Translations under genes and position numbers: made by a program
Shown: piece by piece, positions 1 through 64,000 of the stretch
Position numbering within the stretch: position 1 is the first letter of the stretch
How the letters are laid out: every line of letters starts with the position of its first letter
The notes under the pieces: model-generated
Database searches by the model: none
The model's input: the letters and a program-made list of their open reading frames with translations, nothing else
What the model was told of the DNA's origin: nothing
DNA from: Trichosphaerium sp. ATCC 40318
Lineage: Eukaryota; Protista; Tubulinea
Direction of reading: 5' to 3'
DNA: 64,000 nucleotides
NCBI GenBank assembly: GCA_038496445.1
Contig: JALMLS010000438.1
Location: 124,001 to 188,000, forward strand

Positions 1-3000
1 TTGATGAACAAGAATTCCACAGCGCCTTGCATTGTTTACCACTTGGACAGTGTTTTAAGAAAGTTACAAATGCTTCAACAGATGCTGGGGCATTTGATAC
101 AACTCGCTTAAGTAACAAGAAAAGAAAGTCTTGCCACTTCTTTTCGGCTGGTGTAATAACTACAACAGTTATGTACTTGTGATATGTAGTGTTAATGCAG
201 CACCTGAATAAGCGTTGTTTTTTTCTTTATCAACAGAATCAGTATTTGTCTTAACTTTGTAGAATAGTGGCAAAATTCTATTGTGTTGGCATTGCACTGA
301 ATAGTAATGTGAGCAACCAAATGTTGTATTTCAATATGTATAGCGTATATGACATTACCTGCCCAAATCAAAGCTGTATCGCCATGTTTATCAGCAGCAT
401 CAATATTTGCGCCAGCTTTCATCAACATTAATATGATTTTACCATGTCCAGTGTATGCTAAGTAGCATTAGCAAACACATGTTGTACATTATAATATTTT
501 CATATCTGATATTACCTGCGTGAATCAAAGCTGGCCTTCCACAATTATCAGCAGCCTCAATATCTGCGCCAGCCTTGATTAATATTGATACGACTTCACT
601 GTGTCCGCGGTATGCTAAATAGTAACGTGAATAAATATGTTGTATTGCATACGTCATATGACATTACCTGCCCAAATCAAAGCTGTATTTCCACCAAAAT
701 CCTTAGCCTCAATATCTGCGTCAGCATCACTTAATAATATTGATACGATTTTATTGTGTTGGTTTGGTTCTTCGAGGTAATGTGTTGTATCAATTGCATG
801 CATCAAAGCTGTTTTGCCATATATATCAACAGCATCAATCTTAACGTTGGCATTGATTAACATTGATATCACTTCAGGTGTACCGTTTCTTGCTAAATAA
901 TAGCATAAGCAAAGACGTTTTGTGTATATGCTAACCTGCGCCCATTAAAACTGTCATGCTGGTATTATCAATAGTGTTCACATTTGCATTGGCCGTGATT
1001 AACATTGATGCGATTTCACTATGTCCAAGTGATGCTAAATAGTAGCATTAGCAAAAAACATTTAGTATTTTATATTTTATGTGTGATATTACCTGCATTA
1101 ATCAAAGCTGTTCTTCCGTATATATTGACAGCATCAACTTTTGCACTTTTTTTGATTAATATTGATGCAATATTAACATGTCCATTGTATGCTATATTAT
1201 AAGATAAAAAAACACAGTATATTTCACATGTGACATTACCTGCATGCATCAAAGCTGTATTGCCATCTTTATCAACAGCCTCAATATTTGCGCCAGCACT
1301 GATTAATAATGATACAATTTTAGAGATTGTAAAGCATGTTTGTGCTACATAGTACGATGAGCAATATGTTGTATATTGACATTACCTGCAATAATCAATG
1401 CTGTCCTTTCACAATTATCAACAGCGTCAATTTTCGCTTTCTTATTGATTAATATTGATACGACTTCACTGTGTCCGTGGTATGCTAAATATTAATATGA
1501 GCATGTTTGTATCTCATATGTGACAGTACCTGCTCCCATCAAAGCTGTTGTTCCATATTTATTAGCAGCGTTAATATTTGCGCCAGCATTGACCAATATT
1601 GATACGATGTTACTGTGTCCGCGGTATGCTAAATAGTAATATGAGAAAACGCATGTGCTGCATTTCATAAGTGACATTACCTGCACAAATCAAAGCTGTT
1701 TTTCTAAATTTAGTAAAAGCCTCAATATTTGCGCCAGCATCGATTAATTTTGATACAACTTCACTGTATCCATTGTATGCTAAATTATACAATAAGCAAC
1801 ATACGTGGTATTTCATATGTAGCTTTACCAGCGCATATCAACGCTGTGTTGCCACATTGATCAACAGCCTCAAGATTTGCTTTGGCATTGATTAATTTTG
1901 ATACAACTTCACTGTGTCCATTGTATGCTAAATTATACAATAAGCAAACACTGTTTTTCATATTTAGCATTACCTGCACAAATCAAAGCTGTGTTTTTAT
2001 GTGTATTGATGGCTTGGATATTTACTTTGGCATTGATTAATATTGATACAATTTTAACATGTCCATTGTATGCTAAATAGCACCGTGAGAAAATACCAAT
2101 TGCATCTCATGTGACATTACCTGCACAAATCAAAGCTGTATTGCCATCTTTATCAACAGCGTCAATATTTGCTTTGGCATTGATTAATGTTGATACAACT
2201 TCACTGTGTCCGTGGTATACTAAATAGTAATATGAGCAAACACATGTTGTATCTTATGTGACAATACCTGCCCAAATCAAAGCTGTATTGCCATCTTTAT
2301 CAACAGCCTCAATATTTGCGCCAGATTTGATTAGTAATGATACAACTCCACTGTGTCCGTGGTATGCTAAATAACATGAGCAAACGCATGCTGTATCTCA
2401 TATGTGACATTACCTGCCCAAATCAAAGCTGTATTGCCACCTTTATCAACAGCCTCAATATTTGCGCCAGCACTGATTAACATTGATACCACAGTGCTGT
2501 GGCCAATATACACTAAATAATAACATGAGCAAACACAATCTGTATCTTATGTGATATTACCTGCACACATTAAAGCTGTTTCGCCATGTTTACCATCAGC
2601 GTTAATATTTGCATTGGCATTGATTAATAATGATACAACTCCACTGTGGCCAATGTACGCTAAATAGTAATGTGAGCAAACACATGCTGTATCTCATATG
2701 TGACATTACCTGCTCCCATCAAAGCTGTTGTTCCATATTTAGTAGCAGCGTTAATATTTGCGCCAGATTTGATTAATATTGATACGATTTTACTGTGTCC
2801 GCGGTATGCTAAACAGTAATATGAGAAAACGCATGTGCTGTATTTCATAAGTGACATTACCTGCCCACATCAAAGCTGTATCGCCATATTTACCACCAGC
2901 GTTAATATTTGCATTGTCATTGATTAATAATGATACCACTGTACTGTGGCCGTGGTATGCTAAATAGAACATGAGCAAACACATGTTGAACATTTTCATG

Positions 3001-5055
3001 GATAGAACAAATGACGTTTCACCCATTTCAAAAGCGTTACTTTAACTTGCTCTGTGGCAGTTGTTTATTATTTTTTCAACCAGACATTAACAAGGCTGAT
3101 CTTTTTGAGCTCCTACACTCATGAAAAAAAGGCTAAGACAATACGCCAAAACGGTTATAAAAACTAATGCCTGAGGAATGTATGAGGTCATTTATGTGAG
3201 AAGTAATGAACATCTTCTCGGATAGTTACAAAGAAGAAATCTCGATTTTTAACGGCTCTGCACATTCAATAATTGTTTCGAAGGTATACAGGCTTTAATG
3301 ATGTACGAGAGAATTGTACGCAATACAACAAACCAAGATCAAAATAACAATGAGTAGTAATCTAATTAGGAACTAAACTTTGTGTGGTTTCTATGGCGTG
3401 ATTTCAACAGGACTTGGTGGAGATTCCATGTGCGATACAACACACATTTTGAGACGGTGTACGCGAAAGCGCACAAACCATTGACATGTAGTAAATAAAT
3501 AAAGTTTTTCACAAAATAAGGATTTGCAATTTAGTAAAGTCATATATTTAAAACGTGATTTTGAGTGTGAAAACAATGCTTTGTACTCTATGTCACAATT
3601 AGAAGACTGATAAGACCTCATTGATATGACATTGAAGATCCATTCACAACAGCACTCACATTCGACGTTCGTTCTCAAACTTCATGATAGTTAGTTCATG
3701 ACATTGTCATGAGATTGTATTCTCGTTACCTTAATATACAGAAATAATAAAACCTACCACTTCACATTGAGATCTTAGGTATAACAGCGGGAGGTATTAA
3801 AGCGGTTGGATTCACAAATTTTCTTGCTCCGTTCACGTCGTTCTGCACGTAAGCGCTTTTTACGCTGTAAATAATTTGGAAATGAAAGTATTGCAGTACT
3901 TTCCGATACATTCTCATAGTTGGCTCTTGATAAAAGAAATTGTGTCGATGAGACAAAATTAAAGTGGTTGAGTTTTGTGATATTACCTGCACAAATCAAA
4001 GCTGTATTGCCATTATTATCAACAGCCTCAATATTTGCGCCAGCATTGATTAACATTGATACCACTGTACTGTGGCCAATATACACTAAATAGTAATGTG
4101 AGCAAACACATGTTGTATCTTATGTGATATTACCTGCCCACATCAAAGCTGTATCGCCATGTTTATCACCAGCGTCAATATTTGCATTGGCATTGATTAA
4201 TAATGATACGACTTTACTGTGGCCGTGGTATGCTAAATAATAGCGTGAGTTGACCATGTTGAACATCATAACATTATCGTATGTGACATTACCTGCATAA
4301 ATCAAAGCTGTCCTTCCATAATTATCAACAACATGAATACTTGCGTTGACTTTAATTAGTGACAAAACAATATCAGCGTAGCCATTTTTTGCTACAATAA
4401 GTTAGTTATTTGCTTGCCAAGCAATTGAGAACCTGCAAAAAACCACACAGGTTCAATTATGTCGACACCTGAATACTTCTCTGTCAGTCCTATCAAAGTT
4501 ATTTTAATACATAAGGCTTTTGAGAATTTAAATATTGTCAAGTCATGTCAAGTTAACGGTCTGGTTTTCTTAGTATAGTAATTTTTTTACCACGTGGAAG
4601 GCATTTACGAGTGTGGCGTAAATGGGACAAATAACGTTCCTGTACCAGAGTTTGACATAAATCTGTAACTGTCCCTTACTCAACAAAAAAAACTGTAAAA
4701 AAAAGACATGTGCAATGAGACCGTAGGGTGCTGTACTACAATTTTGAAAAAAAAAGAAGAAACTTATAAAGTCTGTTGCTGGGTTTCCTTTTTGAGAAAG
4801 TAAAAAAAAAAATTGCAGCGTTACTTGACGTGACTTGACAATAGAACTTTTTACGTTTCAACTGATGTTTGTAAAATACAGCTACGATGCTATTATTGTG
4901 GGTAAAAATTGCGATTTGTTCATGCTGTAACAAGGAAAAGTACTGACAGTCAAACCAACGTGTAGTTTTTCTTAAAAATCTGGTATGTTCAAAACTGCTT
5001 TTTCAAGTGTTTTACCTGCTAATTTTTTGGTTTTTTCACTTAGTGGTTCTGTCAT
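1..5055 (-). CDS. Ankyrin-array protein, paralog A of the ANK-PARP family (3' part, presumably incl. PARP domain, runs off the window start)
   Basis: ATG 5055 (MTEPLSEKTKKLA), matching exon 1 of paralogs B and C. 21 ankyrin exons between 204 and 4391, mostly exactly 99 nt with phase-1 GT-AG introns (e.g. 4293-4391, 3987-4085, 2861-2959, 936-1034), giving about 22 repeats (AYxGHxxVVSxLIxAGANIEAVDxxGxTALIxA). Exon 1-159 encodes KKWQDFL...FVTFLKHCPSGKQC, homologous to the post-ankyrin region of paralog C. Confidence 0.9.
2998..3975. other. About 1-kb unique insertion inside one ankyrin intron of paralog A
   Basis: Intron 2960-3986 keeps typical ankyrin-intron ends but is about 1 kb long, versus about 45 nt for its neighbours. 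No clear TIR or TSD seen; boundaries approximate. Confidence 0.6.
4533..4843. mobile_element. MITE-like element in intron 1 of paralog A
   Basis: About 25-bp TIRs, tattgtcaagtcatgtcaagttaacg (4533-4558) and cgttacttgacgtgacttgacaata (4819-4843), with TA at both outer ends. The homologous intron in paralog C is only about 53 nt. Confidence 0.7.
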
Positions 5056-8000
5056 GACAGGTTGTCACTCTTGAAGGTTAACGTAAAGCAGTATTAAGTA
5101 AGCGTGATTCAGCAGTGAGATTTTTCGCTGAAGATTTTCTGTTTTTTTGCGTTTGGTTCTAGTTGTGTTTTGCTGATTTGTTATAATTGTAACGCGGTTG
5201 TTGTGTCCTTCTTTTAACAGTTGAATCTTTAAACCAATAAACAAAAACTGTTTGTGTGTCCAAAAGGTGCCATTATCACGTTCTCTTTCAATTTAGTAAG
5301 TTTGTTTGTTGGCAGTGTTTGCCGTTTCACAGTTACACGCAGTTATAACGCAATCACTCTTCAGAGATTTACCCATTCAACTCTTAGCCGTGTATTTATT
5401 AGCGAATGCGTAGATGCAATGAGGGGAGATAGAATGGGAACCTCCAACAAAACTGTAAACTGTTAGCGAAAAGTTTTTCAAGTCTCAGAAGAAATTAGCC
5501 ATACATGAAAAGTGCCCGCAATCACGTAATTACGAGGCACGGACACATAAACATATCTTTCTACAATGATAATCGCTCCAATTTAATAGAGAAAGGTTTA
5601 AGTGGCTTTTTTAAGCACTTATACATTGGTTTGGAGCCTCGCAAACCATAAACGCGGTCCTTTTTCGCAAGACAGAATTTTTATGAACTGTTGAATGTAA
5701 GCAGTCATAACCCCTAATTTTGCCTTAGTTACGGAGCGGTAGATGGTATAACAGCAGAACGGAGAAATCGTTGAAGAAAATGCCGGTAAGCAAAAAAAAA
5801 ACGCACTCGCGTTTACAAATGAGCGGAGAAAGTTTTTATTTATGCGCACTGATAAGTTGGATTGCTGTGCAAAAAATTAGAGCTGAAACAGGCTTGGTAA
5901 GTCAGTAATTTTACATTCTTTCCTCTTTTTTATCGACGAATGACAAGACCTAGACCTGACCTAGCAGTGGTAAAAAATGAATATGTGCACACTTATGCTT
6001 TGGTTCAGTATGGAAAAAATTAGAGCTGAATTTTATTTTACAAGTCATTAATGTCAACATTCTTATTTTTTTCTGAAAAAGAGGCCACAAAAATAAAGAA
6101 AAAACATGCAGGTTAAGCAGGCTTAAATGTTCCTGATGAATCTGAAGCTGTTGTACCTTAATGCCATATACACGTGGTCTCATTGAGTAGTTGGTTCCGT
6201 GTGCTGGAAGTACTAAATACAGAAGTAACACCTTTTTTAGAAGAGTTTCAAGAGAACCTCATTCCTATTGAAAAAGTTGTCTTAAAGGTTTTTCAAGTGG
6301 AGAAAGCTTATGGAGATACCCTCTACACAAAGGTAAACATAAAAATACACTCAAAACAGTGATGGGTGCTGGTTGTACAACAGTGGGCTCACTATATGCT
6401 TACCCATAAGCTCATTTAAAGTAACTCTTACACAAAAAATAATGTGGAAGTAAAATATCTTTAGTCTACATGTCATTGCTCTTTCGAACAGAGCAAATAC
6501 GGTAAAAAATCACCTCCGTTCCAAATTTGATGGCTCAAGATCAAGGGGCACCTTCAAAAAAGAAAAACGAAAAAAACATGATTTTTCAAGGTTTTAAAAC
6601 AGGTTTTAAAAATCAGCATAAATTAGGGGACCTACTGTTGACGCATTATTGTAACAGTAATTAGACCAAATAGCCTTCATTGATTAGTATCTAAGGCAGT
6701 TTTTGTTGACTTTGAAAAGTACGCTTGCCAATGGTCTAATCAGAAAAAAAGCATGTGCGCAGTCTAACTAGTAAAATTAGAAGCCATGCATAATCTAAGT
6801 AGTGAAATTAGAGGACGTGCCCTTAAGACCCTTTGTACAACATTGCAAGCATCACGTGTAACTTCTCGGAGTGGCTTAAAGCACTTACTTGCTTACCCAC
6901 AAACTAGTATTCCAAGATCTCAGGTGACGTACGAAGTGTATGCTCTCTGGAGTTCACAAAAGATTCGCGCCACAATCACAGCAAAAGGCGATTCTAAGTC
7001 ATCTGTGTCAGCCAGCAATTTGGCTGCAGTTCCAGTTTCTGAACATTTACACTTGAGTTTTGCATAACTCTTCATGTTTTAGCTTCTTTTATTGTACAGT
7101 ATATAGCATGGCTGTACTGTTTAATTACACTACAACAAAGAAATGGTCTATCTCGAAAGATGAAAAGGTCATCTGCGTATCACTACTAATCTTACGTACG
7201 TTATCATCTCAACCTACTGTAAACGCCAACATTGCTATCCAATTTAAGTCTACAACATTTTCGTACACGTACTAGTGTACTATTGCTAACTGTAGGAAAA
7301 CCAAAGTATCACGTGCGCTATGAATCATTGTAACTGTGTTGGAATTAATTGAATGGCAATTGACTATTTAGATGGTACTAGACACGTAAGCTTCTATTTA
7401 ACTTTTACCTTTTGGAGTACTTCCTCTTTTTACCTCACCTTCCCTGGTGTTTATAAGTACCTCATAGGTAGTTTTTCTTTGCTATTAAACTAACTGTAAC
7501 CATTCAAGACCCTACTAGCGCTAAAAACCCAAAAACAGCTGTCCCCATCCCGTCTCCATCTCAAATTGCTTGATGACCCATATTTGATAAAGTTATTCTT
7601 CGTGGTAACAGTAACAGAAAAAAAGTTCGGAAACTCTGTTAGTATATGGGAAGTGCCTTCCCATCCTAAAAAAACAGCATCTCATCCTCGCCTCCCACTC
7701 ACTAACGGTATTTTTTGATCACTAGCGTAGGCCTTCTAGCGAGTTTTTTTATTTTTACCTAGCGCTCTACAATACTTAAAAAGTTTATTACTAGCGGTAG
7801 ATAGTTGTAGGATCGCATCTCGGGTATGGGTCGGGTTCTGGTCTATAACTCATCCTGCCTCCAACTTCTTCAGCTATGCGTGTACATTGTAATCATACGA
7901 CTATATCGTGCTCATTCATAAACACATTTGGTAGTTTGGGAGGAAACTGTCTCGGGTTTTTTGTTACGAAAAACTACCGGCCAGAACTCTAGTACTGTCT

Positions 8001-8138
8001 CACGATGTTTATTAGTACATGTACTCTTATAGTTTATTCTCAATTTGCTAGAAGGGATTCGCCCTTTTTGTGCGTGATAGCGTTGTTGTGTACCGCTAGT
8101 TTATGTGACAAAGCCTCAAACTTTTCGGCTTTTTCAGG

Positions 8139-11100
8139 ATGCGACAACTCTTCCTTGTTCTTTCAATATGCCTCTGTGTATTCGCAGCAGGTGCAAGGCA
8201 ATACATTGCTAAAGATGTAGATATACGTAACCGCCCTTTTGTCATGGTAAGCTCTAACGTCATCGCTGTCAACACAAAGAAGTAACTTGGTTCAGGGTAC
8301 AATTGAAGCTACCGACTTTTTCTACGACCAAGACGCTCAAACAATCGGCTGGTACGTTAAGCTGCTCAAAACTAAAGTACTGGAGTTGTTAATTCGTTAA
8401 ACCCTGTACTACGATCTAAATTCTTGCAAGTGTTCAACTTTCATGTGAACTTTTTTACCCAAAACAAAAAAAGTAGTGGAGGCTTTGCTTTCGTATCTGG
8501 ATCCATGTTGTTTTTCGTTTTGGTTTACTTTTCGTCTAACTTTCACCTACTTGAAGCACAATGCTTAAATTCGCTTTACACAGCAAAGTAGACCCACGTG
8601 ACCATTGTCGTCATTTACGGGTGATATCACAATTAAATCACAGACTTCGCTTTTTCTGCTTTTTAAGATTGGTTTTTTAATTTTCTCCGCTTATCGCGTA
8701 TGTAACTCTCGGTTCTAGGATTTACAAAGGAACAAACGCTGGATCATTGAGTGAAGCTTATATTTACAAAGAGGTACGAGAAAGTAAAGTTTTGCCATTT
8801 TTTTTTTCTGTCACGTGCTTATCTGTTTTTACGCCAGAATATTCGTCTCCGTAAATGTGACAGTGGTTGTGAAGCTTTTGGCGAAGAAAGAAACGTACCA
8901 GTACTTACATCGTCTGGTTCTCAAATAGCGCAACGAGATGGTTGTAACTGTTGGAACGTGAACCCTACTGCAGGTAACGGACAAGTTACTGAACTTTGTT
9001 TCAGTGGAAATAAAATCTGCTAGTACGTATTATTATCACGCTATTACATGCGCAACTCTTTCTTTGTTGGCTAAATCTGTTTAATCTAGCGTTAAATTCA
9101 AGAGTAACGAAGAATGGATTTTCGATCCCGCCAAAGTACAACTGAGCTCTAACTTCCCTAACAATGCTTTCCTAGAGGATCAGTACGGTTTTTTCGCAAA
9201 GCTTTTAGCTCCAATAAAAAAGAAAGCTCACCACGTTTTTTTTTAGATCTTCACGTGCTGATTGTACAGATGAGTGTGCACAAGTTTTCGATATTGTCAT
9301 GGTTCTTGATGAATCTGGAAGTATCAACGACGCAGAAGTACGTTTGTTTTTCGAAAAACACGTGATTTTTGTTTTGATAACATAAACCTTAGTGGAGAGA
9401 TTTGCTAGCATTCGCCAAACGACTTGTAAATGCCTTTAAAGTTGGTAGAAACGATGCAAATTTTGGTAAGCACAGAGTTCTTTTAATTGCGTCACTTGTT
9501 TCTTACTCTTTAATTAAGCATTGAAACTATATTCTGAGACTGGAAGAAGTCTTTTACCTCTTTCTGGAAGTAAGAGCACTATTATCAATCAACTCAACAG
9601 TAAGTACAAGCTTCTATGACGCTTTGAAGTGCTTCAATTTAACACTTCTTGTCCAGATATCGACAAGAAAAACGGTTTCACTTGTATCGGATGTGGTATG
9701 CAACTGGCATACAATGAACTCCAAAGCAATAAAAGACCAGGTGTCCCAGGTGTATGTGATATATTTTCTAGTATTCTTCGGTCTTTTTCTTACACAACTA
9801 ACACGTGATTTCTTTAGATTATCTTGACATTGACTGATGGTGTAAACAACAGACCTTGTGATAGAAATGCATGTGGATGTCAAAAGTAAGAGATTACTTA
9901 TGGGCTTTTGTAGCACGTTTTTTGAAATAACTAACGCACTGTCATAGAAATGGTGATTGTGACTGTTGCAGAGGAACACCTCCGTAAGAAACCAGATTTT
10001 TTTAGTACTTATCGCAACCCTTCATCTGATTTTCTACTTAGAGTATTTGGACCTGGTGGACAAAGATGTCAAAACTGTGGAGGAAGAGATGAACTCAATC
10101 TTTGGAGTGGTAGAGCCAAGAACGTACGTTGTGCTTTTTTTCCTTTTTTTTTTACCTTACTCAGAAACTGACGTGTTGGTTCTTTAGGCTGGATACAAAT
10201 TGGTTTCTATTGCCGTAGGTGATAACACCTCTCCACTTGATCTACAAACTATCACAAGTGACTGGCCTGCTGATCATATTGCTGTTGATAACTTCGCTGC
10301 TCTTGATGAAAAACTTCAAAACATTCTTTCTGTTATTTGCCCAGGTAGAGCCATTGTTACAAAGTTTTGGTTAACGTCTGTGTAGTAAATAATGGAAATG
10401 ATTGTGGAGTTGCTTGTAATGGTGCTTGTCACTGCGGACAAGAATGTACATGCCCTACAAGTACGTTAGGAGCAAATATCACACTTTTTCTTGAGAAGCT
10501 TTAAGGATCTGATTTTCTTTTTTTAGAGTGTGAACCAAAGGACTTCTGCCATGACTCAAAATGTATTCAGGCTGCTGGATTCGCTTGTGTAGAGACCATA
10601 AAGGATTGTTCTGATAATAACCAATGTACAACAGATAGTTGTGATCCTAAAAGTACGTTAAAACAAACAAGAAGTAGTTTTTACTAATATCTTTGTTACT
10701 TAGAACCTGGTGGATGTGTTTTTACGCCAATCACATGTGATAGTAAATCAAAGTGTATCATTGATGAATGTAAACCAAATGTTGGCGTACGTCGTTATCA
10801 GAAAGTTGGAACACTCACTGCTGCCAAAGAACTTAAAACTAACTTCTTCGTTAACCTTAGTGCACAACCAAAGATGTTGTCTGTCCAGTGTCAAACAAAT
10901 GTGAAGTACCAGTATGTGATCCTATAACAGGTTGTAGTACAAATACTATCTCAGCAGCAGACTGTAAGAGTCAAGCTCCTGCAAATACTCGGGTACTTAT
11001 TCCATAACAGCTAATTTTCTCTTTGCTTGTTAACAAATCTGTAGAACGAATGTTGGGACCATTGGTGCGATCCTAGTGATGGTTGTTTAAGAAAGAGAAA

Positions 11101-13419
11101 AGAATGTACCGGCGCTAACAAATGTAAAGATTACGATTGTGATCCGGCAACAGGTACACGTCAAAGCAAGATTGAAATCTTTCGCAAAAAACCAACAGTA
11201 TTTTGTTTACAAAGCTCGAAACTAACTTTGTAATAAATAGGATGTACTGAGAAAGATAAAGACTGTACTCAAAATGACAAGTGCAAAGAATACCCTTGCA
11301 ATCGTACACATCAGAATAGATATCACGTGTTTTTTTTGAGATCAATCACAAACTGTGTTCTCCTTTTTTCCTTTTTTCCTTTTTTGTCATTTGTTTGCTT
11401 AACTCTTATCTTTTAGCAACTGTCGGTTGTCGCGCTGTACCTAAGAATTGCACTGATGGCAAGTTTTGTACGAGCGATGTATGCAGGGCTTCTGATGGAA
11501 TGTACGAACAAAACTCTACAGAACCTGATTTTTTCAGTTAAAAGTTTACCTTTTGGTTTTGCATGGTTTTAGGTATTAACACGTAATACTAGGTGTCTGA
11601 ATCCTGACAGAGATTGTACTGTATGCCAATTCCAAGATACAGGAGATTTGGTTGACTGTGATGCGGTGTTTAGGGATCAGCTTGATGTACTGTTGTTTAT
11701 TAATCAACTAATTTCTAAATCACTTCTTGTTTTAGGCCAACAAGTGTTTGGAGGCTTATTGTGATACAATGGGTACTGCCACAAACCCACCGGACAACTG
11801 TAAGATAAGAGATAACACTCCAACTTGTAACTCGTACGCCACATCAAACACGTGAAGAAAAAAACCTTTACTAACACGTTCTTTTTTAAGAAACAACATG
11901 TGTATTACGGATTCATGTGATGTTACAACTGGAAAATGTGTTGCTGAACCTGTTGTGTGCCAACCTAAAGATGCTTGTAACAAAGCTGTTTGCGATCCAA
12001 TGAGTACGGTTCCAAAAATTCTTCTTTCAGTTGTTTCAAACAAAGTACTGATATTGTTTTTCTTCAGCTGGTTGCGGCAATGAAGTGATACCATGTGAAC
12101 CACAAAATGCTTGTTTCACAGCTGAATGTGACCCGTAAGTATACTAATTTAATTTTTTTCTGCACGTGGAATATCACAACACATTACAACAAAATAGTTT
12201 GTTTTCTCCCAGCAAGCAAAAAATTTATTTAACTGTGATGACTTAAATAACAGTATCTAAAACGGATTATTTCTAGAGTCCAAGGCTGTATTCAAACTGA
12301 AAAAGATTGTAATAAGGGTGATCCATGTAAGGTATACTCTTGTAACGTAACAACTGGATGCGTTGAAGAAGATTTATGTTCACAAATCAATGATTGTTTT
12401 AACTCAGTATGTGTACCTGAAAACAGCACATGTGTTGAGGTTAACTTGTGCGATGACAAAAACGCGTACGTACAAATGAGGAATCAGAACTACAAATTGT
12501 TTGCTTCTTATGATTTCATACTATGGAATCACTTTTACATCACGCTTTTTTTTGTTCTCTTTTTTTTTTTTTGTTTGTTTCACAATTCTTGAACTCTTCC
12601 ATTAACTTTATTTCCTCGTAGGTGCACAATCGACACATGTCTCTTTGACGCAGATCTATATCCTCAAGGTAAATGTAACAGCACAATGATTGATGTAGAT
12701 TCTGTCTGCAACGACTTCAGCGTCTGTACTAATGACTTCTGCGAGTAAGTTATCATCTTTTTCTTTAAACCTCATAATACTTGCCTAACTAATCTTGTTC
12801 TAGCCCTGCCATTGGTTGTGTCAATAACTACACTGAATGTGCTGGTGTAAATGATACACTTAACTGTCTCGTAGCCGATCCATGTGATCCGTAAGTGATA
12901 GAATCTGTTATTGACTTGTTCCTTACTTTTACTTTAGAATACTTGGATGTAGGACAGCTAAATTTGTATGTGAACCAGGAGATGAATGTAAAGTAACAGG
13001 ATGCGAGTTTATGTACGTCGATAACGAATCTCCTTTTCAGTGTATTCGAAACACCTCAGAAGAATTTCTTACGCCGTTTCTGTTTTGAAGAAGAAAATGA
13101 CTTCGAGTTTTTCTTAACTTTGACTTTCTTACGTTTGTTTAGTAATGCTACTGATACAATGGACGCAGTCAATAGATGTACTGAACAACCTGTTGATGGC
13201 GTTTGTATTCCAGCAGTAGCCATCACCGGTATTTCAATCGGAGCTGGTATAATTGCAGTTATTATCATTGCTGTAATTGTTGCTCTTGTACTCGCTTCAT
13301 TGGCTGCCGCAAAGGCATTCCAAGTACTCACTGCTGATGGTCTTGCAAGTGGCGGAGCACAAAACTCCCAGATCTTCAAACCTGATGGTGTAGAAGGAGA
13401 GAGTCAAATCTTTGCCTAA
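8139..13419 (+). CDS. Type I membrane adhesin: signal peptide, vWA domain, Cys-rich Dictyostelium-type repeats, TM, short tail (integrin-beta/Sib-like)
   Basis: MRQLFLVLSICLCVFAAGA signal at 8139. vWA MIDAS DIVMVLDESGS (about 9290-9322) and LTLTDG (about 9825). Many CxDxNxCTxDxCDP repeats. TM GISIGAGIIAVIIIAVIVALVLA. Tail NSQIF...ESQIF*. Multi-exon. Confidence 0.85.
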
Positions 13420-14012
13420 TAAGTTGTAAATCAACCAAAAAAAAAGGAGCAAAGACAGATAGTATCAAGATTTTATAAAAACCAAGCAATATTCTAATAA
13501 TCTTATTTGTTTATTTTTAATCTATGAAACTAATTCAAGTACCAAGAGAAAGAACAAATAGATGCATTTGAATGAACTGTTGTAAAAACTTAGGTTGAGC
13601 AAGGTTCGAATGGTTCGAATGGTCCGATGAAACAACTTTCTTTTGCCTTTTTTTTTGAGGAATGTTCGTTATACTCTTGATGTTTTTGTCCCAATTGTTC
13701 AACAAAACTCAGATTATGACTTGATAATGAGTGCTAAAGGGCACTGCTGCTTAAGCATGTCATGCTGGCCGAATGTCGAGTATACCAGACGAAGTCAATA
13801 GCAGTATTCATGATGCTCTGGAGTTCGTTGGTAGGAATTCATGTTGATACAGTCGATGATGCTTTGGGTGAAAGTATGCGAAGTAGCATAGCAAACTTTA
13901 AAAGTCGTACAAAACAGCCAATCACGCACCATTTTTTAGTACTACAAAAGGGTTAAGAGATTGTGAGCTCCTAGAAAACTCAAAATTACACCAACTTTGC
14001 TTTAGAAAAAAC

Positions 14013-14909
14013 ATGACTTTTTGGTCTTCATTCATTTTAGCTTTAACTGTGCTGGATAATAATATAGCAATGGATATTTGGTATCATATTATCAAGTTAG
14101 TTGACACCGTTAAAGGGCAGCTTGCGCTTCAGTTAACCTGCAAATTATTCAGATTTTTTTCTGATACTCAAAGCATCTGGAAAGCAATATATCAACGCAA
14201 AGGAGAGCAAATAAAGTATTTTTGGCCAAAACTTAGTAGAGTGGTCATAAACGAGCAATCATGGCGTAAAATATACATAGAAACACACAGGCTTAAAGAA
14301 ACTGACCGCTTTTTCAAGGCTTTTAAGCTACCTGCAGATGAGACGCAAGACAGGCGAGAAAAGTGTCTTTTCTTGTATAAAACATGTACAATGCACTTAC
14401 ATTCAACGCTGGCTGGTGTAATTCAACAAATATACATTCAAGGCAAGTTGTTCAAGGTTTTTTTTATACCTTTTAAAATATTTACAAATTGATGAATTAT
14501 TCTCACGTTTTTTAAAGGAACTTCACGTGATTCATCCTTTAAAAACCTGTACAGGGCCGCGTTTAAATTAACTACTGGCAACCAAAAAACTACTGCACAT
14601 GTTTGTGCGCTTGCTACAGCAAGTGTTGCCAAGCAAGTCTGTTCAGTTTTAACTCCGGAATCAGATGAGAAACAAGTTTCATCGGTGCTTGAGACATACA
14701 GGGAACTAATAACTCGCATGCGTTATATCTTCCAATATCCCATACAATTAAGAGTCTTAGATTTCATATTGAAGACGTCATACGATGACCTCGTTCAAGG
14801 GTTTTTTGCTATGGCTGTAAAGTCTGTTGTTCCAACAACAACTTTTAAATGTGATCCAGTATTTGAAACAGCTCTTGACAGGCTTGGTGTACCGTTTAGT
14901 GACATGTAA
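14013..14909 (+). CDS. F-box-like protein with cullin N-terminal repeat-like C-terminal domain
   Basis: DIWYHIIKLV..LALQLTCKLFR...SIWKAIY is F-box-like. A GC-AG intron at 14443-14517 joins it in frame to SFKNLYRAAFKL...YRELITRMRYIFQY. 5' end uncertain. Confidence 0.65.
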
Positions 14910-15376
14910 CTACCATAAAAACAAAGCTATGTAATAAACCACAGTGAGATTAGAATAAACGTGGCACCATACCTAACTTAGTCAAATATTGTACTAGCAC
15001 TAGCCTCAAATTATTTTGGAACAATTTTTTCCACATTTTTTGGAGTCTCCTGATGCTTCAACACGTTAAAATCCACCAATCAACAAACCCTAAATTCGGT
15101 AAGCAAAACTAGAATCATATGAGTGTAACATAGAAAGGGAAACCACACTTGACCGAGTGTTATCCTTCAATACTGACTTCTTCCTCCCAATTTGGTAAAT
15201 GAACAAGAAGATAAGCTCGGGTAACAGACGTGAAATGCACTTGATCATTCTCAAAATTAATAAATTAAGTTACAGTAATAACATTACATATGATGGTGTA
15301 TATAGATTACATAGTATGTGATACAAACTTTTTTTTTTTTGTCTAGAATACAGTTTTCTTTTTTTGGAATTCCAAG

Positions 15377-17650
15377 CTATTCAAAGAGCTTGTCTACAAA
15401 ATCACTTTGAATAAACACTTTAGGTTTTAGAATCTCTTCACTTAAATCTTGACCACATGCTTCAGGGTAAATCTCCTGAAGAGGGACATAATCAAGACCA
15501 TTATCATCAGAAACACTCAAATTGTTGTCAGTGGATATTGGCACATGATCGATAGCCTGGGTTGGCTTTATTACATCCAAAGTATCATGCACTTTTTTCG
15601 AAACATTACCCTGAAATCAAAATAAGAACTAGTATTTCTTGGTAAAATAGAAATCACTAAAAACAAACAGACCAGGTCAAAGCAAAAGAACAGAAAAAAA
15701 GAAGAAAAAAACCGGAAAAGATTTTCGTCACAAAAAGTCCACACCATTGCACAGCAATAGTGCAAGTTGTAGAATAATACTTGTTATTGTCATAATCAAG
15801 GTAAACATTGGACATCTAAAAAAAAGACGTACAAAATCCATAGCAAACATCATAGGATAAATTGAACTTAGAATCTCCAAGATTTCATACGCCTCTGTCA
15901 AATCTCTATCGCATACTTTATAAATCTTATATGTCTGTAGTGCCTCACCAATAGCAAAACCAATAAAACAATACATTGGTTTATCCTTGTACTCATGTAA
16001 AGCTGCAAGTATATCATCAGCACATTTCAGTGATTCTTCAGACATTCCAAGTTTTTCATAAACCCTCGTTGCTGCAGCGTTTCCATAAAGTTGACTAACC
16101 GCAGGATTTTCGTTAATACTCTTAGCTAATTCTAAAGCACTTTTCACATGGTTCAGACAAGAAAGGTAAATATCTTGAGTAGGTTTAATCCGCCAAATGT
16201 CAGCCTTTTTGTGAAAAAAGTTAGAAAAAAATAAGAAAGTTTGAGACGAGAACTTCAAGAATTGGTACCTCAATCGTAGCAAGCAAATCGTATATATTAC
16301 GTAGTACTACTGCTTCACCCCTATATCTTACATGCTCTGAAAAGTCTTCCTTGGCAACCAATAGATCAACACGCCAACCTTCAGCTAGAATCCTGTATTC
16401 TTCTGAAAATCGATCTTGTTTAGCTTGCCACATCTGCATTCGTAGTTGTAACGTATGAACTGATGCAGCATACCCACACCGCTGTAAACTATTTGATCCA
16501 CCTATGGTTTGAGTGAGATTCAATAGTGCGTCACAAGAGAAAAAAAACAAGGAAAACAAAGTTCATACGTCTGAGTTTTTTAACCGAACGCAAAAACGTG
16601 AACATGTTATCCGCCAGTGCAACACATTTCCCTGCTTCATCATGGCTGTTCATAGATACAAGGTACGTGCTAAGAAGTTGTATACCAACTAAAAAAGAAA
16701 GAGTGAGTTCATTGTTGGTACCAAGTAAGTACTCTACTTGCCTGCTGTGTCAAAGCTAGGTTTGTTTAATAGACCTTCACGGCACTGTAGTGCCATGGTT
16801 CCAAAATGCTTTGAGCGTGCTTGGTTCTTATAAAATAATTGTTGCAGCGCCAATATTGAGTATATTTGTAAGTTATTGGATGAGACTAAATGACGTAACT
16901 CAGAAAGGAAGATAATCGACAAAAGGAAAAAAAAATCAGAAAAGTTTGTACCTTTTCGCTCTGTAAACTCAGTCATATCCAGACGAGGAAGAAGCGTTTC
17001 AGGCGCATCAGAACCTACGAATAATCTATAACTATCCAAGCAACTTTGTATAGAAAATGAGGCATTTAATGTTGACGTGGATGGTGATAAAGCAACACAC
17101 TAAAAAAAACCCTGAGTAAACAACTTATGACATTATTTTAGTCAGAAAAATGAGCACGTGATTACAATTTTTTGAAAAAAAATCATGTGACCTTACGTTT
17201 GATTGTTTTCTCTTCTTGAGCTCTAGGGTAGTGACTGTTGTGTATTTTCCTCTTATTTCTTGAAGCAAAAGTTTTTGTCTGTCTTTCTCGATCTGAACTG
17301 CAGTTTCAAGTTCTGTTATCTTCATTGTCAAATTACTACGCGCAGAACCTATAAAAAGTGAGAACTAGGAGAAAAGAGTTGTAACCAGAGTATAATTCCT
17401 GTTGTATGTCGGTTACGGTTTTCAAACGCATAGCGACGCACTAGAACGTATGTTGTGGCAAGTTTACCTTTTTTGCGTCCACGACGTTTTAATGCAATAT
17501 AAACGCATTTGCTCTTCGCTTTTATGCAGTTAGCTGTACAACAGGGTTAATTTAAAGTAATTCTACAAAAGTTGTATTAGTACAGCAGCTAGGTTCCTTC
17601 TTATCGCATTTCAAATGCTTACTCCTACACAATACGCATGAGGGTTTCAT
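15377..17650 (-). CDS. Zn(II)2Cys6 binuclear cluster transcription factor
   Basis: Spliced N-terminus MKPSCVLCRSKHLKCDKKEPSCSNCIKAKSKCVYIALKRRGRKK has the CxxCx6Cx6CxxCx6C pattern. Followed by a coiled coil and helical middle region. Multi-exon. Confidence 0.85.
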
Positions 17651-17901
17651 AATACAGCTAATCTACAAATCAAAAATTGCCTTAGATGACTAGCTAAGAC
17701 ATGTGCGGAATAAAGAGGCCGGCAGGAACTTTTACTTCGCCTACTGTCACAGCATTGAACGTTTCTAGAGATCTGATGACGTATTTTTGGCCATTGGTGT
17801 ACCACCATGTACTTGTAAAACAAAGGCAGGATAAAGAAAGGGTTTGTTTAATTAACAATGACGGAAAATCTCGTCTAGACACGTGTCTGATTATTTTTTG
17901 T

Positions 17902-19158
<1,257 letters not shown>

Positions 19159-19893
19159 GTTGTATTCTCAGTACTATTCAAAACGAAACAAAGAGCAGAA
19201 ACAGTTTATTCGGTCAAACATGGTCGATTAATAAAAAAGCAACTAAACAGGCGCAGACACTCCCAAGTCACCCATTTGCCTCAGTAAAGGTGTCACAGTT
19301 TATATGACTGAATTATCTGGAGAATGCATCAATAACATTAAAAAATTAGTTCTTACAACGAGAGCAATCACTAGTAACATACAAAATGCGAATGAACAGC
19401 TTGAAAAGTGCGCCAAAAATGATTTAATTTCAAATCTCACGTGCATTGCGTAGAATACTGCGAGGAAAGCCAGTAGCCGATGAGCTTGCGCAAAATCTAG
19501 TGCGTAAACGCTTTTTAATTGTTTTCTAACGTAATCGCATTAGGAACTGTTTCTGGCAAAGCGAAATAAGCCCGTAGAGCAGCCTTTCTCATTTAACGGC
19601 GCCTCGATGGACGAGATGGAAGAATAACAGTCTTTCGCGATTTGAACGTTGAAAATATTTGTAAAACAAGAAAAGAGTGTAAATAAGTGGGTAACAAAAA
19701 GAAACGAAGAATAAAAAAAAAGATTTCGAGAATGTGTGCGACTGAAATGGAAATCTCCGTAGGTGGCTAGCTAGACAACAACGCGTTGCGTGGGCTATGT
19801 AGACCCGTTCATAATCACTGGCATAGTTACTAATACGCTTCAATATAACGTAATTGGCAGAAATTTCAACGCTAGCGCTACTCTAAAGGAGAA

Positions 19894-22800
19894 ATGGCCG
19901 ATCTTACACCCGAGGCGGCTTCAACTGGCAACGGAAAAGGCTCGAGAGGCAGTTTTGGCAGATTTTTGCGCCGTTTGTCTTGGCGTGGCGACATAGAGAA
20001 GCCTGTAGAGGAACCAACAAAGTCTGAGCCAAGTACTTCCGACGAATGGCAAAACACAGTAAAAGAACAACCAACCAAAAAGATAGTCAAAAAGAAGGAA
20101 GACGAAGAACCTAAGAGGTGTGACAACAAAAAATTTCGTTTTTTTGACATTCCTTATCTTGCAAAGGGACATATACGGCTTTATTGTTAACCAGAAGCAT
20201 TTTGATCTCTACATGGCGTATCTACAAAAAAACATTCCGTTGCAATGCAGGCAAAACGAACAGTTTAGGCAGTTCTTTACATCGCATAAACTGCGTGATG
20301 GCATCACTAAAGCATCATTTACTGAGGCTCAAGCTAGAGGCGGAATTCCACCAAAATACCGCGGGGAGGCACGTATTCATACGTAAAATACTTCACTTAG
20401 CTGTTTGTTCGCTTTTTCTCTTTGGTATTTTGGCGCGGGCGTAAATACTCGTGCTTTAAAAACAACAGCGAAACGAGTATACACCGCGCATTTTGGGTTC
20501 TTTTTACGGAGTACTACGTATAGGAAAAAAGAAATTAAATCAAATCTCGTTTTTGAGCTTTTGTTTTTTTGTTTTTTACGTACTAAGACGCGTAGTATAG
20601 GTCTGGAAGATATTCACGAATGTACCTGAACAGCTCGCTAAAAATAAGGGTGTATACCATAAGTTATTAGAGGATAATAAGGATAAGGTGTCTGACCATG
20701 TGTGGCAGATAGAAAAGGTTTGTTGACGCTATGATAACAGCTTTTGAAAAAGATTTTTTTTTCTTTGTTTTGTTTTTTGCTTTTGGACGCGTTTGATTGT
20801 TGTTTAATAACTCGTAATGGTAGGATGTACCGAGAACGTTCCCACATTTCAAAGGGGAGAATTTTATTGAGTCTCTGAGGCGTGTGTTGACAGCGTACTC
20901 TTGGAAAAATAAAAAAATAGGTATTTTGTTAATTACTTTATGTCTTGTACTTATATGTTATCTTAGGGTACTGCCAATCTATGAATATTGTTTCAGGAGT
21001 ATTACTTGTATTTATGGACGAAGAATCGGCGTTCTGGGCGTTAGACTGTATCCGCAAAAGTTGACACTTGAATTTTTTTAAACTTGTTAAGAAGTTTTTT
21101 TTATGAGCTTTCCTTGACATTCGTAGACTTGTTAACGAATATTTTATGCGATTACTATAATCCAGATATGTCAGGTAATATTTGTTTATTTTTTTTGAAT
21201 GATAGGTGCCATTTACGATTTGTTTTCTGATTGTTTGTCAAAAAAAAAGGTGTTTTACGTGATGCTGAGATTATGGAAGAATTACTTTATCGGTACTCTC
21301 CTAAGTTACGTGTACATTGCCAAGAGAACGATTTGAAGCTTGGTATATTTACAATACCTATGTTACTTACTATGCATGCGAGTAAATTACCAAAGGGGGT
21401 ACGATAGAATAAATTATTTATTCTTTGTTTCTTTTGACCATTTTTGGCTTTATTTTTTAACTTATTATTTTCAAAGGCTGTATTCAGGATCTGGGATTAT
21501 ATATTGTTTCGTGGTGCGCACATGGACTTACTTTTATGGTCTTCAGTTTGTTATGTCTTGAAATAATTGCTTTTTTTTTCTGGTAATTAATTTATTCGAA
21601 AAAGGAACGCCTGTGTTATTTGAGAGCATGTTGGAGTTGATATTGCCTCATGTTGATGATATCTGTTCTTTATATGATGAAGCAGAGATAGTTGGATTTT
21701 TATTTGATGAGATGGGAAGGAACTATGATCCTGATTTTACAATCCAAGGTGTACGTTTTTGAAAAAGTTTGATCTTTCGCCCTTTTGAAGCAAAGGAGGT
21801 GGACCTTTTCAGTATTAGCTTAGAAACGCTGTTTTCTAAGCCATGATTTTTTCTATTCTATACTCTTTGAAGTAGCACATGACGAGTGTGATTGTTTTTT
21901 TTTGATTTATTCAAAAGCAACTGGTGGTAATGTTCGTCTGCTAAAAGCGATATGACACCAAAATATTTCGTAATTTTTTTTATTAACCTTGTGGTCTTTG
22001 TTAGAAATATGTGGAGACACCTATAACTATACAAGAAATAGAAGAGGCTCGAACAAAATATGAAAAATTAATAACGCTTCAACTTAAAACAAGAGTACAT
22101 GAACACTATGTTCTTGTAGATGCACATATTAATACTCAATGTACGCACAATTTATTAGTTTATTAAATTTATATTTTGATCACGTGATTTTTTCTGAGGC
22201 TTGGCGTGTTGTGCTTTTTTTTTCAAACTTATTTATTTTTTATGTAGTCAATTGGGCTTCTATAAAGACTCTTCATAAGCAGTTTTTGTTCCTTGCAGAA
22301 CAAAATATGGATGTCCCACGTATTACAGAGACAACATTTTATGGTATTATTCGACATGTTTTACCAGAGTGGCGCTCAGAGAAGTTTATCGCTAAGTTAT
22401 TTACTGTTCTTGATGAAGATAATGTATGTAGAAGAAAGAGAAAGTTTTTATTTTCTCTTATTTTTTAATCAAATTAATCACGTGCTCTTTGAATTTACTT
22501 TTTTTTACCAATATAGGATCAATTACTTGGATTTCAGGAGTTGATTTATGGGTTAAATATATTATGTCAAGGTCAGGTGTATCAAAAGATAATACGTGCG
22601 TTTATGAATTGATTTTTTTTTTTTTTTGGGCCGTCAGTAGTTTCTCGCTGTTCGGTTCTACAAAGCAACGATGCGTGTGTACTATAATTTATTGTTGTTG
22701 TTGATGTTGAAGCGAGTAATGACAATCTGTGTGATAAACCTTTGGCAACTGACAGCCCGTGGTTGCTTTTTTTTTGAGCCTGTCGACTTTTTTTTTTTTT

Positions 22801-23145
22801 TTGAACTAACTTTTTTTTTCTTTATGATCAGTGACGTTCAAAATGTTCAATGTAGATAATATTGGTTATGTTACTAAATCAAGGTTTTTTGATATGTTAT
22901 CACTTATTTACGAGATGTATGGATTACAAGATAGTCGTGAAGAAATACGTGTTTATGTTTACATGGTTTTCGAAATGGTTGGAAAGAAGGATATGCTTTC
23001 ACTTGGAGACTTTAAAGAAGCTGTATTTATACAACCTCTTATAATGAAATGCTTCAAATTAGATTGTACACAACCTATTAAGAATGTAACTCTTTGTGAA
23101 GCTCAAGGAGGGAAGCTATTTGAAGATAAAAAAGTAAAAAAGTAA
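19894..23145 (+). CDS. TBC-domain Rab GTPase-activating protein with C-terminal EF-hands
   Basis: [10 protein letters not shown]|VW, IEK|DVPRT (R-finger), GYCQSMN (Q-finger), [21 protein letters not shown]-hand-like LFTVLDEDN and [13 protein letters not shown]. Confidence 0.9.
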
Positions 23146-23404
23146 AAAAAGTCCGACGATGTTGTAATTCTGTTCTCTATGTTCTGTCAAATGCATTTCT
23201 TTTCTACCATCATTGCTAATCACTCCGAACCTTCATACAACGCTCACTAGTATTGCACTGCCCCCTCAAAAGCCACCTTTCATGGGATCAGTATTTCGCT
23301 TCGTTGACCTGAGTGAGACCTTTCTCAGGATTACTTTTGACCACAACTCCGGCGGAATAGCAATTACGAAGGCATTTATCCGTAAAGCAATATCATTTAA
23401 CGAA

Positions 23405-24709
23405 ATGGCCGAAAAATGCTTAAAAACGACAACAACTGACCTGGTAGCACTCCCAGTCGAAGTATTAACTCATATTCTCGAACAAGGAACATTTACTCTC
23501 CGAGCAGCGCAAACATGCCGCTTATTACGAGATATCGTCCACAACCACGTCGGATACGGTAAAATCGATGTTAATACGGAGTCCGAAGCTAAAAGCCTTT
23601 CCGGAAGTCCTCTACTGAAGAATACCGCCCTCTCGCTTTGTAAATTTAATGATGTAAAGAACAGTCATCTGCATTTACTTGCAGGTGTACATACAATTAA
23701 TGTAGCAGGTACAGATGTGTCAGATGAAGGTTTGCTTGCATTAACAGGAGTACACTCTATCAACTTATCTGGTTGTGAATCAATAACAGATGAAGGCATC
23801 AAGGCATTAGCAGGCGTACACGATATCAACTTAGCTTATTGTGGATCAATAACAGATGAAGGCATCAAGGCATTGGCTGGTGTGCATACCATCAACCTTT
23901 ATGAGTGTACATCAATAACAAATGAAGGCATCAAGGCATTGCCAGGTGTACATACCATAAGCCTACGAAATTGCCAATCACTAACAGATGAAGGCCTAAA
24001 GGCGTTGGTGGGTGTTCACAATATAGACCTATCTTATTGTAAATCGATAACAGATGAAGGTATGAAGGTACTGGGAGGCGTACATACCATCAACCTACGC
24101 AATTGCCAATCAATAACAGATGAGGGTTTAAAGTCACTGGCGGGTGTACACAATATTATTCTATCTTATTGTAAGTCAATAACAGATGAGGGTGTCAAGG
24201 CTTTGGCAGGTGTACACACTATTGCTCTATCTAATTGTCAATCAATAACAGATGAAGCTTTAAAGGGATTAGCAGGTGTACACACTATCGAACTGCTTAA
24301 TTGTCAATCAATATCAGATGAAGGTGTCAAGGCGTTGGCAGGTGTACATAATATTAATCTACAGAGTTGTAAAGCGATAACAGATGAAGGTGTCAAGGCT
24401 TTGGCCGGTGTACACACTATTGATCTATCTGTGTGTAAACTTATAACAGATGAAGGTATCAAGGCGTTGGCAGGTGTGCATAGTATCAGCCTACGCAATT
24501 GCCAATCGATAACAGATGAAGCTTTGAAGGCGTTGGCAGGTGTACATACCATCAGCCTACGCAATTGCCAATCAATAACAGATGAGGGTGTCAAGGCACT
24601 AGCTGTTGTACACAAAATTGATTTATTTGGCTGTAATTCAATAACGGATGAAGGCATAAAGGAGTTACAAGCACATACTATAATTTCAAAAAAAAAGTTC
24701 AAAAAATAA
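23405..24709 (+). CDS. Intronless F-box/LRR protein with 15 tandem 21-22-aa LRRs
   Basis: F-box-like LVALPVEVLTHIL...AAQTCRLLR after ATG 23405 (the ORF is open further upstream). Repeats GVHxIxLxxCxSITDEGxKALA. Confidence 0.9.
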   Translation: MAEKCLKTTTTDLVALPVEVLTHILEQGTFTLRAAQTCRLLRDIVHNHVGYGKIDVNTESEAKSLSGSPLLKNTALSLCKFNDVKNSHLHLLAGVHTINVAGTDVSDEGLLALTGVHSINLSGCESITDEGIKALAGVHDINLAYCGSITDEGIKALAGVHTINLYECTSITNEGIKALPGVHTISLRNCQSLTDEGLKALVGVHNIDLSYCKSITDEGMKVLGGVHTINLRNCQSITDEGLKSLAGVHNIILSYCKSITDEGVKALAGVHTIALSNCQSITDEALKGLAGVHTIELLNCQSISDEGVKALAGVHNINLQSCKAITDEGVKALAGVHTIDLSVCKLITDEGIKALAGVHSISLRNCQSITDEALKALAGVHTISLRNCQSITDEGVKALAVVHKIDLFGCNSITDEGIKELQAHTIISKKKFKK

Positions 24710-25373
24710 ATATTTCTTCATGTTAACTCAGCATGTCCTTAACTGTTAAGATTTTACCGAGCTTCTATTCTATGAATATCATCAAGTTTAAGTTTCTTAC
24801 GTTACACAATTGCAGTAAACCTGAGGCTGAAATAATATTACATATTGAGATACACTCCTGGTTAGTCACATGTAAAACGTCATCTTTTATCTTTGGGTAA
24901 AGTACGTACTTGGTTTGATTAATGATTAATTTGATCCTCACACGGAGTACCAAGTTGTTCTATCCATCTAGGTGTTGCCTGTGCAATGCACATGTAGAAA
25001 AGGATTAACAGCCGTTTCAGTGGCGTTTGAGATAGACATCTACAAAGTAGGCGTGTTGTACAACTTGTGAGATCTCACCCGTTACAGTACATTGGTAACG
25101 GTATCTACGATACTACCCCTGCTGTGTGCACAGGCACACAGATGAACTAAGTTATAGTTCTGAGTAACGTTGACCACGCACCAAACGTATTCTTACAATT
25201 CAACACAAGGTACGCAAAATAGCTGAAAAATACTCTTTTACTAACATGTTGGTAGAGTGGACCAAAAAAAAGCACACGGCATTTTAAATTCCAAATCTGT
25301 TTACTACACGTATGTCATTTAACTCGCGTATAAGAACATTATTTTATAACCTGAAAAACGTTACCTGCTGTTT

Positions 25374-25712
25374 TTTTCAAAACAAATCGTTGATGCTCAA
25401 GCGAGCTACGAATGGTCTAGTGCGCTCCTAAACAGTGTCAAACTACACATTCCGACACTGTCATTTTGGTTGGTGGCTTTTTTTTTTCTTCGTTTTGAAA
25501 AAAAACGTGCGCAAAATCTGGCGTTTTATTGTTAACTCTTACAATTTACATTGTCATTGCAGCATTTTTGGTAGTGGAAAAACAAAAGTTTTAATCGAAA
25601 AAAAAGCAGCTACCAATCAAAATGACAGTGTCGGAATGTGTAGTTTGACACTGTTTAGGAGCGCACTAGACCATTCGTAGCTCGCTTGAGCATCAAAAAT
25701 TTGTTTTGAAAA
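25374..25712. mobile_element. Foldback/MITE-like long inverted repeat
   Basis: Perfect 79-bp arms at 25390-25468 and 25618-25696, extendable imperfectly to about 115 bp. T/A-rich spacer, no coding capacity. Confidence 0.85.
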
Positions 25713-25923
25713 TTATGGATGTCTTTTAATTACAAAACTCTTGTCACGATGTTATCTCAAATAATAAGTATACAGTCACCTATGGCTGTTCTATAGAATG
25801 AGCAAAAGAAAAACACGTGCTCAGTTTTAAAAAAACGTTTGGTTTTTTCTTACGGCGTGAATATCCAATCCTTCTCACATTCACTAGACCAAATTGCAAT
25901 TATAAACACCAAAAGAACCTTCC

Positions 25924-28900
25924 ATGGCAGAACCACATAACGAAGAAAACCCGAAGTTAACAGGTCAAAAAACCAATGCTATTTTTTTTTAAGTTTATTT
26001 ATTGAAATACGTAGTTGAAGCAACCAACAAGCTTGATTGTGATGACTGCGCGCATGTACTTGAAGTTGTGTTCTTATTTACAGGTGTTGTAGTTTCTTCA
26101 ATCAAACAGCTAACCGCGATATTAGTATGTAATGGACACAATAAACTTGTTTCTACCTTGATTGAAGTAAATGTAAATATTAACGCTGCAGACAAGAATG
26201 GACACACACCTTTAATACACGCAGGTAATGTCATTTAACACTACGTAATTTAGCTTACTTCATCTTAGCTTCTAGAGGACTTAATGAAATTGTGTTAAGA
26301 TTAATAAAAGCAGATGCTAATATCAATGCTGTTGATAAATTTGAATGGACAGCTTTAATACATGCAGGTAGGTGTCTGAGCTAATTCCAAATCTACTCAT
26401 GTATTATTTAGCAATAAATGGTCACCATGAAGTTGTACATACATTAATAGAAGCAAAAGCAGCTATTGATGCAGAAGACGTCAATAAATGGACAGCGTTA
26501 ACACATGCAGGTAGCCATTTAACATAACTAACAATTAAGCTTAACATATCATAGCGTGTGAAGGACACAATGATGTTGTTTCAATATTAATAAAAGCTGG
26601 TGCTAATATTAATACGTTTGATAACGGTAAACGGACAGCTTTAATACATGCAGGTAGTTTCATTTAATACAAAAATACTATTAAGTTTAACTCATATCAT
26701 AGCGTGTGAAGGACATAATGATGTTGTTTCAAGATTAATAGAAGCAAAAGTTGACCTTAACAAACAAACTAAAATGCATAAGCGCACAGCTTTAATTGTT
26801 GCAGGTGGAGTGAGACAATACGCACAAAACAACTTACATTCCTGTAGCACAGAAAGGCCACTATGAAATTGTGTCAACATTAACAAAAGCTGGTGCAAAT
26901 GTTAATATGTTTGATGAAAATAGATGTACAGCCTTGATGATTGCAGGTAAGTAGCTTCTACAACTAAATATTAACACATCTATAGCACAGAACGGTCACA
27001 TTGAAATTGTGTCAACATTGTTAGCAGCAGGCGCAGAAAAAGAGTTGGTCGATGAAGATGGAGAAACAGCTTTAATGAGCGCAGGTATTGTCACAACATG
27101 AAATACAACCAAGGCTAATAAAAACTTCAGTGTATCACAATCACAATGAAGTTGTGTCAATATTATTAAAAGCAAACGCAAATATTGATGTTCGTGGTGA
27201 ATATAAACGGACACCTTTAATGCTTGCAGGTAATGTCATTTACCACAAAGTGAAATGAAGTGCAACTCATATCTTCCTTAGCGGTGACAGGACATGCTCA
27301 AGTTGCTTCAACATTAATAGAAAAACAAGCAAACATTAATGCAAAAGATAGTGATGGACGTACAGCTTTAATACATGCTGGTAGTGTCAGATATACTAAG
27401 TTCAAATCTAACTCACTTCATCTTTAGCACTAAATTGTCACCATGAAGTTATCGCTGTATTAACAAAAGCAAAGGCAGACATCCTTGCTGTTGATAACAA
27501 TAATTGGACGGCCTTAATGCATGCAGGTAGTATCACAATAAAGTACACCCATTTGTGGCTCACAATATTGTATAGCTACAAAAAGCAATGATGAGGTGGT
27601 TGCACACTTAATCAAAGCACATGAAAATATTCCTGCTATTGATGATTGTGGTGAACAAGTAGACAAAGATATATTTAATTCAGGTTGTATTTCAATTTGT
27701 TAATGGTTACTAACACCATTTAGGAGAAAAACCTTCGTTGTTTTATAAATTGTTAAAGGCAACTAATGGTATCATAACCAGTAAAGTACTATGGCAAGAT
27801 TTTTTTCGTTTTGTGTTTATCAGAGTGATTTCAGAACACCTTGTGTCTGTTGAATCATTTATAACATTCTTAACACATTGTCCAAATGGTCAAAAAAGCG
27901 AAAAACTGTGGGCAGCATGTTTGTCCGTCATTAAAGACCAATATTGGAAAGAAACCACAGTAGAATGGTTACAATACTTGGTATGCACTATTGTTTTATT
28001 GAATTTGCTGATTAAGTAAAGCCATCACGCTCTTATTTTAAACTTGCAATGCAAAAAGGTATCTATTTTTTAATACGTGTATTTGATCCCAAAAAAACCT
28101 TGTCTCCAGTACGTCTGTTCAACAATACTATATTTTAATAATCCCTTCTTTTTATAGGACTTTTGGCACTGTGATGGAGAACTAATGAAAGGTATATTAT
28201 GTGATTTGCCTGACTCCATGTGGAGTTGTAAAATTCAATATGATTCTCCAAAAGAAGGGTGTAGGTAAAATTAACCCTTGCAACAAATACTTCAATTCAA
28301 ATAGTACCTAGAAGTGATAACGCATGGGATTTGAACCCACGTTTGGAATATGCATATAATTGGGACAGGTCTAAAAACACGTGCGTTCAATGTCATATTT
28401 TTGGTTTTAAGTAATTCAATTTTGTACAAAGAGGTATTATTACAAAAGCGACACACTACAGAACGCTGAATCTTCTTGATTCCAGTGACAAAGTAGCTGT
28501 CAGAGAATTCAAGATCCTTCAACAAGAGATGTCAAAAATGCATGGCTATGACAAATACAATATCATTGAAGCGACTCTTGTTTACAATGAAATCTTGACT
28601 GAAAGCTTTGGTCGATACAATGTCATACTAAACCACAGGCATCAGTACGTTTACTAAGACCATTTAATGAGTTCTAACATGTGTTTATAATAGAGAACTA
28701 CCTACATTGTTTAAAAAAGATTGGAGGAAGGATGTACAAAAGAAGTACAAAGAGAGCGTTTACGTAAAATACAATGCCGTTCCCACTCAACAGTATCAAA
28801 GTGCTGATAATAAAGACAGTTCTGAAAAAGGGGTAATTGAAAATAAAGTACTTACACTCACATACCTGTTATTTAGGTACCAGTGATATTGATGGTTCAT

Positions 28901-30028
28901 GGAACAACTGAGAAAGCAGCTTACAGTATTGTCAAGGCTGGATTTGGAACTGTAAGTTCTTTGGATGCTGGATACTATGGTCAAGGCATTTATTTTACAG
29001 TATGTACAAAACAGTGTTGCATGTTATTCACTTTGCTAATTCCACTTCAGCGGAGTATACAGTATGCCTGTTCGTATGGTAATGGAGGAACCAAAGAAAA
29101 AACAGTTATTTTGAGTCTTGTCACTCCTGGCAACGTATATCCTGTACATATGCAAACAATACTTTAATCACTATGTATTAATTGATAATTGCAAAAAGGT
29201 AAACCCAAGCGATAAGTTGGAAGGACAGCCAATAAAACCGGGATACCAAAGTCACTACACATTGGTTGATCGCAAAGGTAGACCAGTTACAGAAGATAAA
29301 GTGACCAATGCAGTGTATGATGAGCTTGTTATTGGACAAGGTACACGGAAAAACAAATAATATTTCCCGCTACAACTATTGTTATGTCATTAGATACTCA
29401 AGCTGTTGCTCGCTATGTCCTCAAACTTGCACCAAACAAGCAAAGTAAAAAAAGAATCAAAACAAAACCCAAGAAAGGAGATAAAAAAGGTGCAAACGAA
29501 CAAACTAAAAAAGATCAAGTTTCAGAGCTTGATGATGGTTCTAATGATGATCTTTCCGATGATGAAGATAATTTTATTAGTAACCGGTAATACATTACAA
29601 TTTCTAGTTCTTAAACTTATTGTTGTACTAGAAAATTGTGGGCTGCCCATGATGTGGACGCAACCGGTTACCAACAATCAAGTACTAATGTCAATCTCGA
29701 ACAAGAAGCTCAAGTAGCTAGCCAAGAAGTTGAGAAACCAAAGAAGAGCAATGCAAGTACAAAGGAACTTCAGGAAGCAAAACATGAAGTATACAAACTG
29801 AAGAAGAGTAACGAGAATTTACAGCAAACCAATGCAAAGCAACAACAACATATTGCCAACTTAACACAAGACAATATGAAACTTGCGAAAAGCAACGCCA
29901 ACCTGAAGCAAGACAATTCAACTAAGCAACAAGACATTATCAAGTTATCAAAAACCGTGACTAGCTTACAAGAGACCAACGCCGTGCTACTTGCTAAAAT
30001 AGTTCGCCTTGAAGGCACAAACAAGTAG
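25924..30028 (+). CDS. Ankyrin-array + helical region + PARP catalytic domain + coiled coil (paralog B)
   Basis: MAEPHNEENPKLT. 11 single-repeat phase-1 ankyrin exons at 26126-27683 (nine of 99 nt, one of 102, one degenerate of 108). PARP motifs MVHGT, AGYYGQGIYFT, SIQYA and YDELVIGQDTQAVARYVL. Lys-rich/acidic linker, then C-terminal coiled coil ending LEGTNK*. Confidence 0.92.
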
Positions 30029-30680
30029 CTTTCCATGACCTATAACCAATATTAATTAGCATAAATAAACAATCTTATTTTACTCTTTGTTTATTGTCCT
30101 ATCATACATCAAGAATTGTCGTTTAAAGGATGAGCAGCTTTCCTATACTAAATGAGTTTTTTGTGAGAATAGGCTACAAGCACCACAGCGCCAATATAGA
30201 GTGAACGGTAACGTGACACACCAATGTGATGCCACCAAAGTGCTTATGGGCTGTATTTGCTACAGGGTTAAAACGCGTGTCCAGTGCGACTCGGTGCACC
30301 GGTTGTACTCATACAGTGTTAGGTTGTGTACTGTGGTGAGTCAACTCTAGTTCAGTCACATGCCCGAGTCCGGGTTAAAATCAACACTAAGTCATCTACT
30401 GTACTTACTAAACACCACTGTTTTTATGACTTTGGGACTCATTTTGGTTGATTGTGCATGTTGAAACAGGTTGAATCAGCCTCTGTCAGGGTTAAAAACA
30501 GACCTGAGTGCGATTCACCCTTTATGAGGGATACTCATGTCACCCAAAAAATTTTGAGTCGACTTTGCGTTGAAAATGTTATGACATCAAACAGTATTTT
30601 CTTGATGTAAACAAGGCACAATAAGGTATGCTAAATAATTGTTTATTGTATTAATGAACGTTGGCTGTTCATTACATTAC

Positions 30681-33600
30681 CTACTTGTTTGTGCCTTCAA
30701 GTTGGGCTATTTTGGCAAGTAGGCTAGTGATGGTTTGTGATAAGTTGATATTGTCTTCCTTCAGTTTGAGATTCTCTTGTTGCAAGTTGTTGACGGTTTC
30801 TGTTAAGTTGACACTTTGTTGTTGCTTTGAATTGGTTTGCTGAAAGTTCTCGCTGCTCTTCTTCAGTGTGTCTACTTCATGTTTTGCGTCATTGGTACTT
30901 GATTGTTGGTCATCAGTTGTACCCACGTGGGCACCCCACAATTTACTAGCACAATAATAAACAAGAAAAAGAATTATGAGAAAAGAAATAGTAAAGTCTT
31001 ACCGGTTACTAATAAAATTATCTTCATCATCGGAAAGATCATCATCTGAATCATCATCTTTTCGCTCTGAAACTGTGATTGGTTTAGTTTATTTGAACAA
31101 CATGCCAAGATATTTGTGTACCAGTCTTTTTAGCAGTTTTCTTGGCCTTTTTTGTTTTTTTCTTGTTTTTACGCTCGCTCGGTTTTGGAGCAACTTTGAT
31201 GATATAGCGAGCAACAGCTTGAGTATCTGAACACAGTGTTAGTTTATAGATCATAATTTCGCTTTTGTTTTTTTTCGTGTACCTTGTCCAACAACAAGCT
31301 CATCGTACACTGCACTGGTCACTTCATCTTCTGTGACAGGTCTACCTTTGCGATCAACCAATGTGTAATGACTTTGGTATCCTGGTTTTATTGGCTGTCC
31401 TCTCAGAGTGTCTGTTGGTTTTACCTTTTTGTTATCATTAATACATTCATGGATATAAACTTGTTTATGTACAGGAAATACGTTGCCAGGAGTGACAAGA
31501 CTCAAAATAAGCGTTTTTTCTTTTCTTCCTCCTGTTGTATCATACGATGCAGCATATTTTATACTCCTCTTTATAAAAGCAGTTAATATAACAGTGAGAC
31601 CTTGTGCTTTTACATACTGTGAAGTATATTCCTTGACCATAGTATCCAGCATCCAAAGCACTGACAGTTCCAAATCCAGCCTTTACAATACTATAAGCTG
31701 CTGCTTCACTTGTTCCGTGAACCATCATTATCACTGGTGACTACATAACAGGTATGTGAGTGTAAGATACTATGTGATAAACGTTACCCCTGCTTCCGAA
31801 CTGTCTTGGTTGTCAGTACTTTGATATGGCAGAGTGGGTATTGCGTTGTATTTTGAGTAAACACCCTCTTTGTACTTCTTTTTGATGTCATCTCTCCAAC
31901 CTTGCTTCTTAAACAATGCAGGTAGTTCTCTATATACATGTTAGAATTCATTAAAGACTTTAGCAAACGTACTGATGCCTGTGTTTTACTACAACATTGT
32001 ATCGACCAAAGCTTTCAGTCAAGATTTCATTGTAAACAAGAGTCGCTTCAACAACATCATATTGATCATGGCCATGCATTTTAGACATCTCTTCTTGAAG
32101 GATCTTGAGTTCTCTGACAGATACTTTGTCACTGGAATCAAGAAGATTCAGCGTTCTGTAGTGTGTCGCTTTTGTATTAATACCCCTTTTTTCAAACTAA
32201 GTAAAGAAAGCGACAATATGACTTTGAACGCACGTGTTTTTAGATCTGTCCCAATTATTTGCAAAATATAATCGGCGATTTAGATCCCATGGGTTCTTAC
32301 TTTTTAATCCTTGAGATTCTTTAGTACTTCTTAATTAAGAACATGTAGTGACTTGTACCAACTGTGATTGCATTGGATGCGTCGAGCCCATAGGATGCAT
32401 TGGATAATATCCTTTCTTGTACCCATGTATTACTCCATGCATCATCAGGCATATCAGATACGATACCCAGCATTAATCCTTCATCTCGTTTCCAAAAGCT
32501 CTGTACAAAAGTAATTACAAAGTACAATACCAATTTCGTGGAGATAATACCTGTAAAGATACGCCTTTATCACAGCAATACGAACATATCAGATAACTAA
32601 CACCTTTTTCCATTACCAGGTTAAAGTAAAACCGTGTTGGCTTAAGTTGTGTGAGCGGTAAAAAACTTAACATATTATTTCATACCAAGTCTTGAAGCCA
32701 ATCAAGACTTTGTCCAAAACCACATTCCAAGTTTGATGGACAAGATTTCCACAGTTCGCGGCATTGTTTACCACTTGGACAATATTTCAAGAAAGTTACA
32801 AACGCATCAACAGCACCAGGGTCATCTGCTATCACTCGCTCCAACAACATGGCAAGAAAGTCTTGCCACTTTTTTTCGTCTGGTATTATACCTAAAACCA
32901 AACAACTAAGTAAGAGCTCAAACTTTGAAATTCTAACTCACGAGTACCACTTCTTTGTTTGTCACCAGCATCAAGATCTGCATTGGCTTTGAAGAATAGA
33001 GGTAACATTGTATTGTGCCCTTTTTTTACTGAATAGTAACATTAGCAATTACGTAAAATGTCACATACACTTGCCGGCGATAATCAAAGCTGTGTTTCCA
33101 TCTTTATCGACAGCATCAATATTTGCACCAGCATTAATTAACGCTGACACCAATTTATTGTGTCCTTTTTTTGCTGTATTGTAACATGAGCAAATATATT
33201 GTATATTTTAGTACCTGCAATAATCAAAGCTGTATTTCCACGTTTATCAACAGCCTCAATATTTGCTTTGGCATCAATTAATGTCAATGCAATTTCAGTG
33301 AGTCCCCTTTTTGCTAGTTCTGTGAGCGAGGATATGTTGTATTTCGTATGTCACAATACCTGAATAAATCCAAGCTGTCTTTCCTTCTGTGTCAACAGCC
33401 TCTTTATTTGCACTGGCTTTAATTAGTGTAGATAACACTTCATTATGACCTTCATAAGCTAAATAATCACGTGAGCAAATACATTATGTCTCATATGTAA
33501 AATGAAATTACCTGCGTAGATCAAAGGTGTTTTACCATATGTATCAGCAGCCTCAATATTTGCATTGGCATTGATTAGTGCCGATACAACTTTGTTGTAT

Positions 33601-34817
33601 CCTCTTTTGGCTAAATAGAAACACGTGAGCAAAGACATGTTGTATCTTATAGTTGACAGTACCTGCATAAATCAAAGATGTTCTTCCATATCCATCAATA
33701 GCCTCTATATTTGCAGTGGCATTGACTAGCATCGATACAATTTCGCTATGTCCTTGTTTTGCTAAATAGAACATTAACAAACACATTTTGTATCTTGTTA
33801 TTACCTGCATTCAGCAAAGCTGTTGTTCTGAAGTTGTACGCTAAATAATAATGTAAGCGTGATAGATACGTTGTATTCACATGTCAGTACCTGCATCAAT
33901 TAGCGCTGCCTTTTCATCTTCATCAGCAGCCTCAATATATTTTTTATTGGCATCAATTAACATTGATACGATTTTCTCCTTTCCTTCCGTTGCTAAATAG
34001 TAAGGTAAGTAAACAAAAGTTGATGCCATATAATATGGATATTACCTGCATAAATCAAAGCTGAATCTCCATACTTATCAACAGCATTAATATTTGCTTT
34101 GGCGTTAATCAACATTGATGCGATTTTATTACATCCTTTTCTTGCCACTTCACTGAATCCGTAGAATGCTAAATAACAACATGAGCAAAGACATGTCGTA
34201 TCTTGTATGTCGACTTTCGTGTTTTTAAAACACACATTTTTTGGACAAGAGCATAAAATTTTGAGTTTTCTAGCGCATTCGATCACGTAAACCCTTTGTT
34301 GGAGTAAGAAAAGGTACGCAATAGGACTTTGCCTACCAAATCGCCCCAAAGAAAACTCATAATTTTATGCTTTTGTCCGAACTTTTCTTTTCAGGTAGAA
34401 TTTACTTTGTAATTATCTGTGGGCATAAGGTATTCATCACAAAAGTTCTTTGCCCAAAAAAAAAAGTCCAGTTTTCGAAAGTCAACCTTATTTTCCTTCC
34501 ACGTTGACAATGTAACATTTACCTGCGCTTATCAAAGCTGTATATCCAATCCTATCCGCAACATCAACATTTATATTCGCTTTAATTAATGAAGAAACAA
34601 TATCAGCGTAGCCATTTTGGGCTACAATAAGTTAGATAACTTCTTGCTTAAACAAACTTTTTCGTACCTGCATAAAACCACGCAAATTTTATAAGACCAC
34701 TTGAAACTTTATTGGTCTGTTTAACTAGTAATAAAGGTATTGTTAACAACCATATAATAATAAAGCTCTGTTCTCACCTGCTACTTGTTGGTTTTCTTCA
34801 CTCTGTGGCTCCGTCAT
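30681..34817 (-). CDS. Ankyrin-array + helical region + PARP catalytic domain + coiled coil (paralog C)
   Basis: MTEPQSEENQQVA. 10 ankyrin exons at 32948-34621, including a 123-nt fused exon and a 36-nt truncated one. 14-nt micro-exon 32551-32564. MVHGT, GYYGQGIYFT, SIKYA, YDELVVGQDTQAVARY. Ends LEGTNK*. Convergent with paralog B. Confidence 0.92.
34209..34486. mobile_element. Small inverted-repeat element in an ankyrin intron of paralog C
   Basis: 11-bp terminal IR gtcgactttcg / cgaaagtcaac, and a 31-bp internal IR at 34241-34271 / 34350-34380 (28/31 matches). Host intron is 354 nt versus about 45 nt typical. Confidence 0.6.
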
Positions 34818-35520
34818 GACGTGTTGTTACTCTGAAGTTAGCGTAAAGAAATACTTAAGATTGTGTGACTTGACCTCTCACATTTTTCGTGAACTGCTTT
34901 AGATTTTGTGTTACGGTTTTTGGTTCTATGTACTTTCGCTAATCAATACTGTGTTCCTTGTGTTGAAAGCGCAATACAAATTACGTTGTACAAAAAAACG
35001 TTTCAAAGCAGCTTTTCAATACCACGTGTTGAATAACTCCACGAGGTAAAGTAGTGAGATACTCCGTTCTTGAAGACTTGGCAGTATTTGCAGAAATACG
35101 TCTTGAATGACCTGATAGAAGCACTTCAACCGGAGCAAAGTGACCGTTTCGAGACAATCGTTCCCAAAAAGGGCACTCAATATTGCGCTAGTTTGTAGTT
35201 TTGCTGTTTTCAACTCCGCTATCTCTCCGAGATTTACCCATTCTGTTTCATCACATTTATAGTTAGAAGGATGCGTAAGGGATGTAGTATACAGATATGT
35301 GGAGCTATACGTATTGTGATGCCTAGAAAGCGCAAGTGCGATTCCGAGACTGAAAAAAATGCTTGCGTGTAAATTGTAGCTAAAGTTATAAATAAAACTA
35401 CGTTCCACGTGTTTCGCGAAACGAAGAATTTTTACAACAAATACGTATTTTCAACTTACAAAGCCCATGTGGGTGATGGCGTCAATGAATTGGTACAGCT
35501 TTTCACGATAAAGCATGAAT

Positions 35521-35805
35521 TTAGAGCGTAAACGTCCATGGCATTAAATTAAAAGCGTTTACATTGAATCTACTTCTTTGTTCAAGTTGAGCTATTTTGG
35601 CAAGTAGATCAGTGAAGGTTTTCGATAATTTGATATTGTATTGGTGCAAGTTATTGACGGTTTCTTTTAAGTTGGCAAGTTGTTGTTGCTTTGCATTGGT
35701 TTGCTGTAAACTTTCATTACTTTCCTTTAGTTTGGCCACCTCACTTGCTTCCTGTAATTCTTGTTCTAGATCATCGTAATTGATATCTTTGGTACTTGCT
35801 TGGTC
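35521..35805 (-). pseudogene. Orphan terminal coiled-coil exon of a fourth ANK-PARP paralog
   Basis: QASTKDINYDDLEQELQEASEVAKLKESNESLQQTNAKQQQLANL...LLAKIAQLE is clearly homologous to the last exon of B and C. No PARP or ankyrin exons upstream of it. Confidence 0.75.
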
Positions 35806-36046
35806 TCATCCGCATGGGTTCAGTTTAGTGAAAGTGACAAACAAGTTTTATTGAGTTGATTTTCGCTACAGTTTGCTTTGTCCAACCCTGTTCATCACAA
35901 TATTTTACTGAATCATAGTCATTAAGAAGTCTAGGTTAACCGTCTTTCAGAACCTAAATGGTTAACCAGTTTGTAACCGGAAAAGTAAGACCTCTACACT
36001 GCACCAACTATTTTGTTTTGAAAAAAACTGCCTGAGCTTTCTTAGG

Positions 36047-36766
36047 CTATTGTTTATAAAATGATAACGTTGATATTATAGATGGTCTCAGACTATTGTC
36101 TTTACCATTTACATAATGCCGTTTTGATATCAATTGGCCACTCCTATCCCACTCTTTTGACTCTCCGTTAAGAACGCCATTTGTTAAATAACATTGTTTC
36201 CTGAGTTGTCCGTTTTTATACCAACAATTATGCTCACCTTCTTGTTTACCATTAACATAATAACGTTCCTCCCATAGTTGTCCCGTTTTATGCCAGTGTT
36301 TAAACTCACCTTCTAGTTTGTCATTGACATAAAAACAATGTTTCAGTGGTTGACCATTACCATACCACACCTTGTGTTCTCCTTCAAGCATGCCATTATT
36401 ATAAAAACTATGTTTCCAAAGGCAACCCCAAAGGTACCACTTCTTGTACTCTCCATCAAGTTTTGCGTTAACATAGTTGCAGTTTATAAAGCAGTTCCCA
36501 TTATCATACCATTCTTTGTATTCTCCATCAATACTTCCATGTATCCAACGAGTTGTAGCATGAATCATCGTTTGGTTGTTTTTTCTCTTTTGTTTTACCC
36601 ATTTCCCATGTTTCTTTAGCTCGTAGTCAAACCTTGATGTTGTTGCTGTTCGTTTTGATAGTATTGACCATTTAATAGATGTTTCTATGTCCAAATCGAT
36701 AATATCAAGGTGTATCTCTGTTGGGAGGTTAAATATATGACAAACAGTCACTTTGGAGGAACTCAT
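36047..36766 (-). CDS. Intronless F-box-like + MORN-variant repeat protein
   Basis: IFNLPTEIHLDII F-box-like start, then about six 24-aa repeats GEYKxWYxNGQLxxxCxYVNGKLE. Confidence 0.85.
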   Translation of the reverse strand: MSSSKVTVCHIFNLPTEIHLDIIDLDIETSIKWSILSKRTATTSRFDYELKKHGKWVKQKRKNNQTMIHATTRWIHGSIDGEYKEWYDNGNCFINCNYVNAKLDGEYKKWYLWGCLWKHSFYNNGMLEGEHKVWYGNGQPLKHCFYVNDKLEGEFKHWHKTGQLWEERYYVNGKQEGEHNCWYKNGQLRKQCYLTNGVLNGESKEWDRSGQLISKRHYVNGKDNSLRPSIISTLSFYKQ

Positions 36767-38241
36767 TTGTATTATTTGAAGTGCTTGCGGCAAAAAGCTG
36801 TTTCGCTCACATTGTACTGGTCTTCCACAAGTCAACCTTAAATTATGTACTCCAACATGGATTCAATCAAGTTCCTGGCCACTAGCGGGATTACCATGTA
36901 TTCCGCCTGCATAGTTAGTAACTCCTTGAACTTTTAACATTAAACCTAAAAAGTTTAAAAAACTGTAATGGTCTTTTGATGGTTTTTATTGCGGGTTATC
37001 TTTCTTCGGTATACCAGGTTTTTCTTATTTATCAATGCCAATACAGTGTTTACAACATTTCTTGATACTTTCTAAACATCATTGTAAATATTCTAGAGTT
37101 AACGTTGTCACGTGGTATTATCCAAAAAAAAAATTGTATGAACCAAAATCTTGATTTCGTTTACGTGTGATTTGTCAGTTTATAATTGAACCAATAACAT
37201 AATACACTATGTACTCTTTTGGTGTTTCAGTCTTGGGGACGCATAGGTTCGAATAAGAAGATTCCAGAATTGTAGAAAAGGTCTGACTTTTTAACTAAAT
37301 CAACAATTGTTTACCAAAAAAAACCGTATATTTGTGGGTGCCTGTTTTAACCTCAGGACTAATACCTACAAAAGAATTATCGCTATCCAACGTTTTAACC
37401 GAACAAAAGATGTGCATTTATAGCATGCAAGAAACGAGATTGGATCTGTGGCTTTTTTTTTCGAAGGTCAATGGAAATTCGTCGTAGAGGGAAACACCGA
37501 AAACGGCCTGTATCTCTCGTAAAACAACGTCTAAGCGGTTCTAGATACGATACAGATAAATAAAGCTAGTTTTTGTTAAAAAAAACGGTTGGATTTTTGT
37601 TGCTATTTCTATTTATATTCAATACGCGTGGACGCAATAAAATGTGGTGAATACTCTTTTAAGAGCGTATTAGGTTCAACGATTAGTTATTTGTGCACTT
37701 TCATAAACGAAAAATCGCCCGAAAGCACAGAAACAACAAACCAATAGTCGTGTTGGATGTTTTTTTTTATAAACTCATAACCTCAGCACACAACGGGTAT
37801 GTAGATAGCTACGATAGTTACAACGGTGTTCTCGGTGCCATGAAAACTGAATATTTTCAGGATAGGCCTCTAGTCTTGCAACCGTGTAGCCTAATATAGC
37901 ATAAAAGAAGAAAGCACTTTGAGGCACCAATCCAAAAAAACTAAAATTCTGCCAAAAAAGGCAGGTACAAAGAATTTTTGTGTGGTGTGCCCTAGAAGTC
38001 GCTTCTCTTCCCTGCTGTCAGGTCTTCTTCCACATAACCCCTATGAAAAATGCGTAAAAAACATAGCATAGGCAGTGTTAATCGACCTGCAGCTTGAAAG
38101 ATGTAATGATGTAACTACATCATGCATTGTCGAATACTTCTGTTCTGTGCACCACAGCTGTTTACTGCAGTATGGCGAATAAACGGTTCAAATTTGACGT
38201 GCAGGACCATCAACTTGCAGAGACTACATTCAATGCATTTA

Positions 38242-39445
38242 ACCTCCTTGGGAACAAGACATGTCTTAAGTACCTTGGTGGGGATGAGCACGCTGTACTC
38301 TACACACTTTACCACAACCACATGTTTGGTTGTGTTGTAACCATTCTCTTCTAACATTATAACACCCACAGCAGGTGTAGAAATGTTAATCGAGTTCTGG
38401 ATTACAGGCATAGTACCCTAACAGGTGCATGTCATAAGTTGCCTCAACATCTTTGTGATGTAGGTGGTAAACTTTTTACCCACAAGGAACGGCTCATGTC
38501 CAAGTACTTATGGGATGAAAGACACCCGTGTGTTAAGATTGATGCCCTTAGTAGGCAACGTTTGGAAGCACCAACGCTCTTGTTCTCTTCTAGCATTATA
38601 ACACATCCAAAAAAGGAAAAGTGTAGAAATGCTAATCGAGTTCTGAGCAATGTTACACCAATGTGCAAGTCACATGGTTAACATAATACAAGGTATGTGT
38701 TGAAGTCCTTAATGGGCTACAAAACCATATTAACGTATAACTGACCTTTGTTCTCTTCTAACATTATAACACCCATAGCAGGTGTAGAAATGTTAATCGA
38801 GTTCTAGAGCTAATACACATGGCGCTAACTTGGATCACTTCTTCTAGCATTATAACACTTCTTCAAGGAGGTGTAGAAATACTAATCGGGTGCTGAGCCA
38901 GGTAAGCATTAGGTATGTATTGAAGCCCTCAGTGGGTAACAACTAACTACCTGCGTATGAAAGTTATTATCTCTTCTAGTATTATAACACTTCCCATCAA
39001 GGAGGTGTAGAAATACTAATCGAGATATTGTAACACATCATTACAGTCCTAAGCATGTACAAATATCATATGCCTGCGTGGATGAAAGGAATCAATGATT
39101 CCAACTAAGTAATTCAAGAAACTGTATGACACATCTAGGGAACACCTAAAGGAAAGACAAGTTCTAGTACTTCGGTGGTAACAGATGTGATGCATTGACT
39201 CAATTGACGGAAAGGCACTCAAGCCAAGTACATCAACATGAGTACATGCAAGTGTTACAACTTTAACCTCACCAAGGAAAGGACCAGCCGAGTACTTGAG
39301 AGGAAAGGTATCATACGCTGTGTAACACATCTAGGTAACACCAAAAGGAAAGACAAGTTCTAGTACTTCGGTGGGTAATAGATATGGGCTGGTCTGAATG
39401 GCAATGGCAGATTAAAGGAAAAGGCAGTCAACCCAAGTACGTTTA
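38242..39445 (+). repeat. Seven hairpins carrying a GAA/AGTA (loop-E/S-turn-type) internal loop (motif B)
   Basis: stem-G GAA-short hairpin-AGTA C-stem at about 38242, 38478, 39143, 39204, 39267, 39339 and 39413. Confidence 0.75.
38345..39027 (+). repeat. Five copies of a structured hairpin motif (motif A)
   Basis: TCTCTTCTARYATTATAACAC-variable-GTGTAGAAATRYTAATCGRG at 38345-38394, 38584-38640, 38752-38801, 38838-38890 and 38968-39027. Confidence 0.9.
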
Positions 39446-39654
39446 GGTAGTGGTACACATTCTAACTCATCTAGCAAAACAAGACGGAAATGGTTGGCAT
39501 TACAAAAGGTATGTAGTGAAGCCCTTAGTGGAGCAAAATCACATGGATGTAGACTAACCTTTATTTTATACTGTAGTAGCGCACTCAAAGGATAGGAGGA
39601 TCACACTTGGACAAAGGTACAGCCCATACTGCTTACTGACGTTTAGGTCTAGTT

Positions 39655-40092
39655 CAAGATGTAGGAGTTCAATGAGGAGGTGCAAGTTCATTTGCTAACT
39701 TAGCTGCGCTATACACACTACTGATGAAGGTGTGTATAGCCAAATGATCCAGGGATATGCAGTTTTAGGTAACTCATTCTTATGAGCAGATGTGGAGTCA
39801 GGTGCTTTTAATATTGGCGCTAACTATGAGCATGATGGTAGGTTGTGGTGCCATTGGTGCTAACTTAGGTACTGGCACACAAGATGTCGGAGTTCAATGA
39901 GGAGGTGCAAGTTCATTTGCTAACTTAACTGCGCTATACACACTACTGATGAAGGTGTGTATAGCTAATTGATCCAGGGATATGCAGTTTTAGGTAACTC
40001 ATTCTTATGAGCAGATGTAGATGTCAGGTGGTTCTAATATTGGCGCTAACTATAAACATGAGGGTAAGTTGTGGTGCCATTGGTGGTAACTT
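39655..40092. repeat. Tandem duplication, about 212-bp units, period 225
   Basis: 39655-39866 is highly similar to 39880-40092. Each unit contains the hairpin gctatacac...gtgtatagc. Confidence 0.9.
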
Positions 40093-41163
40093 TTGTGTAG
40101 GTTGGCTAAAAGATGTTGGCAAAGGGATACAGATTTGGGTGCAAGTGGATGCTTAGCATAAGTACGTGTTTATTGGATGTTTAAAAGTGTATTTACTAAC
40201 TGTTCTACCTTTGCAACTTGGGGCTTACAATAGGTAGGTACAAGGAGGGGTATAGATTCATAGGATGGTGCGTTAGGCAGGATTCACGGGATGGATGGGG
40301 CAATTGGGATTGTTACACCTACTGCTCATTATACGACTGTCGTGGTATCTGGACTGTAGTTTGTTCTTCATCATCTTAGCACATGCCAGCTGGGGCAGTT
40401 TTCACTAGCTAACCAAGTGGTTGACACGTGTTGAGTGACAAGGAACAGATTACAGGGCAGTAGGTGTAACTCACAATAGGTTAGGTACAATGGGATGTGG
40501 ATGCACAGGATGGGTGCAGTAGATGTAATCATTAGGTAGGATTCACAGATTGGCTTGGGTGATAAGGGATGATGGCTTGCAGAACGGTACATATGTAGTG
40601 TCCTTTAATAACTTACTTTCTATTCTATACGTAGGGTTTCGCTGGTTCACACAAGGGGGTTGTTGTAATTAATAAAATCCTTTTTCTTCTATTTAATTTA
40701 ACATTTCACCGTTTTCTTTTTCTCTTGCATTTAGCATGCTCACTGCAGGGGTAGGCAATGTATAGCAACTTTAAAAACAACTTACTTCAGCCAATTGAAG
40801 TTTTGTTGTTGTACATTTCTTTGTTTGAGTGCATTGATAAACTGTTTGGAAGTTTATGATTATATTCACGTTTAGTTATGTATTCTGGATGTACTGCATT
40901 TTCTGTGCTTTTGTGGAACACTAATTCCTATTGCTTTGACTGTCAGTACTTTTCTTCAGTAACACAAACGAAGTTTCAATACAACTTGTGCGCTATTAAG
41001 TATAGCTCATGTTCAAAATAGTAATTGAAGTGTAGGTGACCGTTCAAACGTACTAGCACTTTGTATACAGATTCTTTAAAACGCATAGTAGGTCTCAGTC
41101 CCTATTAGTTGGCTCTTAACCTATCAACAATCCTAAGACAATAGTACCAAGACAGTAAGCACT

Positions 41164-41846
41164 TTATTTTATACTTTTATGTTTCATGTTGTCTTTTTCA
41201 TCCTCATAAATAACCATACGTATAGTCAACGATATACGTCTATCCCCAAGAACACCTCCTTTTTTGATAGAATGTTGCCAAATATACCTCGACTCACCTG
41301 TAAGAATAAACATGGAATTCTGACGAATAAGTGTTTTCCTTTCACGTGTATCTTTTCTCTTTTTCCAAGTCATCTCCATGTCCGATAACAAGCTTACACC
41401 AAATATAGCCTCATTATAAAGCTTCTTGTTATCTGTATGAGAACCAAGAGAACTATCTTTGTTGTACTCGTTAATGAACACTTCAGTGTACTTATCTTGT
41501 CCAAGATTGTTTTCAGCGACATTACATTTTGGAAGATGTTTTTCGCAAAATCGAAAAATATGTGAAACCAAGTCTTTAGTGAACTTTGGAAGTGGTTTAA
41601 CCTGGCTTGAAGCGTTTAATTTCCATGATTTATCGTGTACAGGTCCATAGAATTGAACTCTACGCGTTTTAGACCTATTTGGTTCCCAGTTTTGTAAATC
41701 AATGTTATTTACTAAATTTTGTGCTTCTTGAGCGTTTAGAAAGTCATTGATGATGTATAAACCTTCAGCGGCCGTTAAGTGGACGTAAAATTTACGCGAA
41801 AGGTACCTTTGATTGTTTGGGACTCTTCGTAGGCGATTTCAGCCAT
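41164..41846 (-). CDS. AlkB-family 2OG-Fe(II) dioxygenase
   Basis: MAEIAYEESQTIK|GLYIINDFL..RRVQFYG..INEY...GSHTD...GVSLLS...WQHSI...RRISLTIR, giving HxD...H and RxSxTxR. One intron. Confidence 0.9.
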
Positions 41847-42028
41847 GATCGACTAGTTTTATTTATGTTGAAGCTTAAAGGACGCATTCAGAGAAAACTT
41901 GAAGTGTAATTTTTGATCAAGAGAACTTTATCACTCATCACAAGTGGTATTCGCATCTTACTAAGACAGACATAGTATACAGAGGTTGTACTCAACATAT
42001 AACTGCGCTGTAGTTTTTTATAGACAAA

Positions 42029-45000
42029 ATGGCGCACAGCCGTACGGAAAGCGTACAAAACAACCTTCTTAAGTGTAAATAGGCAAACGACAACGTTCAG
42101 ACGCTACGCCCTACGAACCAGATGCAAAACGACGTAAAGTCGTAAAAGGAGAAGTTTATCTGCGTTTCGAAGTAGTTGATACGCCTCTAAACGACTCAGA
42201 TGAAGTACGCTATTTAAACTCAATTCACAAGCGTTAAACTTCCGTTAGATATCAGCTACAGAGCTACACGACTTTTTAGAATCAAAATATGACGAAAAGG
42301 TTTACTATCCACTGAACATTATTCCGACTCAGTAAGTTCTACCGCCATTTTGTTTGTGGGTTATCTACGAGATTCCCACAGCAAACATTATCACAGTTAT
42401 AACTTTTTTGAAGAAGCGGGTCGCCCATTGCGTTTGCTATGATGACGAATCCACATCGTATGCGTGCTGAACGTCCTACAAGGTTCAAACATTACAGGGT
42501 ATGTATAAGTATGTCTGTTGATGACACGTGTACATAGAAACCTTGAAGTGACGAAATTTTTTTTGGCGCTTTTTTCTTGTTGGCAACTTCTAAGCTCTAT
42601 GTTAGGTATCATTTGGGAAACCAAGGAACTCGCGTAAAAGAGATGAAGAGGTTGCAAAAACTCACCTTATACTGCTTACAGAGTGTTGCCAAGTTGGCAC
42701 TTTCGTAGACGGTCAAACATTTTCAAAAGCTGGTTGCTTATGGACCCCTGATAATGATACACCATCAGGTATCTTACTAATCATAAAAGTAAAAAAATCA
42801 TGTGAAGATCACGTGAAACAAACCATGCTAAAATGAAGGATACCTAACTTGGATTTTCTTAGATTCGTACCTCTCACGTCACAGTCGTATGTCTCTTTCT
42901 AGATTGTTCACATATGACTTCAATCATGTAACATTCCAACCTTTGATGCTTGAAGAAGAAGAACATATGTTCCCAATAGAAACAGCTATGCGTATTACAG
43001 TACCTTTTGCAGATATGACAAACTGGATTGTTTCAAAAGCGCCAACGACTAACTTGGCGTATGATATTTTCTTTACAGCAACTTGCCCTCCACAGATTTA
43101 CAGAAAACGTAAGCCTCTTACAATGCAACACGTATCAACCCACGTGTATTCTTTTCTTCTAAAATGAACAGGGAAAACTAACGTGTCACGTGTTTTATAG
43201 GTGATATGGGTGGAAGAGTACGTTCAGAGCATGATGCATTTGTTAGAGTTGGAGCTGCTTTTTTAAAAGAACAAGAAATATGTGGTTTTACTGATGAGAA
43301 GACATTGTATCTTAGAGTCAGGCCAAGACTTATCAATGCAAGAGGTAATATTGAGCCTTCTGATGATGATTCTATAAAGGAAGCTTTTCTACAGAAGCTT
43401 GAGAGTATTTTAAAGACAGACGATATTCCTAACTTTCCTGTTACTCATGTTGATAAGCAAAGTTCTCACTCAGAACATCTTGCTAATCTACCATTCCCTC
43501 TTCAGTTTGCTATATATCAATTGTCTACATGGGGTAATGTAAATCTAAGAACAGTTGATGATGACTTTTATAACCTCATATAGTACGCACAACATAAATG
43601 TTATGAAGCTAGCTATCTACTGCTTTTTTTTTGGAACAAAAAATTATCGACAGAATTCTGCTTTTTGGTTACTCCGTATTTCTCCACAAACATAATACAC
43701 AGCACGTTTGATTGTTTTTTTTCAACGTAGTACAAATGTGTTTTATTTTTAGTTTCATTGTTGTTCGGTGTACTGATTTGTTTGTTTAGTAATGCAGGTC
43801 AAGAATCTGTTATTTCATGTTTAAATAAAATGTGGAAACCTGATGGTGTCAGGATAAATTATCCTGTATCTATGCTGAAACAATTCCTTCTTAAACATGA
43901 ACACGTCGATTATATAGTACCAAATCATTGTGTTATGACTCACAGGTACATGTTTCTGTTCGATAAAGAACATTGCAAAAGTTGACTACTGACTTAACAT
44001 CAGGGCGATTATCACTCCCTTGAAGACTTATATTGTCGGACCTGTTCCTGAGATATCTAATAGAGTTGTGAGGCATTTTGAAAAGTATCAGGACCGCTTT
44101 TTAAGAGTATCATTAGCTGATGGTACAGAAGCTTTGTTCAACTTTTTTACGGTTTATATCCGCTTTCTCGTTTGTTTATTAATGGTTCTAGATAATATGA
44201 ATAAGTTAAATACATACGAACTAGATAAAAGTGATTTAGAAGACCGATTCAGAGATGTCCTGAAAAACGGTAAGACACCAACAATGTTGACTTAAACACA
44301 TGCTTTTTTTCTGAAACGTTTTGTACTTTTTTCGTCTTGATTGATTGTCTACTGAGTTGTACTTATATTCAACATAGGCATACATATATGTGGTAGACAT
44401 TATGTATTTCTTTGCTTTTCTCAATCGCAGCTTAAAGGTAAGCAATGACGAAATAGTACATGGTGTTATTTTCTTGTACAAACAAGTTTAAACACTTTCT
44501 TTCAGAGCATTCTTTCTGGATGTTTTCAGAAACAGATGATCTTAGTGTCACGCTCATTCGTGGTTGGATGGGTGATTTTACTGCTAATAAAACTATTGGC
44601 AAATACGCGGCAAGGTGAGCACGTGAAACTTAAAAACTTTGATATTTTTCATTTGTGTCATTGCTCACAAGCTTTTTAAAGAATGGGTCAATGCTTTACA
44701 AGTACTAAAGCAACAATACAACTTGATGAAACAGAAATTTGTTGTATACCAGATCTTAAAGGACCTCCTCCTGATAACGAGTTTGTATTTAGTGATGGAG
44801 TTGGTACGAAAACTAGATGAGAACTCCATGTAGCTTTGTATTTATATTACCTTACCCTTACTTGATTATAGGTAAAATAAGCGAAGATATGGCATCTAGA
44901 GTAGCTAATGAGCTAGGCATTGATATCATACCATCTGCGTTTCAGGTACGAGCTCAAGAATGCACTTTCAAATAGAACAAAGAAAGATTTCATCATTCCT

Positions 45001-47886
45001 TACTGTTTGATATTAGATTCGTCTTGGTGGATTAAAAGGTGTTTTAGCAGTTGATCCAACTCTAAAGACTCATAGTGTTTGCTATAGACCATCTATGAGT
45101 AAGTTTGCGAGCCCTCATCTAGTCTTTGAAGTATGCACTTATAGCCGTCCAATGGCTGCGTATTTAAATAGACAAATCATTATTCTCTTGGCATGTAGGG
45201 GCATAAGACCAGAGGTACATGATTTGACTTTCATTAAATATGTAAAAACCACGTGATTTTTTTTTCCGACATGTTTGGTTGACGAGTTTTTTTAAGGTGT
45301 TCTTGAAACTCCAAGAATCTATTGTACAGGACGCTGATAGCGCAACATTAGACAAAGAATCAGCAATAAGAATTATGCAACGTGTAGGAGCTAATTATAT
45401 GCTTTGTCGTCGTGCTCTTGAAGCAGGGTTTGATGTAACAGAACCACTATTAAACAGCATGTTGCGGCTTCTAAAATGTCGTGTTTTAAAGAACATAAAA
45501 GAACGTGCAAGGCACGTGATAAATCATAAATGTTCTCACTCTAAGCGAATTCCTAGAATTCCTGTAGGTGATACTGCAAGACTTCTCATTGGTGTTGTTG
45601 ATGAGACAGGGACTCTTGAGTATGGTCAAGTGTATATACGAGTCACAACCGATGTACATGACCCAGAAGGCGATTTGTTCTCTGTGATTGGACCAGTTAT
45701 TGTAGCTAAGAACCCTTGCTTGCACGCAGGTAAACATTACTAATCTTTCTATTTCATATTGATGATTTGAGTACAGGTGATGTACGCCGGTTGATTGCAG
45801 TTGGAGATGTGCCGGAGTTATCTCATTTGACGAATGTAGTTGTATTCCCAGCAAAAGGTACAGTGGACTTAATAGTTCAACTTCTTTTCCTGCCTGATTT
45901 GAACTGATCATCTCGCTTGATGACTAACATTTTGTATCACAGGCCCAAGACCTCATCCAGATGAGTGTAGTGGATCTGATTTAGATGGAGACCAATATTT
46001 TATTACATGGGATAATGCGCTTATACCAGAGTTAGTTTTTTGTTATTTGAGTTCTACAATGCTGTTTTTCTAATATTTTGTTTTAGTTCTCCTAATCATG
46101 AACCAATGGACTATACTCCTCCTCCTACAGCTTACGTAGATAACGTAACTATGGAGTCAATTGTAGAATACTTCATCTCTTCTATGACAAATGATGCGCT
46201 TGGGATAATCGCTAACGCACATGTGCGTTTTTTTTTCTTTTCATTTGAGTAAACTTTTCTTCTGAAACAAACTGTTATTTTCTTCGTGCCTTATTGAAAC
46301 ATCAACGGTTTTTTATCGTATTACATACCCAGCATATCTGAGTATAAAATTTCTATGTAATACATGATTTTGAGACACTTTGTATCGCTGTAGCTGCTTT
46401 TTAAGGGATTTTTTTTTTGCTTATGTTGTCTTAGCTTGCCACAGCAGATGAGAAAGGTGCTGACTCTCCAGAATGTCTAATGCTCGCACAACTTCATTCA
46501 GAAGCTGTGGATTATCCAAAAACAGGAGTGAAAGCAGAAATGCCCCAGGAGTTAAAACCACAAAGAAAACCGTATGTTTTGGCAAACTTCTTTGTTTTAA
46601 TATCAAACTTAACCTGAAGTTAAGGCATTACATGCGTTGTGGAAGAAATCAGACACCCTATGATTCAAAGAGCGTATTAGGGAAACTATATGATGCTATA
46701 CATATACCTATGCATTCCACATTTCCTGTAGGATATAGCAATGTACAAAAGGACCCAGACTTCAATTTTGGTGCGTTGAGTTTTTGTCTTCGGCCAGGAT
46801 TACACACTGTAAAATCAGTTTGTTCACCAAAAAATTTATAAACATGTTTATTGAGAAAATACGCTACGAAAAAACAGATGGACCTTGTTAAGGCTTAAAA
46901 CCTAACTCGGAATTTTACCAAACACAAATTTGTAAAAAAAACCAACTGAAATTTGAAAGTTTTTTCTGATGTGGTTAACTCTTGTTTTTGTGGTCAAAGG
47001 TTTATCACTTGTTCCAACATTTTTGTTGTTAATTTTGGGTTCCGTTAATTAACTTTGTAGATAAAACAAATGTTAGCATTGAGGAGTTTGGACAGGTGAT
47101 GGAAATGTGTTCTAAGTATAACAAGGGAATGAAGCGAATATTGTATCATTATGGTATTGAGAGGGAAGTTGAAGTTATGCTTGGAGATATTATTAAAGCA
47201 CATAAACTATTTGATGTAAAGAAGCATAATTACTACAACGTCAGACAGAACTCTGGAAGGGTACAAAAAAAAATACAAAAAAAATTCCGAGTGAAAAAAA
47301 AGGCCACTTCAGGCAAACTTGTTTTTAGTACTCCAGCATAGCTTGCTTGATATCAAATTAGATTTATTTAGCTCCTTCCTATTGTTGAAACAATGGGTTA
47401 CAAATTCTTTGAATTTGCAAGTCACGTGAATCCATACAAAGACAAGAACATTTTACCAAAAAAAAACTTAAGGGCTTTTATTTACTTCGTACTTAGGCCT
47501 ACTTCACCCTCAAAGATGTTGCTGTTAAACAGTTTTGGAATCCTATAATACCTCATTTAAGCTCATATTCACCTGAAAATGAAGATATCTTAGCGCACAT
47601 GGTAAGCAAACACCAAATGAAAAAAACCATTGCGAAAACAAATCAGTTTTTTGTTAATGTTGTTTGCATTTAGATATCAACAAGAGCAAAGATGTGTTAT
47701 CATGTGGCTTATGCCGAAAGTGATCAAACAAGAAGAAAAGAGAAAAAACGTCTGTTAAGTTTTCCTTGGGTTGCTTGTGAAGGTGTTTTACTTCTTATCA
47801 AAAAAAAAGCAAAACCGTCAGAGTATATTAATTTAGGACTTGCTTTCATAGAACACATGCATCAACCTGCTCTCTGGAACAGGTAG
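42029..47886 (+). CDS. Eukaryotic (RNAi-type) RNA-dependent RNA polymerase
   Basis: SNRVVRHF, DRFLRV, FSQSQLK, WMGDF, KYAARMGQCF, FSDGVGKIS, PSAFQIRLGGLKGVL, LNRQII, VAKNPCLHAGD and catalytic CSGSDLDGD (about 45966-45992). Many introns; the exact 3' end is uncertain. Confidence 0.95.
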
Positions 47887-48186
47887 AACCAATGCTTGTG
47901 GACATGTTTTGGCGTTATGACTATGCTGTATACAGTAGCGTTCCTCTACGGAGTCAAATTGTACAAAAAAATACATGAATAAAGTAAACTGTAATACAAA
48001 GCTATGTTGCTAAATCTTAAGGAACTGCCTCGTTTCAAGACTTTATTTTTGAGTGATGCTTTAATCTCCAGTTTTTGTGAGTACCTTAGAAGGTGATTTC
48101 AGACCTAGACATTGTAAACAATAAATAGAAACACAGTAAACTCAAGTTCTTTGAACACAAAAGAACTTGTGTATTTCATCAGAAAC

Positions 48187-51100
48187 ATGGCTACAGTAAC
48201 CGAGCAGAACCGCTTATATATGGTAAAACTTCAATATCGAACGAATTGCTTATTTAGCGAACCAGCCTTCAAAAAACGGTTCGTTTAGTTTCAGCTAAAG
48301 CACTTAAGTCGTTCTGATTGCGCTCGCTTAAAATTTCGGCGCTATTTCCTCAAGACATCATAAACAATCCGTTTTATGGCTGCCATTGAAAAGCCTACAT
48401 TGAGGACGACAGAAAGGTATGCTTTTTGGGCATTTCAACGTTAATTTAATTATCCACTTTAGCGACGACTTTCTAAAGAGCTCCCGAGTAATACAGCACG
48501 CAAGCTTGCACAAAATAACGCCTTTTGTTGGCAATTCACTCTACGGATCTACCAAAGAGCGACACGACGAGAAATCGTTCCCAAAATATTGGAATAAGTA
48601 TATTGGGGCTAATGGAAGGTTATTAAAAAAAGTACAACAAAAAAACTGTCAATAATGCTTTCTGACGTCTCTATTTAAGGTTATAGTAGCGGGTAACGAA
48701 ATACAAGTGAAGGCAAGCGAAACGGTTTTTTAAACGTCACCAACAAGCTAAATTATAACTAAGGGCGTAGAATGGCCCTTAGGAGGCGTAGTGCTACGTG
48801 GGCAGCACTTCATACCCAACCCAAAGTACGCAACTGAAAACCTGGTTGTAGTATTTAGTGGTTCTCATGGGAGTTGCGAATATCATTGCTCTACTTTCGC
48901 TTTGTGGTTTGCAAAACGAGGATGTCATGTATGGGTTTCAGTGAACTTGGGAAAAAGACGTTTTGGAAAAAAATTTTAACTTATCTTTTCTGTAGTGTTT
49001 GTGTATGGATTATCGAAGTTTTGGTGCTAGTACGGCGTCAACATATGTTCCTAGTACAAAACATAAATATGGAGTAAATGGTACTGATGATGAGTGGAGT
49101 TCGAAAGAAACGAAATTTCTTTCTATTTTTTTTATACTTTTCCTATTACTGAAAGAAAAAAATGTCTGACTGAGTTTCTTTCTTCAGGTCTTGCAAAGTT
49201 GCATGGCTCTCATTTATTCCAAGACGCTGTTGAATTTTATAATTGTGCCAAAGATGGTATCAAAGATCACAATGGACTTGTACGTTCAAGAAACCAACCG
49301 AAACGGATTAAAGTCTGACTTTTTTTCCTCTTAGAATTTTGAAACAAGGAATATAATTTTATATGGATTCTCCATGGGTGGTCCAATGGCTGCTTATGTT
49401 AGTCTTAAAGTTGCACTAGCTGGTGGTAGAATACGTGGATTAATACTTGATAGGTATGTGATTAAAATCATTTATTCTATATGCTCTTTCTCATCTTTTT
49501 TGTTGTTCCACAGAGCGATGGTTAATGTTAAACAAGGAGCTAAAAATAATGGTACAAACGTTCACGGCATGTATTCTTGTACTGACAAGAGATGTAGGCT
49601 TTCAATCATGGGCGGGTAGCATAGCTGCATTCACACATGACAACCTAGAAATTTCCAAGACATTGAAACAATTAAGTGATGTTTATGCTGACATACCTTT
49701 AATTATTACTGCTGGTGGTGAAGGATTCGATGAACATGCTGAAAGTGATCAAAAGCTAGGTATGTGTGATGTATAAGACGCTCAACATATTGATCTAACC
49801 TCAAGGCCTTACTCAATGCCATGTTGTATCCTAATTTAATTCCAATTGAAAAATCTTTTCTCTGGCTTTTGCCACAAAATTATCACGTGTTTTTGTCCTT
49901 TGCGATGATTTATTTATTTACTATTTTTCAAAGGTGCTGAAGCTCAGAATGTTGGATTAAATAACGTTAAAAAGGCATCTGTTGCTAATGCCGAACATGA
50001 AGATCACTACAAGATTTTATTAGAAATAGAAAATTTTTTAGATGTGTTACTTGTCAATTCTTTAGTTCGATTTTCTTCAGATATTCAAGACTCAGACGAT
50101 GAAGACACATCAGAAGAAAGATCTATAAGGTAAAACTTACAAAGAGTAGCCGGTGGGAGCCTTCTACAAACAGCTAACATGTAGCAATTTATTCTTATTT
50201 TTTTCTGCTTTAAACCTTTTTTGCTGTTTCTCTTTTCTTCTTTCTCTTTGTTCCGATTATCAGTGTTCCTTTATTTTGAAGCAGTGTATTCGTTGTCATT
50301 AATTTGTTTATTTAGGGAAAAAGAACAAGAGAAAAATGAAATAGTGAAACAAAACGCAGCAAATATTTTTAAAGAATTGAATGACGCTCTAAGAGCTAAG
50401 CGAAAAGCTGGACCAGAAAAAGCAGAGCCTTCTAGTGGTCCTAATGAAGAAAAACGACAAAAAGAATTATACAGATCAAGTTTCTCTTGTAGAGGAGGGT
50501 GGGATGCTTTGGAGGCAACATTAACTAGGTAAGCGAGTATAAAAAATAACAATTTGATTTTTTTTGGAAGATACAGTTTTTTCGGTTTTATTACTTGCAC
50601 GTGATTGCTTCACTTAATTATTATGTTCTCAACCACATTTTAATAATATTTTGAGTACCTGATGCTATACTCTGTTATTTGACAGTATCAGGAAACTGCA
50701 ACAAAACAACAAGAAAATTTTTGGAAAAATTACAAGTCAAAACAAATTTTTTGTTATACTCGTTTTTTGTTTCTTTACTTATCATTATTGCTAGTAATCC
50801 ACCTCCAAAATCACCTAGAATCATCCACACACCACGGGAAACATCTCGTAGAGAAACTATAGCTAACTCAACAGCGATACCAATAATCACAACCAGTTCT
50901 CCAAAGACACAAGAAGTTGAATTTAAAGCTTTGAATTCAAGTAATTCAATACCAGCACTATTAAAGATTTCGGCATCTTTAAAAAATGGGACTATACTAT
51001 TATGGATAGATAACCTATTTAATAAAGAAAAAAAAGCAACATTGGATCTGATGAAGAGTATTCCAAACATAACGGTACATTACTTTTTTTTTTTGGTAAC

Positions 51101-51806
51101 TTTTTTATCTCCTTGGACCTTTTTCACTTTTTCTGAACCTCAACCTAAAGAAAACTTGCCATAATTATCTAATTCGTAACTACAAACATATTTACAGTAC
51201 CGTTTGGCCTTTCAAAAGATAACAAAAACGATTGTGGTCCTTTGTTGTACAAGGTTTTTTTTACTGACAAAGTATGTTTTTAGGTTGTTCCTTTAAACTC
51301 TTCTACAGCTATGTTTGATTGGCTTACGAAAAATGTTACATCAAGTTCTGACGCTAAAAGAGTTAAAGTTGTTACTAATAATTACCGTGTTAATGATTTT
51401 GGAGATCGTGCTGGTGAAATGACTATAAAGTACGACTTTCAAACTTAATCCCAAAAAAAAAAATTGCTCAAACAAACAACAAAAAATCAGTTTTCTTTCA
51501 AACTCACTATTAATCAATACCTCACCTACCTAATATATCTCTTTATATAATATATACCATATGATTTTTTTATCTTTACTTACATAGAGCACCAAGAAAC
51601 ATTTGTATTCAATTGTTTTTTGTTGTTTTGTATTTTTTTTTGACAGTTTTTTTAGGACGTTAAGGAAGAACAATAAGTTATGGAAAACAATACCGGCAAT
51701 GATTTATTGTGGTAATATTAAAGCTGCAAAACGTATAGCAAAAAATTTTAGTAATGTAAGTGCATCAAATGATCCTGTGGCAGTAATGACGTTTGCTTCA
51801 AAATAA
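48187..51806 (+). CDS. Alpha/beta hydrolase (MARTX ABH-like) with C-terminal receiver-like alpha/beta domain
   Basis: VVVFSGSHGS, MDYRSFG, LFQDA, NIILYGFSMGGPMAA (nucleophile elbow), GLILDR|AM, AEHED. C-terminal ILLWIDN...VVTNNYR...IPAMIYCG. Modelling it as one gene is inferred from exon phases. Confidence 0.7.
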
Positions 51807-52089
51807 ATTGTACATAAAAAAAAAGAAATACAAAAAGAGTAACATACTACTTGTTAATTAAGGAGAGTAGTGTTCTTGTTACTTGATATGTCAAGTTGTG
51901 TCATATCCTTCATATTAAGGGTCTCTAGCTGATCGGTTTTGTGCAACGAACGTGGGGGTTTTTTCGGAAACATAGTCTTTCAGGGTCCTTGGTATTATCA
52001 ATAAATAAGCGGTTGCCTCAAATGGGTGGCAACAACAGCAAGCAGAGAAAAATAAAACTTTCAACCAACGGTACACGTCATAGTACGAC

Positions 52090-52945
52090 ATGGTATTTGA
52101 GTTTACTAACATAAATTTGTTAGACGGTAGTAGTAATGAGGATGAGGGAGAATAGTATTAAACTAACCTAAGATATAGTCTGTTGAGTTAATTATGTTTT
52201 CATAGTGATTATGTATTTAAAATCGCTGTTGTTGGTGATTTTTCTGTTGGAAAGAGTAGTTTGGTTCTTAGACTCGCTGATGACACATTCACAGAGCCAT
52301 TGGACACAAAATGTGTTGAATTTGTATGTCCCACCCAAACTAGCATTCCATGTCACGTGTTTATGACTTACTTGTAGAAAGTAAAAACAACAACAGTCTA
52401 TGACAAGAAAGTCAAACTAAACGTTTGGGACTCTCCTAGAGGTATGATGCTTCTGTGCTTGTAACTTTTATTTATCAAGTGTTATCTCTTAAGATACTCG
52501 AAGATTTCGTAGAATAGATATCTCTCCACCGTACCTTCAGGCTGATGGTGTTGTGGTTGTATATGACTGTACTCAACAAGATACTTTTGACAGTGTACGC
52601 AAATGGCTGAAAACAATAGAGAGATATGCAAAGGAAAGTGTTCAAATAGTCCTTGCTGGAAGCAAATGTGACCTTCTTGATGAGTGTGTCGTTGATCCTG
52701 AGGTTGCTATGGTACAGTATAATTAATTTCAAAATCACCAACCTTTTGATAAAGGCAGTTGCAGAAGCATACAATGTACAATACTTTGAGATATCGGCTA
52801 AAGAATCAATTAATGGTATGTTTTTCACTATCTTCTTCCTTTACCTGATTTCTATCAAGTTGAAGAAGTATTCATTCAGCTATCAGCTATGATTGTTAAG
52901 GATCTCAGCAAACACCATTTAGACATGCATCACAACGAATGTTGA
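52090..52945 (+). CDS. Divergent Rab1-like small GTPase
   Basis: [74 protein letters not shown]-terminal Cys. Confidence 0.85.
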
Positions 52946-53061
52946 ACTATTGTTAAATCACGTGCTTATCACAATACATTGTGCAATAAATATTGGTTTA
53001 TGTCAACTACGTACTATTATTCCACTATCATCAACTCATTTAAGTAATATTTATCAACGTT

Positions 53062-53103
53062 TTTGAAATAAAAGGAGAATACAAGGAGTGGCATACAAAT
53101 AGC
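53062..53103 (+). pseudogene. MORN-variant repeat remnant
   Basis: FEIKGEYKEWHTNS matches the repeat of the 36047-36766 gene; flanked by stops. Confidence 0.45.
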
Positions 53104-53988
53104 CCAATTGAGTTGCCTGTATAATTGGATACTTGAAAGATTATAACCAGGAGTTGCTCTCAAATACTTGGACTCCAAGAAAAAAACACATGCTACTATA
53201 CTTCTCTATCACATGCTCCAGGTACGGTTACTTAAACGCCGAAGTATCAAGCACTAACTAGTTGTTACGAGAAGACAGCGCACCTGATATTAATTCTAAA
53301 TGGTGTATTGACCTCATGTTGTGGACACTCATTCTGTGCCAACGTACACTATAACTAACTCTATGGGTTGTTACATCTTTAATAGTCTTGGTTCACTAGT
53401 GCCTATCATAGCAAGAGCACAGGAAGAATGATACCTTGGAACAACCCAGGAAAGATAGAGCCTGGGAATTAGCTTCAGGGTTGAATAAGCTTACACATCC
53501 TAATGGGAACGATATCGTTTATATACTAGCAGAGTAATTGCCACTTATACTCCTTTAAGGATGTTCTGTCCGCGTAAGTTAGTGATTATACAGCTAGCAG
53601 GTGAATCTTAAAAAAACACTTACAGCTGCACTTTTCTTCGTGTGATGAATGACATGTGGACACTCAAACTTTAAATATTACATCCTGTGCTTATTATGAA
53701 GTGAATATTAACAGCCTAGGAGCATCAATATCAGAATCAACTGATATTTTTAATCTTAGAGCAACGTTCAAATTATTGCGACTGCAAGTTGACTAGATAA
53801 ACTGGTTGATTTTCTGATCTAGGATAGGTGAAGTTAACTTTATCAGCAATATTGTAACCAGTTGATACTTAGCATAAACATACAAAATTTAGAAGACTAT
53901 TTATTAGAATTTGAGAAGTGTTGATGACTTACAGTAAAGTTTTTCTAGCTTCTGTATGTTCTTGCTTCATCAAGACATTCTTTACTCA

Positions 53989-55454
53989 TTAAATACGAAG
54001 ACCATTAATTTTATGAACACCAGTAAGAGCTTTAATCCCTTCTTCTGTTATTTTATCACAATGTTTAATACTAATGCTATAAACACCTGAAAGAGCTTTT
54101 ATCCCTTCATCTGTAATTTCTTTATTATAGTCAAGATTAATAGTGTGAACACCAGCAAGCGCTTTAACACCTTTATCTGTTACATTTGTATACTTGAGAC
54201 CAATTTCATGAACACCAGAAAGAGCTTTCATACCTTCATCTGTTATTTTGTCACAATAGCTAAGATCAATAGTATGAACGCCAGCAAGAGCTTCGATACC
54301 ATAATCTGTTATTTGTGAGCAACATACGAGGTTGATGGTATGAGCACCAGCAAGAGATCTAACCCCTTCATCTGTGAAACTCAGACAATAACTGAGACTA
54401 ATTTTATGAACGCCAGAAAGAGCTCTTATACCTTTGTCTGTAATGTTTGTGCTGTAGAGATTAATAGTATGAACGCCAGAAAGAGCTTTTACACCCTCAT
54501 CTGTTATTTTCTCGCAACTGCCAAGATAAATTGTATGAACTCCAGCAAGTGCTTTTACACCCTCATCTGTTATCTCCCTGCAAGTACCAAGGTCAATTGT
54601 ATGGACGCCAGCAAGAGCTTTTACCCCTTCATCTGTAATGTTACAATGACTGAGAAAAATTTCATGAACACCAGAAAGAGCTTTTATCCCTTCATCTGTA
54701 ATGTTACAATGACTGAGAATAATTTTATGAACACCAGAAAGAGCTTTCATACCTTCATCTGTTATTTTGTCACAATAGCTAAGATTAATAGTGTGAACGC
54801 CAGAAAGAGCTCTTATACCTTTGTCTGTAATGTTTGTGCTGTAGAGATTAATAGTATGAACGCCAGAAAGAGCTTTTACACCCTCATCTGTTATGTTCTT
54901 GCAAGTATCAAGGTCAATTGTATGGACGCCAGCAAGAGCTTTTACCCCTTCATCTGTAATGTTACAATGACTGAGAAAAATTTCATGAACACCAGAAAGA
55001 GCTTTTATCCCTTCATCTGTAATCCTTCTCTTTCTCTTCAAATTAATATTATGAACACCAGCAAGTACTGTTAACGTTTCATCTGTTACATCACAACTAG
55101 AAAGAACAATAGAACGAACACCAGAAAATAATTTGACAACATCGTTAGGAATTTTACAGCATACGATTTCTGTATGGTGTAGAGTACTCGAATGTTTTAA
55201 AACTGCTTCTGCTTGCTCGGCACTAGAAATATACACTCTATTGTATCCAATAATATCATGAATGATGGAAGCAAGGTGATGACACGTTTGAGAGGCTGAA
55301 AATCGTGCTTTAGTTGTATAGTTTAAAATATATGCTAAAATCTCTGCTGGTAGGTCTAAAAGGCTTTTTTTCGGACTATCAAGGTTAGATTAGGGGTTAA
55401 TAGACTAATTTACGGCTACCTTTGATTAGTGGTGTTATATCCGCGTTTTAACAT
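53989..55454 (-). CDS. F-box/LRR protein with 17 tandem 21-22-aa LRRs (paralog of 23405-24709)
   Basis: Frame open from about 55385: SLLDLPAEILAYIL..SASQTCHHL F-box, then GVHxIxLxxCxxITDEGxKALS repeats. Candidate exon 1 at ATG 55454 is one base out of phase across an A7 run. Confidence 0.85.
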
Positions 55455-55741
55455 CAGAAAATAGCTAACGTCGTATAGGGTTAGTTCCCTAGAGTAATTG
55501 TGAACGAAGAGGTGCCAATAGGAAGATAATTTGAAATGAACTGACTGTGGAAAAAGTCAACAGACTTCTGCGCTGGCGAAAAGATGGTGTAACGGAATAC
55601 AAGAGACTTTGTACTTCTCTCACTTCCCAAACGTCGCAACAGAGAAACCAATATAATAAAACAGCTACCACGATCTCTCGACCCACCTCCCCACTTACGC
55701 TCCTACTTTGAGAGTCAGAGGTCTGCCTCTTGGCGGCTAAG

Positions 55742-55826
55742 TGTAATTACATCAACGATATAGTGGAAGGAGAAATACATGGAGTGGTATTCGAATGGCA
55801 CAAAGAGAATAGAACTGTTTTTGTGA
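55742..55826 (+). pseudogene. Frameshifted MORN-variant repeat remnant
   Basis: CNYINDIVEGE / (+1 nt) YMEWYSNGTKRIE. Confidence 0.5.
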
Positions 55827-56097
55827 CCATGCATTGAGAAAAAGTGCAATGTTAGTCTGTATTTTGCTTATTCCTCAGTAGCAAATGAATCTTCATGCAT
55901 TTTAGATCTAAAAGTATAGCATATGTAGCTATATAATATTGATAGAAATTAATACGTAAGAAGTGAGTAAAAACGCCTTAAAGATTCTAAAAATCCCGTA
56001 AAATCAAAAATCACTTTTTGAAACTGTTTCAACAGCGACGCTGCCTTTACAGTATTTTATGTTTTAGTGGGTTTATTAACAAATGTGTTTTCTTACT

Positions 56098-57045
56098 TTA
56101 AGCATTAAATTCTGTGGTTAAGAGACGTATTGAGTTACTAGCATAGAATAGATTGACATGTAATCTCCATTGTTGATCGGGTACTAAATGCATATTCCTC
56201 ACTTGACCAGATCTCATATTCCTTAGCTTCAAAACAGCGTTATCACAATCAAGAGTCAAGCAAACAATATCTCCAGTCCTATACGATTGTGTTGCAGATA
56301 CACCTGCTTTACCTTGCTTGTAACAACTGGATACAGTCCAAGAATGACAAGTCGGAAGATTACATGATTGAGGAATCAACTTGTCTGAGTTAGATAGTAC
56401 GCCTATCATCATCCATCCATCGTTTTCTAGTGTTGCTATCTCTAGAGTCCATTTTATAACACCTTTAGAGAACTTTCTTGCTCCTAGAGCAGAGCAAAAA
56501 CCTTCACCGATGTTTTCGAATAACAGTTTATGTTCTTTTCTTAAAGCACTTTTCCCGCTTGTTGTTGAGAAGTAATCCATCATATGATCTTCTGAGAGTA
56601 ACCCATAGTAGCTAGCTAGTACTGATAGATGTACATCAGCCTTACATTGCCTCTGGAATTCTATCAGACCCGGTTCTTTAGCCATACGCATAGATCGAAG
56701 TGTTTTTAGAATTAAAGCAAAGTAATCTGGATCAACGTCCAGAAAGATGCGTCCTTCCTTGTCTAGTATCAAATTATCTTCCCATCTACCGCTGAACATT
56801 ATCTCTAGTAGAGAACCCTTTATTTGGCATAGCGTTAGCCTTGTTGTGGTCATGTGAGTGCCACCAATGTTTAGTTCGATGATATCGTTTGGATTTGTTT
56901 CGTGATGATTTTTCATTCGATCTTTTTCTTCTTCTAGTTGTCTCTTCTCTGTTTCGACGCGCATGGCGTCGTCTATAAGCTTTTTCTTCTTCTCTTCTAA
57001 TTGTCGTTCAAAAGAAGAGAATAACGACTTCATATCATCTGCCAT
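56098..57045 (-). CDS. Intronless coiled-coil + KCTD-type BTB/T1 + SPRY/concanavalin-like domain protein
   Basis: IIELNIGGTHMTTTRLTL...GSLLEIMFSGRW...EGRIFLDVDP.YFALIL (BTB/T1). GVIKWTLEI..WMMIGV..GDIVCLTLDCD (SPRY-like). Confidence 0.9.
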   Translation of the reverse strand: MADDMKSLFSSFERQLEEKKKKLIDDAMRVETEKRQLEEEKDRMKNHHETNPNDIIELNIGGTHMTTTRLTLCQIKGSLLEIMFSGRWEDNLILDKEGRIFLDVDPDYFALILKTLRSMRMAKEPGLIEFQRQCKADVHLSVLASYYGLLSEDHMMDYFSTTSGKSALRKEHKLLFENIGEGFCSALGARKFSKGVIKWTLEIATLENDGWMMIGVLSNSDKLIPQSCNLPTCHSWTVSSCYKQGKAGVSATQSYRTGDIVCLTLDCDNAVLKLRNMRSGQVRNMHLVPDQQWRLHVNLFYASNSIRLLTTEFNA

Positions 57046-57798
57046 GCGTCTAGAATTGTGTTAATGTTGTTAGTATGATCTCAACTTAAAAGGAGATTTT
57101 TGGAGGTGCCCTTTCGCGCACGTGTTTTAACGTTTCGGCGCATTTGAGAATTGTTTAAATTGTAATGAATAGATTGCTACAGGAATACGGAACGTGTTCG
57201 TAGATGCGGAAAAATTGGTGGGGAGCTGGTTGTGTTCTGGCCAGTTTGTTTTTACATGTTCTTATAGTGTTGCTGAGATGGATTTAATGGCCAGTACTAA
57301 CTGACGGATTTTTTCACAGTGCTTTGGCGTAATTTTAAATAACAGACACTTAATTGGCGCATGTGTTAGCCGTATGAGCGTGGGCTCGACATCAATAACG
57401 CAACCAAACACAGAAGCAAGAATTCGACATTTACGTCACGAAGGCAACATTTATAATGGTCGGTATAAGACGTTTACTTCAGTCTCAGTATTCAAACCAG
57501 TTTGTATCACATTACAAAGAATGACGTATTCGTTGTAAAACAAAATTTGCAGTTTTTTATATCAGGAGAATTTTGGGCAGAAGTTATTTGATACCACTCG
57601 TTCGTTTTCGACTCTCCTACCAATTGTCAAGGATAAGTATTTTTAGGGAGAAAAGTTTGTCCTGACATTGAGTTGTATATAGAGACCGTAGACTATCAGA
57701 TACACAGAAAGCATCTTTTTCTAGTTCAGAGTTTGTATTTCTTTCGAAAATTTTAAGTTTTCTTTCTGTTTTTGCCATATTCGGTATCCCCAACAGAG

Positions 57799-59350
57799 AT
57801 GACAACTAAACACCTCTTCCTTGCTTTCTTTATCTCCTTATTTACTATAGCTAATACTAAAGTGTAAGTAGAGAATAATATAGATTAACTAGCGTATTTA
57901 AACTAACAGACATACTGTAGTATCATAGCACAAGGAAATATTGCGCCTGAAGGGATAGCATGGGTAAGTAAATAAAGTAGAACTTCGTTTGGTCTTTTTT
58001 TTTTAATCACGTGTTTATCTAGTCCAGCACTACTAATTTCTTGGTTTCTTCCTTTATTCAATCCAGTTTATTTATGGTTCAAGATAATGGGTACGCCAAG
58101 TAGTTTTTATGATATCAATGTCATAATTTTTTTATCAGGACAACAACAGCGTATGGACCGGTTACAGGTGTTCCTCCGGTTTCAACTGTTGGGCTTGCTA
58201 TAGACGAAAGTAGAAACGTAAGTACTAAATCACTTATTCAACCCAATCTAAAGACTCTACCGACTAGAAAGTGTACGCATGTGTTGCATCAATTGCTGTA
58301 TTTCAAGGTTTTCCTAATGTGGAAGGCTCTGCTTATGTACGCACTATTGTTTTGCCATCTAATGATTAATGATTGTGGTTTTAGATCGCAGAATGGGAGT
58401 TCGATACAGGGAATTTTACCACACTGATCAATATTACATTACCAACTGATAAGACTCCATTTTGTAACGATGTGGGTATGTTGTTTTTTTTTAATTTTCC
58501 AGTTTAAAAACGTTTTTGTTATAGTCGTGCATGAATCTACAGGCGATCTTTATGCCACAGATTCACTTGGCGCAAAAGTATGGAAAGTGGATGCGGGAAC
58601 AAAAGAAGTAACTACGATTTCCAGGCCTGTTGAATGGGCAGGTAAACACAAAACAAAAAAACCTCCGTAGTTTTTTCAAACACGTGACCTCTTTTAGGTG
58701 ATCCAAATATTTTGAATATTGGTCCTAATGGCCTACACATTGTTGGAGACATTTTGTTAGTAGCAATATCACGTCCTGCTGGCGAACTTTACAGAGTCCC
58801 ATTGTCTAACACATCTGACATTACAAAAGTTGAGTTTGTTGGCAATGCTCCAATAGGATATGACGGGTTGTGTGATGACCCTGCTTCAGGTACTTGGTGT
58901 TTATATATTGTGATATAATCATCCCATTAACCCTCTTATAGGCGGTATTGCTGCTGTAGGTTATGACGACTTTGTTTACAGATTGGAAACAACAGATGAT
59001 TTCAAAACTATAACTGTTACAGGATCATACAACTCCACTATCCGTAAGTCACTTGATAGTTCATTCTTGTTCTCACATAAGCTATAGAAGGTGGACTTAC
59101 AACATGTGCGACAAGGATGAATGAAGTCTATGTACTGAACGGTCATGCTTCCAATCCAACGCAAACTGAATACGAAATTGAGCTGGTCACATTCTCTGAC
59201 ATATCACCAAGTACTACTGAACCACCAAGCACCACTGAACCACCTACTGATGCACCTGTTGATTCTACAACAACACCTCCATCTTCCGCAATTCAAGTGA
59301 CACTATCCTTGTGGCTATTGAGTATTTTTGTTTTTGTAGCAACTTTCTAA
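57799..59350 (+). CDS. Secreted, probably GPI-anchored SMP-30/gluconolactonase-type beta-propeller protein
   Basis: Signal MTTKHLFLAFFISLFTIA. APEGIAW, FCNDV..GDLYATDS, GPNGL, GYDGL blade motifs. Ser/Thr/Pro linker and hydrophobic C-terminal tail. Confidence 0.8.
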
Positions 59351-59793
59351 CTTAAGTGAGTGCTCCGAAACAACTTACAGCTGTTTTCCACATACAAATA
59401 AATAATCCTTTATAAACGTCTTCATTTTGTGATAAAGATAATATACGCAGTAACAGCAAAGAGATATCATAAAATGACTATGGACGTTACTGTGAAGTTA
59501 TCTATTTTGATTTTATTTTCAATCATCGGAGAACCTGATTCATTTTACTGTAAGATACCGTTTTAGGCGTTTAAATTACTCCAGTCTAGCGCAGTACAAA
59601 TAAGTCGCAATGTCAAAATAAAAAGCAAATTCTTGGAACACAAAGTTCTACGTTGAACTAGGATATTGTTGGTTGACCAACACCACTACCTGATGTTAGT
59701 TAACATTGTTCATGAACCTCCCTGTACCAAGTTCTATATTTCTTGTTTATTTATATACATTTGACTTACAGCATTCATTGGAATAGTCGGCCA

Positions 59794-61335
59794 TCAGCAG
59801 CTATCAGAGCTATTCCGTTTTGTGTTGATAGCTGTCTCTTTTTTATATGTTTGTTTCTTTGGTTTAAGTACTGTGTATGAAATTTCTCCAACACCAACTG
59901 ACATGAGTATATACGCAACTGCAAATATATAATCACTAACTTCAATAAATATAATCATAATACCAGCAATCACAGATAATATAACAACAGCAATTATTAT
60001 TGCCCATCTAAGACTTTCAAGTTTCTTAATAGTTCCTTTTACATTTTCTTTATCACCTGTAAGTTTAACACTTTCTTCAAGTCCTGTGATTATTCTCGAA
60101 GATAAGACATACGCTATTATGATATCAGGTCCAAGGCCTGTTATATAAGCAAAGGCAACAATACAAATGAATAAATCTAGCACGTGATATAAGTAATCAA
60201 CAAGACAAGTTGTTGAAACGTACATCTTAGTTGAGCGACAGACTTCAGAAAGTACATGGATATTGGTACTATGATACTGACGGATATTGCTGAAAATGAT
60301 GCAACTACTTCTAGTAGAGTGAACCAAAACACTTCATGGTGTACATAACTACCTTCTGGGAGTGTACGTACAACCCTAGTAAAAGTTTAGATTTTCAGCG
60401 ACAAAAATAAAAAAAAATCACGTGCCGTATAAGACGTGCAACTAAGATGATATTGAATGCACAATAAAAAAGTGCGCTAATAGTCCATAGAATAGCTGGT
60501 GCTATATCCCTTGTCATACGATATCCAGATATTATAAGAATGCTTGCAATCCCACCACCTTCGAACAAAGTTAGCAGAACATAAGAAATATTTCTTTGAA
60601 ATCTCATTGTATCGATAACAATCTATTCTGTGGTTGTAAAAGAATTGAACTACGTACTAATAGCCATGATTATAGCCAAGATGAACAGGATGTGGTTTTT
60701 GTTTAGCATTGTAAAGTGTCTTAGTTCGAAAGGATATAATTTATACAATCGATAGCTAAATATTAAAATAGGAACAATACCAATAACAAGCGCTAATGAG
60801 TACATCACAGTGACGCCTATTTTACTACTGTAACAAGATAAATCATTTCCCTGTGAATCTATAAGTTCCAAACATACACCATCCCCTGTCCAGCTAGAAA
60901 GGATTAAAACAAGTCACGAGGATTTTGATGAACAATACACAAAATAAGTATTGATTTTTTTCTTCACCACGTGCCATGTCACGTGAGGATTTTACACCAC
61001 ACAAAGTAATAAAATAGCTCGTTCATTACACAGATTTATAAAAGTACAGTACATTCTAAAAACCCAAATCGGAGTGTACAGTAAAACTTGGTTTTTTTTT
61101 TTGTGGTTTTTTAAATGGAAAACTAAAAAACGATAAAGTCATCAAAAACAAATTTAACGCTATGTATAGTCAAAAACCGGCACGTTAAAGAGTCAAAACG
61201 TGAATTGCTAAGTTTTAAGATTAAACGCGCTTTAAAATTACCGTACCCATTTTTACATACGCAGAATGTGTTATTAACGCATACGCCATTGCCATTACAC
61301 TCTTTATAAAACGGCCAATCTTTAACGCATGGCAT
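59794..61335 (-). CDS. Multi-pass membrane protein with N-terminal EGF-like domain (GPCR-like)
   Basis: CNGNGVCVNNTFCVCKNG|WTGDG EGF-like domain, followed by several hydrophobic helices over multiple exons. Confidence 0.65.
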
Positions 61336-61674
61336 ATTGCCTAAAACTAGTATAAATACCTGCAATATCTCCCCGCTATACTCTGTTCGTAGTACATTGA
61401 ATCGTGTACCACTACGCTACCGAATTAAGGCAAGTAAACAACTTAAAAAGGTAAAATCAAGGCGCTAAGATTTATAGCTGTCAAGACGGATTTCGTTTTC
61501 TTCTGTGTTCTTTTTTGGAATACACAGATCAGGCAATGTCAGTATTCATAGAGAATATAAACTGAGTGCGACGCTAATAAAAGTTGAAAAAGGACAAGTG
61601 GCCACTATTAATGAACTTTTTCTGGCGATTCAACTGACATGTTGTACATGCTAAAGCAGGTGCCAAACCCTAAA

Positions 61675-62590
61675 TTAGATGACAATACAGCTGATTAAAT
61701 ATATAGTAACCAGAAAGGCCACTTCACTTCGATTGTAATTGCACCAAGACGCCTGCAGAGTTGACATATTATCTATAAAATATGCTAACATAGTCCCATC
61801 TGTAATTTGTTCATTGTTCATCTGTGAGTTTTACTTCGTTTTAAGAAGCAATACATGTTTTAAGCACCTGCGAGTGAACGCCACACAATTTTGATAAATG
61901 GAGATGGTTTCGGTTATGAGTAATGACACTACTAAACAACTACAAAAAATATGATTAACATGAAAGATTGAAGATCTTTTTTATCGATAGTCAACCCCTA
62001 AAGAGGAAGCAGTAAGAAATTAAATTAGAAACACGAGCGTAGTGAGTGTACTACCACAGAAAAGCGCAAAACCAAAGTTGTAGGGGCACATGGTGTCTAA
62101 TTAAATACAAAAAAACAATCAATTTTTTATTTTTTCATGAAATAGTACAAACAGTGACTGTGAACGGCTTTAGTTTTACATATACTTCAATAGAGTCTCC
62201 GTTTTTAACACCTGAAGAACATATATCTGATTCCATCTCTATATTATCTCCATTGAACAAGACTTTAGTGACTTTAAACTGATGTTTGTGTTCTGGGTTG
62301 GTACTTTGTTTAGGGAATGAAACGTTTACTACGTAGTCACCGATTGCGTCTAAAGCATCTGTACACATAGTAGTTTCCATTACAAACAAATCTAGCGGAA
62401 TTAGAAAAAGAACACAGAATTAACCATATGGTGATTATATAGTACCAACGTTCATCGTTTGTTGTGTTTCTGTGCCTTCTGAGTTCTTTTGAACGTATGG
62501 GCCATTAGGTAGCTCATCTGTGATGGATACTGTTGCAATACATATCTTATTATAGTCCTGATCGGCTGTAGATTTTTGTCTTATTTTCAT
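61675..62590 (-). CDS. Hypothetical protein with ubiquitin-like domain
   Basis: KVLFNGDNIEMESDICSSGVKNGDSIEVYV resembles a ubiquitin-fold C-terminal half. Exon structure and 3' end uncertain. Confidence 0.45.
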
Positions 62591-63319
62591 TACGGGTTGT
62601 TTAACGGAGAAAGTGCAAAAAAGTGCTAAACTTAACCGTCAGCTTACCATAAGTCAGCGTTTTACACAAAAACCTTGACGAGGAACTTAAGTTTCGCTTA
62701 ATTCAACCACTTCCATTCTAACGCCAGTATGCGAAAATAGCACTATTTGAGGAACCTTTCCTCTTTGTGTAACGTTTTGTTTAGCGAATAAGACAACACA
62801 AAACAACTTTTTTGCTGAACACTTTTCAAACGCTCTACACAGTCTTATAAATATGCTTTTACGCGAATATCGCTACCAAGCTGGTATATTGCACTTTATT
62901 GTGTCTATTCGATTAGTACTGTCAACTTTTTTAACAGACGTCTCTTTTGTTGTAACACTACCAGAGAAATGTGTGTTCCTTGACACAAGAAACTAACGTG
63001 TTGTCATAACATCTCTAGTGTACTGTAATTTTTGCTTGTCTTTGAGACATTTCCAAATAAAAGCGGTTGTGTAAAGCAATTTTAGCTCATTAACCGCACG
63101 TGGTTTTTTTTTGGAACTCTGTCCAACTCGAATTTCCAATTCAACTACACTCAATAAATACTTGTTTATAGTACAAAACAGGTTAGGATTCACTAAAAAG
63201 TAATTTAACATTTGGGGTAGGTAATGGCGATGTATCTGCCCATGATGTAGATATACTCTCTGACTACAAAAAAGTTTGTTAGCCAAAACTTCTGTATTAC
63301 CAGAGTTTATCTTGTGCAT

Positions 63320-64000
63320 CATATGTAGCTTCCGAAAAAAACCGAACTACGAACGCCCCTACTAGTAACTACTAAGATTCTTCTAGAGTTGCTCCGCATC
63401 TCGCTATGCAGTTTCCCAACTGGAATCTAACAAAAAAAGAACTTACTCGATTTTAGAGTTGGAGCAGCTGTTACTTTTGCATAGTAGTTATCCATATTAT
63501 CAAAAGATTGTTTACTTGTATTTTTGTTCTAAAGCAACAAATAGTACATTGCGAAGGAAAAACCAAATACGAAAAAAAAGAAAATCTAACCCAAGGTAAA
63601 ACCAGTGTAATTCCTACTGTAGCAACCATTTGTACAAACTCATTCTCTACCTTGTCAAACGAACTCCCAAAAACTGTTTCGGTGTCTTCTATTGATTGCA
63701 ACTCCATCCTATAGTATTCGATTTTAAGTCCAGAAAACTGGTTCCTTTTCAGCAACAAACCCAAAAAAAAAGTGAAAAGTCGCACAAATTCGAATGTCTC
63801 TCATTCCTACAGTCACAAATGGATGATCTAAGTATCTCCAAGGTTATTTATATTGACAAGACAACAATCAATGAATATATAGGCACTGTAGAGTAACGGC
63901 GTGTAAACTTTTTCGAATTCTTTATTTCAAGGTTCCAAAACCCACTTGAGCAGCGTAAAATGGACTCTCTTCTTTACCTTCATCGACAGACTCTAAATTA
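63320..64000 (-). CDS. Partial spliced hypothetical gene (3' end)
   Basis: Exon-like segment NQFSGLKIEYYRMELQSIEDTETVFGSSFDKVENEFVQMVATVGITLVLPW bounded by AG/GT. No recognisable domain. Confidence 0.3.

Follow-up and report, generated by a model that had tools for sequence, protein, structure and literature searches.

Three neighboring genes of Trichosphaerium sp. ATCC 40318, all found within the 64,000-nt stretch of DNA analyzed here (the window), join a long array of ankyrin repeats to a PARP domain, and nearly every repeat is encoded by an exon of its own. This arrangement raises the question of what such an array does for the enzyme that it is attached to, and of how its repeats change over time. 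The initial annotation saw in the genes a diversifying sensor, built by exon shuffling and coupled to an NAD+-consuming ADP-ribosylating effector, plausibly for defense against viruses or intracellular bacteria.

Organization of the gene cluster

The three genes (A, B, and C) were rebuilt by hand, using as guides the DNA alignment of B and C and the joints seen in RNA (Table 1). All of them are intact, with open reading frames of 800 to 986 codons spread over 22 introns each, no stop codon, and no broken splice site. Their introns are GT-AG throughout, with the sole exception of one GC-AG intron in C. The order of the parts is common to the family: a 40-nt exon 1, the ankyrin array, a helical region, the PARP domain, a basic/acidic linker, and a coiled coil. 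The three paralogs with a common exon 1 and a common helical region after the array, which had been noticed from the letters of the sequence, are borne out by the curated models; these also agree that B and C each have a PARP domain and a coiled coil and that those of A lie beyond the window. B and C are convergent, and their stop codons are 652 nt apart. The layout of this cluster is real and unusual. The orphan relic of a coiled-coil exon has neither PARP nor ankyrin sequence upstream of it. The window contains no tRNA genes and no Rfam families, and PADLOC gave no meaningful match for the ankyrin/PARP family.

Table 1. Features of the ankyrin-array/PARP genes and of the orphan relic (positions within the window).
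Feature	Position	Strand	Remarks
Gene A, 5' part	1..5055	-	Window edge cuts helical exon; 23 exons seen, 801 codons; curated, frame intact
Gene B, complete	25924..30028	+	23 exons, 986 aa
Gene C, complete	30681..34817	-	23 exons, 881 aa
A exon 1	5055-5016	-	40 nt, ends in phase 1
B exon 1	25924-25963	+	40 nt, ends in phase 1
C exon 1	34817-34778	-	40 nt, ends in phase 1
A ankyrin array	359..4391	-	21 units: 18 single 99-nt exons, one 105-nt exon, one 225-nt exon with two units
A two-unit exon	892-668	-	225 nt; units joined across dead intron; Pfam Ank_2 on 669-890
A cap exon	204..296	-	C-terminal, degenerate ankyrin; phase 1 on both sides
A large introns	2960-3986, 4392-5015	-	The first, 1027 nt
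A helical region, start	1..159	-	WQDF...FVTFLKHCPSGKQC; cut by window edge
B ankyrin array	26126..27526	+	Ten one-unit exons, 99 nt each but for one of 102 nt; all phase-1 flanked
B cap exon	27576..27683	+	108 nt
B helical region	27724..28380	+	Exons 13-16; contains Cys/His; no Pfam family
B PARP domain	28432..29340	+	Exons 17-21
B triad codons	H 28898-28900, Y 28991-28993, E 29322-29324	+	HGT / GIYF / DELV
B lysine-rich stretch, then acidic linker	29394..29586	+	Putatively NLS-like
B C-terminal coiled coil	29632..30028	+	Ends at TAG stop
C ankyrin array	33075..34621	-	8 full units (six of 99, one of 102, one of 123 nt) and a 36-nt fragment exon
C fragment exon	33840-33805	-	36 nt
C GC donor	Directly after 33075	-	Curated model
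C large intron	34169-34522	-	354 nt
C cap exon	32948..33028	-	81 nt
C helical region	32234..32891	-	Curated model
C PARP domain	31283..32185	-	B/C alignment, curated model
C triad codons	H 31719-31717, Y 31626-31624, E 31301-31299	-	HGT / GIYF / DELV
C linker and coiled coil	30681..31226	-	Curated model
Orphan relic, coiled-coil last exon	35570..35800	-	62% protein identity to C; stop codon out of register

The helical region has the motif WQDF...FVTFLK.CP.G..LW..C in all three genes; it matched no Pfam family, and a search of the Atlas gave weak leads only (best score, 0.67). The linker and coiled-coil tails of B and C are about 68% identical, with indels, and C has an extra intron of 49 nt (31121-31073) at a place where B has coding sequence. 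In the model of the paralogous transcript P0001, the coiled coil is predicted as a single long helix (pLDDT 82 to 94), while this single-sequence fold (pLDDT 45) is otherwise unusable.

The catalytic domain

The PARP domains of B and C share 80% protein identity and 79% DNA identity (introns included), so that to call them near-identical was an overstatement. Their dN/dS of 0.29 indicates purifying selection, and the 3' enzyme half has been kept similar across the paralogs. Searches of databases and structures were run with single exons and with P0001 in place of the full-length spliced B and C. On the Pfam PARP family (PF00644; curated cut-off, 26.7 bits), P0001 scored 30.9 bits and P0002 36.5 bits; a lone exon of B stayed under the cut-off, at 18.4 bits. 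The search of the PDB with P0001 alone was marginal (PARP12, E = 0.044), and a profile of 76 relatives was therefore needed. The solved structures nearest to this profile are ZAP/PARP13, PARP12, PARP10, and PARP14, all of the PARP10/12/13/14/15 group. An AlphaFold model of the domain on the 76-sequence alignment (pLDDT 89.9; pTM 0.88) had tankyrase 1, PARP12, and PARP1 as its best Foldseek matches (E from 6e-11 to 2e-9), with target-normalized TM-scores of up to 0.75 and only 17% identity to the top-ranked tankyrase. The modelled structure thus confirms the PARP fold for the catalytic domain.

The histidine of HGT and the tyrosine of GIYF line up with the corresponding residues of PARP12, and the glutamate of the triad stands directly before the strand aligned with FVIF of ZAP. 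Among the 76 relatives, the GIYF tyrosine is invariant and the DELV glutamate is at least 90% conserved. The motifs HGT, GIYF, and xELV had been taken as an H-Y-E triad of the PARP1/tankyrase type; the residues are indeed in place in B and C, but the sequence profile is closest to PARP10/12/13/14/15 and not to PARP1 or tankyrase. Some H-Y-E PARPs are mono-transferases only, and hence the triad does not reveal which type of product is made. According to Pfam, P0001 and P0002 lack a SAM domain, as do the exons of B, consistent with the earlier remark that the tankyrase-type SAM is missing. WGR and PRD domains were likewise not found by Pfam, the Atlas giving only a weak hint of PARP_reg (best score, 0.67), nor did Pfam detect an NB-ARC or NACHT NTPase switch.

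One-repeat exons and the ankyrin arrays

Counting the C-terminal cap, A has 22 ankyrin units (21 full), B has 11 (10 full), and C has 10 (8 full and a fragment), which are the numbers estimated initially. Of the 39 full units, 33 are encoded by single 99-nt exons. The remaining six are four units on exons of 102, 102, 105, and 123 nt and the pair on the 225-nt exon of A, where the intervening intron has lost its donor site. Every one of the 40-plus array exons has a length divisible by 3 and is flanked by phase-1 introns at the site TALxxA^AxxGH (^ marking the intron); the loss or gain of a unit therefore keeps the frame, as the initial annotation had described for units that are nearly all 99 nt long. 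The ankyrin assignment is supported by Pfam (PF12796 and PF00023; cut-off, 27.3 bits), with 130 bits on Ank_2 for the spliced array of transcript L001 and 34.4 bits for the two-unit exon of A. The large introns of A and C are not repeated anywhere else in the window, and no convincing open reading frame was found in the longest of them (2960-3986). If included, the 36-nt and 123-nt exons of C and the 225-nt and degenerate 105-nt units of A would break the stacking of the repeats, and judging from these irregular units, parts of the A and C arrays may be decaying.

When the units of A, B, and C were compared, the nearest neighbor of a unit was in the same gene in 29 of 35 cases (permutation P = 2e-4; these three genes only), and no pair of units from different genes was more than 80% identical. 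Units thus cluster by gene, which gives no support to the exon shuffling between genes that had been proposed. Within A, nonadjacent pairs of units are 93 to 94% identical, differing mainly at exposed residues; a repeat search revealed two-unit blocks duplicated together with their introns, and the array introns have a mean mutual identity of 71% versus 59% in shuffled controls. The units of B, with a mean identity of 63.5%, are old and show no homogenization; A is the only gene that is partly homogenized. Inside each gene, the array is remodeled in exon-plus-intron cassettes of 147 nt, which are duplicated, deleted, or converted. Because the cassettes have lengths divisible by 3 and introns in phase 1, the frame survives this turnover.

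Among the units of A, omega is 0.87 at the canonical binding-surface positions and 1.66 at other exposed positions (overall, 0.89), and the ankyrin core is constrained, at about 0.5 (0.3 to 0.6). Introns in the arrays diverge about as fast as exons, which fits neutral drift of the exposed residues. The exposed ankyrin residues are near neutrality, with an omega of about 0.9, and the diversifying selection expected from the initial annotation is not what these values indicate.

Transcripts and relatives

Spliced contigs from public RNA have their joints at the predicted sites or a few bases off. They support several introns of B, some of them through close paralogs, and include contigs that depart from B at 0 or 1 positions in about 100 nt. 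The exon with HGT and GIYF is covered by at least five distinct contigs at 90% identity or more (in one small run of RNA data), and in the PARP coding sequence P0001 matches B at 100% identity along about 240 nt. No RNA contigs of that run covered the ankyrin arrays of A, B, and C. Transcript L001 contains seven spliced ankyrin units, the cap, the helical region, the PARP domain, and the coiled coil; its seven units are whole and stand in a row, with no irregular joint. L001 is a mosaic: about 240 nt of it agree perfectly with B, and at least 60 nt with C. Gene conversion or a chimeric transcriptome assembly could each account for this, and we have counted it for neither.

Relatives of the PARP clade carry other recognition or switch modules fused to the domain (ANK-SH3, Roc-COR, TSP1, and DUF4116). 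Arcella intermedia is the only named source among them. A search for homologous proteins with P0001 returned one close relative only, and a search with P0154 was swamped by generic ankyrin proteins. The metagenome scan, which did not extend to the transcriptome sample, gave relatives at 35 to 42% identity only.

A proposed recruiting ADP-ribosyltransferase and its alternatives

The explanation that we favor, with a probability of roughly 0.6, is that the three genes are members of a clustered, lineage-specific family that is expanding and encodes target-recruiting ADP-ribosyltransferases of the cytosol or nucleus, enzymes that would work like tankyrases without being tankyrases. The N-terminal ankyrin solenoid, variable in length and surface, would recruit a protein partner, the C-terminal coiled coil would mediate oligomerization, and the PARP domain, with its H-Y-E residues, would draw on NAD+ to ADP-ribosylate that partner or itself. 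The same operating principle as in tankyrase would then have arisen independently, with different linker and oligomerization modules. Of the sensor-effector scheme originally put forward, the clustered family joining a variable array, an H-Y-E PARP, and a coiled coil stands, while exon shuffling between genes and diversifying selection are not supported by these comparisons. A role of the family in defense is possible as a conjecture, and so is, as a further conjecture, NAD+ consumption as the effector mechanism.

One form of the defense hypothesis makes the genes a germline-diversified immune system, with arrays selected to recognize proteins of viruses or intracellular bacteria and with binding as the trigger of defensive ADP-ribosylation. 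Several paralogs are expressed according to the RNA contigs, the arrays vary while the enzyme half is constrained, and the nearest solved relatives by profile include ZAP and PARP12, which are linked to antiviral defense, along with PARP10 and PARP14. The fusion of PARP-clade relatives to Roc-COR, a module of brown-algal candidate receptors (PMC3341825, PMC11378527), and the highly conserved ankyrin arrays with hypervariable sites of fungal NLRs (PMC4986451) point the same way. However, there is no nonsynonymous excess at the canonical binding positions when compared with other exposed ones, the rate of intron divergence fits drift, the units of B are old and unhomogenized, and no NTPase switch or known death or signaling domain accompanies the array; we therefore consider this scenario rather unlikely, although worth keeping in mind. 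Another proposal is that the array, once engaged, releases an NADase activity or runaway auto-modification that depletes NAD+ and leads to growth arrest or cell death without any specific target. Bacteria, plants, and animals commonly deplete NAD+ as a defense output, the family keeps the catalytic glutamate, and the coiled coil could activate the enzyme through clustering. Nevertheless, the sequence fits ordinary protein ADP-ribosylation equally well, and a death effector would be costly in many expressed copies that have no recognizable regulatory switch domain, which makes this mechanism highly improbable.

Two other explanations concern the arrays themselves. Regulated or random skipping of phase-1 exons might generate many array isoforms per gene, giving a single-celled eukaryote a Dscam-like recognition repertoire coupled to an ADP-ribosylating effector. 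All the array exons share the length rule and intron phase that this would take, the array introns are unusually alike within a gene, and the fragment exon of C would suit the fold better if skipped. Yet the same layout arises automatically from the tandem duplication of one exon-plus-intron cassette, L001 (the sole transcript showing an array) has consecutive units with regular joints, and the odd joints seen in RNA have noncanonical ends and derive from diverged paralogs, so that such a repertoire seems very unlikely. It is also hard to believe that the cluster is the remnant of a former expansion drifting toward pseudogenes, with neutral decay as the source of its variation. An omega near 1 between units, the dead intron, the fragment exon and irregular units, and the orphan relic are what decay would leave behind, but three long frames have come through 22 introns each without a lesion, the PARP domain and the ankyrin core are both constrained, and RNA contigs match B almost perfectly, with one transcript identical to it along about 240 nt.

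What sets this locus apart is the expanded clustered family itself, in which an array of 10 to 22 units built from frame-neutral single-repeat exons is attached to a constrained enzyme half. If recruitment is the right explanation, the family would be a natural case of retargeting one enzyme through the exchange of modular binding units. Partners from pathogens would add recognition based on ADP-ribosylation to the sparse knowledge of protist immunity, and partners from the host would show the independent evolution of tankyrase-like logic. The PARP clade, fused also to Roc-COR, SH3, TSP1, and other modules, occurs in amoebae and in environmental transcriptomes and is, to our knowledge, essentially unstudied.

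Comparison with known systems

Fusions of ankyrin repeats to PARP domains have arisen independently several times (PMC2964712, PMC4245714). The closest parallel in architecture is tankyrase, whose N-terminal ankyrin array, self-association module, and C-terminal H-Y-E PARP domain would all have functional counterparts here; tankyrase 1 is also the top structural match of the modelled catalytic domain. Tankyrases have a SAM domain, however, whereas in the A/B/C family oligomerization would depend on the coiled coil that follows the PARP domain; between array and enzyme lie about 220 aa of an unrelated helical region, and the sequence profile is nearer to the PARP10/12/13/14/15 group. Furthermore, the arrays range from 10 to 22 units between paralogs, in contrast to the set 15 to 18 repeats of clade 4 (tankyrase) proteins (PMC2964712). 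The ankyrin PARPs of clade 1A (Dictyostelium ADPRT3 type) likewise combine a PARP domain with N-terminal ankyrin repeats and are found in protists, including Amoebozoa (PMC2964712, PMC4245714), but have WGR and PRD before the catalytic domain, neither of which was detected here by Pfam. PME-5 of Caenorhabditis elegans is a related ankyrin PARP of uncertain clade. The vertebrate PARPs 10, 12, 14, and 15 and ZAP/PARP13, which provide the best profile matches among solved structures, differ in having CCCH, WWE, or macro domains where this family has ankyrin arrays, and most of them lack the catalytic glutamate that A/B/C keep.

Two groups of candidate or known receptors resemble the family in how their repeats evolve. 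In fungal NLRs, unequal recombination or conversion shapes arrays of ankyrin, TPR, or WD repeats with high internal conservation (PMC4986451), to which the unit pairs of A with 93 to 94% identity are comparable. Here there is no NACHT or NB-ARC, homogenization is partial and limited to A, and no positive selection is detectable. The brown-algal LRR-ROCO and NB-ARC-TPR genes differ in their repeats and in having a ROC-COR or NB-ARC switch in place of a PARP effector, and exchange of cassettes between genes was not seen among our three genes in this window. They nevertheless share with the A/B/C family one repeat per exon, frame-neutral cassettes, expansion into families, and variable numbers of repeats (PMC3341825, PMC11378527).

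Gene structure and layout

A search of the whole window, by motif and by a DNA profile built on the repeat unit, placed ankyrin units at three sites only, in the paralogs that we call A, B, and C. Their gene models, curated by hand with the guidance of a B/C DNA alignment and of RNA joints, have open reading frames throughout, and all of their introns are GT-AG except for one GC-AG in C (donor after 33075). The window is AT-rich (~36% GC) and the introns are very short. B and C are convergent, with stop codons 652 nt apart, and their 3' halves form an inverted repeat of ~1.7 kb, with 79% identity in its first 1.4 kb (exons and introns alike) and lower identity in the coiled-coil exon. An orphan copy of this last exon of the family was also found, with neither PARP nor ankyrin sequence upstream; it is probably left over from an incomplete duplication immediately upstream of C.

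Features of the ankyrin-PARP family in the window
Feature	Position	Strand	Description
Gene A	5055 to 1	-	cut by window edge after 23 exons (801 codons)
A ankyrin array	223-4397	-	21 full units and degenerate cap
A irregular exon	668-892	-	225 nt, two units
Gene B	25924-30028	+	23 exons, 986 aa
B ankyrin array	26122-27652	+	10 full units and cap
B introns with RNA joints	28109-28157, 28833-28876, 29000-29050, 29144-29198, 29341-29393, 29587-29631	+	spliced as predicted or a few bases off
Gene C	34817-30681	-	23 exons, 881 aa
C ankyrin array	32952-34627	-	8 full units, 36-nt fragment exon, and cap
C fragment exon	33805-33840	-	final third of a unit
C irregular unit	34046-34168	-	123 nt, partial internal duplication
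Inverted repeat, B / C	28312-30028 / 32302-30681	+ / -	3' halves
Similar intron start, B / C	28381-28400 / 32233-32214	+ / -
Linker intron, C	31073-31121	-	49 nt
Linker counterpart, B	29487-29520	+	shorter, coding
Orphan coiled-coil exon	35570-35800	-	62% protein identity to C; stop codon out of register
CACGTG (examples)	25814, 28378, 32231, 35023

The palindrome CACGTG appears 49 times in the window against 9.3 expected (the highest of 100 shuffles reached 22). One copy precedes the start codon of B by 110 nt and one that of C by ~200 nt, and a conserved exon/intron boundary, the same in B and C, is spanned by this motif.

Contigs from public RNA runs were spliced at the predicted sites of B or a few bases off, part of this support coming from contigs of close paralogs whose joints have one or two additional bases. 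A number of contigs showed 0 or 1 differences from B over ~100 nt, many more were 90 to 95% identical, and the exon coding for HGT/GIYF was represented by at least five distinct contigs within one small run; hence, several paralogs are expressed. No contig of these runs extended into the ankyrin array of B. One family transcript (L001) contains, in this order, seven whole ankyrin units, the cap (the degenerate unit that ends the array), a retained intron, the helical region, the PARP domain, and the coiled coil. It is 100% identical to B across ~240 nt and to C across at least 60 nt, a mosaic that could reflect gene conversion or chimeric assembly.

Anatomy and turnover of the ankyrin array

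The anatomy proposed in the initial annotation (a common exon 1, the numbers of ankyrin units, single-unit exons, and phase-1 introns) proved correct in the curated models. Exon 1 is homologous in the three genes (40 nt, ending in phase 1), and of the 39 full units, 33 occupy one 99-nt exon each; the rest lie in exons of 102, 102, 105, and 123 nt and in the two-unit exon of A, in which the intervening intron has no donor and its remnant is read in frame as a short linker. This exon and one spliced paralog transcript gave the matches to the Pfam ankyrin family. All array exons, including the fragment and the 123-nt unit of C, are multiples of three with phase-1 introns at both ends (...TALxxA|AxxGH), and the same phase is found for exon 1, for the cap, and for the first exon of the helical region, so that gain, loss, or skipping of units is frame-neutral. 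In human ANK1, ankyrin repeats are mostly on single 99-bp exons, and one repeat per exon would thus have a precedent for this fold.

The nearest neighbor of a unit belongs to the same gene in 29 of 35 cases (permutation p = 2e-4), identity between genes is 80% at best, and positional conservation between genes is apparent only for the first unit (A1 versus C1, 74%) and the cap. In A, some unit pairs are 93 to 94% identical yet not adjacent, and pairs of units have been copied as blocks, introns included (274 nt at 89%, 299 nt at 84%). Considering that the array introns of A have a mean identity of 71% (maximum, 96%; shuffled controls, 59%), the evolving unit is a 147-nt cassette of exon plus intron. 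Since nearest neighbors are adjacent in only five cases, block duplication or conversion is favored over single-unit slippage. The units of B, with a mean identity of 63.5%, are old, and those of C are intermediate.

Between B and C, the PARP domains are 80% identical in protein (dS, 0.39; omega, 0.29) and the ankyrin halves 42% (dS of ~1, saturated). With 3' halves that are 79% identical and arrays that are saturated, B and C came to share the enzyme half later than the arrays, through partial duplication or through conversion, and conversion between the two could be favored by their inverted-repeat layout.

The suggestion that the sensor is diversifying found no specific sign of diversifying selection in the window. 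Omega, estimated from comparisons of A units along a minimum spanning tree, was 0.89 for all positions, 0.87 for the seven canonical binding-surface positions (sites randomized in DARPins plus the groove position), 1.66 for other exposed positions, and 0.50 for the core. Along the same edges, intron divergence (0.22) and exon divergence (0.18) were about equal, which argues that exposed residues drift near neutrality over a constrained scaffold.

Helical region, PARP domain, and coiled coil

The cap is followed by a helical region of ~220 aa with Cys and His, common to the three genes (WQDF...FVTFLK.CP.G..LW..C), that matched no Pfam family and gave weak, PARP-accessory-like leads in an Atlas search. 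C-terminal to the PARP domain there is a lysine-rich stretch, then an acidic one, and a coiled coil of 90 to 130 aa, modeled in a paralog as one long helix (pLDDT, 82 to 94). The lysine-rich linker of C contains an extra intron that must be spliced out, as it has an in-frame stop; against its coding counterpart in B, this is an intron gain, or an intron turned coding, between close paralogs. At another intron of both genes, the first ~20 nt (GTGCGTTCAA.GTCATAT) are near-identical and the remainder has diverged.

Among 1.8 billion representative proteins, phmmer with one B exon as query retrieved P0001 and P0002, two close relatives that are spliced and come from one and the same JGI transcriptome sample; both score above the curated threshold for Pfam PARP. 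The initial annotation had assigned a PARP1/tankyrase-type H-Y-E triad. The residues are there: the catalytic H and Y of PARP12 align with the H of HGT and the Y of GIYF, and in the profile alignment the E of DELV, which we take to correspond to PARP1 E988, immediately precedes the strand aligned to ZAP FVIF, the third triad position. Across relatives, the Y never varies and conservation of the E is at least 90%, with Q replacing H in some distant ones. The type label did not fit the sequence affinity, since the alignment of 76 relatives, used as a sequence profile, was nearest to ZAP, PARP12, PARP10, PARP14, and PARP15. The structural model built from it (pLDDT, 89.9) had tankyrase 1, PARP12, and PARP1 as top matches. 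No SAM, WGR, or PRD domain was present by Pfam.

Relatives in the catalytic clade, of which the sole named one is from the amoeba Arcella intermedia, carry fusions to ANK-SH3, Roc-COR, TSP1, and DUF4116 modules. Three eukaryotic transcripts from public metatranscriptomes and Logan assemblies (P0037, P0076, and P0115) have Roc-COR GTPase modules fused to this same divergent PARP clade. To our knowledge, this architecture has no published description.

Proposed function and known ankyrin-PARP fusions

A defense role for the family would be reasonable by analogy with the antiviral PARPs of vertebrates. The exon-shuffled receptors of brown algae (PMC3341825, PMC11378527) and the ankyrin arrays of fungal NLRs (PMC4986451) offer two more such analogies. 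However, no test that we ran prefers such a role to that of a family of regulators whose repeats turn over neutrally. We read A, B, and C as target-recruiting ADP-ribosyltransferases, tankyrase-like in their working although not tankyrases, and infer the steps from binding onward: the ankyrin array would recruit a partner protein, the coiled coil would cluster the protein, and the PARP domain would modify the recruited partner or itself.

Several independent origins of ankyrin-PARP fusions are on record (PMC2964712, PMC4245714). Compared with those known, this family has another linker, another oligomerization module, a catalytic domain of a divergent clade, and an expanding array built from cassettes.

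Follow-up and report, generated by a model that had tools for sequence, protein, structure and literature searches.

What kind of gene occupies positions 37750-40680 of the window, the whole 64-kb stretch of DNA that was analysed? The host genome is that of an intron-rich eukaryote, and here it carries, over about 2.9 kb of the plus strand, an array of repeated RNA hairpins with splice-like signals, all on one strand. A sequence-only reading had taken the locus for a modular structured RNA, and this overall observation was borne out: there are hairpin modules A to E, dense splice words and no convincing open reading frame (ORF). The putative transcription unit (37740-40700, plus strand) is delimited by sequence signals, with a T9 run (37760-37768) near its 5' end and, as had been claimed, a terminal AATAAA (40671-40676), which is followed by a U-rich tract; its strand is assigned on the basis of motif asymmetry. 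It converges on an AlkB-type 2OG-Fe(II) oxygenase gene (41164-41846, minus strand) beside a cellular RNA-dependent RNA polymerase (RdRP) gene with many introns (PF05183; 42439-47800, plus strand, end approximate), exactly as the earlier reading had it. A homology search with AlkB gave one distant match, the RdRP exon search gave four matches at 31-42%, including one animal and two plants, and beyond adjacency no link of the locus to either gene was found. By gene content the host looks amoeba-like, at least as an impression. Altogether, the analysis supports a noncoding locus on the plus strand, modular in its repeats, outside Rfam and apparently selected for RNA structure.

Module A consists of five hairpins of 60-75 nt with fixed internal loops on the plus strand, A1 (38336-38407), A2 (38576-38649), A3 (38745-38812), A4 (38828-38903) and A5 (38963-39035), and a sixth, degenerate copy, A0 (38014-38094, plus strand), which retains the lower, CUUCU/AAUCG loop but has another outer stem, also of 6 bp, and was not recovered by R1, a covariance model built from the A copies. 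Fixed UUC/AUC and AUA/AGA internal loops flank a 7-bp stem in A1, and this stem has one mismatch in A4. The arms are 20-21 nt long and 85-100% identical between copies, the apical loops vary, the upper stem ranges from 4 to 8 bp depending on the copy, and the folding energy amounts to 15-26 kcal/mol over about 75 nt. In the five copies 97.3% of 75 cells are paired, a percentage reached by 9 of 500 shuffles; two of the 15 pairs are changed on both sides, as is also the case in 253 of 500 shuffles. The 5' arms of A2, A4 and A5 contain a pyrimidine tract closed by AG, whereas A1 and A3 have lost the AG and kept the base pair (in A3, as in A1, the change from AG to AA is compensated in the 3' arm); A5 carries a second compensated pair. 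The 40 nt upstream of the copies show background identity (0.38-0.50 versus 0.47 for random 40-mers), and spacer lengths of 9, 16, 9, 12 and 14 break the reading frame. We count this pattern of conserved arms, background upstream sequence and frame-breaking spacers in favor of the scaffold function proposed below.

Module B comprises seven plus-strand hairpins, six or all seven of which carry the AGUA/GAA (sarcin-ricin/loop-E) motif, set in stems that change from copy to copy: B1 (38245-38280), a G-GAA...AGUA-C hairpin with a 4-bp inner stem that falls below the outer-stem threshold of our descriptor, B2 (38473-38522), B3 (39143-39178), B4 (39198-39243), B5 (39260-39310), in which AGUAC may alternatively close on a downstream GGAA around GAGA, B6 (39339-39375) and B7 (39407-39446), the weakest copy, for which a long-range fold competes. 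In six of the seven copies the descriptor recognizes the AGUA and GAA strands with a helix on either side, and GAA lies 5' of AGUA, opposite to the order in the rRNA hairpin. The descriptor, whose thresholds were chosen after the copies were known, matched six times on the plus strand of the locus, never on the minus strand and three times in the remaining window (both strands); in 2,000 shuffles it gave no match in 1,911, one in 88, two in a single case and never more. Double-sided changes occur at pairs inner+1, inner+2, inner+3 and outer-1, and the nine letters of the motif do not vary, in part because of how the copies were selected. Both strands of module B match the canonical sarcin-ricin motif, AGUA/GAA (PMC1865062), exactly, and the module likewise has a G-C closing pair and flanking helices; it differs in forming an array, recognized from sequence, and in lacking a GNRA cap. 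The claim that stems covary around fixed loops thus stands as far as double-sided changes in both A and B go, but the support is thin, and it counts against a scaffold that all covariation comes from five to seven paralogous copies in one locus and that B3 and B6 represent one recent duplication (93% identity over 57 nt).

At least four module classes had been proposed, and we count A, B, C and D in addition to hairpin E, which the earlier reading had missed. Hairpin C (12 bp; 39708-39740 and 39933-39965, plus strand) occurs once in each copy of a tandem duplication (39655-40092, plus strand; period 225-226 nt, 93.9% identical). The D module, a GUAUGU donor followed by a 4- to 5-bp hairpin, is found in three to four copies (38693-38725, 38913, 39509 and, degenerate, 38528; plus strand). 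Hairpin E (40312-40470, plus strand) is 159 nt long, contains two helices of 15 bp each plus a side stem, and folds at -72 kcal/mol over 171 nt (z -6.4), compared with -58 kcal/mol (z -5.6) for the opposite strand. Ten substitutions in E are listed from the public sequencing run X1: five fall on unpaired positions, three keep pairing and two, both beside indels, break it (rough p 0.03 under an assumed break rate). A long-range stem (39361-39645) over the branch point of candidate intron I5 was dropped (z -0.4), and over much of 39300-39700 and 40000-40300 the folding is no more stable than that of shuffled sequence, a point against the scaffold proposed below.

The splice-like signals are one-sided. 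Using a donor matrix trained on the RdRP gene, we found 22 donor-like sites scoring at least 7 on the plus strand of 37701-40700 and none on the minus strand, the highest density in the window; the next-highest count among fixed 3-kb bins not overlapping the locus was 13, in the training gene itself. Block shuffles gave 7.0±2.5 such sites, with none of 500 reaching 22. CUAAC (14 versus 3.5 in shuffles), UAGGUA (10 versus 1.7) and GGAUG (14 versus 2.9) are likewise in excess on the plus strand (0 of 500 in each case), YAG|GU words share the one-strand excess with the donors and CUAAC, 19 YAGGTR words were counted, and the donor and word excesses persist without the second duplicate. The intron-like segments described earlier are indeed present as eight plus-strand GT..AG candidates of 48-86 nt, matching host intron size: 37797-37860 (I1), 37965-38021, 38528-38593 (its AG inside the 5' arm of A2), 38693-38778, 38913-38979 (its AG inside that of A5), 39509-39576 (I5), 40162-40233 (I7) and 40587-40634 (I8).

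Evidence for transcription comes from X1, which is one study, is only guessed to be RNA, is strandless and may hold DNA. It contains spliced cDNA of neighboring genes (a 56-nt CT..AC segment is skipped at 31226-31283, and the contig of a paralog runs from 31618 into next-exon-like letters), and 36 contig records, strand not given, cover 39486-40589: 15 at ≥99% identity, 17 at 95-99%, three at 90-95% and one below 90%. As a run holding spliced cDNA covers this part in near-identical and diverged variants, transcription and the existence of paralogs are partly supported. None of the 36 records, from contigs that drop rare forms, shows a GT..AG joint; one contig (39486-39633) reads through the acceptor of I5, another (40111-40340) through both ends of I7, and the donor-like sites 40064 and 40345 are also read through. 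The description of the RNA as spliced is therefore not supported in the covered part of the locus, and, given the nature of X1, these unspliced contigs could be genomic or pre-mRNA. At I8, in contrast, a paralog-like contig matches over the 35 nt before the intron, diverges right after the GT and has its own CTAAC and intron-like signals; this pattern of kept exon, turned-over intron and retained signals argues for genuine splicing of at least one intron. X1 leaves 37400-39415 (A and B1-B6), AlkB and RdRP uncovered, holes that in contigs are uninformative, and X2 and X3 gave no matching records. For the 3' 1.1 kb, presence as unspliced sequence with several variants is partly shown, by a single cDNA-containing run.

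No known RNA family accounts for the locus, in agreement with the earlier reading: Rfam 15 covariance models gave no match at the gathering threshold in the 64 kb, and the best sub-threshold matches in 37000-41200 had E values of 1.8 and 2.7 (the latter mir-576). The suggestion of a snoRNA precursor is weakened by the lack of a perfect box C (RUGAUGA) in the locus and of an Rfam match; four of 17 one-mismatch candidates have a CUGA box D at the right distance (45-140 nt), two of them being one duplication. By eye, the 3x3 loops of the modules are too small for an H/ACA guide pocket. The hammerhead/retrozyme pattern (CUGANGA, stem II, GAAA) was absent from both strands, again with no Rfam match, and no tRNA genes were found. 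A single CCCTAA-type run of 8-9 nt at 38415, as a possible telomerase RNA template, is about what chance would give by estimate, and CCCTAA may not be the host repeat. Narrow word searches of the literature returned no description of this RNA, which is no proof that none has been published, and the accessible part of a survey of Dictyostelium lncRNAs (PMC5295588) is silent on structured repeats.

Our best explanation, tentative and held at rather less than an even chance, is that the locus belongs to a low-copy family of largely unspliced lncRNAs that act as multivalent protein scaffolds. It would be a Pol II lncRNA gene, one of a small set of paralogs, assembled from intron-plus-hairpin units that duplicated internally, with one transcript presumably spanning the whole 2.9 kb. 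The mostly unspliced transcript would present six to seven loop-E and five to six CUUCU/AAUCG loops, noncanonical elements to which many copies of one or two proteins would bind. The modules, the fixed loops in changing stems, the one-strand splice words and the absence of any credible ORF are shown directly. The loops are predicted to adopt the bulged-G geometry, and a first guess at the partner of module B would be C2H2 zinc fingers of the TFIIIA kind. Zinc fingers of this type in TFIIIA read loop E of 5S rRNA. Function from many copies of a short element per transcript is familiar from the Xist A-repeat, roX, NORAD and bacterial CsrB; those repeats are short linear or hairpin-loop motifs, whereas here they are noncanonical internal loops of at least two classes. 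The dense splice words may in turn recruit U1 and branch-point factors although splicing is inefficient, and such unproductive engagement could hold the RNA in the nucleus, by analogy with the UACUAAC repeats of Gomafu that bind SF1. Gomafu/MIAT is likewise a noncoding RNA with repeated branch-point words and a proposed role in holding a splicing factor (PMC3116199); in the present locus the CUAAC words are dispersed, mostly GCUAAC and mixed with donor words and structured modules. It counts against the scaffold that the Gomafu repeat is reported as dispensable for nuclear localization of Gomafu, at least in the accessible part of that paper (PMC3116199).

A bolder proposal, which we regard as unlikely, is that the 2.9-kb transcript is an "ornate" giant RNA in a eukaryote, its duplicated introns having become decoy splice signals and arrayed loops of tertiary type (loop-E, CUUCU/AAUCG), and that it forms a multivalent particle that would titrate spliceosome parts and a loop-E-reading protein. 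GOLLD, ROOL and OLE are similarly large noncoding RNAs rich in helices and tertiary-type loops, but as far as they are described in the available part of PMC12286853, the present locus differs in being eukaryotic, with splice signals, internal repeats and no Rfam match.

Among the rivals to a scaffold, a polycistronic small-RNA precursor fares best, although we doubt it: a Drosha/Dicer-type enzyme would cut E and also the A hairpins, each with a pair of arms about 21 nt long, into guides resembling miRNAs or siRNAs. The long, nearly perfect duplex of E, the conserved A arms with variable apical loops and the RdRP gene 1.7 kb away all fit such a precursor. On the other hand, A has two fixed 3x3 loops, its varying upper stem would result in shifted cut sites, E is intact in the long-RNA contigs of X1, and mir-576, at E 2.7, does not rise above noise. 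Loop-E hairpins are also not known to be Dicer substrates, which counts against this reading. Dictyostelium pri-miRNAs resemble the locus in the T run near the start, the long hairpin and the Pol II-type transcript, and the hairpin features reported for them (≥60% pairing, low folding energy) are found in E and A; the locus, however, is much longer, has many hairpin classes and ends in AATAAA, whereas pri-mir-1176 lacks a canonical signal, according to the accessible part of that report (PMC6161686).

It is rather improbable that the locus is an intron-tiled host or splicing switch, in which back-to-back short introns would be removed stepwise or conditionally, thereby destroying the acceptor-straddling A hairpins or releasing structured intronic RNAs. 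The top donor density, the YAGGTR words, the eight segments of host intron size, the AG-closed tracts of A2, A4 and A5 and the signals retained at I8 speak for it; against it stand the lack of a spliced joint in the X1-covered part, the pair kept in A1 and A3 without AG, and the lack of a perfect box C. Acceptors in the locus are paired to no greater extent than those of the RdRP gene (0.55 versus 0.56, p 0.48; four of nine locus ends off by one base), so that structural masking of splice sites finds no support and the proposed splicing-regulated sensor gains nothing from this comparison.

We find it improbable, to a greater degree, that the locus descends, as a relic or in domesticated form, from a viral or mobile RNA element (UTR, IRES-like or SINE-like) in which the hairpins came under selection, and that it has since been duplicated with the surrounding gene arrays. 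Loop-E motifs occur in viral IRESs, which counts for such an origin, as do the paralog-like variants in X1, the resemblance of the adjacent AlkB to bacterial and giant-virus clusters, and the loop-E motifs carried by viroids (PMC6633198). However, the splice words are host-type and one-stranded, no second copy or translated similarity was found elsewhere in the 64 kb, the satellite search gave no rows at score 30 (the 225-nt two-copy duplication being the only tandem repeat), and the flanks show no inverted repeat beyond one of 12 nt, judged to be chance, with no target duplication by eye. A strict A pattern had no match in viral, metagenome and prokaryote genome collections; a loose one matched one viral and 58 metagenome loci, each once, and none of these 59 has both outer stems or exceeds 27 bits with R1, against 79-82 bits for the training copies. 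The word common to them is presumably the reverse complement of the extended -10 promoter box, which may explain these loci. A B-like pattern gave single matches in 31 viral loci, 27 of which pass the descriptor once, largely by construction, and none twice; no viral array was therefore seen, and BLAST of the locus against all 90 pattern loci gave nothing at E <0.01. No orthologue from another species was found in these collections, which is weak evidence against the scaffold since they contain few microbial eukaryotes.

That the locus encodes a protein was rightly doubted in the earlier reading. Without splicing, ATG-initiated ORFs reach at most 72 aa (plus) and 98 aa (minus), 3-base periodicity is 0.3-2.3 in five locus pieces versus 4.0, 4.1 and 38 in three exons, and three stop-to-stop frames of the locus, among 13 proteins searched, gave no Pfam match; the locus has no convincing protein-coding frame. 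The ORF search with splice models under-called a real ankyrin region (78-135 aa) and can thus miss genes. A micro-exon gene with about 20 short introns and incidental or splicing-aiding hairpins, for which this under-calling, a donor density above that of real genes, a relaxed plus-strand model of 209 aa and a permissive minus-strand model of 431 aa (exceeding all 10 shuffles, 154-348) might speak, is very improbable, given that the minus-strand product shrinks to 98-151 aa with trained splice signals (one donor scoring at least 6), the permissive plus-strand product of 263 aa lies within the shuffle range, codon periodicity is lacking, the module spacers break the frame and the X1 variants carry 1- to 2-nt indels at 10 of 12 listed places, some possibly intronic.

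To our knowledge, clean evidence of selected structure is rare among eukaryotic lncRNAs. Because one locus here repeats defined noncanonical loops with stem turnover, each module lends itself to separate probing and pull-down. Should the locus prove to be a small-RNA precursor, it would represent an unusual cluster of several hairpins next to an RdRP gene, and an "ornate" giant RNA would bring into eukaryotes a type of RNA known to date chiefly from bacteria. If it is a multivalent scaffold, as we tentatively favor, it would extend repeat-modular lncRNAs to a little-studied eukaryote and suggest a route from duplicated introns to functional RNA modules.

The window is eukaryotic, 36% GC and rich in introns, with ankyrin, LRR/F-box and MORN genes, and within it we regard 37750-40680 (+ strand) as a real feature. 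The locus is flanked by a MORN gene (36047-36862, −) on one side and an AlkB-type oxygenase gene (41164-41846, −) on the other, beyond which a cellular RdRP gene runs from 42439 onward (+). Some 600 nt separate the last two, which stand head to head; among Atlas clusters the AlkB-type gene is nearest to bacterial, phage and giant-virus ones (score 0.95-0.96), and a protein search returned a single distant match. Ankyrin-repeat genes at 195-4400 (−), 33500-34400 (−) and 25990-26240 (+) carry near one repeat per exon, with an Ank_4 match, and two LRR genes are long and single-frame (23168-24706, +; 53989-55389, −), the second with an F-box and LRR_6 repeats. At 27700-30030 (+) and 30680-33000 (−) lie two paralogous gene copies that converge and have similar exons and coiled-coil tails; one exon had no Pfam match.

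Module B, seven loop-E motif hairpins, is the strongest sign that the structure of the + strand RNA is what is kept. Each runs G-GAA, one variable pair, a 2-4-bp stem, a loop and then AGUA-C; AGUA/GAA is described as the canonical sarcin-ricin sequence (PMC1865062). A descriptor requiring at least two inner and four outer pairs, with thresholds chosen after the copies were seen, was passed by six of the seven copies on the + strand of the locus, by nothing on its − strand, by three sites in the rest of the window and by at most two in any of 2000 shuffles; B3 and B6 represent one recent duplication. The five hairpins of module A share a 3-bp stem, a UUC/AUC loop, a 7-bp stem, an AUA/AGA loop, a 4-8-bp stem and a free apical loop, with 73 of 75 cells paired (32-44% in slid controls). 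Their arms are 85-100% alike between copies and their upstream flanks are at background. A sixth CUUCU/AAUCG loop, at 38019-38089, is carried on a different 6-bp stem; elsewhere in the window this loop matched once, at 50116 (−), and R1, a covariance model of module A, convincingly recovered only its own five training copies. The sequence-only reading had stems covarying around fixed loops, which holds for module B, whose stem pairs swap among A-U, G-C and C-G at four positions, and extends to two double-sided changes in module A (G-C/A-U and C-G/U-A), but the control for the latter is mixed: 253 of 500 shuffles attained two such pairs, and nine of 500 the paired share and covariation score.

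The proposed four or more classes of repeated module were recovered. Besides A and B, module D couples a small hairpin to a GUAUGU donor and occurs in three clear copies and one degenerate one, and module C is a 12-bp hairpin, one per copy of a 225-nt duplication, whose copies (93.9% identical) are too alike to show covariation. An additional single hairpin, E (40312-40470, +; 159 nt), was absent from the modules named earlier and folds at −72 kcal/mol, which none of 200 shuffles matched (z −6.4); on the opposite strand the energy is −58 kcal/mol (z −5.6). Not all of the locus folds equally well: several 200-nt windows in its 3′ half have z > 0. Fixed internal loops in many copies at fixed spacing look more like sites of protein binding or tertiary contact than like guide sequences, which is why a multivalent scaffold is tentatively favored. 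A small-RNA precursor seems doubtful. The locus contained no perfect box C, hammerhead core or convincing telomere template.

Donor-like sites (score at least 7) in 37701-40700 number 22 on the + strand and none on the − strand, the highest count in fixed 3-kb bins outside the locus being 13. CUAAC (14), YAGGTR (19), UAGGUA (10) and GGAUG (14) each exceed 500 of 500 block shuffles, also without the second duplicate. The intron-like segments noted earlier were borne out, eight of them (48-86 nt) resembling host introns. The recurrence of a unit comprising donor-D hairpin, branch word, pyrimidine tract and A hairpin suggests that the locus may have grown by duplicating intron plus flank. An intron-host transcript or splicing switch is unlikely: pairing of acceptors at the locus does not exceed that in the RdRP gene, and A1 and A3 have lost the AG but retained the base pair, so that what selection seems to preserve in module A is the stem and not the splice site. 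At candidate intron I5 (39509-39576), a predicted helix (39407-39429/39551-39574) would pair upstream sequence with the branch word and leave the word's adenosines free, in the manner of U2 snRNA; the fold around it lacks significance (z −0.4).

Contigs of X1, a public run that is presumed to be RNA and in which 12% of the sampled words occur, were aligned over 31000-50900. The run comes from a single study that gives no strand, it may include DNA, and rare forms drop out of its contigs. That X1 contains spliced cDNA is indicated by a CT..AC skip of 56 nt at 31226-31283 and by a contig running from 31618 into letters resembling a paralog's next exon, without the window's intron. X1 also contains many spliced paralogs of the gene copy at 30680-33000. 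Of the "spliced lncRNA" of the sequence-only reading, transcription is supported in part and splicing is not supported: 36 records cover 39486-40589 of the locus (15 at 99% or above, 17 at 95-99%, four lower), but no GT..AG joint is listed among them, in contigs that drop rare forms, and one contig (40111-40340) spans both ends of candidate intron I7 (40162-40233) unspliced. Another (39486-39633) spans the I5 acceptor, and others the donor-like sites 40064 and 40345. We read the locus variants (substitutions and 1-3-nt indels) as paralogs, though they may instead be alleles or stem from a second sampled species; in hairpin E, eight of ten listed substitutions are unpaired or pair-keeping. Loose contig ends reveal a more diverged form that keeps 35 nt before candidate intron I8 (40587-40634) and continues into an intron that differs and carries a CTAAC of its own; from another form, part of 40273-40496 is missing. 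One contig joins 39490 and 40555 on opposite strands, both donor-flanking stretches being alike, and may have arisen artificially during assembly or amplification.

An Rfam scan of the window gave no family at the locus, in keeping with the sequence-only reading, which could not assign one, and the putative RNA belongs to no family among those tested. A mobile or viral relic is quite improbable. A known satellite, raised earlier as the contrary possibility, was looked for and no tandem array was found at the locus, nor a tRNA; viral, metagenome and prokaryote collections, poor in microbial eukaryotes, yielded no module arrays or homologues, each of the 90 fetched loci matching once and scoring weakly. 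Many metagenome contigs (L004-L006, L008 and similar) match the loose A pattern in one recurrent context, the reverse strand of which resembles an extended -10 promoter box and is unrelated to the locus. Narrow word searches of the literature found no description of such an RNA.

We take the locus to be non-coding, while leaving slight room for micro-exons. In line with the earlier claim of no credible ORF, the longest unspliced ATG ORFs are 72 (+) and 98 (−) aa, and spacers within modules break the reading frame; three-base periodicity, which is 4.0-38 in three exons, lies at 0.3-2.3 here. Splice matrices were trained on 21 introns, chosen by eye, from the RdRP gene and a six-intron gene at 17900-19160 (−), triosephosphate-isomerase-like by its motifs. 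The best spliced ORFs at the locus were then 91 (+) and 98 (−) aa under strict settings and 209 (+) and 151 (−) aa under relaxed ones, against 366-369 aa in the RdRP training region and 170-428 aa in the 30.6-33.6 kb gene region; in an ankyrin region the test reached only 78-135 aa, which shows that genes can escape it. Without training, a permissive search found 263 (+) and 431 (−) aa versus 154-348 in ten shuffles, the 431-aa ORF lacking backing from splice signals. A micro-exon gene is very improbable.

We tentatively propose a putative multivalent scaffold RNA, Gomafu-like, which would remain mostly unspliced and would engage splicing factors via its dense splice words. For Gomafu, engagement of splicing factors is described as a proposed mode (PMC3116199). 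If the scaffold reading is right, the likeness to repeat-modular lncRNAs would lie in the mode of working, whereas the repeats of this locus are non-canonical internal loops.
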